Assembly (NCBI GenBank): GCA_965178125.1
Contig: CBCXTV010000001.1
Span: 62,001 to 126,000 of the forward strand
From: Bilabrum cf. latius
Taxonomy: Eukaryota
Length of the DNA: 64,000 nucleotides
Direction of reading: 5' to 3'
The position numbers and the translations under genes were made by a program. A model generated the notes under the pieces. The model did no database searches. It saw only the letters and a list, made by a program, of their open reading frames with translations, and was not told where the DNA came from. Of this stretch, positions 1 through 64,000 are shown in pieces. How positions within the stretch are numbered: the stretch's first letter is position 1; each line of letters starts with the position of its first letter.

Positions 1-2277
1 GCGATCCAATCCCATCGAAACGCATGGCTGTGGGCTGAGAACCACACGCCGACGGAATGGCTCATGGTTGTCGAAGATGATATCGAACCTCGCGAAGCAT
101 GCGTGGATCGGCTACTCGTAGTTCTTCACGCCATCGCGAAAAACCCCAAGGTGACGCAGATGGCCATGTTAGCGGGGTCAGAAGCACCGAGAATGGTCAC
201 CCTCCAGCGCGACAACTCCACCTCCATCCACAATTGCGAGCGCCTCTTGGACGTGCGGACCTATCCGGCGCACTGGGTAGACAACACATTTGTGGTCCCC
301 TACCACGTCGGCATGGGCCTAAAGTGGTATCTCATCAGCCCGGAGGGGAGGAAGGCGCTCCTGAAGATGCGGATCCCGAACCGAAGCTTCGAACGCTGCG
401 TCTGGCGCCGCCTCTTCGACACGTTCCAAGGGCCGGTATGGAAGTGGGGAGATTGCCTCCGCATGACATCTGTGCTGGCAGCCAGCCCGGTCCTCGCATC
501 GACTCCCGAGAGCATGGACACGGAGTGGGGGGGCTCGGGACGACGAAGTGCGGATGCAGGGCACAGTATGAAACCGTACATAATGGTCGACCCGAGTGAG
601 GACTGGACTCTTGGCGAGCGATTAAACACATTGTCCGTCGTGATGTCCGTGTGCGCGGCCCTGAGTTGGGGGGTTGTCCTCGTCTGGGAAAAAACAGAGC
701 GCGTGCCCATCTCCTACGAAGACTTGTGCGGTGTTCACGAGCACGCCGGCGAAACCAACACGTTCGTCCACCTCCTCCAGGACAAACGCGGCGGGTCGTA
801 TTCGTACTTCCTGAGGTACGGAGACATCCGCATCCACGTGGTGCAGCCGATGATGTGCATCCCCACCCTCGACAGAATGCTCGACATGGTAGCCCTGAAG
901 AGGCCCAAGATGAACACCCTGCCTCCCTTGAAATGGCAGACCGCTCGATGGATCCAAGTCAAGCAGAAGTGGATCGATAAACTCCACACGGAGATGCCGG
1001 GGGCCGAGCTGCCCTCATGGCTGGAGTGGCCACCCTCAACCCACGCGCTTGTCCTCTGCGACGACAGGGACTTGGCGGCGCACTGCCTCGAGGGGAGATG
1101 CCAAAAGGAGCAGCAGGAGTGGATGAACGACGGGAAGGACAACAGCATCCAGCACTACATCCTTGAGGCAAAGCAAGCGCTGCAGAACGAGTTGGAAGAC
1201 ATCCTAAAGGGGGACAGCAGCTCACGCCTCGTCGTGATCCGCATGACAACCAAACTGCTGGGACAGGTCTGGGTGGACATGATGAAGCACCTCACGAAGC
1301 AGTTCGGGAAGCGCATCATAACGCCAACGTTCCTCCTCCCGAAAATGATCCCCAAAAGGAGGCACGACGAAAAGAACCCGAGTGATGATTGGATTACTTG
1401 GGGAGCATCCTTGGCGAAAACCGTGGGCCTCCTCACGCTCATACCTCCGATGCAAGTGCACTATCCCATCATGAGCTGGACCGTGGCCTGGAACCACTTC
1501 ATGTTTAAGGGCAGGACTGCCACGGACACCGTGATCCCAGACGTCATCCGAACTCTGTACGCTCCGCACAAGAGCAACAGGAAGCAGCTCCTCAAGAACG
1601 GCCCGCTGTGCCAGACGAGGCGCGCCGTGCTGGACTCGCCCGCACTGCGGGACATTGCGAACAACTACTCAAGGGCCAAGGACAAGACCTATAACCTCTT
1701 GAGTTATTCCAAATGGTTTGCCGAAGAAGCCATGTGGCACATGATCAAGTACGCGGAAAGCACGCAGTGCATCGTCGACCCGTTCGTGAGCCGCCAGTGC
1801 CAAAAGGTCTTCGAGCACATCCCCTCGGACGACATCGGCCATGCGGACGCCCGGCTCCGGTACAACCTTCAGGATGCCGACGACCGAGGTTACCGCTTCA
1901 ACGCGGGGCATCTCTACACCGCGGTGCAGGGCATCAAAACGGTGAACATCGCATACAACAAGTGGCTCACCGAGCAGGCACAGAGTCATTCCGAATGGAG
2001 CTGGGGCAAAACGTTCATCAAGCTTGTGATCAACCAGTGGCGGCAGCAGCAGGGCAGTGAGCCGTATGACGTGGACGAGGAGGACTACGTGAGCCTTCCG
2101 CGGACCTTCCACGGGAATTCGTTGAAGCTCGCGAGGAGCGTAAGCCTCCAGGACACGAGATCCTGCTCCAGATCGTCCTCATCCTATTCCAGGTCGCCCT
2201 CCACCAACAGGACTGAGGCACAGCCTTCGAAGAGAGCGCGCCTGACCCCGGCACCCGGCGTAAAGCACGAGCCCTGA
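1..2277 (+). CDS. Glycosyltransferase (GT25-like), copy 1, 5' end cut by window edge
   Basis: Open frame from base 1. Motifs SHRNAW..WLMVVEDD and GLKWYLISPEGRKALL. Confidence 0.8.
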   Translation, partial: AIQSHRNAWLWAENHTPTEWLMVVEDDIEPREACVDRLLVVLHAIAKNPKVTQMAMLAGSEAPRMVTLQRDNSTSIHNCERLLDVRTYPAHWVDNTFVVPYHVGMGLKWYLISPEGRKALLKMRIPNRSFERCVWRRLFDTFQGPVWKWGDCLRMTSVLAASPVLASTPESMDTEWGGSGRRSADAGHSMKPYIMVDPSEDWTLGERLNTLSVVMSVCAALSWGVVLVWEKTERVPISYEDLCGVHEHAGETNTFVHLLQDKRGGSYSYFLRYGDIRIHVVQPMMCIPTLDRMLDMVALKRPKMNTLPPLKWQTARWIQVKQKWIDKLHTEMPGAELPSWLEWPPSTHALVLCDDRDLAAHCLEGRCQKEQQEWMNDGKDNSIQHYILEAKQALQNELEDILKGDSSSRLVVIRMTTKLLGQVWVDMMKHLTKQFGKRIITPTFLLPKMIPKRRHDEKNPSDDWITWGASLAKTVGLLTLIPPMQVHYPIMSWTVAWNHFMFKGRTATDTVIPDVIRTLYAPHKSNRKQLLKNGPLCQTRRAVLDSPALRDIANNYSRAKDKTYNLLSYSKWFAEEAMWHMIKYAESTQCIVDPFVSRQCQKVFEHIPSDDIGHADARLRYNLQDADDRGYRFNAGHLYTAVQGIKTVNIAYNKWLTEQAQSHSEWSWGKTFIKLVINQWRQQQGSEPYDVDEEDYVSLPRTFHGNSLKLARSVSLQDTRSCSRSSSSYSRSPSTNRTEAQPSKRARLTPAPGVKHEP

Positions 2278-3151
2278 CGACGAAATGCCGCAGAACAGCG
2301 CGTTGCGGGGAGACAAAGCTCCGCGGGCAACAGCAGAAGGCCGCCGAGCGCCGGAGTTGGAGGGTCACATAGTTCCATCGGTCCCATTCTCTCCGGAAGT
2401 CGCATAGCACGTAGAGATCCGCATGCTCTCGGTGCATGAACGCTGGCAGCACGCAGTGCCAAAGTCGCAAAGCGCTTCAGAGTCACAAGTCCAGAAGTTC
2501 TTCTGCCAATGTGTGTCCTCTTCCCGCTCATGTGTGCATCCTCGGAGGAAGTCTGGAGATGACAGGACCCAGCACGCACCACATCAGAAGTCCTTTTTTA
2601 AAGCGGCATCGTCAGACAAAAATCTGGAACGCCCTTCCGCAAAAAAGAGTGCTGCCCACAGAAAAAAGGGAAACACCTGAGGCCCCAGAAGCCAAAGGGA
2701 GGACCGCGAAGGACGCAGTTTCGAGGTCACACTTTCCGGGACCAGTTTTGAGCCCAAAAAGGGGTACACAAGAGGAAAACACGATGCGGGAGGCTTGAAA
2801 TTGTCACCGAAAACGGGCCCAAAATTGGGACCCCTTTTTCGCAAATTTCGCAGCATCCAGACGACCCAGAAAGGCTTTCCCAGGCGCCGCCTCGAAGCTC
2901 ACCTTCTCGCATGCAACCATGACGCAGCCCCACCTCCTCATGCAGACGCGTCTGAGAGACCCCGCAGTGGAACTTCTCCCATTCTGCGCAGGAAGCACTT
3001 CAGTCTACAAGGACCCGCGCACTTCTTACCGCACCACCTCCATGTGAAAGCACTTCTCGCGGAGTTTTTTTCGGGCCCAGGAATACAGCAACTGCCAGAA
3101 GCTTCGCACAGAAAAGCAGCCCACTCAGGAAGCAAACTCACTGCACACCCC

Positions 3152-3622
3152 ATGGCGAGCGACGCAGAACCGGAGGACGCAATGCGGCTCGACTCCCCTA
3201 GAGATGCGGATGCAGCGGCGCCACCCGAAGCGACGGAGGCAGGATCACAGAAACCAGATCATGCGCAGCAGTTCTTCGAGGAGCCCTGCCCGAAAGACGG
3301 ACACATGGAAGCGCCAGAGAAGACCGCCAAGACGGACGAACCTGGCGACACACCCATGTTCGTCGACAAGTGGACGGCAGCGATCACACGCCTTACCGAG
3401 GAGCGCAAGGCTCTCAAGCTCGAGCAGCGGGCTAAAACGAAGGCCATCCGCAAAACCATCCGGCAGAAAAGGCGCACCATGAAGAACGCCAAAAAACTCA
3501 CAGACGACGAGCTCGCCCAAATCGTGCTAGACAGGAAGATCTTGCAGTTGGTGCAAAAAGAAGAGATCGCAGCACGCAGCTCCGCCAACTCCTCAACGAG
3601 CCAGGCGAAGTCGACCTTGTGA
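3152..3622 (+). CDS. Hypothetical 156-aa protein: acidic N-terminus, basic coiled-coil C-terminus
   Basis: ATG at 3152 (MASDAEPED). Amphipathic K/R-rich helix LTEERKALKLEQRAKTKAIRKTIRQKRRTMKNAKKLTDDELAQIV. Confidence 0.7.
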   Translation: MASDAEPEDAMRLDSPRDADAAAPPEATEAGSQKPDHAQQFFEEPCPKDGHMEAPEKTAKTDEPGDTPMFVDKWTAAITRLTEERKALKLEQRAKTKAIRKTIRQKRRTMKNAKKLTDDELAQIVLDRKILQLVQKEEIAARSSANSSTSQAKSTL

Positions 3623-4040
3623 GAAGCGCTTCCCGTGTTCAGAGAACCGAGGATTACAGATAGACCCCGCGTCACAGAAGCCATCGCAAGAGGGCAGAGC
3701 GTCAAGTACAGCGCAGTCTTGACGGACACAGATAGCCCGAGCAGCACAAAGCAGCGGATGCGGCTGCCCAGCGGAGTCGCGCACTCGGACAGCATACACG
3801 GGACGTGCTGGCAGAAATCACTCAGTCCGCGAGCACCGTCGTCAAGAGCACGGGAGGGGCAGACTCGACATGCACAACTTTGAAAAACGGGAGGGCACGA
3901 AAGGAAGACAAATTTGGCATTAATCCTTGATTACCCCCGCCCCCCCGTAGAATCAGAGCGAGGAGATATGCTCGGAAGGTTCAGGGGGCAGTCGCAGAAA
4001 AGTGCACGCGAAAATAAGAGGAAAGGAGACCCCCCAAACC

Positions 4041-4288
4041 CACGTAGTGCGACCCTCGGGGGTACCCTCTAAGGTACTAAGAATCCTTCCCCCGAAAATC
4101 GCACTACATCGGTCCCTGGCGTCGGGGAAAGCGGAAAAAAGGGGAGCACTACCGTGAAAAAATCCTGCATTTTACAGGAAAATCGGAGCACTACGTGTCA
4201 AAAACTGGGGGTTTTTGAGGTTTTTTTTCCAGAAAAACGGCATTTTTTTATGTAAAAACCGCGCGAAACGAGCACTACCGAGCACTAC
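4041..4288. promoter_or_regulatory. Putative replication origin: stem-loop plus GCACTAC iterons upstream of Rep
   Basis: Stem GTAGTGCGA(4044-52)/TCGCACTAC(4099-4107) and TCGGGGG(4056-62)/CCCCCGA(4089-95). GCACTAC at 4101, 4146, 4188, 4272, 4282 and inverted at 4044, among A/T tracts. Confidence 0.55.
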
Positions 4289-4796
4289 ATCGCCTCCTCC
4301 AGTCGTGTTTCGCATTTTTTTCGCTGGCCGAAAATGTCTCCGAAGGCGCTGCCTCGAGGGGGGGTTCCGATGGCTGATTTTGGGCGTTCTGTTGTCGATT
4401 TCGCGTGCATTTCAGGTTGTCGGCGAGGCCTTTTTGGCGTATGTCGCAGTTCGGATGCCCTCGAACGTCGTGTCTCATGTGGTATTCGCCGGTTTCTATG
4501 TTGGAGAAGGCGGTCGGTCGATCATCCTCTCTGGCAGGCTCCGAAGTGCGTTTGTGATCGTGCTAATTGCAACGCCATGCTTTCCTTCGTTGGCTTCGAG
4601 AATCCTTCCCTCGGAAGCGGTAGTACCTCGCCCAGGGCGGCACGAGCTGCAGACTCAGCTGCCTCGGTGCTCATGTGTGTCCCGTGTCAGCAGTTTCGGT
4701 GTTACGAACAGCAAGGATTCTGGGCATTGCGTGTCGGAGGCAAGTGTTCTATCTTGAGGCATTCCGCGATTCGTCGAAGGATTATTTGCGCAAATA

Positions 4797-7082
4797 ATGT
4801 CGGCTCCGTTCAAGGGCGAAACGATGAGTTTGTCTGTTGCCGAGTCGCTGAAGTCCCGAGTCGCATCCTGCTCCTGGGATCCCGCGTGGGTTTCCGCGAG
4901 CTGCGTGCCGTGCGATGGCCTCCCCACAAGCCAGGAGTCAGAAGCGTCCACGACGGCGACCTCTGCTTTGTTAGGGGTGTCCGAGGCGTCCCCAACGTGC
5001 TCGTGTGGCCTCGGTGTCTCCAATTCGGTGGCTGCAGCGCGCGCGGCCGCTGTCCCGAGTTTTGGCTTTGACGATGCGGAGAACGACTTCGACGCCAGTC
5101 TCGACATGATTGAGGCCTCATGCGAGGTCGCATGCGAGGCAGAATGCGAGGGCGATCCGGGAGCCTGCTTGTTGTCCCACGGCAAGTCGAGCGGTCAGTG
5201 GCAGATCGGCGTAGTGGGTGAACGAGTCCTTTATGAGGGCCTCAGCGTTGAGGGCGACATTCCTGGCCGCGTTGCTGCCTCCGAAGCGCTCGCCGCGGGT
5301 GTCATCAATTTGGAACCCCCGTCAGAGGAAGTACTTTTGCCGGTGCAGCTTCTGCGGAGTAGTCAAGGTTACCGTGGGGTTCTGCCCATCGAGGATTCTG
5401 CGCCCGATGCGAGGGGGCGACCGCAGATGCTCATGCTCCCCGATTTCGTGCCCCGCGTGAAGAGGCGGCGTCTTCGGCAGAAGTGCGACCCTGCTGAGGG
5501 CGATGCAGCACCGAGTCTTGCGGCTCATCTCGGACCTCCGCCCGCGGCTCGTGCCGCGGCCGGAGCGTCTGGGCCGCAGCGCTCGACTGGAAGGCCTTCG
5601 ACTCGTCCTATTGATAGTGTCATCTATCGTCTCCTGCGGGTTTTCCCTGACGATTTCAAGTTGGCGTTTCCGGCGTCGGTGTCACACCAGCGGAAGCGGT
5701 GCCTCATCAGGGAGGCGCTTCGCAATGTATCCGGTGACCGCATGTGCATCTTGAAAGACTGGGCTGCGGGGGCGGAGGACACTCCTTGCCAGCTTCGTTT
5801 CGAGGAGCTCTTCCCGGAGCTTGCGCGGCAGCGGGACGAAGTTGTGAGGAATCCGGGATCGCACTCAGTGCCCGTGGGCGAGATTGTGCCTGCGTCCGAC
5901 AAGAACACGAGGCGGGGAAGGGCCGTGATGCTTACCTTTCACGGTCGCTGGGGTGTCGAAAAGGAGCCTGTGCGCGACATCATGTCGGCATCCGTGGCAA
6001 GGGGCGTCCTGAGGCGATTGGTTCTCGCGTCTCCGTTCTATGTGGAGCTTTGGGCCACCTTCAAGGCATGGGCGCAGGACATCGCGCGGCGGATGATGTG
6101 GCCTCAGCTGTCCATGAAAATGGAGCTCTCCCTGCACCGCAAGCACGCCGCAAACTTGGTGCACTTCCACGTATGCATGACGGATTCCGAGAAGTCGCAT
6201 CGTTGTCGCGTGGCGGAGGATTTCATGTGGGCCGGCAGCAGGCCGAATGTCGTCTACGGCTCCGGGCGGTCAGCGAAGGCGCAGGAACGTGGCGCGTCGG
6301 AGTTACACTATTATTGTCAAGCTCCCAAAGTCGGTGCGCTGCTTTGCGCCACGAACTACCGAGCCGGACGCGATTTCGTCGTCAATGGTAAGTTCGTGCA
6401 CGCGTTGTTCGCACGCTTCAAAATGGATCCGGACGTCGCGAGAAGGGAACTCGTGGCGTATCGGTGTCGGGACGCCGAGAACTTAGTGCGCGCCATCGAC
6501 TTCCACATACAGAATACCGCGGAGAGGAGAGAGGTGTGCGCGCAGGCCGCGGTGCACGTAGTGACGAAGCTCCGCCCCTTTAAGGTGGTGCCCGAAGTCG
6601 AGAAGTGGCGCGAGAGCTATCGTCAGGAGTGGTTCGCGCACATGCGCTTCAAGTTCCTTGTCTTGGTGGGGGACTCCCGGTTCGGGAAGACAGTGTACGC
6701 GCGGAATCTCTTCGGGAGCGAAAGGACTCTTGTTGTGAACTGTCAGGGCAGTGTGGAACCTCCGCTCCGTGGCTTCGATCGAAGTCGGCATGTGGCCATT
6801 GTGTTCGACGAGGCAAATGCCCTGTGGGTCGTCAACAACAAACAGGTCTTTCAGGCTGGCCTTGACCCCTCCCTGCTCGGCCAGAGCAAGACGAACAGCC
6901 TCGCATACTCTGTGTGGCTCCACGGTATCGCCCTGATCATCTGCACGAATTCGTGGGGCTCTGACGTGACGGAGTCGGCGGACCGCGATTGGCTTGACAA
7001 CAACTGCACGAAAGTGGAGGTGAAAGATCGGCTCTACTTCGACGAGGACTTGTTGTCTCTCACGGATGTGCAGAAGAGCTGA
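4797..7082 (+). CDS. rep: Rolling-circle replication initiator (HUH endonuclease + SF3 helicase), gemini/genomovirus-like, with long N-terminal extension
   Basis: Motif I MLTF, motif II VHFHV, GRS-like DFMWAGSRPNV, motif III YYCQAPK, Walker A GDSRFGKT, Walker B IVFDE, motif C IICTN, C-terminal DWLDNNC..V...LY. Confidence 0.93.
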   Translation: MSAPFKGETMSLSVAESLKSRVASCSWDPAWVSASCVPCDGLPTSQESEASTTATSALLGVSEASPTCSCGLGVSNSVAAARAAAVPSFGFDDAENDFDASLDMIEASCEVACEAECEGDPGACLLSHGKSSGQWQIGVVGERVLYEGLSVEGDIPGRVAASEALAAGVINLEPPSEEVLLPVQLLRSSQGYRGVLPIEDSAPDARGRPQMLMLPDFVPRVKRRRLRQKCDPAEGDAAPSLAAHLGPPPAARAAAGASGPQRSTGRPSTRPIDSVIYRLLRVFPDDFKLAFPASVSHQRKRCLIREALRNVSGDRMCILKDWAAGAEDTPCQLRFEELFPELARQRDEVVRNPGSHSVPVGEIVPASDKNTRRGRAVMLTFHGRWGVEKEPVRDIMSASVARGVLRRLVLASPFYVELWATFKAWAQDIARRMMWPQLSMKMELSLHRKHAANLVHFHVCMTDSEKSHRCRVAEDFMWAGSRPNVVYGSGRSAKAQERGASELHYYCQAPKVGALLCATNYRAGRDFVVNGKFVHALFARFKMDPDVARRELVAYRCRDAENLVRAIDFHIQNTAERREVCAQAAVHVVTKLRPFKVVPEVEKWRESYRQEWFAHMRFKFLVLVGDSRFGKTVYARNLFGSERTLVVNCQGSVEPPLRGFDRSRHVAIVFDEANALWVVNNKQVFQAGLDPSLLGQSKTNSLAYSVWLHGIALIICTNSWGSDVTESADRDWLDNNCTKVEVKDRLYFDEDLLSLTDVQKS

Positions 7083-7486
7083 CGCCGGCCGCTGAGGTTT
7101 TCAGTCCGGTTCACACGAGCGCCGGAGCCGCAGCGGCAGCCGCTTCGGTGCTCCTGAAGGTCTAATGTCCTCAATGCGTTTCGTGTGCAAAAAGGATGTG
7201 GTTTCTACATGGGGGCATTCCGCAAGTTTCATGTGGTCCGTCGCGTTCGTCCGGGGGAGTGCTTGCCTAGTATTGGGAGCTTGCCTGACACACACACACG
7301 TGGCACCCAGCCTGATGGGTTGCAAGTGTGTGTGTGTCTCCGCAGTGCCGCGGTTGGGACCCGGCGGGTCGTTTGCTTTTACGTCGCCGCGTCGCGCGCC
7401 GACGAGACATTTCTTGGTCTCAGAAGCCTCTGCTTCCGGTAGGCGCGCCGTGTACACTCGCGGGCCGAAGGTGGGTGCGTTGCTTG

Positions 7487-8179
7487 ATGGCCTACGTCGG
7501 TATCGCCGATGCACCGTATGTGCCCGTGGTTGCCGCGTCGACCTCCGAGCACGCCCCGGAGGGCGAGGTGGAGATGATGCTTGCGCCTCTTGCCGGAGAT
7601 GTCGGTTTCAAGCGGCCTCGCGTGTTTCCTCCCGGTTCGCGACTTCTTCCTAAGTCGCCGGCCCATCCGGCGGTGCTCATAACAGCGCTCGGCAGTGAGG
7701 CACCCCAGGACACACAGTGCGTCGTTTGGTCGGACTCTAAGGCTTTCGACCTCGCGGAGTTTGTATGCTCTTCCTGCGGCTGCAATCGTGTCATGGCGGA
7801 CCTGAATCATCGTATGCGTGATCGTCTCGTACGTCGCGTGCAGCGCACGCTTTATGCCGATGATTCTCCGTGCGGCAGGGGTGCGATTTCGTGTCGTGCT
7901 TGTCGCGAGAAGGCGCGCGACGCGGCGCCGAAGACGTCGATTATGAACGCGGCGAACAAGAAGAAGATCTCGGGAACTCTTCGCATGCAGTTGGATCTCA
8001 TTGTAGAGACCGGGGAGCGGAAGGGTCAGCGTTGTACTGCGGAGAAAATTCTGACATTGGGAACGATGAAGCAGCACAGGGTTTTCGAGAGGGACCTTTA
8101 CGATGAGGCATGGCGCGGGCTTGTTCGTCTGTCTGGACGCGAGGCTTGGAGCGATGACGACTCGTGGTCTCCGCGTTGA
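7487..8179 (+). CDS. Hypothetical zinc-finger protein A (CxxC..CxxC, ~230 aa)
   Basis: ATG at 7487. CSSC and CRAC pair; remote similarity to 14060..15124. Confidence 0.65.
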   Translation: MAYVGIADAPYVPVVAASTSEHAPEGEVEMMLAPLAGDVGFKRPRVFPPGSRLLPKSPAHPAVLITALGSEAPQDTQCVVWSDSKAFDLAEFVCSSCGCNRVMADLNHRMRDRLVRRVQRTLYADDSPCGRGAISCRACREKARDAAPKTSIMNAANKKKISGTLRMQLDLIVETGERKGQRCTAEKILTLGTMKQHRVFERDLYDEAWRGLVRLSGREAWSDDDSWSPR

Positions 8180-8386
8180 GCTTGCGTGACGGTTTTCCCT
8201 CTTAACCTGGCCTCTTGCGTGGCGCTGCTTCCGCGTGTGGCCTGAGCGTGCGACCTGAGCGTTCGGCCTGCTGTCGCGTATGACCTGAGCGAACGGGCGC
8301 TCGACAGTATCCCGCGTTTGTTGCTTCTGGGGTTCAAGAAACTTGTACTTTTTGGGCTGTACGGTGGTCAGTGGTGCACGGTTCGT

Positions 8387-8529
8387 TCGCAGCCTCCGCG
8401 TTGTTGGAAAGCTATGGTGGAGCATGGTTCTTTTCGCAGCCTCCGCGTTGTGATCAAGCTACGGTGGAGCATGGTTCGTGAGCATGGTTCTTTTCGCAGC
8501 CTCCGCGTTGTTGACACGTGAAAGCTACG
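8387..8529. repeat. Short imperfect tandem repeat (three copies of TCGCAGCCTCCGCGTTGT core, 47-60 bp period)
   Basis: Directly visible; recurs in each unit. Confidence 0.85.
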
Positions 8530-9298
8530 CGAACGTGACCACACAATAGGCCATACCCCAGGTGAAATCCGGACTCGGACATCCAGACGAAACGGCATCA
8601 TGCACACTGTTGAACACACAAATGACACTGAGCTCCACCGTAACGTAACTTTCCATCACCACCTGGTTTATTTTCTCCGCGATGGCAGCTTGGCGGTGAC
8701 GCTGTGTCTTCGGGCATGAAGGGGCAAATCTTTGATTTTTTGGGCCCTGTTTCGGTCACCGAAAAGTCGTGTGATTTCTGGCGCGCAGGAGGAGTGACGC
8801 AAGGTATTTCTGAACCGTTTTCCGGACGCTTTCCGGGCCTCCCATGTGACCGCTTTTTGCGTACCGAAACACGTTCCGCGCGTGAGGAGCAGATGCGGAT
8901 CTCCGCGGGGTCCTAGTTGTGTCCTTTTTCGGGGGACGAAATCGGGCGCACTTGTCGTGCCGATTCGTGGTCGTCTCTGAGACCGGCTGCGAGTCGGGAA
9001 AGGTGCCCGGGAGATGCTCGTGTCCTTGGCTTCGTATTTCTCCGCGTATTCTTCAAACGCGGGCGCACGTCTCCTACCGATTCGTGGTCGGTTTCCGAGG
9101 CCGATCGCGAGTCGGGAAATGCGCCCGCGATGCGCTCTCGATCTCGGAAAGGGCGGGAGTCCGTTCTTGCATTCGGAATGGGCGGGGAGTTGCTTTTCCT
9201 GGGAGCATGTGCGAGATTCCTTCTCCGCGGGTCCTCTTTCGGCTTCGGCAGTCAGCAGCGCACTCTGCGGGAACGGCATTCTCCGAGTCTCTTTGCCG

Positions 9299-10306
9299 AT
9301 GATGTCTGAGGAGAAACCGTCCGAGAGCATTGCTGTTTCCTTGGGAGACGGCCGCAATCTTCGTGCGCGTCGAGGCGCCGGTGATATGGGAAACGAGGGC
9401 GGCATGTTGGCGCGCGAGGTCGACGCGCCGGCGGAGCACGCCGGCGCGGCGGCAAGCGTCGATGATTCGGGCGGCCCCCACATCGAGAGCGGCGGCGCGG
9501 AGGCGGCGTCCACGGGGATGCTCGGAGAGGAGAGCGGCAAGGCAACGCCGAAGGAGGACGCCGAAGACGACGGCGGCAAGAAGACGGAGGAGGAGGATGC
9601 TCGCGGCGGTGGACGTGCTGTGGTGCCCGGAGGTAATGACGACGTATGGACCAACGCAGCAGCTTGGAAGGCGGGTGGCGGCGTGGCAGCCGGGGCGGTC
9701 TCTGGCGCTGATAGCTGGGATCTATGGGGGACCCCTGCGAAGTCGTCATGGGGGGAGACGTACGTGCTGCGGCAGGTCGCGTCGGAGCCGGCGGAGGAGG
9801 CGACATGGACTTGCAACGCGTGCCAGTGCTGCAAGCCCCGGTCGGCGTACTTTAAGAAGTGGAAGGACTGGATCCAACCAGTTTGCCGGGTGTGTTGCGA
9901 CAAGTTCGACAACGCGACGCCGTGGTGGGTGTGGTGCAAGAGCTGCAAAAACGAGTATCCGGCGTACCGATTTCCCCAGATCCGCCGGAAGAAGGAGAAC
10001 TTGCGCTATTTCTTCCCTGAGGACTGGTGCGCGAAGTGCCTGGTTGCGCGTGGCTGGAGTCTCCATGATGTCCGTTCCTCTGCGGGTGAAGCGAAGCGTT
10101 GGGTGCCAAAAGCTGGCGCGAATACCGGTGACGGCGACAACGACGCTCGTGCTCCCGCACGCGACGAGCTTCCTGCAGGAGGCGCCGCCTCCTGCAGCAA
10201 CGCCGTGCGTCAGAGTTCTTCGCGTGACGAGGCCTTGGATGACATCAAGCGGGCCATGGAGCTTCTCCAGAATGCGGAAAGGTTCCTCCTCACGATGCCA
10301 GCGTGA
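9299..10306 (+). CDS. Hypothetical zinc-finger protein B (acidic/Gly-rich N-terminus, four CxxC motifs, ~335 aa)
   Basis: ATG at 9299 (MMSEEKP). CNAC, CRVC, CKSC, CAKC. Paralogous copies in the mosaic keep the cysteines. Confidence 0.75.
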   Translation: MMSEEKPSESIAVSLGDGRNLRARRGAGDMGNEGGMLAREVDAPAEHAGAAASVDDSGGPHIESGGAEAASTGMLGEESGKATPKEDAEDDGGKKTEEEDARGGGRAVVPGGNDDVWTNAAAWKAGGGVAAGAVSGADSWDLWGTPAKSSWGETYVLRQVASEPAEEATWTCNACQCCKPRSAYFKKWKDWIQPVCRVCCDKFDNATPWWVWCKSCKNEYPAYRFPQIRRKKENLRYFFPEDWCAKCLVARGWSLHDVRSSAGEAKRWVPKAGANTGDGDNDARAPARDELPAGGAASCSNAVRQSSSRDEALDDIKRAMELLQNAERFLLTMPA

Positions 10307-10504
10307 CGCGGGAGCTTCCCGAATGGGTCCGTCGTACTGTGAGGGCGCTCCGGAAGGAAGAGCGCGAGTGAGTCATCCTTGCGCCGAGGTGAGCGCGACG
10401 TCGGAGGAGCACGGTCGTTTGATTGGGAACGATATGGTCGGCAGAGTGTGAAAATCCGAGTTTCTCGTGCAGGATTGGGCAGCTCTCTAGATATCTTGCC
10501 TGGG

Positions 10505-11485
10505 AAGGGTGTGATGTGGTGGGAGCGCTTCCGCCTCACGTGGCAGACGTCCACACTTCCTGGTTCCCCGGCAGGCTGTTTGGCGAGACGGAGTGGCAAA
10601 GCATCCGCCTGCTGATTCCTACTTTGTTACCTCGATTGTGAGCTCGGAGCTTGGGGCGGAGGATTCTGCGGGCAGCTCATGTGTGCCTAGAGTGTCATCC
10701 CGCGACCCTCTGACTTCTGTTCGTGGCTTTACCTCTTCGCGCAGGAAGATTCCTCATGAGGCAAGCCCGGTCCGAACTCGCGTGGGATGCCGTGCGCTGG
10801 TGCGGCTTCCACTCATCCCCGGGGTGGGGAGCGCTGGGTAAAGGATCGTCTGTCCCTGCAAGTTTCGATTCGGCGAGGTGCGGCAGCATGACGCGGACCG
10901 AGGTGAAGTCCTTTGTCCGCGATAGGTCGCCGCGTCGCGCGGTGGCGACCCCACAGCGCCCCAATCCCATTCCGGAGAGGGGGTGTGATGCAGTGGGAGC
11001 CCTTCCGCCTCACGTGACAGACGTTCACACTTCCTGGTTCCCATAAGGTCTTCAGCACAGCGCATGCGAGGCAGGCTGTTCGGCGAGACGTAGTGGCATC
11101 GCCCCCGCCTGCTCATTCCTACTTTGTTACCTCGATTGTCAGCTTGGGGCTCGGGGCGGCGGATTCAGCGGGCAGCTCATGTATGCTGGAGTGTCATCCC
11201 GCGACCTCTGACTTCTGTCCGTGGCTTTACCTCTTCGCGCAGGAAGATTCCTCATGAGGCAAGCCCGGTGCGAACTCCTGTGGGATGCCGTGCGCTGGTT
11301 CGGATTCCACTCATGCCCGATGTGGGGAGCGCTAGGGTAAAGGATCGTCTGTCCCTGCAAGTTTCGATTCGGCTCGAGTCAATGTGAGGAAGGAGAGGTG
11401 CGGCAGCATGACGCGGAACGAGGTGACGTCCTTTGTCCGCGATAGGTCGCCGCGTCGCGCGGTGGCGACCCCGCAGCGCCCAAAC
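10505..11485 (+). repeat. Diverged ~0.5-kb tandem duplication, probably of a decayed ORF (also 37704..38684)
   Basis: 10507-10965 aligns with 10981-11485. The two halves carry different deletions, stops and frameshifts. Confidence 0.85.
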
Positions 11486-11929
11486 CCCGCCCCGCCTAGT
11501 CCTCACTCGACAGCGGTGTCGAACCTGCAGCAGCGCTTCGAGAACATGCAGCAGCGTGCGGAAAGCTTGAGCGCTCAGCTGGAGTACGCCCAAAGTGTGA
11601 TCAGGCTGCTCTCAGGCCTGTTGCGCGATGAGGCTCCTCGGTTCTATGCAGACTTTGATCCCGTGATTCGGCGTGCGATGTCTGGCGCAAGCGGCTCCGT
11701 TGCGGGTAGGTCTTTCCGTCTTGTGGACGGAGGCGTCATCCACGGACCTGACACAGCAGTCGCTGCTCCTCCGCGTCGTCTCATCGTTGAGGTGCGTACG
11801 GACTGGGAGATGACCGAGACTGCCTCAACTGTGCTGGATTCCTCAGGATCAGACGACATGGGTTCCGAGGACTCGCCGCCGCCGACCGTCGTCCTCCCCA
11901 GCGGCGCGGCGGGCGCCGGCGGTGCCTAG
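11408..11929 (+). CDS. Hypothetical 173-aa protein with RDRSPRR motif and coiled coil
   Basis: ATG at 11408. Heptad stretch VSNLQQRFENMQQRAESLSAQLEYAQSVIRLL; acidic Ser-rich tail. Confidence 0.6.
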   Translation: MTRNEVTSFVRDRSPRRAVATPQRPNPAPPSPHSTAVSNLQQRFENMQQRAESLSAQLEYAQSVIRLLSGLLRDEAPRFYADFDPVIRRAMSGASGSVAGRSFRLVDGGVIHGPDTAVAAPPRRLIVEVRTDWEMTETASTVLDSSGSDDMGSEDSPPPTVVLPSGAAGAGGA

Positions 11930-12503
11930 TCCTCGGCAGCTCCTGCATCGGAGCCTCCTGTCGAGATTCGATCGCGCAACGTCGTTCCTTACATTGCTTG
12001 CCGTCGCATGTGCCGGGCGGTGGTGGGTGTGCGTGTTCGCCGAAAGTTCCCGGCCTCGTCTTCCTCAGGAGAGCTCCTCGACCCGAAATTGGCAGCTCAG
12101 CGCTGCCGTGGCCGATACAGTACCCGTGCATGGCCAGTTGGCAGCTACGCGCTGCCGTTGCCAATGTCGTCCGCACGAGAGCAGAGTGGCAGCTCAGCGC
12201 AGGCGAGAAACCGCGCTCGCAATGCTGCGAGGTGTATTCAATGCTGTGCACGTGTCTATCCCTCTCCCTGGTTTTGTCTCGCTTGCGCCAGTGTGACCGC
12301 AGCAGAGCGGGTGCTTCCCGTGCGTCTTCAGCTTTGAGCACTCCTCCAGCGACAGGAAGGCATTCGCTTGCTCTCGCTCCCCGCCTGCGTCCTATCCCTC
12401 CCGGGTATCTTCAGAGGCCACAGGCAGTGCGAAGCTTGGCAGCGGGTCCGTCCGCGTCGTTTCGGCTGTGAGCGATCTTCTGCCCGGTTCCTCACGCGTC
12501 ATA

Positions 12504-14105
12504 ATGTCCTCTGCTTCGGTGCCGGATCAGCTCGCACGGATCAGTAAGGAGCTGAAGTGTCTCAGAGACGCGAGACAACGGGCGCGCAATGGGCTGCGCC
12601 ATCCGTGGTTGCGCGCCATGGAGGCACAGGTCGCTGAGGTTATTCGTCATCACCCCGGCGGTGGCGAGGCAGCTCTTCGAACCTATGTCTCTCGTCAGTT
12701 GCAGAGTCGACAGGTTTCCACGCGGACGGCTTCGCAGGAGGAGTTTCAAAGGCAGGTCGATGAGGAGGTCGCGCTCACCATGAGGCGCCCAGCTGAGGCG
12801 TGGCAGCGAAATCCTCTTCGCTCATGTCATCGAGAGTCCGTGGCACGCGCAGAGACCTTTCTCGCCGAGGCTTCTGTCGTTGCTTGGATCGACCATGTGA
12901 ACGAGCAGCGTGGGTGTGCTCCAACTGGGAACATGGTTTTCGCCATGCTTGCGAGGATGGGCGTTCGCGCGGGGAAGGACTCGGCTCGACGGCAGTGGCT
13001 CCTGCGCTTCCGTCGTCGTTGGCGGCTTCGGCATGGCCGATTGAAGAAGCAGCCCCCGGTAACACTCGATTACGTCAGACTCGCGTGTCGTGTCTTCTAT
13101 CAGTGGATTGAATTCGCAGAAGCGCGAGTGCCCCCCAACCGCCGCCTCGTCTTTGTGAATTTCGATGAGTCCAGCGTGCCCTTTGCCTTTCCGGGAATGC
13201 GCGGGTACATCGCACCGAGGTCAGGAACGGAGCCCGCTTCGCTTGGTTCGCGCACGGAGCGCCTCGCCTCGAATAGCAATCGAGGATCGTACACCTTTCT
13301 GGGTTTTATTAGCGACTGCCCGGAAATCCAGCGACGACTCCCGCGTATACTCATCGGGAAGCACACGCGGCTGAGCAAGCGCTTGATGCGTGGGGCGCCG
13401 AACCAAATGGTGGACGGAATGGAAGTCTGGGCCCGAGAGAGCTCGTGGGTGACGCAGTCCCTCATGTTCGACATTCTGCGTCGGCTTTTCGCTTCTTGGA
13501 TGGACATTCAGCATGAGATCTATCCAATAGTGATACTTGACTGCGCGCCCCAACACATTTCCACTGAGATTGTGAACTTCGCACACGGCCTTGGCATGGA
13601 TCTCGTGTTTATTCCTGGTCGACTCACCTTCCTGCTTCAGCCGTTGGACGTTCTCGTCTTTCAGCTTCTTAAGCGCGACCTTCGGGAGACGTGGATGCAG
13701 GAGCGCTCGCGTCATGAAGCGGGTCATGTCGATGTCTCTTGCCATCTCAGGGTTGTCGCTGAGTGCACGAAGAGAGTGCTCTCGTCTGGCTCGTGGCAAG
13801 GCGCTTTCGATATGACAGGCATTACCAGCGGCAGGCGCCGCTTGCATTCGACCCTACGGCGCTTGTTTGAGTGTGACATGGAGGACATCTCCAGCGATGC
13901 TCCGTCTGTCGACCAGCTCCGCTTCATCAGCAGTCCGCAGCAGCCTCTCCCGCACGATGCGCTCATCAACAGGGCCCCAGTCGCGTCCGGACACGCGGTC
14001 GACGGAGGCGTCCACGGTGGTAACGCTCGCCGCGTGCCTCGTGGCCGCAGACTAAACGGATGGACCCCCCGCGATCGCGCTCACCCCTCGGCGGCCATGC
14101 CGTGA
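12504..14105 (+). CDS. pogo/Tc5 (DDE_1, CENP-B-type) transposase, DD35D
   Basis: HTH-like WLLRFRRRW. Catalytic VNFDES, ILDCAPQH and LLQPLDV, with 35 residues between the last two aspartates. Confidence 0.92.
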   Translation: MSSASVPDQLARISKELKCLRDARQRARNGLRHPWLRAMEAQVAEVIRHHPGGGEAALRTYVSRQLQSRQVSTRTASQEEFQRQVDEEVALTMRRPAEAWQRNPLRSCHRESVARAETFLAEASVVAWIDHVNEQRGCAPTGNMVFAMLARMGVRAGKDSARRQWLLRFRRRWRLRHGRLKKQPPVTLDYVRLACRVFYQWIEFAEARVPPNRRLVFVNFDESSVPFAFPGMRGYIAPRSGTEPASLGSRTERLASNSNRGSYTFLGFISDCPEIQRRLPRILIGKHTRLSKRLMRGAPNQMVDGMEVWARESSWVTQSLMFDILRRLFASWMDIQHEIYPIVILDCAPQHISTEIVNFAHGLGMDLVFIPGRLTFLLQPLDVLVFQLLKRDLRETWMQERSRHEAGHVDVSCHLRVVAECTKRVLSSGSWQGAFDMTGITSGRRRLHSTLRRLFECDMEDISSDAPSVDQLRFISSPQQPLPHDALINRAPVASGHAVDGGVHGGNARRVPRGRRLNGWTPRDRAHPSAAMP

Positions 14106-15124
14106 CCTCGACCACGACCATGTCAGGGGCGAACGCGACTTCGTCAACCTCGAGCACGACCATCCCAGCGGCGAACGCGGCTTCCTCGATGGGATCCCTG
14201 ACCCCGACGAAGCTTCCCCGACCTCGGCCACGTGAACCTGCAGGCGCATTCTTGCCCGATGTGCCCGCGCAGGTGGCGGCCTGCACGGCGTGGGCGCCAC
14301 CGTTTCGTCGACCAGACAGCTCAGCCACTCCGGCGACGCGCGAGGCGGCAACGTCCACGTGCATCAATCCGTGGACCGCTCTCTCCTGGTATCCGACACC
14401 ACCGCAGCCGACGGACCCCCCTTCCGACAGGCCTCGCGAGGTACCGAACCGGAGCTCCCGGCAGCAGCGCAGGCGTCATGCTTGGGGCGGCACGTGGGTG
14501 TTCGACGACGCCATTACGCTCAGCGATTGCGGGTCGAGGGTGCAGATCGACGCGCCGCAGTCGAAGCTCTTGGCGATGGTCCTGCCCCGGAAGTCGGGCC
14601 AGTGGATTCCTCGTAGGCTGCGCTCGCGTACGATCTGGTATTTGGCTGGGGAGCAGTCGGCCGTGATCACCAACCTCAAGTGCCAGGCCTGCAGTCGGGT
14701 CAAGCACGCGGACAGCTTCAACCCGAAGAGCTTGCGTCGGGCTCAGTACTCGTTGCTGCATTCCCTGTGGCCCGGCTACATACGACGTACCGAGCGGTCT
14801 ATTTGGTGCACGCAGTGTGCGGTGGAGGACCAGTTGATGCAGGGCAACTTTCCGGACGGCTACTGTTTCCGGATCCGCGCCACACTCGAAATTTGCCATC
14901 AAGATCGCGTCGCGGCCAAGCTGTTTGCAGTGCACGACAGTAACGCTCTCTTCGAGCAGATCCCGCTGAGCTCCCGTGCGGCCATGGACGTGGCGGAGCA
15001 GTTGCGCCGATACTGGCAGGATGCCGTGTCCTCAGACGGCCAGAGCAACATCTTCCACAGCGACCACGTTTCGACAGACGACGACTCTGAGTTCGCACCG
15101 GGCGGACCGGAGAGCGTGCCGTGA
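14060..15124 (+). CDS. Hypothetical zinc-finger protein C (Ser/Thr/Pro-rich N-terminus; CQAC..K..F..CTQC)
   Basis: 354-aa ORF overlapping the transposase stop. Mosaic copies show conservative substitutions. Confidence 0.7.
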   Translation: MDPPRSRSPLGGHAVTSTTTMSGANATSSTSSTTIPAANAASSMGSLTPTKLPRPRPREPAGAFLPDVPAQVAACTAWAPPFRRPDSSATPATREAATSTCINPWTALSWYPTPPQPTDPPSDRPREVPNRSSRQQRRRHAWGGTWVFDDAITLSDCGSRVQIDAPQSKLLAMVLPRKSGQWIPRRLRSRTIWYLAGEQSAVITNLKCQACSRVKHADSFNPKSLRRAQYSLLHSLWPGYIRRTERSIWCTQCAVEDQLMQGNFPDGYCFRIRATLEICHQDRVAAKLFAVHDSNALFEQIPLSSRAAMDVAEQLRRYWQDAVSSDGQSNIFHSDHVSTDDDSEFAPGGPESVP

Positions 15125-15324
15125 GGGACCGCAGCGACAGTAGCGTCGCTTAGGTGAGGAGCGGGTGCCAATGCTCTTTTGAAAATGGTGTGTCGTACGT
15201 ACGGCAGGAGCCGTCGGTGGGAGCGGGGCGGATCCTGCGGGAAGTCGTGGAGACTGAGGGCAGAGACTCTCGGGTCGGTCAGGGTCTCATGTAACGTGCT
15301 GTTCACCGCAGAGGTATGTGCGGA

Positions 15325-15578
15325 TCTTGGTGGATCTCTCGAGGACATGGGTGGCATACCGTTGTGCATCCGTTCCCCGGGGGGGGCGGTCGCAGAAGAG
15401 TGCACACGAAAACAAGAGGAAAGGAGACCAACCCCCCAAACCCACGTAGTGCGATCCTGGGGGGTACCCTATAAGGTACTAAGAATCCTTCTCCCGAAAA
15501 TCGCACTACCTCGGGCCACAACGTCTTGGTGGATTCCTCGAGGACATGGGTGGCATACCGTTGTGCATCCGTTCCCCG
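15325..15578 (+). repeat. Second, diverged copy of the origin-like hairpin (15380-15512) bracketed by 55-bp direct repeats (also 42524..42777)
   Basis: 15380-15512 aligns with ~3983-4112. Direct repeats 15325-15379 and 15524-15578 differ at 2 positions. Confidence 0.9.
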
Positions 15579-18401
15579 TCGCTCCCTAACGTCTTCAGTG
15601 GCAGGTTCGGAAAAGACACCTCCGTAGGCACGCGACAAGTCCCGGTGAAGCGGGCTCGCACCGCGCTGGGCGGGAGATCGTGAGCGCTTAGAGGACCGGA
15701 GCTTTCGGGCGGGTGCGTGTCTCGACAAACTCCCTCTTGACCACGGGCGGGGAACGTGTAGGGCGGAAGCTAAAGACACCGTAAGTAGCGGAGGGCTAAC
15801 ATTCCGTCCTTCGGTGAGAGCCAAAAGTTCGAGTCTGCGAGAGACTATTATACGAAGTTCTCCCCTCCTCATACGTGCGCATAGCCTCCTCACGCGGTAG
15901 CGCGAGCGCGGGACCCGGACCTGTCCCTGATGGGCGTGAATCTGAACCCGGCGTACTCTCCTAGTCTGTCACTTCCACGACCTTGTTGTCGCGGAACCAC
16001 TTGCACGGAGAGGAACCTGTCGTTCAAGCGGGTGCAGCCGGACGCGCAGGTGTAGTGCATCGCCTTGCATATGTGCACGGCCAAGTAGATGCCGGAACCG
16101 TAGAGGTATCACACTTCCCGCGGAGCTTGGGTGGGTCTTTCGCTGCTGTCGTCTGCTCCAGAGGGTTTGCGCCAAAAACCGGAAAACTTCTAAGACAGAG
16201 GTGGGATGCCAGGAGCTCACGGTCCTGCCGGATTGGGGAGGTCCATGCCCACGCGAGCCGGGTACGCGTCCAAATCAACGCACAGAGCGGGAGCTGAGGG
16301 CGCCAAGGACGCTCACTGTCAGGCACACACAACGCGCACAGAATTCGTCATTTCGCGTTCAAAGCCTGCCAACGACGTGGCGCTTGGCGAAATGTGGTGG
16401 GTCGCGAAGATGTGGTACTTCGCCGTGCCTTTCTCTATGACGGCCAAGCGTGCACTCGCCATCGCGCTCGGACGCCACAGGAAGAGATCCCAGCTCGCAG
16501 CTCCGCCGCCTCATCCAGGAGTAAGGCGAAGTCGAATCGTGAATAGCGCTTCGCACCTTCACAGAGCCGAGGATCACAGATAGGCCCCGCCTCACAGAAC
16601 CCAGCGCCATAGGGCAGAGCGTGAAGTACCTGGCCGCTTGGCTTGGCCGGACCCCCGCCCGCCCTCCGCCGGCAGCTCCTCCCGTCCGTCCCTATGGAGG
16701 CAGATCCGCGTACCCATGCTGCGGCGGGATCCTGACACAATCCGCTCCTCTTAGTGTGTGGCCGTGGGGCATGAGTGGAGCAGCATCGGGCCCTCACCAG
16801 CCGTGGAACGGAAGCAGCTCTCCGTGCGGCAGCTGTGCGATGCACAGACCTCGTCCCAAAGATACGGATCCATTTTGCCGTCTTCCCGCGCATACTGCAT
16901 CGCTCTGCAAAACTGCATTGCGCAGTGGATCCCCGAGCGTCGACTGCCAATAGCAGGCGGCCTCGCAAGGCCTTCATGGACGCAGGATTTGGGCTTCTTC
17001 ATCGTAAATTTGGGGTCTGCTCAGCGCGCGAAAATTCCAACGCTTCAAAATGATCCGGACGTCGCGAGAAGGGAACTCGTTGCTTGCTCACCTGTGCGGA
17101 GGGGTTGGATGCCCGATGTGCTAAAGAGAGGATACTGTCCGTCGGCGTTCTCTCTTCACCTTGTGCGGAAGGGTTGGGTGCCTGATTTCAGACAGAGAAG
17201 GTCTCGTCCGTTGGGAGCGCTTAGGAATACTTCCGGATGGGGCGTCCAGACGCGGTCCAGGACCTCCAGCTCGTCGGGGTCAATGTCGCCCGCGCCGTCC
17301 GTGCCTTTGACGCCTCTGGATCGATGATGCCCACGATCTTTGTCATCTCGGACGACACACGTCCCAGCTGCTCTTTGGTAGTGCATTACCTCATTGACCC
17401 CGAAGCGTTGAATATTTAATGAAGACCCTTCGGAAGCTGGCGAAGTTTGTCAGCTTGTCGGAGCGCAGCCTGGGTCCTTGTCAACAAACATGGAGGGTTT
17501 CGGGGCGGATTTCCAGCGTTCCGCCTTGATATCGAGTGCACCTCGAGGTCGGGATCGAAGCGGGGCGGGCGGTTCGTCATCCTCTGTGATACGCTTAGGA
17601 GGCGCCGACTTGATGCCCACCTTGTCCCCCAATCACTCCAGACGTAACTGGGGAACTCTTCCCGTCGTGGGCCGGGTACGCCTCCGAATCCCACGCGAGC
17701 CGTTCCCCACGGCGCACCGATAAGCGCCGCTGCAAGCGTACCAAGAGGGGCGTACCAAGAGGTGCTTCCTTCGCTCGGCAGTGTGGCACTTCAAGCAGTA
17801 GAATGTGCCACTCCCAGCACGTAGGTGGAGTTTGCGAGCTGCCGGCCGACATGCTCGTGTGGTGACCTCCGGCGCACCGATAAGTGCCGCTGCAAGCGCA
17901 CCAATACTACTTCGCTTGGGAGCGAGGCACTTTAAGCAATGCAGTGCGCCGGTTTTCGTGCACGCCCAGTCGCGCGGACGCCGCAGGTGGCTTGGCCGTA
18001 GGATAGAATTAGTGGCGGGTCGGTTTTGCATGTCTTCCCTCTCCTCTTGATATGGTACACAAAGGCAAGAGCCTGACGATGCAGACGGAACTCCTGGATT
18101 TCACCGCCACATTCCTAGTCAAGACAGCCCTCGACTAAACAGACGCCGAGTTATCTTGAGCAGCATCCCACGACGCAGTGATGTGGACGGCAAGGGTGAT
18201 GCCATGCTTTCCGGGCCTCCCATGTGACCGCTTTTTGCGTACCGAAACACTTTCCGGGGTCGATTCCCGGCGGAACACGCCGGCGCGGCGGCAAGCGTCG
18301 ATGTTGCGGGCGGCCCAGCCATGAGGTACATGATCAAGTACACGGAAAGCACGCAGAGCGTCGTCAATCCGTTCGTGAGCCGCGAGTTCCAAAAGGTCTT
18401 C

Positions 18402-19399
18402 GAGACATCCGCCCGGAAAGCACGCAGAGCATCGTCAATCCGTTCGTGAGCCGCGAGTTCCAGAAGGTCTTCGAGCACATCCCCCCGGAAAGCACGCAGA
18501 GCATCGTCAATCCGTTCGTGAGCCGCGAATTCCAGAAGGTCTTCGAGCACATCCCCCCGGAAAGCACGCAGAGCATCGTCAATCCGTTCGTGAGCCGCGA
18601 ATTCCAAAAGGTCTTCGAGCACATCCCCCGGATGATGTCGAGCATGCGGACGCCCTGCTCCGGATGATGTCGGCCATGCGGACGCTCTTCCCAGACCTTG
18701 CGCGGCAGCGGGACGAAAATGGAGCTCTCCCTGCACCGCAAGCACGCCGGAAACCTGGTGCACTTCCACGTGTGCATGACGGACTCCGAGAGGTCGCATC
18801 GTTGTCGCGTGGCGGAGGATTTCATTTGGGCCGGCAGCAGGCCGAATGTCGTGTACGGCTTTAAGGTACCGAACCGGAGCTCCCGGCAGCAGCGCAGGCG
18901 GAGACATCCGCCCGGAAAGCACGCAGAGCATCGTCAATCCGTTCGTGAGCCGCGAGTTCCAGAAGGTCTTCGAGCACATCCCCCCGGAAAGCACGCAGAG
19001 CATCGTCAATCCGTTCGTGAGCCGCGAATTCCAGAAGGTCTTCGAGCACATCCCCCCGGAAAGCACGCAGAGCATCGTCAATCCGTTCGTGAGCCGCGAA
19101 TTCCAAAAGGTCTTCGAGCACATCCCCCGGATGATGTCGAGCATGCGGACGCCCTGCTCCGGATGATGTCGGCCATGCGGACGCTCTTCCCAGACCTTGC
19201 GCGGCAGCGGGACGAAAATGGAGCTCTCCCTGCACCGCAAGCACGCCGGAAACCTGGTGCACTTCCACGTGTGCATGACGGACTCCGAGAGGTCGCATCG
19301 TTGTCGCGTGGCGGAGGATTTCATTTGGGCCGGCAGCAGGCCGAATGTCGTGTACGGCTTTAAGGTACCGAACCGGAGCTCCCGGCAGCAGCGCAGGCG
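18402..19399 (+). repeat. 499-bp tandem duplication, each half containing three 72-bp repeats derived from the GT gene
   Basis: GAGACATCCGCCCGG at 18402 and 18901. The 72-bp unit reads PESTQSIVNPFVSREFQKVFEHIP versus GT AESTQCIVDPFVSRQCQKVFEHIP. Confidence 0.95.
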
Positions 19400-20209
19400 G
19401 CATGCTTGGGGCGGCACGTGGATCTTCGACGACGCCATTACGCTCAGCGATTGCGGGTCGAGGGTGCAGATCGACGCGCCGCAGTCGAAGGTCTTGGCGA
19501 TGGTAATGCCCGGAAGTCGGGCCAGTGGATTCCTCATAGGCTGCGCTCGCGTACGATCTGGTATTTGGGTGGGGAGCAGTCGGCCGTGATCACCAACCTC
19601 AAGTGCCAGGCCTGCCCCGGAAGTCGGGCCAGGGCATTCTCCGAGTCTCTTTGCCGATGATGTCTGAGGAGAAACCGTCCGAGAGCATTGCTGTTTCCTT
19701 GGGAGACGGCCGCAATCTTCGTGGGCGTCAAGGCGCCGGTAATATGGGAAACGAGGGCGGCATGTTGGCGCGCGAGGTCGACGCCCCGGCGGAGGGGGGG
19801 GGGGCCGTACGTGCCGTGACAGGTCGCGCCGGAGCCGGCGGAGGAGGCGACATGGACTTGCAACGCGTGCCAGGGCCTAAGCCCCGGTCAGAGTACTTCA
19901 AGAAGTGGAAGGACTGGATCCAACCAGTTTGCCGGGTGTGTTACGACAAGTTCGACAGCGCGACGCCGTGGTGGGTGAGGTGCAAGAACTGCAAAAACGA
20001 GTTTCCGGCGTACCGATTTCCCCAGATCCGCCGGAAGAGGGACGGGCCTCGATCTCGGAAAGGGCGGGAGTCCGTTCTTGCATTCGGAATGGGCGGGGAG
20101 TTGCTTTTCCTGGGAGCATGTGCGAGATTCCTTCTCCGCGGGTCCTCTTTCGGCTTCGGCAGTCAGCAGCGCACTCTGCGGGAACGGCATTCTCCGAGTC
20201 TCTTTGCCG

Positions 20210-21404
20210 ATGATGTCTGAGGAGAAACCGTCTGAAAGCATTGCTGTTTCCTTGGGAGACGGCCGCAATCTTCGTGGGCGTCGAGGCGCCGGTGATATGG
20301 GAAACGAGGGCGGCATGTTGGCGCGCGAGGTCGACGCGCCGGCGGAGCACGCCGGCGCGGCGGCAAGCGTCGATGATTCGGGCGGCCCCCACATCGAGAG
20401 CGGCGGCGCGGAGGCGGCGTCCACGGGGATGCTCGGAGAGGAGAGCGGCAAGGCAGCGCCGAAGGAGGACGCCGAAGACGACGGCGGCAAGAAGACGGAG
20501 GAGGAGGATGCTCGCGGCGGTGGACGTGCTGTGGTGCCCGGAGGTAATGACGACGTATGGACCGACGCAGCAGCTTGGAAGGCGGGTGGCGGCGTGGCAG
20601 CCGGAGCGGTCTCTGGCGCTGATAGCTGGGCTCTATGGGGGACCCCTGCGAAGTCGTCATGGGGGGAGACGTACGTGCCGCGGCAGGTCGCGTCGGAGCC
20701 GGCGGAGGAGGCGACATGGACTTGCAACGCGTGCCAGTGCTGCAAGCCCCGGTCGGCGTACTTCAAGAAGTGGAAGGACTGGATCCAACCAGTTTGCCGG
20801 GTGTGTTGCGACAAGTTCGACAACGCGACGCCGTGGTGGGTGTGGTGCAAGAACTGCAAAAACGAGTATCCGGCGTACCGATTTCCCCAGATCCGCCGGA
20901 AGAAGGAGAACTTGCGCTATTTCTTCCCTGAGGACTGGTGCGCGAAGTGCCTGGTTGCGCGTGGCTGGAGTCTCCATGATGTCCGTTCCTCTGCGGGTGA
21001 AGCGAAGCGAGCGTTGGGTGCCAAAAGCTGGCGCGAATACCGGTGACGGCGACAACGACGCTCGTGCTCCCGCACGCGACGAGCTTCCTGCAGGAGGCGC
21101 CGCCTCCTGCAGCAACGCCGTGCATCAGAGTTCTTCGCGTGACGAGGCCTTGGATGACATCAACCGGGCCATGGAGCTTCTCCGGAATGCGGAGAAATTC
21201 ATCTCCGCGATGCCATCGTGCATGCAGTGTGCGGTGCAGGACCAGTTGATGCAGGGCATCGTCAAAGACCAGGCCCTCTTGGATATCTTCTCCGGCAAGA
21301 TAACGGACTGGATCAAATACCATCCGGCCACTCTTGGGGCGATCCAATCCTATCGAAACGCATGGCTGTGGGCCGACGGAATGGCTCATGGTTGTCGAGG
21401 ATGA
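20210..21404 (+). pseudogene. ZnF-B paralogue fused to ZnF-C and GT fragments, frameshifted by a 4-bp duplication near 21010
   Basis: AGCGAAGCGAGCGTTG here versus AGCGAAGCGTTG in ZnF-B and in unit 2. Confidence 0.75.
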
Positions 21405-21888
21405 TATCGAACCTCGCGAAGCATGCGTGGATCGGCTACTCGTAGTTCTTCACGCCATCGCGAAACCCCAAGGTGACGCAGATGGCCATGTTAGCGGGGT
21501 CAGAAGCACCGAGAATGGTCAGCCTCCAGCGCGGAAACTCACCTCATGCACAACTGCGAGCGCCTCTTGGACGTGCGGACCTATCCGGCGCACTGGGTAG
21601 ACAACACATTTGTGGTCCCCTTCCACGTGGGCATGGGCCTAAAGTGGTATCTCATCAGCCCGGAGGGGAGGAAGGCGCTCCTGAAGATGCGGATCCCGAA
21701 CCGAAGCTTCGAACGCTGCGTCTGGCGCCGCATCTTCGACACGTTCCAAGGGCCGGTATGTAATGTCCGTCGTGATGTCCGTGTGCGCGGCCCTGAGTTG
21801 GGGGGTTGTCTCGTCTGGGAAAAAACAGAGCGCGTGCCCATCTCCTACGAAGACTTGTGCGGTGTTCACGAGCACGCCGGCGAAACCT
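21257..21888 (+). pseudogene. Deleted, frameshifted copy of the GT 5' region
   Basis: Aligns with 27118-27955 with several deletions. Confidence 0.85.
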
Positions 21889-22743
21889 CGAGTTTTGGCA
21901 TCAAGATCGTGTCGCGGCCAGGCTGTACGACGGCGGCAAGAAGACGGAGAAGGAGGATGCTCACGGTATCGCCCTGATCATCTGCACGACTTCGTGGGGC
22001 TCCATGACGTAACGGCGAGCGAGAACATTGACTGGTGGCGTGGCTGGAGGATCTCGGGAACACACGGCGGGCGAGCCGTTTTTCAAAAGGAGCACGGGTC
22101 CTTCGGGACGCCATTTCACTTACGGCGGGCGAGCCGTTTTCCGAATGGTGCGGGGGTCCTACTGATGCACACGGCGATCGCTGGTTCACTCACGGCGGGC
22201 GAGCCGTTTTCCGAATGGTGCGGAGTCCTCCAGATGACCACGGTGATGGGTGGCAGCATGTCATAGGCGCGCCGTCGGAAGCTTCCCCTTCGAGTGCTGC
22301 CTAAAACTGAGAAACCTGGAGATCCTAGCATCGTATGGAGGCAAGAGGTAACACCTTGGGGTCCGTTCTCCGCTTCAATTCCTGTCCCAAATCCGATTCC
22401 CATTTCGAGACCGAAAAAGGTGACCCGGAAAACGACGGTACTTATTTCTGAACCGTTTTCCGGACGCTTTCCGGGTCTCCCATGTGACCGCTTTTTGCGT
22501 ACCGAAACACGTTCCGCGCGTGAGGAGCAGATGCGGATCTCCGCGGGGTCCTATTTGTGTCTTTTTTCGGGGACGAAATCGGGCGCACTTCTCGTGCCGA
22601 TTTGTGGTCGTCTCTGAAACCGGCTGCGAGTCGGGAAAGGTGCCCGAGATGCTTGTGTCCTTGGCTTCGTATTTCTCCGCATATTCTTCAAACGCGGGCG
22701 GCAGTGGCTCCTGCGCGGGAGCTTCCCGAGTGGGTCCGTCGTG

Positions 22744-22940
22744 CAGTGCGCTGGGTAGGTCCGCAGGTCAAGGAGGCGCTCGCAGTTATAGACGTAGGTG
22801 GAGTTTGCGAGCTGCCGGCCGACATGCTCATGTGGTGACCGGAGGTCACCACATGAGCATGTCGGCCGGCAGCTCGCAAACCCCACCTGCGTCTATAACT
22901 GCGAACGCCTCCTTGACCTGCGGACCTACCCAGCGCACTG
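22744..22940. repeat. Long inverted repeat: 97-bp arms, 3-nt loop, 3 mismatches (also 49923..50119)
   Basis: 22744-22840 is the reverse complement of 22844-22940 around GGA. Confidence 0.97.
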
Positions 22941-23020
22941 AGCAGACAACGCATTTGTGGTCCCCCTCCACGTCGGCATGGGCTTGAAGTGGTACCTCAG
23001 GAGGATTTCACTTGCGCCGG

Positions 23021-23925
23021 CCCCCAGGATTTCGCCAAAAATGGCCGATCCGCACAAGGAATTTAAGTTGCGGCGACACAGCTCGGACCCTGGCTTTTTT
23101 TTGGCTGTTTCGGGGCCCCAAGAGGGCTCCCGGCCCCAAAAAGGGCAAAACGCGAGGTTGTGGTGGAAAAAATGGGCCCCAAGGAGTCTCCAAACGACGC
23201 AAAACGCCACGTTGTGGTGGATTTTAGAGCCCCTAAATCGCCCAAAAAAGACGCAAAACGCCACGTGGTGGTGGATTTTAGAGCCCCTAAATCGCCAAAA
23301 AAGACGCAAAACGCCACGTTGTAGTGGATTTTAGAGCCCCTAAATCGCCCAAAAAAGACGCAAAACGCCACGTTGTGGTGTTTTTTTTGAGCGTTTTCGG
23401 GGGGCTCGGAAGGGGACCCCCCCAGGATTTGGCCAAAAATGGCCGATCCACACAAGGACTTTAAGTTGCGGCGACACAGTTCGGGCCCCGGTTTGTTTTT
23501 GCGGTTTGGGGGCCCCGAGAGGGCTCCCGGCCCCAAAAAGGGCAAAACGCGAGGTTGTGGTGGAAAAATGGGCCCCAGGCAGCCCCAAACGACGCAAAAC
23601 GCCACGTTGTGGTGGATTTTAGAGCCCTAAATCGCCCAAAAAAGACGCAAAACGCCACGTTGTCGTGGATTTTAGAGCCCTAAATCGCCCCAAAGAGACG
23701 CAAAACGCCACGTTGTAGTGGATTTTAGAGCCCCTAAACCGCCCTAAAAAGACGCCAAACGCCACGTTGTGGTGTTTTTTTTGAGCGTTTTGGGGGGCCC
23801 GGAAGGGGACCCCCCCAGGATTTGGCCCAAAATGGCCGATCCACACAAGGAATTTAAGTTGCGGCGACACAGTTCGGGCCCCGGGGTTTGTTTTGCTGTT
23901 TGGGGGCCCCAAGAGGGCTCCCGGG
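23021..23925. repeat. Satellite: ~54-bp monomers inside a ~395-400-bp higher-order repeat (also ~50200..51110)
   Basis: GACGCAAAACGCCACGTTGTGGTGGATTTTAGAGCCCCTAAATCGCCC monomers. The AGGATTT..ATGGCCGATCC..TTTAAGTTGCGGCGACACAG block recurs at ~23021, 23420 and 23814. Confidence 0.95.
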
Positions 23926-26900
23926 AGGCCCTAGAGTGGCCCTTCTCCGCTTCAATTCCTGTCCCAAATCCGATTCCCATTTCGAGACCGAAAAAGGTGA
24001 CCCGGAAAACGACGGTACTCTCCGTCACTCCATCTGGCGGCGAAAATTGCCTCAGTTTCCGGTCCCCGATTCCGGGCCCAGGGACCCCCGAAATTCCCGA
24101 TTCCGCGCAGTGCCGAAAGCTCGACATAAACCACAAACACGACACACAACACAACACGATAGCGCCTCCCCACGCGCGGGATTGGGTCCTTCCGCTCGCT
24201 GCATGTGAGCTGCAGTGTGTTCTTGCCGGGAATGTCACTGGAAGTCGCGCTGCAGTCTGCTCAGGGCGCCTTATGACCATGAAGGCGTCTCAGCACCCGC
24301 GACGGCAAGAGGGGGCACGCACGACGTTGCGAAGCACCCGCCCTGGGTGAAGAAACTGCGTATCCACAGGAGTCACGTTCAGGTGCGCGAGAATTGGAAA
24401 GGCGGGGTAACTGGTGCAGAGGAGCTTGTTCGCAGCGCGGCTTCCACCAGCGCCGCTGACGGTAAGATGCATCGGTCTCGGTACATGAGTCGGCACGGTG
24501 TTGCGTGATTGACTTCACGATGCGGGAGTGTGCAGCCTTCCGCAGCGGGAGAATTGTATCTCCCCACGACCGCCGAAAAAAAAAAGAAGGCTATGCTGGA
24601 CTCGTTCCAGGGAAGGCTATGCGATGAGTATCTCTAGGCGCTTTCCGGAAGACCCACCCACTACACGCTGGTCAGCCCTCCCAAGCGGGAGTGAACCGCG
24701 GATCCGCGGGCCCGTGAGCGCTGCTGCTACGATCATTTCTGCCCGTTTGACTCTCGCCCACTCTTGCCGTGACCAAAGACGCGCAGATCCTTATGACGCA
24801 TGACACCTCGTCGAGGTGTCGAGACTGCCTCACATTCCCGTTACAAAGACCCACAGCACTGCGACAACGAAATCGGTCACGAAGAGAGCAAGAGGCCGCG
24901 CACCTGAGCATCACAAAAACCCCGAGAGACATAAACAACACCGTCCCGTGAAGTCCCTGCGACGAGGGGATGCTAAGCGGCTCCCACGGCGGCTCCTCTG
25001 CGGGAAAAGCTGCCGCAGACCTCGAGATGGGATGCACATGACTGCGAAGATTGCGGAACTCGTCCGAAGCCGGTCGCACGAGGGTCACAGCGAATGGAGG
25101 CATATCTATGAAATAGAGTCTGCGTGCAAAGCAGCATTCCAACGATCGTCCGCATTCTTCCGAGCAAATCCTTGGGAGCACACATCCTGCGGACGACATC
25201 TCTTTTCTATCCACCCCAGCGTACTCCCCGCACACACTTCTCGCGAATGATTGAGAATTCTGTGCGGCACATGTAATATCAGGCTACCATGATACGCGGA
25301 ATGGCGTGCTATTGCTCGCACGTTCGTGCGCCCCCTTCCGAATGCGCTTACCACATCACTATGTTCGTCGGCAACCGTATACACCGTAGGGGTCTTCCCT
25401 CCGACACCAAGCGTACACGACTGGCCGTAATAGCGCAGCGTAGATGTTTCGGACGTCGCCCAGGACAAGTGTCGACGCCCGGTTCGTCACGATCACTACG
25501 TGTGCACTTCACTCACCGCCCTCCAGCCGCTAGACTTCTTTTGGAGCGCGACATCCTACGACGCGCTATGACACGTAGCCGTAAACCGCAGACGGCCTCG
25601 CGTTCACTGCTTGCAGCGCAAGAGCGTGAACAAGAACCGCCCGCGTGGCACACCTTCGCAGGCGCGGAAGACAAAAAGTTCCTTCTAAGCTTGTATTCGG
25701 GTCCGAAAGCCAAATTCCACTTCGGGGTCGAGAAGGGCGACCCGGGAAATCACCGTACGCTCTGTGAATCCATTTCCCGGGGAAAGTCCCCGAGTTCCCG
25801 CTACCCGGTCCCAGGCCCAGCGACCCAGGAAAGTTCCCGTCCCCCCGCATGCGGAAACCTCCCACGAAGCACGCCCACCTCACGCTTCACACGCAAAAGT
25901 CCAGGAGTCAAATCCATTCCGGACCCAGCAGTTCACCCCCCGTGACGATTGGGAAAGGCTCTTGCACACACCTTCTCGTCCGAGCAGTCTATGGAGCACA
26001 CACCTGTCTTCGTTGCCTTTTCCGGCCAAAAATGCAGGGAGTTCGAAGGGGAAGTAGCAAGCGCGGAAGACCGCTTTCGAAACGCAGGTGCTCAGGGAAA
26101 AACAACCAGAGCGTCCCTGATCCTCGGCAGAGCCGTCCAGGAGGGACGGGCACGGACGGGCATCGCAGATCTTGCAGCGCCACCATTCGCCGGGATGGGC
26201 GACCGGACGAGGGCGACCACAAGTACGTAGCGTGCGACGTCCGTCAGTCGCCATGTTGCGCTGATTCGCTTTCGCGGCACGACTTCCAGGGCCGGCCTTA
26301 CTCACTCCTCGGAGTCCGCGTGTGGATTCTCCCCTGCGCATGATCTGCCGCTCTAGATGCTACACAAAGATCCCGCTCGGATGACCCCCTCTGTGCATTC
26401 TGCAAGATTTTACGCGCCTCCATTCAATGCGCGAAGCATGCACCGCAGCAGTCTGAGTCCGGTGACCACCTTCAATAGCGTGGGACAAATTCCGTCCGCG
26501 ATGTGCATTCGGGCATGCTCCCCTTTCCGAGTCTCTGTGACCCGTAGTGCGTCCGCGGCCAACGACTCAGGACTCCACGATGGTACGCACGAGTTGCATT
26601 CCTTGCACGAAGCGTGCGGAGAGAAAGCGATGCTCAGACATCGAGGCGCTTGGAGGGTCTGCACGCGACATGCTTCGAGAGGCCATGCAAACATGCGAAA
26701 CCAGAACTGAGGTTCCTCATCGTTCCTGCTGTCGAGCGCTCAATTGGGGCATCGGATCAGGACGAAGCTCGCGAAGAGAGGGCGCGGGTGTCCCCATCCA
26801 AAAATCCGCCGCCTTCAAGGCTCATGTTCCCGGATCCTGCATTCGCGAGTTTCGGGAGCAGAAGTGCAAGATCGCCGCTGGACACACAGCGCATGCCATT

Positions 26901-26965
26901 TCCCGTCTCTGGAGATGTCGGGCTTCCAGGCGCAATTCGGACACCATCGCCAGGACCTCGGGAAG

Positions 26966-29476
26966 ATGACATGTCTGCTGATCTGCAGGGAAGAGTCCCG
27001 CTTCGAGGAGTGGCGACAAAAAAAAGGGGCGCGAGAACTCCACGAGCACATGGGAGCGGTCCTTCGGCTCCCCAATCCAGTGTTTCCGCAGACCGACAGG
27101 GACCCAGATGGACGCGACATCGTCAAAGACCAGGCCCTCTTGGATATCTTCTCCGGCAAGATAACGGACTGGAGCAAATACAATCCGGCCACTGTTGGGG
27201 CGATCCAATCCCATCGAAACGCATGGCTGTGGGCTGAGAACCACACGCCGACGGAATGGCTCATGGTTGTCGAAGATGATATCGAACCTCGCGAAGCATG
27301 CGTGGATCGGCTACTCGTAGTTCTTCACGCCATCGCGAAAAACCCCAAGGTGACGCAGATGGCCATGTTAGCGGGGTCAGAAGCACCGAGAATGGTCACC
27401 CTCCAGCGCGAAAACTCCACCTCCATCCACAATTGCGAGCGCCTCTTGGACGTGCGGACCTATCCGGCGCACTGGGTAGACAACACATTTGTGGTCCCCT
27501 ACCACGTCGGCATGGGCCTAAAGTGGTATCTCATCAGCCCGGAGGGGAGGAAGGCGCTCCTGAAGATGCGGATCCCGAACCGAAGCTTCGAACGCTGCGT
27601 CTGGCGCCGCCTCTTCGACACGTTCCAAGGGCCGGTATGGAAGTGGGGAGATTGCCTCCGCATGACATCTGTGCTGGCAGCCAGCCCGGTCCTCGCATCG
27701 ACTCCCGAGAGCATGGACACGGAGTGGGGGGGCTCGGGACGACGAAGTGCGGATGCAGGGCACAGTATGAAACCGTACATAATGGTCGACCCGAGTGACG
27801 ACTGGACTCTTGGCGAGCGATTAAACACATTGTCCGTCGTGATGTCCGTGTGCGCGGCCCTGAGTTGGGGGGTTGTCCTCGTCTGGGAAAAAACAGAGCG
27901 CGTGCCCATCTCCTACGAAGACTTGTGCGGTGTTCACGAGCACGCCGGCGAAACCAACACGTTCGTCCACCTCCTCCAGGACAAACGCGGCGGGTCGTAT
28001 TCGTACTTCCTGAGGTACGGAGACATCCGCATCCACGTGGTGCAGCCGATGATGTGCATCCCCACCCTCGACAGAATGCTCGACATGGTAGCCCTGAAGA
28101 GGCCCAAGATGAACACCCTGCCTCCCTTGAAATGGCAGACCGCTCGATGGATCCAAGTCAAGCAGAAGTGGATCGATAAACTCCACACGGAGATGCCGGG
28201 GGCCGAGCTGCCCTCATGGCTGGAGTGGCCACCCTCAACCCACGCGCTTGTCCTCTGCGACGACAGGGACTTGGCGGCGCACTGCCTCGAGGGGAGATGC
28301 CAAAAGGAGCAGCAGGAGTGGATGAACGACGGGAAGGACAACAGCATCCAGCACTACATCCTTGAGGCAAAGCAAGCGCTGCAGAACGAGTTGGAAGACA
28401 TCCTAAAGGGGGACAGCAGCTCACGCCTCGTCGTGATCCGCATGACAACCAAACTGCTGGGACAGGTCTGGGTGGACATGATGAAGCACCTCACGAAGCA
28501 GTTCGGGAAGCGCATCATAACGCCAACGTTCCTCCTCCCGAAAATGATCCCCAAAAGGAGGCACGACGAAAAGAACCCGAGTGATGATTGGATTACTTGG
28601 GGAGCATCCTTGGCGAAAACCGTGGGCCTCCTCACGCTCATACCTCCGATGCAAGTGCACTATCCCATCATGAGCTGGACCGTGGCCTGGAACCACTTCA
28701 TGTTTAAGGGCAGGACTGCCACGGACACCGTGATCCCAGACGTCATCCGAACTCTGTACGCTCCGCACAAGAGCAACAGGAAGCAGCTCCTCAAGAACGG
28801 CCCGCTGTGCCAGACGAGGCGCGCCGTGCTGGACTCGCCCGCACTGCGGGACATTGCGAACAACTACTCAAGGGCCAAGGACAAGACCTATAACCTCTTG
28901 AGTTATTCCAAATGGTTTGCCGAAGAAGCCATGTGGCACATGATCAAGTACGCGGAAAGCACGCAGTGCATCGTCGACCCGTTCGTGAGCCGCCAGTGCC
29001 AAAAGGTCTTCGAGCACATCCCCTCGGACGACATCGGCCATGCGGACGCCCGGCTCCGGTACAACCTTCAGGATGCCGACGACCGAGGTTACCGCTTCAA
29101 CGCGGGGCATCTCTACACCGCGGTGCAGGGCATCAAAACGGTGAACATCGCATACAACAAGTGGCTCACCGAGCAGGCACAGAGTCATTCCGAATGGAGC
29201 TGGGGCAAAACGTTCATCAAGCTTGTGATCAACCAGTGGCGGCAGCAGCAGGGCAGTGAGCCGTATGACGTGGACGAGGAGGACTACGTGAGCCTTCCGC
29301 GGACCTTCCACGGGAATTCGTTGAAGCTCGCGAGGAGCGTAAGCCTCCAGGACACGAGATCCTGCTCCAGATCGTCCTCATCCTATTCCAGGTCGCCCTC
29401 CACCAACAGGACTGAGGCACAGCCTTCGAAGAGAGCGCGCCTGACCCCGGCACCCGGCGTAAAGCACGAGCCCTGA
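26966..29476 (+). CDS. Glycosyltransferase: N-terminal GT25-like domain plus possible fucosyltransferase-like second domain (~836 aa; start uncertain, frame open from 26744)
   Basis: GAIQSHRNAWLWA..WLMVVEDDI fits the GT25 pattern GCxxSHxxxW..ILEDD. WYLISPEGRKALL fits AYxISxxGAxKLL. TLGERLNTLSVVMSVCAALSWGVVLVW resembles the GLGNRL..W start of fucosyltransferases. Confidence 0.8.
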   Translation: MTCLLICREESRFEEWRQKKGARELHEHMGAVLRLPNPVFPQTDRDPDGRDIVKDQALLDIFSGKITDWSKYNPATVGAIQSHRNAWLWAENHTPTEWLMVVEDDIEPREACVDRLLVVLHAIAKNPKVTQMAMLAGSEAPRMVTLQRENSTSIHNCERLLDVRTYPAHWVDNTFVVPYHVGMGLKWYLISPEGRKALLKMRIPNRSFERCVWRRLFDTFQGPVWKWGDCLRMTSVLAASPVLASTPESMDTEWGGSGRRSADAGHSMKPYIMVDPSDDWTLGERLNTLSVVMSVCAALSWGVVLVWEKTERVPISYEDLCGVHEHAGETNTFVHLLQDKRGGSYSYFLRYGDIRIHVVQPMMCIPTLDRMLDMVALKRPKMNTLPPLKWQTARWIQVKQKWIDKLHTEMPGAELPSWLEWPPSTHALVLCDDRDLAAHCLEGRCQKEQQEWMNDGKDNSIQHYILEAKQALQNELEDILKGDSSSRLVVIRMTTKLLGQVWVDMMKHLTKQFGKRIITPTFLLPKMIPKRRHDEKNPSDDWITWGASLAKTVGLLTLIPPMQVHYPIMSWTVAWNHFMFKGRTATDTVIPDVIRTLYAPHKSNRKQLLKNGPLCQTRRAVLDSPALRDIANNYSRAKDKTYNLLSYSKWFAEEAMWHMIKYAESTQCIVDPFVSRQCQKVFEHIPSDDIGHADARLRYNLQDADDRGYRFNAGHLYTAVQGIKTVNIAYNKWLTEQAQSHSEWSWGKTFIKLVINQWRQQQGSEPYDVDEEDYVSLPRTFHGNSLKLARSVSLQDTRSCSRSSSSYSRSPSTNRTEAQPSKRARLTPAPGVKHEP

Positions 29477-30350
29477 CGACGAAATGCCGCAGAACAGCGC
29501 GTTGCGGGGAGACAAAGCTCCGCGGGCAACAGCAGAAGGCCGCCGAGCGCCGGAGTTGGAGGGTCACATAGTTCCATCGGTCCCATTCTCTCCGGAAGTC
29601 GCATAGCACGTAGAGATCCGCATGCTCTCGGTGCATGAACGCTGGCAGCACGCAGTGCCAAAGTCGCAAAGCGCTTCAGAGTCACAAGTCCAGAAGTTCT
29701 TCTGCCAATGTGTGTCCTCTTCCCGCTCATGTGTGCATCCTCGGAGGAAGTCTGGAGATGACAGGACCCAGCACGCAGCACATCAGAAGTCCTTTTTTAA
29801 AGCGGCATCGTCAGACAAAAATCTGGAACGCCCTTCCGCAAAAAAGAGTGCTGCCCACAGAAAAAAGGGAAACACCTGAGGCCCCAGAAGCCAAAGGGAG
29901 GACCGCGAAGGACGCAGTTTCGAGGTCACACTTTCCGGGACCAGTTTTGAGCCCAAAAAGGGGTACACAAGAGGAAAACACGATGCGGGAGGCTTGAAAT
30001 TGTCACCGAAAACGGGCCCAAAATTGGGACCCCTTTTTCGCAAATTTCGCAGCATCCAGACGACCCAGAAAGGCTTTCCCAGGCGCCGCCTCGAAGCTCA
30101 CCTTCTCGCATGCAACCATGACGCAGCCCCACCTCCTCATGCAGACGCGTCTGAGAGACCCCGCAGTGGAACTTCTCCCATTCTGCGCAGGAAGCACTTC
30201 AGTCTACAAGGACCCGCGCACTTCTTACCGCACCACCTCCATGTGAAAGCACTTCTCGCGGAGTTTTTTTCGGGCCCAGGAATACAGCAACTGCCAGAAG
30301 CTTCGCACAGAAAAGCAGCCCACTCAGGAAGCAAACTCACTGCACACCCC

Positions 30351-30821
30351 ATGGCGAGCGACGCAGAACCGGAGGACGCAATGCGGCTCGACTCCCCTAG
30401 AGATGCGGATGCAGCGGCGCCACCCGAAGCGACGGAGGCAGAATCACAGAAACCAGATCATGCGCAGCAGTTCTTCGAGGAGCCCTGCCCGAAAGACGGA
30501 CACATGGAAGCGCCAGAGAAGACCGCCAAGACGGACGAACCTGGCGACACACCCATGTTCGTCGACAAGTGGACGGCAGCGATCACACGCCTTACCGAGG
30601 AGCGCAAGGCTCTCAAGCTCGAGCAGCGGGCTAAAACGAAGGCCATCCGCAAAACCATCCGGCAGAAAAGGCGCACCATGAAGAACGCCAAAAAACTCAC
30701 AGACGACGAGCTCGCCCAAATCGTGCTAGACAGGAAGATCTTGCAGTTGGTGCAAAAAGAAGAGATCGCAGCACGCAGCTCCGCCAACTCCTCAACGAGC
30801 CAGGCGAAGTCGACCTTGTGA
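30351..30821 (+). CDS. Basic coiled-coil hypothetical protein, copy 2
   Basis: Repeat of 3152..3622. Confidence 0.7.
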   Translation: MASDAEPEDAMRLDSPRDADAAAPPEATEAESQKPDHAQQFFEEPCPKDGHMEAPEKTAKTDEPGDTPMFVDKWTAAITRLTEERKALKLEQRAKTKAIRKTIRQKRRTMKNAKKLTDDELAQIVLDRKILQLVQKEEIAARSSANSSTSQAKSTL

Positions 30822-31239
30822 GAAGCGCTTCCCGTGTTCAGAGAACCGAGGATTACAGATAGACCCCGCGTCACAGAAGCCATCGCAAGAGGGCAGAGCG
30901 TCAAGTACAGCGCAGTCTTGACGGACACAGATAGCCCGAGCAGCACAAAGCAGCGGATGCGGCTGCCCAGCGGAGTCGCGCACTCGGACAGCATACACGG
31001 GACGTGCTGGCAGAAATCACTCAGTCCGCGAGCACCGTCGTCAAGAGCACGGGAGGGGCAGACTCGACATGCACAACTTTGAAAAACGGGAGGGCACGAA
31101 AGGAAGACAAATTTGGCATTAATCCTTGATTACCCCCGCCCCCCCGTAGAATCAGAGCGAGGAGATATGCTCGGAAGGTCCGGGGGGCAGTCGCAGAAAA
31201 GTGCACGCGAAAATAAGAGGAAAGGAGACCCCCCAAACC

Positions 31240-31487
31240 CACGTAGTGCGACCCTCGGGGGTACCCTCTAAGGTACTAAGAATCCTTCCCCCGAAAATCG
31301 CACTACATCGGTCCCTGGCGTCGGGGAAAGCGGAAAAAAGGGGAGCACTACCGTGAAAAAATCCTGCATTTTACAGGAAAATCGGAGCACTACGTGTCAA
31401 AAACTGGGGGTTTTTGAGGTTTTTTTTCCAGAAAAACGGCATTTTTTTATGTAAAAACCGCGCGAAACGAGCACTACCGAGCACTAC
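31240..31487. promoter_or_regulatory. Putative origin, copy 2
   Basis: Repeat of 4041..4288. Confidence 0.55.
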
Positions 31488-31995
31488 ATCGCCTCCTCCA
31501 GTCGTGTTTCGCATTTTTTTCGCTGGCCGAAAATGTCTCCGAAGGCGCTGCCTCGAGGGGGGGTTCCGATGGCTGATTTTGGGCGTTCTGTTGTCGATTT
31601 CGCGTGCATTTCAGGTTGTCGGCGAGGCCTTTTTGGCGTATGTCGCAGTTCGGATGCCCTCGAACGTCGTGTCTCATGTGGTATTCGCCGGTTTCTATGT
31701 TGGAGAAGGCGGTCGGTCGATCATCCTCTCTGGCAGGCTCCGAAGTGCGTTTGTGATCGTGCTAATTGCAACGCCATGCTTTCCTTCGTTGGCTTCGAGA
31801 ATCCTTCCCTCGGAAGCGGTAGTACCTCGCCCAGGGCGGCACGAGCTGCAGACTCAGCTGCCTCGGTGCTCATGTGTGTCCCGTGTCAGCAGTTTCGGTG
31901 TTACGAACAGCAAGGATTCTGGGCATTGCGTGTCGGAGGCAAGTGTTCTATCTTGAGGCATTCCGCGATTCGTCGAAGGATTATTTGCGCAAATA

Positions 31996-34281
31996 ATGTC
32001 GGCTCCGTTCAAGGGCGAAACGATGAGTTTGTCTGTTGCCGAGTCGCTGAAGTCCCGAGTCGCATCCTGCTCCTGGGATCCCGCGTGGGTTTCCGCGAGC
32101 TGCGTGCCGTGCGATGGCCTCCCCACAAGCCAGGAGTCAGAAGCGTCCACGACGGCGACCTCTGCTTTGTTAGGGGTGTCCGAGGCGTCCCCAACGTGCT
32201 CGTGTGGCCTCGGTGTCTCCAATTCGGTGGCTGCAGCGCGCGCGGCCGCTGTCCCGAGTTTTGGCTTTGACGATGCGGAGAACGACTTCGACGCCAGTCT
32301 CGACATGATTGAGGCCTCATGCGAGGTCGCATGCGAGGCAGAATGCGAGGGCGATCCGGGAGCCTGCTTGTTGTCCCACGGCAAGTCGAGCGGTCAGTGG
32401 CAGATCGGCGTAGTGGGTGAACGAGTCCTTTATGAGGGCCTCAGCGTTGAGGGCGACATTCCTGGCCGCGTTGCTGCCTCCGAAGCGCTCGCCGCGGGTG
32501 TCATCAATTTGGAACCCCCGTCAGAGGAAGTACTTTTGCCGGTGCAGCTTCTGCGGAGTAGTCAAGGTTACCGTGGGGTTCTGCCCATCGAGGATTCTGC
32601 GCCCGATGCGAGGGGGCGACCGCAGATGCTCATGCTCCCCGATTTCGTGCCCCGCGTGAAGAGGCGGCGTCTTCGGCAGAAGTGCGACCCTGCTGAGGGC
32701 GATGCAGCACCGAGTCTTGCGGCTCATCTCGGACCTCCGCCCGCGGCTCGTGCCGCGGCCGGAGCGTCTGGGCCGCAGCGCTCGACTGGAAGGCCTTCGA
32801 CTCGTCCTATTGATAGTGTCATCTATCGTCTCCTGCGGGTTTTCCCTGACGATTTCAAGTTGGCGTTTCCGGCGTCGGTGTCACACCAGCGGAAGCGGTG
32901 CCTCATCAGGGAGGCGCTTCGCAATGTACCCGGTGACCGCATGTGCATCTTGAAAGACTGGGCTGCGGGGGCGGAGGACACTCCTTGCCAGCTTCGTTTC
33001 GAGGAGCTCTTCCCGGAGCTTGCGCGGCAGCGGGACGAAGTTGTGAGGAATCCGGGATCGCACTCAGTGCCCGTGGGCGAGATTGTGCCTGCGTCCGACA
33101 AGAACACGAGGCGGGGAAGGGCCGTGATGCTTACCTTTCACGGTCGCTGGGGTGTCGAAAAGGAGCCTGTGCGCGACATCATGTCGGCATCCGTGGCAAG
33201 GGGCGTCCTGAGGCGATTGGTTCTCGCGTCTCCGTTCTATGTGGAGCTTTGGGCCACCTTCAAGGCATGGGCGCAGGACATCGCGCGGCGGATGATGTGG
33301 CCTCAGCTGTCCATGAAAATGGAGCTCTCCCTGCACCGCAAGCACGCCGCAAACTTGGTGCACTTCCACGTATGCATGACGGATTCCGAGAAGTCGCATC
33401 GTTGTCGCGTGGCGGAGGATTTCATGTGGGCCGGCAGCAGGCCGAATGTCGTCTACGGCTCCGGGCGGTCAGCGAAGGCGCAGGAACGTGGCGCGTCGGA
33501 GTTACACTATTATTGTCAAGCTCCCAAAGTCGGTGCGCTGCTTTGCGCCACGAACTACCGAGCCGGACGCGATTTCGTCGTCAATGGTAAGTTCGTGCAC
33601 GCGTTGTTCGCACGCTTCAAAATGGATCCGGACGTCGCGAGAAGGGAACTCGTGGCGTATCGGTGTCGGGACGCCGAGAACTTAGTGCGCGCCATCGACT
33701 TCCACATACAGAATACCGCGGAGAGGAGAGAGGTGTGCGCGCAGGCCGCGGTGCACGTAGTGACGAAGCTCCGCCCCTTTAAGGTGGTGCCCGAAGTCGA
33801 GAAGTGGCGCGAGAGCTATCGTCAGGAGTGGTTCGCGCACATGCGCTTCAAGTTCCTTGTCTTGGTGGGGGACTCCCGGTTCGGGAAGACAGTGTACGCG
33901 CGGAATCTCTTCGGGAGCGAAAGGACTCTTGTTGTGAACTGTCAGGGCAGTGTGGAACCTCCGCTCCGTGGCTTCGATCGAAGTCGGCATGTGGCCATTG
34001 TGTTCGACGAGGCAAATGCCCTGTGGGTCGTCAACAACAAACAGGTCTTTCAGGCTGGCCTTGACCCCTCCCTGCTCGGCCAGAGCAAGACGAACAGCCT
34101 CGCATACTCTGTGTGGCTCCACGGTATCGCCCTGATCATCTGCACGAATTCGTGGGGCTCTGACGTGACGGAGTCGGCGGACCGCGATTGGCTTGACAAC
34201 AACTGCACGAAAGTGGAGGTGAAAGATCGGCTCTACTTCGACGAGGACTTGTTGTCTCTCACGGATGTGCAGAAGAGCTGA
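31996..34281 (+). CDS. rep: HUH-SF3 Rep, copy 2
   Basis: Same motifs; one S>P difference from copy 1. Confidence 0.93.
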   Translation: MSAPFKGETMSLSVAESLKSRVASCSWDPAWVSASCVPCDGLPTSQESEASTTATSALLGVSEASPTCSCGLGVSNSVAAARAAAVPSFGFDDAENDFDASLDMIEASCEVACEAECEGDPGACLLSHGKSSGQWQIGVVGERVLYEGLSVEGDIPGRVAASEALAAGVINLEPPSEEVLLPVQLLRSSQGYRGVLPIEDSAPDARGRPQMLMLPDFVPRVKRRRLRQKCDPAEGDAAPSLAAHLGPPPAARAAAGASGPQRSTGRPSTRPIDSVIYRLLRVFPDDFKLAFPASVSHQRKRCLIREALRNVPGDRMCILKDWAAGAEDTPCQLRFEELFPELARQRDEVVRNPGSHSVPVGEIVPASDKNTRRGRAVMLTFHGRWGVEKEPVRDIMSASVARGVLRRLVLASPFYVELWATFKAWAQDIARRMMWPQLSMKMELSLHRKHAANLVHFHVCMTDSEKSHRCRVAEDFMWAGSRPNVVYGSGRSAKAQERGASELHYYCQAPKVGALLCATNYRAGRDFVVNGKFVHALFARFKMDPDVARRELVAYRCRDAENLVRAIDFHIQNTAERREVCAQAAVHVVTKLRPFKVVPEVEKWRESYRQEWFAHMRFKFLVLVGDSRFGKTVYARNLFGSERTLVVNCQGSVEPPLRGFDRSRHVAIVFDEANALWVVNNKQVFQAGLDPSLLGQSKTNSLAYSVWLHGIALIICTNSWGSDVTESADRDWLDNNCTKVEVKDRLYFDEDLLSLTDVQKS

Positions 34282-34685
34282 CGCCGGCCGCTGAGGTTTT
34301 CAGTCCGGTTCACACGAGCGCCGGAGCCGCAGCGGCAGCCGCTTCGGTGCTCCTGAAGGTCTAATGTCCTCAATGCGTTTCGTGTGCAAAAAGGATGTGG
34401 TTTCTACATGGGGGCATTCCGCAAGTTTCATGTGGTCCGTCGCGTTCGTCCGGGGGAGTGCTTGCCTAGTATTGGGAGCTTGCCTGACACACACACACGT
34501 GGCACCCAGCCTGATGGGTTGCAAGTGTGTGTGTGTCTCCGCAGTGCCGCGGTTGGGACCCGGCGGGTCGTTTGCTTTTACGTCGCCGCGTCGCGCGCCG
34601 ACGAGACATTTCTTGGTCTCAGAAGCCTCTGCTTCCGGTAGGCGCGCCGTGTACACTCGCGGGCCGAAGGTGGGTGCGTTGCTTG

Positions 34686-35378
34686 ATGGCCTACGTCGGT
34701 ATCGCCGATGCACCGTATGTGCCCGTGGTTGCCGCGTCGACCTCCGAGCACGCCCCGGAGGGCGAGGTGGAGATGATGCTTGCGCCTCTTGCCGGAGATG
34801 TCGGTTTCAAGCGGCCTCGCGTGTTTCCTCCCGGTTCGCGACTTCTTCCTAAGTCGCCGGCCCATCCGGCGGTGCTCATAACAGCGCTCGGCAGTGAGGC
34901 ACCCCAGGACACACAGTGCGTCGTTTGGTCGGACTCTAAGGCTTTCGACCTCGCGGAGTTTGTATGCTCTTCCTGCGGCTGCAATCGTGTCATGGCGGAC
35001 CTGAATCATCGTATGCGTGATCGTCTCGTACGTCGCGTGCAGCGCACGCTTTATGCCGATGATTCTCCGTGCGGCAGGGGTGCGATTTCGTGTCGTGCTT
35101 GTCGCGAGAAGGCGCGCGACGCGGCGCCGAAGACGTCGATTATGAACGCGGCGAACAAGAAGAAGATCTCGGGAACTCTTCGCATGCAGTTGGATCTCAT
35201 TGTAGAGACCGGGGAGCGGAAGGGTCAGCGTTGTACTGCGGAGAAAATTCTGACATTGGGAACGATGAAGCAGCACAGGGTTTTCGAGAGGGACCTTTAC
35301 GATGAGGCATGGCGCGGGCTTGTTCGTCTGTCTGGACGCGAGGCTTGGAGCGATGACGACTCGTGGTCTCCGCGTTGA
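34686..35378 (+). CDS. Zinc-finger protein A, copy 2
   Basis: Repeat of 7487..8179. Confidence 0.65.
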   Translation: MAYVGIADAPYVPVVAASTSEHAPEGEVEMMLAPLAGDVGFKRPRVFPPGSRLLPKSPAHPAVLITALGSEAPQDTQCVVWSDSKAFDLAEFVCSSCGCNRVMADLNHRMRDRLVRRVQRTLYADDSPCGRGAISCRACREKARDAAPKTSIMNAANKKKISGTLRMQLDLIVETGERKGQRCTAEKILTLGTMKQHRVFERDLYDEAWRGLVRLSGREAWSDDDSWSPR

Positions 35379-36497
35379 GCTTGCGTGACGGTTTTCCCTC
35401 TTAACCTGGCCTCTTGCGTGGCGCTGCTTCCGCGTGTGGCCTGAGCGTGCGACCTGAGCGTTCGGCCTGCTGTCGCGTGTGACCTGAGCGAACGGGCGCT
35501 CGACAGTATCCCGCGTTTGTTGCTTCTGGGGTTCAAGAAACTTGTACTTTTTGGGCTGTACGGTGGTCAGTGGTGCACGGTTCGTTCGCAGCCTCCGCGT
35601 TGTTGGAAAGCTATGGTGGAGCATGGTTCTTTTCGCAGCCTCCGCGTTGTGATCAAGCTACGGTGGAGCATGGTTCGTGAGCATGGTTCTTTTCGCAGCC
35701 TCCGCGTTGTTGACACGTGAAAGCTACGCGAACGTGACCACACAATAGGCCATACCCCAGGTGAAATCCGGACTCGGACATCCAGACGAAACGGCATCAT
35801 GCACACTGTTGAACACACAAATGACACTGAGCTCCACCGTAACGTAACTTTCCATCACCACCTGGTTTATTTTCTCCGCGATGGCAGCTTGGCGGTGACG
35901 CTGTGTCTTCGGGCATGAAGGGGCAAATCTTTGATTTTTTGGGCCCTGTTTCGGTCACCGAAAAGTCGTGTGATTTCTGGCGCGCAGGAGGAGTGACGCA
36001 AGGTATTTCTGAACCGTTTTCCGGACGCTTTCCGGGCCTCCCATGTGACCGCTTTTTGCGTACCGAAACACGTTCCGCGCGTGAGGAGCAGATGCGGATC
36101 TCCGCGGGGTCCTAGTTGTGTCCTTTTTCGGGGGACGAAATCGGGCGCACTTGTCGTGCCGATTCGTGGTCGTCTCTGAGACCGGCTGCGAGTCGGGAAA
36201 GGTGCCCGGGAGATGCTCGTGTCCTTGGCTTCGTATTTCTCCGCGTATTCTTCAAACGCGGGCGCACGTCTCCTACCGATTCGTGGTCGGTTTCCGAGGC
36301 CGATCGCGAGTCGGGAAATGCGCCCGCGATGCGCTCTCGATCTCGGAAAGGGCGGGAGTCCGTTCTTGCATTCGGAATGGGCGGGGAGTTGCTTTTCCTG
36401 GGAGCATGTGCGAGATTCCTTCTCCGCGGGTCCTCTTTCGGCTTCGGCAGTCAGCAGCGCACTCTGCGGGAACGGCATTCTCCGAGTCTCTTTGCCG

Positions 36498-37505
36498 ATG
36501 ATGTCTGAGGAGAAACCGTCCGAGAGCATTGCTGTTTCCTTGGGAGACGGCCGCAATCTTCGTGCGCGTCGAGGCGCCGGTGATATGGGAAACGAGGGCG
36601 GCATGTTGGCGCGCGAGGTCGACGCGCCGGCGGAGCACGCCGGCGCGGCGGCAAGCGTCGATGATTCGGGCGGCCCCCACATCGAGAGCGGCGGCGCGGA
36701 GGCGGCGTCCACGGGGATGCTCGGAGAGGAGAGCGGCAAGGCAGCGCCGAAGGAGGACGCCGAAGACGACGGCGGCAAGAAGACGGAGGAGGAGGATGCT
36801 CGCGGCGGTGGACGTGCTGTGGTGCCCGGAGGTAATGACGACGTATGGACCAACGCAGCAGCTTGGAAGGCGGGTGGCGGCGTGGCAGCCGGGGCGGTCT
36901 CTGGCGCTGATAGCTGGGATCTATGGGGGACCCCTGCGAAGTCGTCATGGGGGGAGACGTACGTGCTGCGGCAGGTCGCGTCGGAGCCGGCGGAGGAGGC
37001 GACATGGACTTGCAACGCGTGCCAGTGCTGCAAGCCCCGGTCGGCGTACTTTAAGAAGTGGAAGGACTGGATCCAACCAGTTTGCCGGGTGTGTTGCGAC
37101 AAGTTCGACAACGCGACGCCGTGGTGGGTGTGGTGCAAGAGCTGCAAAAACGAGTATCCGGCGTACCGATTTCCCCAGATCCGCCGGAAGAAGGAGAACT
37201 TGCGCTATTTCTTCCCTGAGGACTGGTGCGCGAAGTGCCTGGTTGCGCGTGGCTGGAGTCTCCATGATGTCCGTTCCTCTGCGGGTGAAGCGAAGCGTTG
37301 GGTGCCAAAAGCTGGCGCGAATACCGGTGACGGCGACAACGACGCTCGTGCTCCCGCACGCGACGAGCTTCCTGCAGGAGGCGCCGCCTCCTGCAGCAAC
37401 GCCGTGCGTCAGAGTTCTTCGCGTGACGAGGCCTTGGATGACATCAAGCGGGCCATGGAGCTTCTCCAGAATGCGGAAAGGTTCCTCCTCACGATGCCAG
37501 CGTGA
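36498..37505 (+). CDS. Zinc-finger protein B, copy 2
   Basis: Repeat of 9299..10306. Confidence 0.75.
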   Translation: MMSEEKPSESIAVSLGDGRNLRARRGAGDMGNEGGMLAREVDAPAEHAGAAASVDDSGGPHIESGGAEAASTGMLGEESGKAAPKEDAEDDGGKKTEEEDARGGGRAVVPGGNDDVWTNAAAWKAGGGVAAGAVSGADSWDLWGTPAKSSWGETYVLRQVASEPAEEATWTCNACQCCKPRSAYFKKWKDWIQPVCRVCCDKFDNATPWWVWCKSCKNEYPAYRFPQIRRKKENLRYFFPEDWCAKCLVARGWSLHDVRSSAGEAKRWVPKAGANTGDGDNDARAPARDELPAGGAASCSNAVRQSSSRDEALDDIKRAMELLQNAERFLLTMPA

Positions 37506-38606
37506 CGCGGGAGCTTCCCGAATGGGTCCGTCGTACTGTGAGGGCGCTCCGGAAGGAAGAGCGCGAGTGAGTCATCCTTGCGCCGAGGTGAGCGCGACGT
37601 CGGAGGAGCACGGTCGTTTGATTGGGAACGATATGGTCGGCAGAGTGTGAAAATCCGAGTTTCTCGTGCAGGATTGGGCAGCTCTCTAGATATCTTGCCT
37701 GGGAAGGGTGTGATGTGGTGGGAGCGCTTCCGCCTCACGTGGCAGACGTCCACACTTCCTGGTTCCCCGGCAGGCTGTTTGGCGAGACGGAGTGGCAAAG
37801 CATCCGCCTGCTGATTCCTACTTTGTTACCTCGATTGTGAGCTCGGAGCTTGGGGCGGAGGATTCTGCGGGCAGCTCATGTGTGCCTAGAGTGTCATCCC
37901 GCGACCCTCTGACTTCTGTTCGTGGCTTTACCTCTTCGCGCAGGAAGATTCCTCATGAGGCAAGCCCGGTCCGAACTCGCGTGGGATGCCGTGCGCTGGT
38001 GCGGCTTCCACTCATCCCCGGGGTGGGGAGCGCTGGGTAAAGGATCGTCTGTCCCTGCAAGTTTCGATTCGGCGAGGTGCGGCAGCATGACGCGGACCGA
38101 GGTGAAGTCCTTTGTCCGCGATAGGTCGCCGCGTCGCGCGGTGGCGACCCCACAGCGCCCCAATCCCATTCCGGAGAGGGGGTGTGATGCAGTGGGAGCC
38201 CTTCCGCCTCACGTGACAGACGTTCACACTTCCTGGTTCCCATAAGGTCTTCAGCACAGCGCATGCGAGGCAGGCTGTTCGGCGAGACGTAGTGGCATCG
38301 CCCCCGCCTGCTCATTCCTACTTTGTTACCTCGATTGTCAGCTTGGGGCTCGGGGCGGCGGATTCAGCGGGCAGCTCATGTATGCTGGAGTGTCATCCCG
38401 CGACCTCTGACTTCTGTCCGTGGCTTTACCTCTTCGCGCAGGAAGATTCCTCATGAGGCAAGCCCGGTGCGAACTCCTGTGGGATGCCGTGCGCTGGTTC
38501 GGATTCCACTCATGCCCGATGTGGGGAGCGCTAGGGTAAAGGATCGTCTGTCCCTGCAAGTTTCGATTCGGCTCGAGTCAATGTGAGGAAGGAGAGGTGC
38601 GGCAGC

Positions 38607-39128
38607 ATGACGCGGAACGAGGTGACGTCCTTTGTCCGCGATAGGTCGCCGCGTCGCGCGGTGGCGACCCCGCAGCGCCCAAACCCCGCCCCGCCTAGTC
38701 CTCACTCGACAGCGGTGTCGAACCTGCAGCAGCGCTTCGAGAACATGCAGCAGCGTGCGGAAAGCTTGAGCGCTCAGCTGGAGTACGCCCAAAGTGTGAT
38801 CAGGCTGCTCTCAGGCCTGTTGCGCGATGAGGCTCCTCGGTTCTATGCAGACTTTGATCCCGTGATTCGGCGTGCGATGTCTGGCGCAAGCGGCTCCGTT
38901 GCGGGTAGGTCTTTCCGTCTTGTGGACGGAGGCGTCATCCACGGACCTGACACAGCAGTCGCTGCTCCTCCGCGTCGTCTCATCGTTGAGGTGCGTACGG
39001 ACTGGGAGATGACCGAGACTGCCTCAACTGTGCTGGATTCCTCAGGATCAGACGACATGGGTTCCGAGGACTCGCCGCCGCCGACCGTCGTCCTCCCCAG
39101 CGGCGCGGCGGGCGCCGGCGGTGCCTAG
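38607..39128 (+). CDS. Hypothetical coiled-coil protein, copy 2
   Basis: Repeat of 11408..11929. Confidence 0.6.
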   Translation: MTRNEVTSFVRDRSPRRAVATPQRPNPAPPSPHSTAVSNLQQRFENMQQRAESLSAQLEYAQSVIRLLSGLLRDEAPRFYADFDPVIRRAMSGASGSVAGRSFRLVDGGVIHGPDTAVAAPPRRLIVEVRTDWEMTETASTVLDSSGSDDMGSEDSPPPTVVLPSGAAGAGGA

Positions 39129-39702
39129 TCCTCGGCAGCTCCTGCATCGGAGCCTCCTGTCGAGATTCGATCGCGCAACGTCGTTCCTTACATTGCTTGC
39201 CGTCGCATGTGCCGGGCGGTGGTGGGTGTGCGTGTTCGCCGAAAGTTCCCGGCCTCGTCTTCCTCAGGAGAGCTCCTCGACCCGAAATTGGCAGCTCAGC
39301 GCTGCCGTGGCCGATACAGTACCCGTGCATGGCCAGTTGGCAGCTACGCGCTGCCGTTGCCAATGTCGTCCGCACGAGAGCAGAGTGGCAGCTCAGCGCA
39401 GGCGAGAAACCGCGCTCGCAATGCTGCGAGGTGTATTCAATGCTGTGCACGTGTCTATCCCTCTCCCTGGTTTTGTCTCGCTTGCGCCAGTGTGACCGCA
39501 GCAGAGCGGGTGCTTCCCGTGCGTCTTCAGCTTTGAGCACTCCTCCAGCGACAGGAAGGCATTCGCTTGCTCTCGCTCCCCGCCTGCGTCCTATCCCTCC
39601 CGGGTATCTTCAGAGGCCACAGGCAGTGCGAAGCTTGGCAGCGGGTCCGTCCGCGTCGTTTCGGCTGTGAGCGATCTTCTGCCCGGTTCCTCACGCGTCA
39701 TA

Positions 39703-41304
39703 ATGTCCTCTGCTTCGGTGCCGGATCAGCTCGCACGGATCAGTAAGGAGCTGAAGTGTCTCAGAGACGCGAGACAACGGGCGCGCAATGGGCTGCGCCA
39801 TCCGTGGTTGCGCGCCATGGAGGCACAGGTCGCTGAGGTTATTCGTCATCACCCCGGCGGTGGCGAGGCAGCTCTTCGAACCTATGTCTCTCGTCAGTTG
39901 CAGAGTCGACAGGTTTCCACGCGGACGGCTTCGCAGGAGGAGTTTCAAAGGCAGGTCGATGAGGAGGTCGCGCTCACCATGAGGCGCCCAGCTGAGGCGT
40001 GGCAGCGAAATCCTCTTCGCTCATGTCATCGAGAGTCCGTGGCACGCGCAGAGACCTTTCTCGCCGAGGCTTCTGTCGTTGCTTGGATCGACCATGTGAA
40101 CGAGCAGCGTGGGTGTGCTCCAACTGGGAACATGGTTTTCGCCATGCTTGCGAGGATGGGCGTTCGCGCGGGGAAGGACTCGGCTCGACGGCAGTGGCTC
40201 CTGCGCTTCCGTCGTCGTTGGCGGCTTCGGCATGGCCGATTGAAGAAGCAGCCCCCGGTAACACTCGATTACGTCAGACTCGCGTGTCGTGTCTTCTATC
40301 AGTGGATTGAATTCGCAGAAGCGCGAGTGCCCCCCAACCGCCGCCTCGTCTTTGTGAATTTCGATGAGTCCAGCGTGCCCTTTGCCTTTCCGGGAATGCG
40401 CGGGTACATCGCACCGAGGTCAGGAACGGAGCCCGCTTCGCTTGGTTCGCGCACGGAGCGCCTCGCCTCGAATAGCAATCGAGGATCGTACACCTTTCTG
40501 GGTTTTATTAGCGACTGCCCGGAAATCCAGCGACGACTCCCGCGTATACTCATCGGGAAGCACACGCGGCTGAGCAAGCGCTTGATGCGTGGGGCGCCGA
40601 ACCAAATGGTGGACGGAATGGAAGTCTGGGCCCGAGAGAGCTCGTGGGTGACGCAGTCCCTCATGTTCGACATTCTGCGTCGGCTTTTCGCTTCTTGGAT
40701 GGACATTCAGCATGAGATCTATCCAATAGTGATACTTGACTGCGCGCCCCAACACATTTCCACTGAGATTGTGAACTTCGCACACGGCCTTGGCATGGAT
40801 CTCGTGTTTATTCCTGGTCGACTCACCTTCCTGCTTCAGCCGTTGGACGTTCTCGTCTTTCAGCTTCTTAAGCGCGACCTTCGGGAGACGTGGATGCAGG
40901 AGCGCTCGCGTCATGAAGCGGGTCATGTCGATGTCTCTTGCCATCTCAGGGTTGTCGCTGAGTGCACGAAGAGAGTGCTCTCGTCTGGCTCGTGGCAAGG
41001 CGCTTTCGATATGACAGGCATTACCAGCGGCAGGCGCCGCTTGCATTCGACCCTACGGCGCTTGTTTGAGTGTGACATGGAGGACATCTCCAGCGATGCT
41101 CCGTCTGTCGACCAGCTCCGCTTCATCAGCAGTCCGCAGCAGCCTCTCCCGCACGATGCGCTCATCAACAGGGCCCCAGTCGCGTCCGGACACGCGGTCG
41201 ACGGAGGCGTCCACGGTGGTAACGCTCGCCGCGTGCCTCGTGGCCGCAGACTAAACGGATGGACCCCCCGCGATCGCGCTCACCCCTCGGCGGCCATGCC
41301 GTGA
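39703..41304 (+). CDS. pogo/Tc5 DD35D transposase, copy 2
   Basis: Same protein as 12504..14105. Confidence 0.92.
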   Translation: MSSASVPDQLARISKELKCLRDARQRARNGLRHPWLRAMEAQVAEVIRHHPGGGEAALRTYVSRQLQSRQVSTRTASQEEFQRQVDEEVALTMRRPAEAWQRNPLRSCHRESVARAETFLAEASVVAWIDHVNEQRGCAPTGNMVFAMLARMGVRAGKDSARRQWLLRFRRRWRLRHGRLKKQPPVTLDYVRLACRVFYQWIEFAEARVPPNRRLVFVNFDESSVPFAFPGMRGYIAPRSGTEPASLGSRTERLASNSNRGSYTFLGFISDCPEIQRRLPRILIGKHTRLSKRLMRGAPNQMVDGMEVWARESSWVTQSLMFDILRRLFASWMDIQHEIYPIVILDCAPQHISTEIVNFAHGLGMDLVFIPGRLTFLLQPLDVLVFQLLKRDLRETWMQERSRHEAGHVDVSCHLRVVAECTKRVLSSGSWQGAFDMTGITSGRRRLHSTLRRLFECDMEDISSDAPSVDQLRFISSPQQPLPHDALINRAPVASGHAVDGGVHGGNARRVPRGRRLNGWTPRDRAHPSAAMP

Positions 41305-42323
41305 CCTCGACCACGACCATGTCAGGGGCGAACGCGACTTCGTCAACCTCGAGCACGACCATCCCAGCGGCGAACGCGGCTTCCTCGATGGGATCCCTGA
41401 CCCCGACGAAGCTTCCCCGACCTCGGCCACGTGAACCTGCAGGCGCATTCTTGCCCGATGTGCCCGCGCAGGTGGCGGCCTGCACGGCGTGGGCGCCACC
41501 GTTTCGTCGACCAGACAGCTCAGCCACTCCGGCGACGCGCGAGGCGGCAACGTCCACGTGCATCAATCCGTGGACCGCTCTCTCCTGGTATCCGACACCA
41601 CCGCAGCCGACGGACCCCCCTTCCGACAGGCCTCGCGAGGTACCGAACCGGAGCTCCCGGCAGCAGCGCAGGCGTCATGCTTGGGGCGGCACGTGGGTGT
41701 TCGACGACGCCATTACGCTCAGCGATTGCGGGTCGAGGGTGCAGATCGACGCGCCGCAGTCGAAGCTCTTGGCGATGGTCCTGCCCCGGAAGTCGGGCCA
41801 GTGGATTCCTCGTAGGCTGCGCTCGCGTACGATCTGGTATTTGGCTGGGGAGCAGTCGGCCGTGATCACCAACCTCAAGTGCCAGGCCTGCAGTCGGGTC
41901 AAGCACGCGGACAGCTTCAACCCGAAGAGCTTGCGTCGGGCTCAGTACTCGTTGCTGCATTCCCTGTGGCCCGGCTACATACGACGTACCGAGCGGTCTA
42001 TTTGGTGCACGCAGTGTGCGGTGGAGGACCAGTTGATGCAGGGCAACTTTCCGGACGGCTACTGTTTCCGGATCCGCGCCACACTCGAAATTTGCCATCA
42101 AGATCGCGTCGCGGCCAAGCTGTTTGCAGTGCACGACAGTAACGCTCTCTTCGAGCAGATCCCGCTGAGCTCCCGTGCGGCCATGGACGTGGCGGAGCAG
42201 TTGCGCCGATACTGGCAGGATGCCGTGTCCTCAGACGGCCAGAGCAACATCTTCCACAGCGACCACGTTTCGACAGACGACGACTCTGAGTTCGCACCGG
42301 GCGGACCGGAGAGCGTGCCGTGA
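41259..42323 (+). CDS. Zinc-finger protein C, copy 2
   Basis: Repeat of 14060..15124. Confidence 0.7.
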   Translation: MDPPRSRSPLGGHAVTSTTTMSGANATSSTSSTTIPAANAASSMGSLTPTKLPRPRPREPAGAFLPDVPAQVAACTAWAPPFRRPDSSATPATREAATSTCINPWTALSWYPTPPQPTDPPSDRPREVPNRSSRQQRRRHAWGGTWVFDDAITLSDCGSRVQIDAPQSKLLAMVLPRKSGQWIPRRLRSRTIWYLAGEQSAVITNLKCQACSRVKHADSFNPKSLRRAQYSLLHSLWPGYIRRTERSIWCTQCAVEDQLMQGNFPDGYCFRIRATLEICHQDRVAAKLFAVHDSNALFEQIPLSSRAAMDVAEQLRRYWQDAVSSDGQSNIFHSDHVSTDDDSEFAPGGPESVP

Positions 42324-45300
42324 GGGACCGCAGCGACAGTAGCGTCGCTTAGGTGAGGAGCGGGTGCCAATGCTCTTTTGAAAATGGTGTGTCGTACGTA
42401 CGGCAGGAGCCGTCGGTGGGAGCGGGGCGGATCCTGCGGGAAGTCGTGGAGACTGAGGGCAGAGACTCTCGGGTCGGTCAGGGTCTCATGTAACGTGCTG
42501 TTCACCGCAGAGGTATGTGCGGATCTTGGTGGATCTCTCGAGGACATGGGTGGCATACCGTTGTGCATCCGTTCCCCGGGGGGGGCGGTCGCAGAAGAGT
42601 GCACACGAAAACAAGAGGAAAGGAGACCAACCCCCCAAACCCACGTAGTGCGATCCTGGGGGGTACCCTATAAGGTACTAAGAATCCTTCTCCCGAAAAT
42701 CGCACTACCTCGGGCCACAACGTCTTGGTGGATTCCTCGAGGACATGGGTGGCATACCGTTGTGCATCCGTTCCCCGTCGCTCCCTAACGTCTTCAGTGG
42801 CAGGTTCGGAAAAGACACCTCCGTAGGCACGCGACAAGTCCCGGTGAAGCGGGCTCGCACCGCGCTGGGCGGGAGATCGTGAGCGCTTAGAGGACCGGAG
42901 CTTTCGGGCGGGTGCGTGTCTCGACAAACTCCCTCTTGACCACGGGCGGGGAACGTGTAGGGCGGAAGCTAAAGACACCGTAAGTAGCGGAGGGCTAACA
43001 TTCCGTCCTTCGGTGAGAGCCAAAAGTTCGAGTCTGCGAGAGACTATTATACGAAGTTCTCCCCTCCTCATACGTGCGCATAGCCTCCTCACGCGGTAGC
43101 GCGAGCGCGGGACCCGGACCTGTCCCTGATGGGCGTGAATCTGAACCCGGCGTACTCTCCTAGTCTGTCACTTCCACGACCTTGTTGTCGCGGAACCACT
43201 TGCACGGAGAGGAACCTGTCGTTCAAGCGGGTGCAGCCGGACGCGCAGGTGTAGTGCATCGCCTTGCATATGTGCACGGCCAAGTAGATGCCGGAACCGT
43301 AGAGGTATCACACTTCCCGCGGAGCTTGGGTGGGTCTTTCGCTGCTGTCGTCTGCTCCAGAAGGTTTGCGCCAAAAACCGGAAAACTTCTAAGACAGAGG
43401 TGGGATGCCAGGAGCTCACGGTCCTGCCGGATTGGGGAGGTCCATGCCCACGCGAGCCGGGTACGCGTCCAAATCAACGCACAGAGCGGGAGCTGAGGGC
43501 GCCAAGGACGCTCACTGTCAGGCACACACAACGCGCACAGAATTCGTCATTTCGCGTTCAAAGCCTGCCAACGACGTGGCGCTTGGCGAAATGTGGTGGG
43601 TGGCGAAGATGTGGTACTTCGCCGTGCCTTTCTCTATGACGGCCAAGCGTGCACTCGCCATCGCGCTCGGACGCCACAGGAAGAGATCCCAGCTCGCAGC
43701 TCCGCCGCCTCATCCAGGAGTAAGGCGAAGTCGAATCGTGAATAGCGCTTCGCACCTTCACAGAGCCGAGGATCACAGATAGGCCCCGCCTCACAGAACC
43801 CAGCGCCATAGGGCAGAGCGTGAAGTACCTGGCCGCTTGGCTTGGCCGGACCCCCGCCCGCCCTCCGCCGGCAGCTCCTCCCGTCCGTCCCTATGGAGGC
43901 AGATCCGCGTACCCATGCTGCGGCGGGATCCTGACACAATCCGCTCCTCTTAGTGTGTGGCCGTGGGGCATGAGTGGAGCAGCATCGGGCCCTCACCAGC
44001 CGTGGAACGGAAGCAGCTCTCCGTGCGGCAGCTGTGCGATGCACAGACCTCGTCCCAAAGATACGGATCCATTTTGCCGTCTTCCCGCGCATACTGCATC
44101 GCTCTGCAAAACTGCATTGCGCAGTGGATCCCCGAGCGTCGACTGCCAATAGCAGGCGGCCTCGCAAGGCCTTCATGGACGCAGGATTTGGGCTTCTTCA
44201 TCGTAAATTTGGGGTCTGCTCAGCGCGCGAAAATTCCAACGCTTCAAAATGATCCGGACGTCGCGAGAAGGGAACTCGTTGCTTGCTCACCTGTGCGGAG
44301 GGGTTGGATGCCCGATGTGCTAAAGAGAGGATACTGTCCGTCGGCGTTCTCTCTTCACCTTGTGCGGAAGGGTTGGGTGCCTGATTTCAGACAGAGAAGG
44401 TCTCGTCCGTTGGGAGCGCTTAGGAATACTTCCGGATGGGGCGTCCAGACGCGGTCCAGGACCTCCAGCTCGTCGGGGTCAATGTCGCCCGCGCCGTCCG
44501 TGCCTTTGACGCCTCTGGATCGATGATGCCCACGATCTTTGTCATCTCGGACGACACACGTCCCAGCTGCTCTTTGGTAGTGCATTACCTCATTGACCCC
44601 GAAGCGTTGAATATTTAATGAAGACCCTTCGGAAGCTGGCGAAGTTTGTCAGCTTGTCGGAGCGCAGCCTGGGTCCTTGTCAACAAACATGGAGGGTTTC
44701 GGGGCGGATTTCCAGCGTTCCGCCTTGATATCGAGTGCACCTCGAGGTCGGGATCGAAGCGGGGCGGGCGGTTCGTCATCCTCTGTGATACGCTTAGGAG
44801 GCGCCGACTTGATGCCCACCTTGTCCCCCAATCACTCCAGACGTAACTGGGGAACTCTTCCCGTCGTGGGCCGGGTACGCCTCCGAATCCCACGCGAGCC
44901 GTTCCCCACGGCGCACCGATAAGCGCCGCTGCAAGCGTACCAAGAGGGGCGTACCAAGAGGTGCTTCCTTCGCTCGGCAGTGTGGCACTTCAAGCAGTAG
45001 AATGTGCCACTCCCAGCACGTAGGTGGAGTTTGCGAGCTGCCGGCCGACATGCTCGTGTGGTGACCTCCGGCGCACCGATAAGTGCCGCTGCAAGCGCAC
45101 CAATACTACTTCGCTTGGGAGCGAGGCACTTTAAGCAATGCAGTGCGCCGGTTTTCGTGCACGCCCAGTCGCGCGGACGCCGCAGGTGGCTTGGCCGTAG
45201 GATAGAATTAGTGGCGGGTCGGTTTTGCATGTCTTCCCTCTCCTCTTGATATGGTACACAAAGGCAAGAGCCTGACGATGCAGACGGAACTCCTGGATTT

Positions 45301-45404
45301 CACCGCCACATTCCTAGTCAAGACAGCCCTCGACTAAACAGACGCCGAGTTATCTTGAGCAGCATCCCACGACGCAGTGATGTGGACGGCAAGGGTGATG
45401 CCAT

Positions 45405-48400
45405 GCTTTCCGGGCCTCCCATGTGACCGCTTTTTGCGTACCGAAACACTTTCCGGGGTCGACGCCCCGGCGGAACACGCCGGCGCGGCGGCAAGCGTCG
45501 ATGTTGCGGGCGGCCCAGCCATGAGGTACATGATCAAGTACACGGAAAGCACGCAGAGCGTCGTCAATCCGTTCGTGAGCCGCGAGTTCCAAAAGGTCTT
45601 CGAGACATCCGCCCGGAAAGCACGCAGAGCATCGTCAATCCGTTCGTGAGCCGCGAGTTCCAGAAGGTCTTCGAGCACATCCCCCCGGAAAGCACGCAGA
45701 GCATCGTCAATCCGTTCGTGAGCCGCGAATTCCAGAAGGTCTTCGAGCACATCCCCCCGGAAAGCACGCAGAGCATCGTCAATCCGTTCGTGAGCCGCGA
45801 ATTCCAAAAGGTCTTCGAGCACATCCCCCGGATGATGTCGAGCATGCGGACGCCCTGCTCCGGATGATGTCGGCCATGCGGACGCTCTTCCCAGACCTTG
45901 CGCGGCAGCGGGACGAAAATGGAGCTCTCCCTGCACCGCAAGCACGCCGGAAACCTGGTGCACTTGACTCCGAGAGGTCGCATCGTTGTCGCGTGGCGGA
46001 GGATTTCATTTGGGCCGGCAGCAGGCCGAATGTCGTGTACGGCTTTAAGGTACCGAACCGGAGCTCCCGGCAGCAGCGCAGGCGGAGACATCCGCCCGGA
46101 AAGCACGCAGAGCATCGTCAATCCGTTCGTGAGCCGCGAGTTCCAGAAGGTCTTCGAGCACATCCCCCCGGAAAGCACGCAGAGCATCGTCAATCCGTTC
46201 GTGAGCCGCGAATTCCAGAAGGTCTTCGAGCACATCCCCCCGGAAAGCACGCAGAGCATCGTCAATCCGTTCGTGAGCCGCGAATTCCAAAAGGTCTTCG
46301 AGCACATCCCCCGGATGATGTCGAGCATGCGGACGCCCTGCTCCGGATGATGTCGGCCATGCGGACGCTCTTCCCAGACCTTGCGCGGCAGCGGGACGAA
46401 AATGGAGCTCTCCCTGCACCGCAAGCACGCCGGAAACCTGGTGCACTTCCACGTGTGCATGACGGACTCCGAGAGGTCGCATCGTTGTCGCGTGGCGGAG
46501 GATTTCATTTGGGCCGGCAGCAGGCCGAATGTCGTGTACGGCTTTAAGGTACCGAACCGGAGCTCCCGGCAGCAGCGCAGGCGGCATGCTTGGGGCGGCA
46601 CGTGGATCTTCGACGACGCCATTACGCTCAGCGATTGCGGGTCGAGGGTGCAGATCGACGCGCCGCAGTCGAAGGTCTTGGCGATGGTAATGCCCCGGAA
46701 GTCGGGCCAGTGGATTCCTCATAGGCTGCGCTCGCGTACGATCTGGTATTTGGGTGGGGAGCAGTCGGCCGTGATCACCAACCTCAAGTGCCAGGCCTGC
46801 CCCGGAAGTCGGGCCAGGGCATTCTCCGAGTCTCTTTGCCGATGATGTCTGAGGAGAAACCGTCCGAGAGCATTGCTGTTTCCTTGGGAGACGGCCGCAA
46901 TCTTCGTGGGCGTCAAGGCGCCGGTAATATGGGAAACGAGGGCGGCATGTTGGCGCGCGAGGTCGACGCCCCGGCGGAGGGGGGGGGGCCGTACGTGCCG
47001 TGACAGGTCGCGCCGGAGCCGGCGGAGGAGGCGACATGGACTTGCAACGCGTGCCAGGGCCTAAGCCCCGGTCAGAGTACTTCAAGAAGTGGAAGGACTG
47101 GATCCAACCAGTTTGCCGGGTGTGTTACGACAAGTTCGACAGCGCGACGCCGTGGTGGGTGAGGTGCAAGAACTGCAAAAACGAGTTTCCGGCGTACCGA
47201 TTTCCCAGATCCGCCGGAAGAGGGACGGGCCTCGATCTCGGAAAGGGCGGGAGTCCGTTCTTGCATTCGGAATGGGCGGGGAGTTGCTTTTCCTGGGAGC
47301 ATGTGCGAGATTCCTTCTCCGCGGGTCCTCTTTCGGCTTCGGCAGTCAGCAGCGCACTCTGCGGGAACGGCATTCTCCGAGTCTCTTTGCCGATGATGTC
47401 TGAGGAGAAACCGTCTGAAAGCATTGCTGTTTCCTTGGGAGACGGCCGCAATCTTCGTGGGCGTCGAGGCGCCGGTGATATGGGAAACGAGGGCGGCATG
47501 TTGGCGCGCGAGGTCGACGCGCCGGCGGAGCACGCCGGCGCGGCGGCAAGCGTCGATGATTCGGGCGGCCCCCACATCGAGAGCGGCGGCGCGGAGGCGG
47601 CGTCCACGGGGATGCTCGGAGAGGAGAGCGGCAAGGCAGCGCCGAAGGAGGACGCCGAAGACGACGGCGGCAAGAAGACGGAGGAGGAGGATGCTCGCGG
47701 CGGTGGACGTGCTGTGGTGCCCGGAGGTAATGACGACGTATGGACCGACGCAGCAGCTTGGAAGGCGGGTGGCGGCGTGGCAGCCGGGGCGGTCTCTGGC
47801 GCTGATAGCTGGGCTCTATGGGGGACCCCTGCGAAGTCGTCATGGGGGGAGACGTACGTGCCGCGGCAGGTCGCGTCGGAGCCGGCGGAGGAGGCGACAT
47901 GGACTTGCAACGCGTGCCAGTGCTGCAAGCCCCGGTCGGCGTACTTCAAGAAGTGGAAGGACTGGATCCAACCAGTTTGCCGGGTGTGTTGCGACAAGTT
48001 CGACAACGCGACGCCGTGGTGGGTGTGGTGCAAGAACTGCAAAAACGAGTATCCGGCGTACCGATTTCCCCAGATCCGCCGGAAGAAGGAGAACTTGCGC
48101 TATTTCTTCCCTGAGGACTGGTGCGCGAAGTGCCTGGTTGCGCGTGGCTGGAGTCTCCATGATGTCCGTTCCTCTGCGGGTGAAGCGAAGCGTTGGGTGC
48201 CAAAAGCTGGCGCGAATACCGGTGACGGCGACAACGACGCTCGTGCTCCCGCACGCGACGAGCTTCCTGCAGGAGGCGCCGCCTCCTGCAGCAACGCCGT
48301 GCGTCAGAGTTCTTCGCGTGACGAGGCCTTGGATGACATCAACCGGGCCATGGAGCTTCTCCGGAATGCGGAGAAATTCATCTCCGCGATGCCATCGTGC

Positions 48401-50179
48401 ATGCAGTGTGCGGTGCAGGACCAGTTGATGCAGGGCATCGTCAAACACCAGGCCCTCTTGGATATCTTCTCCGGCAAGATAACGGACTGGATCAAATACC
48501 ATCCGGCCACTCTTGGGGCGATCCAATCCTATCGAAACGCATGGCTGTGGGCCGACGGAATGGCTCATGGTTGTCGAGGATGATATCGAACCTCGCGAAG
48601 CATGCGTGGATCGGCTACTCGTAGTTCTTCACGCCATCGCGAAACCCCAAGGTGACGCAGATGGCCATGTTAGCGGGGTCAGAAGCACCGAGAATGGTCA
48701 GCCTCCAGCGCGGAAACTCACCTCATGCACAACTGCGAGCGCCTCTTGGACGTGCGGACCTATCCGGCGCACTGGGTAGACAACACATTTGTGGTCCCCT
48801 TCCACGTGGGCATGGGCCTAAAGTGGTATCTCATCAGCCCGGAGGGGAGGAAGGCGCTCCTGAAGATGCGGATCCCGAACCGAAGCTTCGAACGCTGCGT
48901 CTGGCGCCGCATCTTCGACACGTTCCAAGGGCCGGTATGTAATGTCCGTCGTGATGTCCGTGTGCGCGGCCCTGAGTTGGGGGGTTGTCTCGTCTGGGAA
49001 AAAACAGAGCGCGTGCCCATCTCCTACGAAGACTTGTGCGGTGTTCACGAGCACGCCGGCGAAACCTCGAGTTTTGGCATCAAGATCGTGTCGCGGCCAG
49101 GCTGTACGACGGCGGCAAGAAGACGGAGAAGGAGGATGCTCACGGTATCGCCCTGATCATCTGCACGACTTCGTGGGGCTCCATGACGTAACGGCGAGCG
49201 AGAACATTGACTGGTGGCGTGGCTGGAGGATCTCGGGAACACACGGCGGGCGAGCCGTTTTTCAAAAGGAGCACGGGTCCTTCGGGACGCCATTTCACTT
49301 ACGGCGGGCGAGCCGTTTTCCGAATGGTGCGGGGGTCCTACTGATGCACACGGCGATCGCTGGTTCACTCACGGCGGGCGAGCCGTTTTCCGAATGGTGC
49401 GGAGTCCTCCAGATGACCACGGTGATGGGTGGCAGCATGTCATAGGCGCGCCGTCGGAAGCTTCCCCTTCGAGTGCTGCCTAAAACTGAGAAACCTGGAG
49501 ATCCTAGCATCGTATGGAGGCAAGAGGTAACACCTTGGGGTCCGTTCTCCGCTTCAATTCCTGTCCCAAATCCGATTCCCATTTCGAGACCGAAAAAGGT
49601 GACCCGGAAAACGACGGTACTTATTTCTGAACCGTTTTCCGGACGCTTTCCGGGTCTCCCATGTGACCGCTTTTTGCGTACCGAAACACGTTCCGCGCGT
49701 GAGGAGCAGATGCGGATCTCCGCGGGGTCCTATTTGTGTCTTTTTTCGGGGACGAAATCGGGCGCACTTCTCGTGCCGATTTGTGGTCGTCTCTGAAACC
49801 GGCTGCGAGTCGGGAAAGGTGCCCGAGATGCTTGTGTCCTTGGCTTCGTATTTCTCCGCATATTCTTCAAACGCGGGCGGCAGTGGCTCCTGCGCGGGAG
49901 CTTCCCGAGTGGGTCCGTCGTGCAGTGCGCTGGGTAGGTCCGCAGGTCAAGGAGGCGCTCGCAGTTATAGACGTAGGTGGAGTTTGCGAGCTGCCGGCCG
50001 ACATGCTCATGTGGTGACCGGAGGTCACCACATGAGCATGTCGGCCGGCAGCTCGCAAACCCCACCTGCGTCTATAACTGCGAACGCCTCCTTGACCTGC
50101 GGACCTACCCAGCGCACTGAGCAGACAACGCATTTGTGGTCCCCCTCCACGTCGGCATGGGCTTGAAGTGGTACCTCAG
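45405..50179 (+). other. Gene-fragment mosaic, copy 2
   Basis: Repeat of 18206..23000 with small indels, e.g. a 16-bp deletion near 45965. Confidence 0.93.
47393..48583 (+). CDS. Chimeric ORF (~396 aa): full ZnF-B paralogue + ZnF-C piece + GT piece, uninterrupted in unit 2
   Basis: Continuous frame ..FISAMP-SCMQCAVQDQLMQG-IVKHQALLDIFSGKITDW.. Expression unknown. Confidence 0.5.
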   Translation: MMSEEKPSESIAVSLGDGRNLRGRRGAGDMGNEGGMLAREVDAPAEHAGAAASVDDSGGPHIESGGAEAASTGMLGEESGKAAPKEDAEDDGGKKTEEEDARGGGRAVVPGGNDDVWTDAAAWKAGGGVAAGAVSGADSWALWGTPAKSSWGETYVPRQVASEPAEEATWTCNACQCCKPRSAYFKKWKDWIQPVCRVCCDKFDNATPWWVWCKNCKNEYPAYRFPQIRRKKENLRYFFPEDWCAKCLVARGWSLHDVRSSAGEAKRWVPKAGANTGDGDNDARAPARDELPAGGAASCSNAVRQSSSRDEALDDINRAMELLRNAEKFISAMPSCMQCAVQDQLMQGIVKHQALLDIFSGKITDWIKYHPATLGAIQSYRNAWLWADGMAHGCRG

Positions 50180-53100
50180 GAGGATTTCACTTGCGCCGGC
50201 CCCCAGGATTTCGCCAAAAATGGCCGATCCGCACAAGGAATTTAAGTTGCGGCGACACAGCTCGGACCCTGGCTTTTTTTTTGGCTGTTTCGGGGCCCCA
50301 AGAGGGCTCCCGGCCCCAAAAAGGGCAAAACGCGAGGTTGTGGTGGAAAAAATGGGCCCCAAGGAGTCTCCAAACGACGCAAAACGCCACGTTGTGGTGG
50401 ATTTTAGAGCCCCTAAATCGCCCAAAAAAGACGCAAAACGCCACGTGGTGGTGGATTTTAGAGCCCCTAAATCGCCAAAAAAGACGCAAAACGCCACGTT
50501 GTAGTGGATTTTAGAGCCCCTAAATCGCCCAAAAAAAGACGCAAAACGCCACGTTGTGGTGTTTTTTTTTGAGCGTTTTCGGGGGGCTCGGAAGGGGACC
50601 CCCCCAGGATTTGGCCAAAAATGGCCGATCCACACAAGGACTTTAAGTTGCGGCGACACAGTTCGGGCCCCGGTTTGTTTTTGCGGTTTGGGGGCCCCGA
50701 GAGGGCTCCCGGCCCCAAAAAGGGCAAAACGCGAGGTTGTGGTGGAAAAATGGGCCCCAGGCAGCCCCAAACGACGCAAAACGCCACGTTGTGGTGGATT
50801 TTAGAGCCCTAAATCGCCCAAAAAAAGACGCAAAACGCCACGTTGTCGTGGATTTTAGAGCCCTAAATCGCCCCAAAGAGACGCAAAACGCCACGTTGTA
50901 GTGGATTTTAGAGCCCCTAAACCGCCCTAAAAAGACGCCAAACGCCACGTTGTGGTGTTTTTTTTTGAGCGTTTTGGGGGGGCCCGGAAGGGGACCCCCC
51001 CAGGATTTGGCCCAAAATGGCCGATCCACACAAGGAATTTAAGTTGCGGCGACACAGTTCGGGCCCCGGGGTTTGTTTTGCTGTTTGGGGGCCCCAAGAG
51101 GGCTCCCGGGAGGCCCTAGAGTGGCCCTTCTCCGCTTCAATTCCTGTCCCAAATCCGATTCCCATTTCGAGACCGAAAAAGGTGACCCGGAAAACGACGG
51201 TACTCTCCGTCACTCCATCTGGCGGCGAAAATTGCCTCAGTTTCCGGTCCCCGATTCCGGGCCCAGGGACCCCCGAAATTCCCGATTCCGCGCAGTGCCG
51301 AAAGCTCGACATAAACCACAAACACGACACACAACACAACACGATAGCGCCTCCCCACGCGCGGGATTGGGTCCTTCCGCTCGCTGCATGTGAGCTGCAG
51401 TGTGTTCTTGCCGGGAATGTCACTGGAAGTCGCGCTGCAGTCTGCTCAGGGCGCCTTATGACCATGAAGGCGTCTCAGCACCCGCGACGGCAAGAGGGGG
51501 CACGCACGACGTTGCGAAGCACCCGCCCTGGGTGAAGAAACTGCGTATCCACAGGAGTCACGTTCAGGTGCGCGAGAATTGGAAAGGCGGGGTAACTGGT
51601 GCAGAGGAGCTTGTTCGCAGCGCGGCTTCCACCAGCGCCGCTGACGGTAAGATGCATCGGTCTCGGTACATGAGTCGGCACGGTGTTGCGTGATTGACTT
51701 CACGATGCGGGAGTGTGCAGCCTTCCGCAGCGGGAGAATTGTATCTCCCCACGACCGCCGAAAAAAAAAAAGAAGGCTATGCTGGACTCGTTCCAGGGAA
51801 GGCTATGCGATGAGTATCTCTAGGCGCTTTCCGGAAGACCCACCCACTACACGCTGGTCAGCCCTCCCAAGCGGGAGTGAACCGCGGATCCGCGGGCCCG
51901 TGAGCGCTGCTGCTACGATCATTTCTGCCCGTTTGACTCTCGCCCACTCTTGCCGTGACCAAAGACGCGCAGATCCTTATGACGCATGACACCTCGTCGA
52001 GGTGTCGAGACTGCCTCACATTCCCGTTACAAAGACCCACAGCACTGCGACAACGAAATCGGTCACGAAGAGAGCAAGAGGCCGCGCACCTGAGCATCAC
52101 AAAAACCCCGAGAGACATAAACAACACCGTCCCGTGAAGTCCCTGCGACGAGGGGATGCTAAGCGGCTCCCACGGCGGCTCCTCTGCGGGAAAAGCTGCC
52201 GCAGACCTCGAGATGGGATGCACATGACTGCGAAGATTGCGGAACTCGTCCGAAGCCGGTCGCACGAGGGTCACAGCGAATGGAGGCATATCTATGAAAT
52301 AGAGTCTGCGTGCAAAGCAGCATTCCAACGATCGTCCGCATTCTTCCGAGCAAATCCTTGGGAGCACACATCCTGCGGACGACATCTCTTTTCTATCCAC
52401 CCCAGCGTACTCCCCGCACACACTTCTCGCGAATGATTGAGAATTCTGTGCGGCACATGTAATATCAGGCTACCATGATACGCGGAATGGCGTGCTATTG
52501 CTCGCACGTTCGTGCGCCCCCTTCCGAATGCGCTTACCACATCACTATGTTCGTCGGCAACCGTATACACCGTAGGGGTCTTCCCTCCGACACCAAGCGT
52601 ACACGACTGGCCGTAATAGCGCAGCGTAGATGTTTCGGACGTCGCCCAGGACAAGTGTCGACGCCCGGTTCGTCACGATCACTACGTGTGCACTTCACTC
52701 ACCGCCCTCCAGCCGCTAGACTTCTTTTGGAGCGCGACATCCTACGACGCGCTATGACACGTAGCCGTAAACCGCAGACGGCCTCGCGTTCACTGCTTGC
52801 AGCGCAAGAGCGTGAACAAGAACCGCCCGCGTGGCACACCTTCGCAGGCGCGGAAGACAAAAAGTTCCTTCTAAGCTTGTATTCGGGTCCGAAAGCCAAA
52901 TTCCACTTCGGGGTCGAGAAGGGCGACCCGGGAAATCACCGTACGCTCTGTGAATCCATTTCCCGGGGAAAGTCCCCGAGTTCCCGCTACCCGGTCCCAG
53001 GCCCAGCGACCCAGGAAAGTTCCCGTCCCCCCGCATGCGGAAACCTCCCACGAAGCACGCCCACCTCACGCTTCACACGCAAAAGTCCAGGAGTCAAATC

Positions 53101-54151
53101 CATTCCGGACCCAGCAGTTCACCCCCCGTGACGATTGGGAAAGGCTCTTGCACACACCTTCTCGTCCGAGCAGTCTATGGAGCACACACCTGTCTTCGTT
53201 GCCTTTTCCGGCCAAAAATGCAGGGAGTTCGAAGGGGAAGTAGCAAGCGCGGAAGACCGCTTTCGAAACGCAGGTGCTCAGGGAAAAACAACCAGAGCGT
53301 CCCTGATCCTCAGCAGAGCCGTCCAGGAGGGACGGGCACGGACGGGCATCGCAGATCTTGCAGCGCCACCATTCGCCGGGATGGGCGACCGGACGAGGGC
53401 GACCACAAGTACGTAGCGTGCGACGTCCGTCAGTCGCCATGTTGCGCTGATTCGCTTTCGCGGCACGACTTCCAGGGCCGGCCTTACTCACTCCTCGGAG
53501 TCCGCGTGTGGATTCTCCCCTGCGCATGATCTGCCGCTCTAGATGCTACACAAAGATCCCGCTCGGATGACCCCCTCTGTGCATTCTGCAAGATTTTACG
53601 CGCCTCCATTCAATGCGCGAAGCATGCACCGCAGCAGTCTGAGTCCGGTGACCACCTTCAATAGCGTGGGACAAATTCCGTCCGCGATGTGCATTCGGGC
53701 ATGCTCCCCTTTCCGAGTCTCTGTGACCCGTAGTGCGTCCGCGGCCAACGACTCAGGACTCCACGATGGTACGCACGAGTTGCATTCCTTGCACGAAGCG
53801 TGCGGAGAGAAAGCGATGCTCAGACATCGAGGCGCTTGGAGGGTCTGCACGCGACATGCTTCGAGAGGCCATGCAAACATGCGAAACCAGAACTGAGGTT
53901 CCTCATCGTTCCTGCTGTCGAGCGCTCAATTGGGGCATCGGATCAGGACGAAGCTCGCGAAGAGAGGGCGCGGGTGTCCCCATCCAAAAATCCGCCGCCT
54001 TCAAGGCTCATGTTCCCGGATCCTGCATTCGCGAGTTTCGGGAGCAGAAGTGCAAGATCGCCGCTGGACACACAGCGCATGCCATTTCCCGTCTCTGGAG
54101 ATGTCGGGCTTCCAGGCGCAATTCGGACACCATCGCCAGGACCTCGGGAAG

Positions 54152-56662
54152 ATGACATGTCTGCTGATCTGCAGGGAAGAGTCCCGCTTCGAGGAGTGGC
54201 GACAAAAAAAAGGGGCGCGAGAACTCCACGAGCACATGGGAGCGGTCCTTCGGCTCCCCAATCCAGTGTTTCCGCAGACCGACAGGGACCCAGATGGACG
54301 CGACATCGTCAAAGACCAGGCCCTCTTGGATATCTTCTCCGGCAAGATAACGGACTGGAGCAAATACAATCCGGCCACTGTTGGGGCGATCCAATCCCAT
54401 CGAAACGCATGGCTGTGGGCTGAGAACCACACGCCGACGGAATGGCTCATGGTTGTCGAAGATGATATCGAACCTCGCGAAGCATGCGTGGATCGGCTAC
54501 TCGTAGTTCTTCACGCCATCGCGAAAAACCCCAAGGTGACGCAGATGGCCATGTTAGCGGGGTCAGAAGCACCGAAAATGGTCACCCTCCAGCGCGAAAA
54601 CTCCACCTCCATCCACAATTGCGAGCGCCTCTTGGACGTGCGGACCTATCCGGCGCACTGGGTAGACAACACATTTGTGGTCCCCTACCACGTCGGCATG
54701 GGCCTAAAGTGGTATCTCATCAGCCCGGAGGGGAGGAAGGCGCTCCTGAAGATGCGGATCCCGAACCGAAGCTTCGAACGCTGCGTCTGGCGCCGCCTCT
54801 TCGACACGTTCCAAGGGCCGGTATGGAAGTGGGGAGATTGCCTCCGCATGACATCTGTGCTGGCAGCCAGCCCGGTCCTCGCATCGACTCCCGAGAGCAT
54901 GGACACGGAGTGGGGGGGCTCGGGACGACGAAGTGCGGATGCAGGGCACAGTATGAAACCGTACATAATGGTCGACCCGAGTGACGACTGGACTCTTGGC
55001 GAGCGATTAAACACATTGTCCGTCGTGATGTCCGTGTGCGCGGCCCTGAGTTGGGGGGTTGTCCTCGTCTGGGAAAAAACAGAGCGCGTGCCCATCTCCT
55101 ACGAAGACTTGTGCGGTGTTCACGAGCACGCCGGCGAAACCAACACGTTCGTCCACCTCCTCCAGGACAAACGCGGCGGGTCGTATTCGTACTTCCTGAG
55201 GTACGGAGACATCCGCATCCACGTGGTGCAGCCGATGATGTGCATCCCCACCCTCGACAGAATGCTCGACATGGTAGCCCTGAAGAGGCCCAAGATGAAC
55301 ACCCTGCCTCCCTTGAAATGGCAGACCGCTCGATGGATCCAAGTCAAGCAGAAGTGGATCGATAAACTCCACACGGAGATGCCGGGGGCCGAGCTGCCCT
55401 CATGGCTGGAGTGGCCACCCTCAACCCACGCGCTTGTCCTCTGCGACGACAGGGACTTGGCGGCGCACTGCCTCGAGGGGAGATGCCAAAAGGAGCAGCA
55501 GGAGTGGATGAACGACGGGAAGGACAACAGCATCCAGCACTACATCCTTGAGGCAAAGCAAGCGCTGCAGAACGAGTTGGAAGACATCCTAAAGGGGGAC
55601 AGCAGCTCACGCCTCGTCGTGATCCGCATGACAACCAAACTGCTGGGACAGGTCTGGGTGGACATGATGAAGCACCTCACGAAGCAGTTCGGGAAGCGCA
55701 TCATAACGCCAACGTTCCTCCTCCCGAAAATGATCCCCAAAAGGAGGCACGACGAAAAGAACCCGAGTGATGATTGGATTACTTGGGGAGCATCCTTGGC
55801 GAAAACCGTGGGCCTCCTCACGCTCATACCTCCGATGCAAGTGCACTATCCCATCATGAGCTGGACCGTGGCCTGGAACCACTTCATGTTTAAGGGCAGG
55901 ACTGCCACGGACACCGTGATCCCAGACGTCATCCGAACTCTGTACGCTCCGCACAAGAGCAACAGGAAGCAGCTCCTCAAGAACGGCCCGCTGTGCCAGA
56001 CGAGGCGCGCCGTGCTGGACTCGCCCGCACTGCGGGACATTGCGAACAACTACTCAAGGGCCAAGGACAAGACCTATAACCTCTTGAGTTATTCCAAATG
56101 GTTTGCCGAAGAAGCCATGTGGCACATGATCAAGTACGCGGAAAGCACGCAGTGCATCGTCGACCCGTTCGTGAGCCGCCAGTGCCAAAAGGTCTTCGAG
56201 CACATCCCCTCGGACGACATCGGCCATGCGGACGCCCGGCTCCGGTACAACCTTCAGGATGCCGACGACCGAGGTTACCGCTTCAACGCGGGGCATCTCT
56301 ACACCGCGGTGCAGGGCATCAAAACGGTGAACATCGCATACAACAAGTGGCTCACCGAGCAGGCACAGAGTCATTCCGAATGGAGCTGGGGCAAAACGTT
56401 CATCAAGCTTGTGATCAACCAGTGGCGGCAGCAGCAGGGCAGTGAGCCGTATGACGTGGACGAGGAGGAGTACGTGAGCCTTCCGCGGACCTTCCACGGG
56501 AATTCGTTGAAGCTCGCGAGGAGCGTAAGCCTCCAGGACACGAGATCCTGCTCCAGATCGTCCTCATCCTATTCCAGGTCGCCCTCCACCAACAGGACTG
56601 AGGCACAGCCTTCGAAGAGAGCGCGCCTGACCCCGGCACCCGGCGTAAAGCACGAGCCCTGA
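54152..56662 (+). CDS. Glycosyltransferase (GT25-like), copy 3
   Basis: Near-identical to 26966..29476. Confidence 0.8.
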   Translation: MTCLLICREESRFEEWRQKKGARELHEHMGAVLRLPNPVFPQTDRDPDGRDIVKDQALLDIFSGKITDWSKYNPATVGAIQSHRNAWLWAENHTPTEWLMVVEDDIEPREACVDRLLVVLHAIAKNPKVTQMAMLAGSEAPKMVTLQRENSTSIHNCERLLDVRTYPAHWVDNTFVVPYHVGMGLKWYLISPEGRKALLKMRIPNRSFERCVWRRLFDTFQGPVWKWGDCLRMTSVLAASPVLASTPESMDTEWGGSGRRSADAGHSMKPYIMVDPSDDWTLGERLNTLSVVMSVCAALSWGVVLVWEKTERVPISYEDLCGVHEHAGETNTFVHLLQDKRGGSYSYFLRYGDIRIHVVQPMMCIPTLDRMLDMVALKRPKMNTLPPLKWQTARWIQVKQKWIDKLHTEMPGAELPSWLEWPPSTHALVLCDDRDLAAHCLEGRCQKEQQEWMNDGKDNSIQHYILEAKQALQNELEDILKGDSSSRLVVIRMTTKLLGQVWVDMMKHLTKQFGKRIITPTFLLPKMIPKRRHDEKNPSDDWITWGASLAKTVGLLTLIPPMQVHYPIMSWTVAWNHFMFKGRTATDTVIPDVIRTLYAPHKSNRKQLLKNGPLCQTRRAVLDSPALRDIANNYSRAKDKTYNLLSYSKWFAEEAMWHMIKYAESTQCIVDPFVSRQCQKVFEHIPSDDIGHADARLRYNLQDADDRGYRFNAGHLYTAVQGIKTVNIAYNKWLTEQAQSHSEWSWGKTFIKLVINQWRQQQGSEPYDVDEEEYVSLPRTFHGNSLKLARSVSLQDTRSCSRSSSSYSRSPSTNRTEAQPSKRARLTPAPGVKHEP

Positions 56663-57536
56663 CGACGAAATGCCGCAGAACAGCGCGTTGCGGGGAGACA
56701 AAGCTCCGCGGGCAACAGCAGAAGGCCGCCGAGCGCCGGAGTTGGAGGGTCACATAGTTCCATCGGTCCCATTCTCTCCGGAAGTCGCATAGCACGTAGA
56801 GATCCGCATGCTCTCGGTGCATGAACGCTGGCAGCACGCAGTGCCAAAGTCGCAAAGCGCTTCAGAGTCACAAGTCCAGAAGTTCTTCTGCCAATGTGTG
56901 TCCTCTTCCCGCTCATGTGTGCATCCTCGGAGGAAGTCTGGAGATGACAGGACCCAGCACGCACCACATCAGAAGTCCTTTTTTAAAGCGGCATCGTCAG
57001 ACAAAAATCTGGAACGCCCTTCCGCAAAAAAGAGTGCTGCCCACAGAAAAAAGGGAAACACCTGAGGCCCCAGAAGCCAAAGGGAGGACCGCGAAGGACG
57101 CAGTTTCGAGGTCACACTTTCCGGGACCAGTTTTGAGCCCAAAAAGGGGTACACAAGAGGAAAACACGATGCGGGAGGCTTGAAATTGTCACCGAAAACG
57201 GGCCCAAAATTGGGACCCCTTTTTCGCAAATTTCGCAGCATCCAGACGACCCAGAAAGGCTTTCCCAGGCGCCGCCTCGAAGCTCACCTTCTCGCATGCA
57301 ACCATGACGCAGCCCCACCTCCTCATGCAGACGCGTCTGAGAGACCCCGCAGTGGAACTTCTCCCATTCTGCGCAGGAAGCACTTCAGTCTACAAGGACC
57401 CGCGCACTTCTTACCGCACCACCTCCATGTGAAAGCACTTCTCGCGGAGTTTTTTTCGGGCCCAGGAATACAGCAACTGCCAGAAGCTTCGCACAGAAAA
57501 GCAGCCCACTCAGGAAGCAAACTCACTGCACACCCC

Positions 57537-58007
57537 ATGGCGAGCGACGCAGAACCGGAGGACGCAATGCGGCTCGACTCCCCTAGAGATGCGGATGCAG
57601 CGGCGCCACCCGAAGCGACGGAGGCAGGATCACAGAAACCAGATCATGCGCAGCAGTTCTTCGAGGAGCCCTACCCGAAAGACGGACACATGGAAGCGCT
57701 AGAGAAGACCGCCAAGACGGACGAACCTGGCGACACACCCTTGTTCGTCGACAAGTGGACGGCAGCGATCACACGCCTTACCGAGGAGCGCAAGGCTCTC
57801 AAGCTCGAGCAGCGGGCTAAAACGAAGGCCATCCGCAAAACCATCCGGCAGAAAAGGCGCACCATGAAGAACGCCAAAAAACTCACAGACGACGAGCTCG
57901 CCCAAATCGTGCTAGACAGGAAGATCTTGCAGTTGGTGCAAAAAGAAGAGATCGCAGCACGCAGCTCCGCCAACTCCTCAACGAGCCAGGCGAAGTCGAC
58001 CTTGTGA
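57537..58007 (+). CDS. Basic coiled-coil hypothetical protein, copy 3 (three amino-acid substitutions vs copy 1)
   Basis: Repeat of 3152..3622 with C>Y, P>L and M>L changes. Confidence 0.7.
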   Translation: MASDAEPEDAMRLDSPRDADAAAPPEATEAGSQKPDHAQQFFEEPYPKDGHMEALEKTAKTDEPGDTPLFVDKWTAAITRLTEERKALKLEQRAKTKAIRKTIRQKRRTMKNAKKLTDDELAQIVLDRKILQLVQKEEIAARSSANSSTSQAKSTL

Positions 58008-58425
58008 GAAGCGCTTCCCGTGTTCAGAGAACCGAGGATTACAGATAGACCCCGCGTCACAGAAGCCATCGCAAGAGGGCAGAGCGTCAAGTACAGCGCA
58101 GTCTTGACGGACACAGATAGCCCGAGCAGCACAAAGCAGCGGATGCGGCTGCCCAGCGGAGTCGCGCACTCGGACAGCATACACGGGACGTGCTGGCAGA
58201 AATCACTCAGTCCGCGAGCACCGTCGTCAAGAGCACGGGAGGGGCAGACTCGACATGCACAACTTTGAAAAACGGGAGGGCACGAAAGGAAGACAAATTT
58301 GGCATTAATCCTTGATTACCCCCGCCCCCCCGTAGAATCAGAGCGAGGAGATATGCTCGGAAGGTCCGGGGGGCAGTCGCAGAAAAGTGCACGCGAAAAT
58401 AAGAGGAAAGGAGACCCCCCAAACC

Positions 58426-58673
58426 CACGTAGTGCGATCCTGGGTGGTACCCTCTAAGGTACTAAGAATCCTTCCCCCGAAAATCGCACTACATCGGTCC
58501 CTGGCGTCGGGGAAAGCGGAAAAAAGGGGAGCACTACCGTGAAAAAATCCTGCATTTTACAGGAAAATCGGAGCACTACGTGTCAAAAACTGGGGGTTTT
58601 TGAGGTTTTTTTTCCAGAAAAACGGCATTTTTTTATGTAAAAACCGCGCGAAACGAGCACTACCGAGCACTAC
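58426..58673. promoter_or_regulatory. Putative origin, copy 3 (variant stem)
   Basis: Repeat of 4041..4288 with substitutions at 58438, 58442 and 58445. Confidence 0.55.
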
Positions 58674-59181
58674 ATCGCCTCCTCCAGTCGTGTTTCGCAT
58701 TTTTTTCGCTGGCCGAAAATGTCTCCGAAGGCGCTGCCTCGAGGGGGGGTTCCGATGGCTGATTTTGGGCGTTCTGTTGTCGATTTCGCGTGCATTTCAG
58801 GTTGTCGGCGAGGCCTTTTTGGCGTATGTCGCAGTTCGGATGCCCTCGAACGTCGTGTCTCATGTGGTATTCGCCGGTTTCTATGTTGGAGAAGGCGGTC
58901 GGTCGATCATCCTCTCTGGCAGGCTCCGAAGTGCGTTTGTGATCGTGCTAATTGCAACGCCATGCTTTCCTTCGTTGGCTTCGAGAATCCTTCCCTCGGA
59001 AGCGGTAGTACCTCGCCCAGGGCGGCACGAGCTGCAGACTCAGCTGCCTCGGTGCTCATGTGTGTCCCGTGTCAGCAGTTTCGGTGTTACGAACAGCAAG
59101 GATTCTGGGCATTGCGTGTCGGAGGCAAGTGTTCTATCTTGAGGCATTCCGCGATTCGTCGAAGGATTATTTGCGCAAATA

Positions 59182-61467
59182 ATGTCGGCTCCGTTCAAGG
59201 GCGAAACGATGAGTTTGTCTGTTGCCGAGTCGCTGAAGTCCCGAGTCGCATCCTGCTCCTGGGATCCCGCGTGGGTTTCCGCGAGCTGCGTGCCGTGCGA
59301 TGGCCTCCCCACAAGCCAGGAGTCAGAAGCGTCCACGACGGCGACCTCTGCTTTGTTAGGGGTGTCCGAGGCGTCCCCAACGTGCTCGTGTGGCCTCGGT
59401 GTCTCCAATTCGGTGGCTGCAGCGCGCGCGGCCGCTGTCCCGAGTTTTGGCTTTGACGATGCGGAGAACGACTTCGACGCCAGTCTCGACATGATTGAGG
59501 CCTCATGCGAGGTCGCATGCGAGGCAGAATGCGAGGGCGATCCGGGAGCCTGCTTGTTGTCCCACGGCAAGTCGAGCGGTCAGTGGCAGATCGGCGTAGT
59601 GGGTGAACGAGTCCTTTATGAGGGCCTCAGCGTTGAGGGCGACATTCCTGGCCGCGTTGCTGCCTCCGAAGCGCTCGCCGCGGGTGTCATCAATTTGGAA
59701 CCCCCGTCAGAGGAAGTACTTTTGCCGGTGCAGCTTCTGCGGAGTAGTCAAGGTTACCGTGGGGTTCTGCCCATCGAGGATTCTGCGCCCGATGCGAGGG
59801 GGCGACCGCAGATGCTCATGCTCCCCGATTTCGTGCCCCGCGTGAAGAGGCGGCGTCTTCGGCAGAAGTGCGACCCTGCTGAGGGCGATGCAGCACCGAG
59901 TCTTGCGGCTCATCTCGGACCTCCGCCCGCGGCTCGTGCCGCGGCCGGAGCGTCTGGGCCGCAGCGCTCGACTGGAAGGCCTTCGACTCGTCCTATTGAT
60001 AGTGTCATCTATCGTCTCCTGCGGGTTTTCCCTGACGATTTCAAGTTGGCGTTTCCGGCGTCGGTGTCACACCAGCGGAAGCGGTGCCTCATCAGGGAGG
60101 CGCTTCGCAATGTACCCGGTGACCGCATGTGCATCTTGAAAGACTGGGCTGCGGGGGCGGAGGACACTCCTTGCCAGCTTCGTTTCGAGGAGCTCTTCCC
60201 GGAGCTTGCGCGGCAGCGGGACGAAGTTGTGAGGAATCCGGGATCGCACTCAGTGCCCGTGGGCGAGATTGTGCCTGCGTCCGACAAGAACACGAGGCGG
60301 GGAAGGGCCGTGATGCTTACCTTTCACGGTCGCTGGGGTGTCGAAAAGGAGCCTGTGCGCGACATCATGTCGGCATCCGTGGCAAGGGGCGTCCTGAGGC
60401 GATTGGTTCTCGCGTCTCCGTTCTATGTGGAGCTTTGGGCCACCTTCAAGGCATGGGCGCAGGACATCGCGCGGCGGATGATGTGGCCTCAGCTGTCCAT
60501 GAAAATGGAGCTCTCCCTGCACCGCAAGCACGCCGCAAACTTGGTGCACTTCCACGTATGCATGACGGATTCCGAGAAGTCGCATCGTTGTCGCGTGGCG
60601 GAGGATTTCATGTGGGCCGGCAGCAGGCCGAATGTCGTCTACGGCTCCGGGCGGTCAGCGAAGGCGCAGGAACGTGGCGCGTCGGAGTTACACTATTATT
60701 GTCAAGCTCCCAAAGTCGGTGCGCTGCTTTGCGCCACGAACTACCGAGCCGGACGCGATTTCGTCGTCAATGGTAAGTTCGTGCACGCGTTGTTCGCACG
60801 CTTCAAAATGGATCCGGACGTCGCGAGAAGGGAACTCGTGGCGTATCGGTGTCGGGACGCCGAGAACTTAGTGCGCGCCATCGACTTCCACATACAGAAT
60901 ACCGCGGAGAGGAGAGAGGTGTGCGCGCAGGCCGCGGTGCACGTAGTGACGAAGCTCCGCCCCTTTAAGGTGGTGCCCGAAGTCGAGAAGTGGCGCGAGA
61001 GCTATCGTCAGGAGTGGTTCGCGCACATGCGCTTCAAGTTCCTTGTCTTGGTGGGGGACTCCCGGTTCGGGAAGACAGTGTACGCGCGGAATCTCTTCGG
61101 GAGCGAAAGGACTCTTGTTGTGAACTGTCAGGGCAGTGTGGAACCTCCGCTCCGTGGCTTCGATCGAAGTCGGCATGTGGCCATTGTGTTCGACGAGGCA
61201 AATGCCCTGTGGGTCGTCAACAACAAACAGGTCTTTCAGGCTGGCCTTGACCCCTCCCTGCTCGGCCAGAGCAAGACGAACAGCCTCGCATACTCTGTGT
61301 GGCTCCACGGTATCGCCCTGATCATCTGCACGAATTCGTGGGGCTCTGACGTGACGGAGTCGGCGGACCGCGATTGGCTTGACAACAACTGCACGAAAGT
61401 GGAGGTGAAAGATCGGCTCTACTTCGACGAGGACTTGTTGTCTCTCACGGATGTGCAGAAGAGCTGA
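59182..61467 (+). CDS. rep: HUH-SF3 Rep, copy 3
   Basis: Same motifs. Confidence 0.93.
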   Translation: MSAPFKGETMSLSVAESLKSRVASCSWDPAWVSASCVPCDGLPTSQESEASTTATSALLGVSEASPTCSCGLGVSNSVAAARAAAVPSFGFDDAENDFDASLDMIEASCEVACEAECEGDPGACLLSHGKSSGQWQIGVVGERVLYEGLSVEGDIPGRVAASEALAAGVINLEPPSEEVLLPVQLLRSSQGYRGVLPIEDSAPDARGRPQMLMLPDFVPRVKRRRLRQKCDPAEGDAAPSLAAHLGPPPAARAAAGASGPQRSTGRPSTRPIDSVIYRLLRVFPDDFKLAFPASVSHQRKRCLIREALRNVPGDRMCILKDWAAGAEDTPCQLRFEELFPELARQRDEVVRNPGSHSVPVGEIVPASDKNTRRGRAVMLTFHGRWGVEKEPVRDIMSASVARGVLRRLVLASPFYVELWATFKAWAQDIARRMMWPQLSMKMELSLHRKHAANLVHFHVCMTDSEKSHRCRVAEDFMWAGSRPNVVYGSGRSAKAQERGASELHYYCQAPKVGALLCATNYRAGRDFVVNGKFVHALFARFKMDPDVARRELVAYRCRDAENLVRAIDFHIQNTAERREVCAQAAVHVVTKLRPFKVVPEVEKWRESYRQEWFAHMRFKFLVLVGDSRFGKTVYARNLFGSERTLVVNCQGSVEPPLRGFDRSRHVAIVFDEANALWVVNNKQVFQAGLDPSLLGQSKTNSLAYSVWLHGIALIICTNSWGSDVTESADRDWLDNNCTKVEVKDRLYFDEDLLSLTDVQKS

Positions 61468-61871
61468 CGCCGGCCGCTGAGGTTTTCAGTCCGGTTCACA
61501 CGAGCGCCGGAGCCGCAGCGGCAGCCGCTTCGGTGCTCCTGAAGGTCTAATGTCCTCAATGCGTTTCGTGTGCAAAAAGGATGTGGTTTCTACATGGGGG
61601 CATTCCGCAAGTTTCATGTGGTCCGTCGCGTTCGTCCGGGGGAGTGCTTGCCTAGTATTGGGAGCTTGCCTGACACACACACACGTGGCACCCAGCCTGA
61701 TGGGTTGCAAGTGTGTGTGTGTCTCCGCAGTGCCGCGGTTGGGACCCGGCGGGTCGTTTGCTTTTACGTCGCCGCGTCGCGCGCCGACGAGACATTTCTT
61801 GGTCTCAGAAGCCTCTGCTTCCGGTAGGCGCGCCGTGTACACTCGCGGGCCGAAGGTGGGTGCGTTGCTTG

Positions 61872-62564
61872 ATGGCCTACGTCGGTATCGCCGATGCACC
61901 GTATGTGCCCGTGGTTGCCGCGTCGACCTCCGAGCACGCCCCGGAGGGCGAGGTGGAGATGATGCTTGCGCCTCTTGCCGGAGATGTCGGTTTCAAGCGG
62001 CCTCGCGTGTTTCCTCCCGGTTCGCGACTTCTTCCTAAGTCGCCGGCCCATCCGGCGGTGCTCATAACAGCGCTCGGCAGTGAGGCACCCCAGGACACAC
62101 AGTGCGTCGTTTGGTCGGACTCTAAGGCTTTCGACCTCGCGGAGTTTGTATGCTCTTCCTGCGGCTGCAATCGTGTCATGGCGGACCTGAATCATCGTAT
62201 GCGTGATCGTCTCGTACGTCGCGTGCAGCGCACGCTTTATGCCGATGATTCTCCGTGCGGCAGGGGTGCGATTTCGTGTCGTGCTTGTCGCGAGAAGGCG
62301 CGCGACGCGGCGCCGAAGACGTCGATTATGAACGCGGCGAACAAGAAGAAGATCTCGGGAACTCTTCGCATGCAGTTGGATCTCATTGTAGAGACCGGGG
62401 AGCGGAAGGGTCAGCGTTGTACTGCGGAGAAAATTCTGACATTGGGAACGATGAAGCAGCACAGGGTTTTCGAGAGGGACCTTTACGATGAGGCATGGCG
62501 CGGGCTTGTTCGTCTGTCTGGACGCGAGGCTTGGAGCGATGACGACTCGTGGTCTCCGCGTTGA
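61872..62564 (+). CDS. Zinc-finger protein A, copy 3
   Basis: Repeat of 7487..8179. Confidence 0.65.
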   Translation: MAYVGIADAPYVPVVAASTSEHAPEGEVEMMLAPLAGDVGFKRPRVFPPGSRLLPKSPAHPAVLITALGSEAPQDTQCVVWSDSKAFDLAEFVCSSCGCNRVMADLNHRMRDRLVRRVQRTLYADDSPCGRGAISCRACREKARDAAPKTSIMNAANKKKISGTLRMQLDLIVETGERKGQRCTAEKILTLGTMKQHRVFERDLYDEAWRGLVRLSGREAWSDDDSWSPR

Positions 62565-63683
62565 GCTTGCGTGACGGTTTTCCCTCTTAACCTGGCCTCT
62601 TGCGTGGCGCTGCTTCCGCGTGTGGCCTGAGCGTGCGACCTGAGCGTTCGGCCTGCTGTCGCGTGTGACCTGAGCGAACGGGCGCTCGACAGTATCCCGC
62701 GTTTGTTGCTTCTGGGGTTCAAGAAACTTGTACTTTTTGGGCTGTACGGTGGTCAGTGGTGCACGGTTCGTTCGCAGCCTCCGCGTTGTTGGAAAGCTAT
62801 GGTGGAGCATGGTTCTTTTCGCAGCCTCCGCGTTGTGATCAAGCTACGGTGGAGCATGGTTCGTGAGCATGGTTCTTTTCGCAGCCTCCGCGTTGTTGAC
62901 ACGTGAAAGCTACGCGAACGTGACCACACAATAGGCCATACCCCAGGTGAAATCCGGACTCGGACATCCAGACGAAACGGCATCATGCACACTGTTGAAC
63001 ACACAAATGACACTGAGCTCCACCGTAACGTAACTTTCCATCACCACCTGGTTTATTTTCTCCGCGATGGCAGCTTAGCGGTGACGCTGTGTCTTCGGGC
63101 ATGAAGGGGCAAATCTTTGATTTTTTGGGCCCTGTTTCGGTCACCGAAAAGTCGTGTGATTTCTGGCGCGCAGGAGGAGTGACGCAAGGTATTTCTGAAC
63201 CGTTTTCCGGACGCTTTCCGGGCCTCCCATGTGACCGCTTTTTGCGTACCGAAACACGTTCCGCGCGTGAGGAGCAGATGCGGATCTCCGCGGGGTCCTA
63301 GTTGTGTCCTTTTTCGGGGGACGAAATCGGGCGCACTTGTCGTGCCGATTCGTGGTCGTCTCTGAGACCGGCTGCGAGTCGGGAAAGGTGCCCGGGAGAT
63401 GCTCGTGTCCTTGGCTTCGTATTTCTCCGCGTATTCTTCAAACGCGGGCGCACGTCTCCTACCGATTCGTGGTCGGTTTCCGAGGCCGATCGCGAGTCGG
63501 GAAATGCGCCCGCGATGCGCTCTCGATCTCGGAAAGGGCGGGAGTCCGTTCTTGCATTCGGAATGGGCGGGGAGTTGCTTTTCCTGGGAGCATGTGCGAG
63601 ATTCCTTCTCCGCGGGTCCTCTTTCGGCTTCGGCAGTCAGCAGCGCACTCTGCGGGAACGGCATTCTCCGAGTCTCTTTGCCG

Positions 63684-64000
63684 ATGATGTCTGAGGAGAA
63701 ACCCTCCGAGAGCATTGCTGTTTCCTTGGGAGACGGCCGCAATCTTCGTGCGCGTCGAGGCGCCGGTGATATGGGAAACGAGGGCGGCATGTTGGCGCGC
63801 GAGGTCGACGCGCCGGCGGAGCACGCCGGCGCGGCGGCAAGCGTCGATGATTCGCTCGGCCCCCACATCGAGAGCGGCGGCGCGGAGGCGGCGTCCACGG
63901 GGATGCTCGGAGAGGAGAGCGGCAAGGCAGCGCCGAAGGAGGACGCCGAAGACGACGGCGGCAAGAAGACGGAGGAGGAGGATGCTCGCGGCGGTGGACG
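63684..64000 (+). CDS. Zinc-finger protein B, copy 3 (cut by window end)
   Basis: Repeat of the 5' part of 9299..10306. Confidence 0.7.
   Translation, partial: MMSEEKPSESIAVSLGDGRNLRARRGAGDMGNEGGMLAREVDAPAEHAGAAASVDDSLGPHIESGGAEAASTGMLGEESGKAAPKEDAEDDGGKKTEEEDARGGG

Follow-up and report, generated by a model that had tools for sequence, protein, structure and literature searches.

A 27.2-kb tandem unit with an intact CRESS-type Rep and a pogo-like DDE transposase, a composite mobile element of a probably new variety

Organization of the Repeat Unit

The window, meaning the whole 64-kb stretch of DNA analysed here, is a head-to-tail array of 2.35 units (1..64000, + strand), as detected by self-BLAST, with periods of 27,199 and 27,186 bp. 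Its genes and repeats are listed below, with further copies where these were located.

GT853, 26915..29476, + strand: two-domain glycosyltransferase; also at 1-2277 (truncated by the window start) and 54101-56662, both +
ORF156, 30351..30821, + strand: acidic N-terminus and basic helical C-terminus; gene-like codon GC of 0.60/0.45/0.72
Rep761, 31996..34281, + strand: variable N-terminal 330 residues, then HUH Y1 endonuclease and SF3 helicase; also at 4797-7082 and 59182-61467, both +
ORF230, 34686..35378, + strand: Cys-rich protein
ZnF430, 36213..37505, + strand: protein with a Cys-rich C-terminal half
ORF173, 38607..39128, + strand: short, helical; codon GC of 0.68/0.57/0.71
DDE533, 39703..41304, + strand: pogo-like transposase of DD35D type, with a GTG at 39667 as alternative start; also at 12504-14105, +
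ORF354, 41259..42323, + strand: Ser/Thr/Pro-rich N-terminus, then a CxxC...CxxC region
Patchwork, 45405..50178, no strand: about 30 pieces of GT853, Rep761, ZnF430 and ORF354, plus spacers
Palindrome, 49923..50119, no strand: 197 bp, 97-nt arms, 3-nt loop, z -27.9
Tandem repeat block, 50200..51109, no strand: 397-bp unit x2.3, each with 3.5 copies of a 53/54-bp repeat (Tandem Repeats Finder)

The named genes lie where the first-pass annotation of this DNA had placed them, all on the + strand and each as one uninterrupted ORF, which bears out its description of a co-oriented, intronless cluster. Rep761 and DDE533 are 5.4 kb apart in every unit, the long ORFs are intact in every copy, and all ORFs of at least 400 amino acids in the unit are accounted for. 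Outside the gene cluster, the unit consists of pieces of its own genes and of repeats. The same annotation had treated 23930-42780 as an element in its own right. Because the 27.2-kb units follow one another head to tail at 99.8% identity, this interval is not a bounded element; it is part of a 27,186-27,199-bp unit that covers the whole window.

Positions 1-36814 match 27200-64000 at 99.83% identity, and the array copies differ by 31 substitutions, some of them clustered, versus 13 indel events. Both observations were counted in favour of the mobile-element reading, as was the presence, in all 4 public runs compared, of variant copies with 90-99% identity, which is expected of a multicopy family. 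Two between-copy differences, at 30442 and 30555, are private to one copy and missing from all 4 of these runs, and some of the variation between copies may thus stem from assembly errors. Against the public runs, the window shows 205 differences, of which 40 were listed; 22 of those 40 fall at coding sites, with only 6/22 on third codon positions by manual count, and thus the recent copies give no sign of purifying selection. Both of these points were counted against the mobile-element reading.

The 64-kb window is array throughout and contains no host flanking sequence. Element ends, terminal inverted repeats (TIRs), target duplications, host junctions and empty sites were not found in the window or in the public runs. 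Where sequences in those runs do have loose ends, the patchwork or small variants account for them.

The patchwork, which occupies ~5 kb of each unit, was resolved by blastn of 42324-51115 against 23930-42323. Its pieces measure 29-1169 bp, are 80-100% identical to their sources and stand in shuffled order, all except one in direct orientation, which was also counted for the mobile-element reading. The patchwork junctions recur identically in 4 public runs. A near-full second copy of ZnF430 (98.5%) is found at 47231-48399 in each unit. In the palindrome, a piece of GT853 coding sequence is duplicated in inverted orientation; it is neither a TIR pair nor an origin. The block of 397-bp units also occurs at 23021-23924; as a speculation, it is a candidate array of binding sites. 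Both the array and the patchwork of gene pieces had been overlooked in the first-pass annotation.

The Rep Protein

By its sequence motifs and predicted structure, Rep761 is a very divergent CRESS-type Rep in which an HUH nuclease is fused to an SF3 helicase. The protein has no match among Pfam or PDB sequences. Nevertheless, T380, H456/H458 of the HUH motif, Y506, GKT630-632, D671/E672 and N718 are invariant in 11/11 family members, and the catalytic and ATPase residues are kept in relatives down to ~27% identity. Y506 is the only invariant tyrosine of the family. The variable N-terminal region carries a KRRRL-type basic patch.

The AlphaFold model of Rep761 (pLDDT 83.7) matches full-length AAV2 Rep68 with an E-value of 6e-8. 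Against a viral library, the best 50 matches all have E <= 1e-8, down to 5e-14, and wherever one of these best 50 carries a name (25 do), it is that of a Rep, NS1 or nonstructural protein from a parvovirus or CRESS-DNA virus; the Vientovirus Rep was also matched. Fused to the nuclease is a P-loop ATPase domain (residues ~594-750), whose best matches are the SF3 helicases of Rep68, papillomavirus E1, parvovirus NS1 and PCV2 Rep. An intact HUH and SF3 Rep, as first annotated, is therefore upheld by the motifs invariant in 11/11 relatives and by the model. A degenerate nonanucleotide motif with flanking stem had 0 matches, a search that a divergent origin could escape, and the GT853-derived palindrome is the only intergenic hairpin with a stem of at least 10.

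The DDE Transposase

DDE533 matches the Pfam family DDE_1 above the cut-off (E 2.1e-11), as do 9/9 of its relatives. D221, D346 and D382 are invariant in 9/9 relatives, with 35 residues separating the last two, which supports the earlier call of an intact DD35D transposase. A helix-turn-helix signal, HTH_Tnp_Tc5, stayed below threshold (E 0.057; 13.8 bits, with the cut-off at 22.2) and is seen in 2/9 members. The family is rare, with 5 clusters among scored candidates of 5.8 billion proteins.

The DDE gene has no convincing flanking TIRs, in agreement with the first-pass annotation: the best candidate, an inverted repeat of 15 nt, lacks TA flanks and is of a length that arises in 5% of simulated sequences, and the array hides the ends of the whole unit. 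DDE533 does overlap the next ORF, sharing 46 bases with ORF354, which starts at 41259. Its description as a resident gene, not a nested insertion, fits both the lack of visible TIRs and the homologous Rep that adjoins it on the same strand at 3 independent loci.

Glycosyltransferase and Accessory ORFs

GT853 has no Pfam match on its sequence alone but is a real and intact glycosyltransferase. In the model (pLDDT 76; Foldseek E 9e-6), residues 13-275 form a GT-A fold like that of GT25, close to the GT25 enzyme COLGALT1 (Z 16.4) and Mimivirus R655 (Z 16.3). Residues ~278-615 are fucosyltransferase-like (POFUT2, Z 11.2; NodZ, Z 11.1), while the C-terminal third is helical and without a match. The GT853 family profile also matches R655 (E 7e-4), and 23 relatives were found among 1.84 billion representatives.

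Three zinc-finger and two coiled-coil ORFs had been annotated. Three Cys-rich ORFs (ORF230, ZnF430 and ORF354) and two helical, charged ORFs (ORF156 and ORF173) are indeed present, while the names derive from reading of the sequence and from a sub-threshold Pfam match of ORF354 to Stc1 (E 0.051). ZnF430 and ORF173 have no Pfam match, ORF156 has no Pfam family above the cut-off, and no family was found for ORF230. ORF156 is probably one of the presumed coiled-coil ORFs, and ORF173 is doubtful as a gene. By tblastn, ORF230 is kept directly 3′ of the Rep in two relatives (L003, 60% over 228 aa; L001, 26% over 145 aa).

Pfam scans of 16 ORFs, with structure models of Rep761 and GT853 only, returned no capsid family. 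Among the ORFs with a gene-like codon pattern, Pfam likewise gave no match to a major capsid protein, a packaging ATPase or a polymerase.

Recurrence of the Rep-DDE Pair

As judged from sequence, the core Rep-DDE pair recurs in unrelated environmental DNA. A DDE533 relative lies on the same strand near a Rep relative at 3/21 metagenomic loci, or 3/6 of those with at least 2.4 kb of flank, which was counted for the mobile-element reading. These are as follows.

L002: DDE 3.5 kb downstream of Rep, same strand, DDE split over three frames
L014: DDE ~1 kb upstream of Rep, same strand
L016: DDE 380 bp upstream of Rep, same strand

The order thus varies, with the DDE gene upstream in L014 and L016 and downstream in the window and L002. 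Counted against the mobile-element reading are the split DDE of L002 and the absence of the DDE gene from 18/21 Rep loci, among them L019, L020 and L021, the other three of the six loci whose flank reaches 2.4 kb or more. A fourth pair is probable: a Rep (P0002) and a DDE protein (P0042) each lie on a 14,535-bp ENA contig, the equal size being the only ground for pairing them. Rep/DDE identities are 44/50% between the window and the 14,535-bp contig, 49/40% between L014 and L016, and 23-38% for all other pairs. The comparison of Rep and DDE divergence that had been suggested earlier therefore gives similarities that rank alike across loci, on the basis of five pairs.

Glycosyltransferase and zinc-finger genes stand beside the Rep at 0/21 other loci. 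This means that the conserved layout comprises the Rep and the DDE gene only, and that of the anticipated Rep-DDE-GT synteny the Rep-DDE part is found at independent loci (3/21) and the remainder is not.

Proposed Explanation and Alternatives

The unit is probably a composite mobile element, a new variant with both Rep and DDE intact. The explanation that we tentatively favour, at a little under even confidence, is that the window consists of copies, joined end to end, of a selfish element without a capsid from a GC-rich, probably protist, genome, with the Rep and the DDE enzyme as the core of the element. The array may lie in a chromosome or be a replicative or episomal concatemer. The Rep would nick a putative origin and drive rolling-circle copying into head-to-tail multimers, and the DDE enzyme would cut and paste the element into chromosomes. 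GT853 and the Cys-rich and short helical ORFs would be lineage-specific passengers, while the array and the same-orientation patchwork may be footprints of rolling-circle replication and template switching. Since neither ends, TIRs and target duplications nor an origin hairpin were found, and no capsid or RNA evidence either, mobility and rolling-circle replication are properties that we infer for the element.

The unit could instead be a large pogo-like DDE transposon whose Rep was captured from a virus or plasmid of CRESS type. Movement would then depend on the transposase alone, the Rep would be a passenger, maybe with another role, and the array would have formed by unequal crossing-over or replication slippage. 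This is unlikely, in our estimation. An intact DDE_1 triad, a gene order that differs between lineages, the failure to find an origin-like hairpin or nonanucleotide and a truffle precedent with TIRs (in passages of PMC3198968) would suit it, but no TIRs are seen here, and residues invariant to ~27% identity are unexpected in an idle passenger. With Rep relatives at 21 loci against 3 with a linked DDE, the Rep looks like the more constant partner. The conserved catalytic residues also weigh against an inert host repeat, a reading in which chance brought host genes and an unrelated transposon together with a decaying endogenous Rep, segmental tandem duplication then amplified them, and the pairing has no function. 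Scrambled gene debris in ~5 kb of each unit and the lack of third-codon-position bias among the recent variants listed (6/22, manual count) agree with such decay; no RNA data set was listed as containing the sequence, which speaks neither for nor against. Yet the long ORFs are intact in every copy, and Rep and DDE are same-strand neighbours at 3 independent, distantly related loci and diverge in parallel, all of which makes this account improbable.

Two further alternatives concern the form in which the DNA exists. A free circular plasmid- or virus-like replicon of ~27.2 kb, present as an assembler-made multimer or a natural concatemer and not as a chromosomal array, would account for the absence of host flank in 64 kb. 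It would also fit the two between-copy differences missing from all 4 runs, which could be consensus errors, and the summed word depth of run X1 (1.8-6.4 x 10^5 over 37,428 pieces), a quantity not convertible to copy number. We regard it as rather improbable, however, since the two periods are unequal and the 31 substitutions are partly clustered, no capsid or packaging gene was found by Pfam, and the Rep and DDE families have no relatives in the IMG/VR viral contig collection. The blank in IMG/VR equally opposes the view of the unit as a satellite or a piece of some larger DNA virus (a giant virus, polinton-like virus or mriyavirus-like virus), which we judge highly improbable. Glycosyltransferases and Rep-type nickases can both be present in viruses of these kinds: the N-domain of GT853 is similar to Mimivirus R655, to the vaccinia H3 fold and to a PBCV-1 glycosyltransferase, circovirus Rep-like nickases occur in some polinton-like viruses (in parts of bioRxiv 10.64898/2026.10.13.758929), and HUH nucleases are encoded by mriyaviruses of 35-45 kb (in parts of bioRxiv 10.1101/2024.02.29.582850). 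According to the same parts of the latter source, however, the mriyavirus HUH and helicase are separate proteins, whereas they are fused in Rep761. The double jelly-roll capsid, packaging ATPase and polymerase/primase of polintons and polinton-like viruses were not found by Pfam among the gene-like ORFs of the unit, where the ORFs of at least 400 aa are otherwise assigned.

Comparison with Known Systems

If the unit is a capsid-less selfish element, as we favour, its Rep-DDE core may mark an undescribed kind of protist mobile element. CRESS-DNA viruses (Cressdnaviricota) share with Rep761 the fusion of an HUH Y1 nuclease to an SF3 helicase. Their genomes are small and circular, of a few kb, and their origin is a stem-loop carrying a nonanucleotide. 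Geminivirus-related DNA, for its part, is integrated in tandem in Nicotiana. It likewise represents Rep-bearing DNA in multiple copies in a host genome, but consists of small, degraded viral fragments without transposase or cargo genes, unlike the unit in the window; this integrated DNA is mentioned in passages of PMC7493932. In bacteria, integrated pCRESS plasmids are described as capsid-less and mostly integrated, with an HUH Y1 and SF3 Rep (Kazlauskas et al. 2019, in passages of PMC6668415). In contrast to these viruses and plasmids, the present unit is 27 kb and not a few kb long, no capsid or recognisable origin stem-loop was found in it, its Rep is too divergent for a Pfam or PDB sequence match, and the Rep is paired with a eukaryotic pogo-like DDE enzyme.

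With pogo and Tc1-mariner transposons, DDE533 has in common a DDE_1 domain and the DD35D spacing of its triad; its signal for an HTH of the Tc5/CENP-B type is weak and below threshold. It differs from them in showing no TIRs or TA duplications around the gene and in lying near a Rep in a much larger multigene unit. Replitrons and Helitrons resemble the unit as elements of eukaryotic genomes that depend on an HUH nuclease of Rep type. In Craig 2023 (PMC10288648), a paper in which the term DDE has 0 occurrences, the Replitron protein is a Y1 Rep with no helicase and a weak link to CRESS Reps, and in the Helitron protein a Pif1-type SF1B helicase is fused to a Y2 Rep. Rep761 departs from the former by its fused P-loop ATPase domain, and from the latter by its single invariant tyrosine, its SF3 helicase and the DDE gene alongside.

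The first-pass annotation was right that CRESS viruses, Helitrons and Replitrons differ from this layout, and slightly overstated its case in holding that no known system matches it. Of the systems found, the one nearest to it is the geminivirus-like transposon that Liu et al. (2011, PMC3198968) described from Tuber melanosporum; in the passages of that paper, this has a Rep-like ORF, two transposase ORFs, whose family these passages do not name, and 37-bp TIRs. Both are repeated units with a CRESS-type Rep and one or more transposase ORFs, and the recent amplification of the truffle repeat, with copies >95% alike, recalls the array. By the same passages, however, the truffle ORFs for the Rep and the two transposases are all interrupted or truncated and the copies are dispersed in a fungal host, whereas the window has two intact enzymes, no visible TIRs, tandem copies, a 27-kb unit with extra genes and a pairing that recurs in distant relatives.

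It is possible, though we lean against so broad a claim, that elements with an HUH-SF3 Rep and a DD35D transposase form a class of mobile replicons that is widespread among eukaryotes and as yet undescribed, in which the transposase would insert and excise the element and the Rep would amplify it by rolling circle into concatemers that reinsert as arrays. If so, this class would be the eukaryotic counterpart of the bacterial integrated pCRESS plasmids and would provide a link between CRESS viruses, plasmids and transposons of the cut-and-paste type.

A tandem array of 27.2-kb units

Self-comparison of the window matches positions 1-36814 to 27200-64000 at 99.83% identity and positions 1-9615 to 54386-64000 at 99.80%, which makes the entire 64 kb a head-to-tail array of 2.35 units (periods 27,199 and 27,186 bp). 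Over 36.8 kb, 31 substitutions and 13 indel events separate neighboring copies. Two of the between-copy differences are missing from all four public runs compared, so part of this heterogeneity may be assembly error. GC content is 56–64% from end to end, and no host flank lies inside the 64-kb window. The first-pass annotation had treated 23930-42780 as a candidate large composite element. These limits are not element ends, and the interval is instead the gene-rich part of the middle unit. The 64-kb window contains no Rfam families or tRNAs, and it gave 0 matches to a dinoflagellate spliced-leader relic.

Gene content of the unit

All convincing ORFs of the unit are uninterrupted and lie on the + strand, in keeping with the co-oriented intronless cluster originally described. 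Their codons share a GC profile that is low at position 2 and high at position 3; most other ORFs, and the antisense ORFs, lack it. Every ORF of at least 400 aa is accounted for. Pfam scans of 16 ORFs of the unit found no capsid, packaging, or polymerase families, and the earlier description of the element as capsid-free agrees with this.

Genes and ORFs of the unit (window coordinates)
26915-29476, + strand: GT853, two-domain glycosyltransferase
30351-30821, + strand: ORF156, helical with charged stretches (by reading of the translation)
31996-34281, + strand: Rep761, HUH and SF3 Rep in one uninterrupted ORF
38607-39128, + strand: ORF173, helical with charged stretches (by reading of the translation)
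39703-41304, + strand: DDE533, DDE_1, DD35D transposase

Rep761 is a Rep of the CRESS type, intact and very divergent. It has no Pfam match, either as a single protein or with all 11 relatives, and nothing relevant was found in the PDB by sequence or profile. A search of residues 330-761 against 5.8 billion proteins returned 10 relatives (E 1e-137 to 1e-40), all of them metagenomic and without Pfam domains. T380 of motif I, H456 and H458 of the HUH motif, Y506 within HYYCQAPK, G625/S627/G630-K631-T632 of Walker A, D671-E672 of Walker B, and N718 of motif C are invariant in 11/11 aligned Reps. When an AlphaFold model of residues 330-761 (mean pLDDT 83.7) was compared with PDB structures by Foldseek, the top match was full-length AAV2 Rep68 (E 6e-8, 486 alignment columns), followed by Vientovirus Rep, papillomavirus E1, and parvovirus B19 NS1. 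Among predicted viral structures, the best 50 matches of the model all have E ≤ 1e-8 (top 5e-14), and the 25 with names are all Reps, NS1s, or nonstructural proteins of CRESS-DNA viruses or parvoviruses. A representative-wide structural search recovered mainly the generic AAA+ core, at residues 264-421 in the numbering of that search. The N-terminal extension of 330 residues is variable, with a conserved basic KRRRL-like patch.

DDE533 matches Pfam DDE_1 above the cut-off (E 2.1e-11), as do 9/9 members of its family, while its HTH_Tnp_Tc5 match is below the cut-off (E 0.057). D221, D346, and D382 are invariant in all nine members, with a D346-D382 gap of 35 residues. A second search with the family profile yielded no further proteins. 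The end of the gene overlaps ORF354 by 46 bases, and no TIRs were found around it. The best inverted pair measures 15 nt, is not flanked by TA, and places one arm within ORF354; a pair of at least that length arises in 5% of simulated sequences. The intact HUH and SF3 Rep, the intact DD35D transposase, and the placement of the latter without visible TIRs and in overlap with the next ORF, all noted in the first-pass annotation, are thus borne out.

GT853 alone has no Pfam match, and a search of 1.84 billion representatives found 23 relatives. Three of 17 aligned members weakly touch Glyco_transf_25 (best E 0.0046), and the family profile matches Mimivirus R655 (E 7e-4) over an SH...W...EDD motif. 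In a structural model (pLDDT 76), residues 13-275 match COLGALT1 (Z 16.4, rmsd 3.4, 204 aligned) and R655 (Z 16.3), while residues ~278-615 match POFUT2, NodZ, POFUT1, and FUT8 at Z 10–11. On these matches, GT853 is a two-domain glycosyltransferase with an unassigned helical tail. The profile and model matches support the glycosyltransferase first assigned to the cluster.

The smaller ORFs carry less specific signals. The three that had been called zinc-finger ORFs (ORF230, ZnF430, and ORF354) are present and Cys-rich by reading, but the zinc-finger label itself comes from reading, and the sole family signal among them is a sub-threshold match to Stc1. ORF230 retrieved nothing from the protein atlas (best score 0.75). 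ORF156 and ORF173, probably the two supposed coiled-coil ORFs, are also present with helical, charged stretches by reading.

Patchwork and repeats

The segment 45405-50178 is a patchwork of ~30 pieces of 29–1169 bp, 80–100% identical to their sources, which are GT853, Rep761, ZnF430, ORF354, and spacers. The order of the pieces is shuffled, all except one are in direct orientation, and they include a near-full copy of ZnF430 (98.5%). The single inverted piece creates a 197-bp palindrome (49923-50119) with CAGTG termini. It was considered as abutted TIRs or an origin, and this reading was dropped because one arm is a coding fragment of GT853 and the other its reverse complement. On the 3′ side of the patchwork and palindrome, a 397-bp unit is repeated 2.3 times, each repeat with 3.5 copies of a 53/54-bp repeat; 53/54-bp repeats lie at 50372-50957. 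The window contains no CRESS-type nonanucleotide stem-loop and no intergenic hairpin with a stem of at least 10.

Several further features are found in the unit. ORF515 (47036-48583) is an open chimeric frame made of partial and near-full ZnF430 copies fused with short stretches that resemble ORF354 or come from the GT853 N terminus, and its codon GC is gene-like (0.60/0.55/0.73). At 45543-46584 (also 18343-19400), a 500-bp unit is repeated twice, each repeat with 72-bp repeats from GT853 codons at ~28953-29028 that are fused with pieces of Rep and ORF354. At 37769-38687, within the ZnF430-DDE533 spacer, there are two copies of a ~400–420-bp sequence at 87% identity.

Related loci and Rep-DDE linkage

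A metagenome scan with the Rep alignment identified 21 loci of 1.3–12 kb. Three of these also carry a DDE533 relative, detected by tblastn and HMM searches and co-oriented with the Rep.

Loci with a Rep and a DDE533 relative
L002, same strand: Rep 841-2586; DDE ~5238-7145, split over three frames
L014, same strand: DDE 3229-5202; Rep 6164-7555 (tblastn/HMM)
L016, same strand: DDE 3-1037; Rep 1418-3358 (tblastn/HMM)

The pair is thus present in 3/21 loci in all and in 3/6 informative loci, since in only six (L002, L014, L016, L019, L020, and L021) does the sequence on one side of the Rep extend for 2.4 kb or more. Metagenomic relatives of Rep761 (P0002) and DDE533 (P0042) are each found on an ENA contig of 14,535 bp and, judged by these equal contig sizes, likely represent a fourth linked case. 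Identity between the window and the 14,535-bp contig is 44% for Rep and 50% for DDE, that between L014 and L016 is 49% and 40%, and the remaining Rep/DDE pairs are at 23–38%. The suggestion from these values is that Rep and DDE identities rank alike, although n=5 pairs is not a test. TIRs bracketing the gene pair were found in neither L002 nor L014.

The rest of the gene set is less constant. Relatives of ORF230 lie directly 3′ of the Rep in L003 (60%) and L001 (26%), and GT853, ZnF430, and ORF354 have relatives in 0/21 loci. Of the proposed Rep-DDE-GT synteny at independent loci, Rep with DDE was thus seen at three of the 21 and the glycosyltransferase at none. The contigs of GT853 relatives coincide in size with no Rep or DDE contig. 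The prokaryote collection yielded one Rep relative (L022 626-1678, 31% identity); its contig, 1,859 bp long, bears the label of a proteobacterial MAG. The fragment probably comes from a eukaryote or an element and was mis-binned, and it was not taken as evidence of a bacterial host.

Some of these loci have features of their own. Two distant Rep loci, L015 (3089-3688) and L020 (182-709), share a second ORF (48% over 60 aa), which is 3′ of the Rep in one and 5′ in the other, the arrangement expected if units of ~5–6 kb were circularly permuted or in tandem. L002 has a long 8/9-bp microsatellite-like run at 3270-4340 and, at 9200-12033, arrays of ~280-bp and 48–145-bp repeats with a recurring CGCGTGGCAGGC core. 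The run and the arrays adjoin the Rep-DDE pair and are reminiscent of the repeat block in the window's unit. The motif CGAGGCGTTGCCC occurs five times along L014 (2362, 6023, 7584, 9006, and 11128), several times just 5′ of ORFs, and may serve as a common promoter or binding site.

Occurrence in public runs

Part of 31500-41400 is present in 16 public runs from 12 studies with at least 9 coded organism labels, and 10/16 contain half or more of its words. No RNA runs are listed among them, which is not evidence either way. Contigs of four runs cover all 30 bins of 23900-43800, with long pieces ~99.4% identical to the window and other pieces at 90–99%; depth in these data is not readable as copy number. 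The patchwork junctions are seen again in the four runs. Loose ends of the contigs are accounted for by the patchwork or by the small segment 43423-43561 (139 bp), and no host junction was seen among them. In runs X5, X7, and X9, this segment is replaced by other sequence absent from the window, a structural variant between strains. Among 40 of the 205 window-versus-run differences, 6/22 listed coding differences fall at third codon positions (manual count), and these recent variants show no third-position bias.

Interpretation

We argue that the Rep-DDE pair forms the conserved core of a family of elements and is not a chance nesting, because the pair recurs and both members diverge in parallel. 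The glycosyltransferase and Cys-rich genes look like passengers. The unit is rated as a composite, transposon-like element that bears a Rep; the idea of a separate and widespread class is tentative, with the odds against it. By analogy with these enzyme families elsewhere, the DDE enzyme would integrate the element and the Rep would amplify it, and the array and same-orientation patchwork could be products of rolling-circle copying with template switching. The observation in the first-pass annotation as a whole is confirmed and extended, and its interpretation is partly supported, by the recurrence of the pair but not as regards the extent of the element.

Several findings count against the integrate-and-amplify model. 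DDE is missing from half of the informative loci and is broken in L002. Neither ends nor a recognizable origin were found. The lack of third-position bias in the recent variants listed and the possible assembly error in copy heterogeneity also count against the model. Among the alternatives, a pogo-like transposon with a passenger Rep is unlikely, a free 27-kb replicon set out as a multimer is slightly less likely still, and inert amplified host DNA has a small chance of being correct. A piece of a larger virus is very improbable, and the viral contig collection contains no Rep or DDE relatives.

If the composite element is real, an intact, conserved, and co-diverging CRESS-type Rep and cut-and-paste transposase would provide a capsid-free route to live in and spread through eukaryotic genomes, a testable two-enzyme system that integrates and amplifies, and an explanation of how long tandem arrays can arise suddenly. 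Protist genomes can be screened directly for the Rep-DDE pair.

Comparison with known systems

When CRESS Reps turn up in genomes, they are usually interpreted as dead viral fossils. CRESS viruses have the Rep in common with the unit, but the unit differs from them in size, and neither their capsid nor their origin was found in it. To our knowledge, only two Rep-based transposon groups have been described in eukaryotes, Helitrons and Replitrons. Helitrons are defined by Y2 and a Pif1-type helicase, neither of which characterizes the unit. Replitrons are defined by Y1 without a helicase (PMC10288648), and the unit differs from them in its fused helicase. Other reports describe mriyaviruses with HUH and helicase as separate proteins and with capsids (bioRxiv 10.1101/2024.02.29.582850), some polinton-like viruses with circovirus Rep-like nickases but also capsid modules (bioRxiv 10.64898/2026.10.13.758929), and bacterial pCRESS elements as integrated Rep replicons without a capsid (PMC6668415). 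In the main texts of openly available papers, a truffle repeat was the only description found of a eukaryotic element that could pair an HUH-SF3 Rep with a DDE transposase. This repeat is the nearest precedent for the unit: it has 37-bp TIRs, an ORF resembling Rep, and two transposase ORFs that are damaged and whose family is not named in the main text (PMC3198968).
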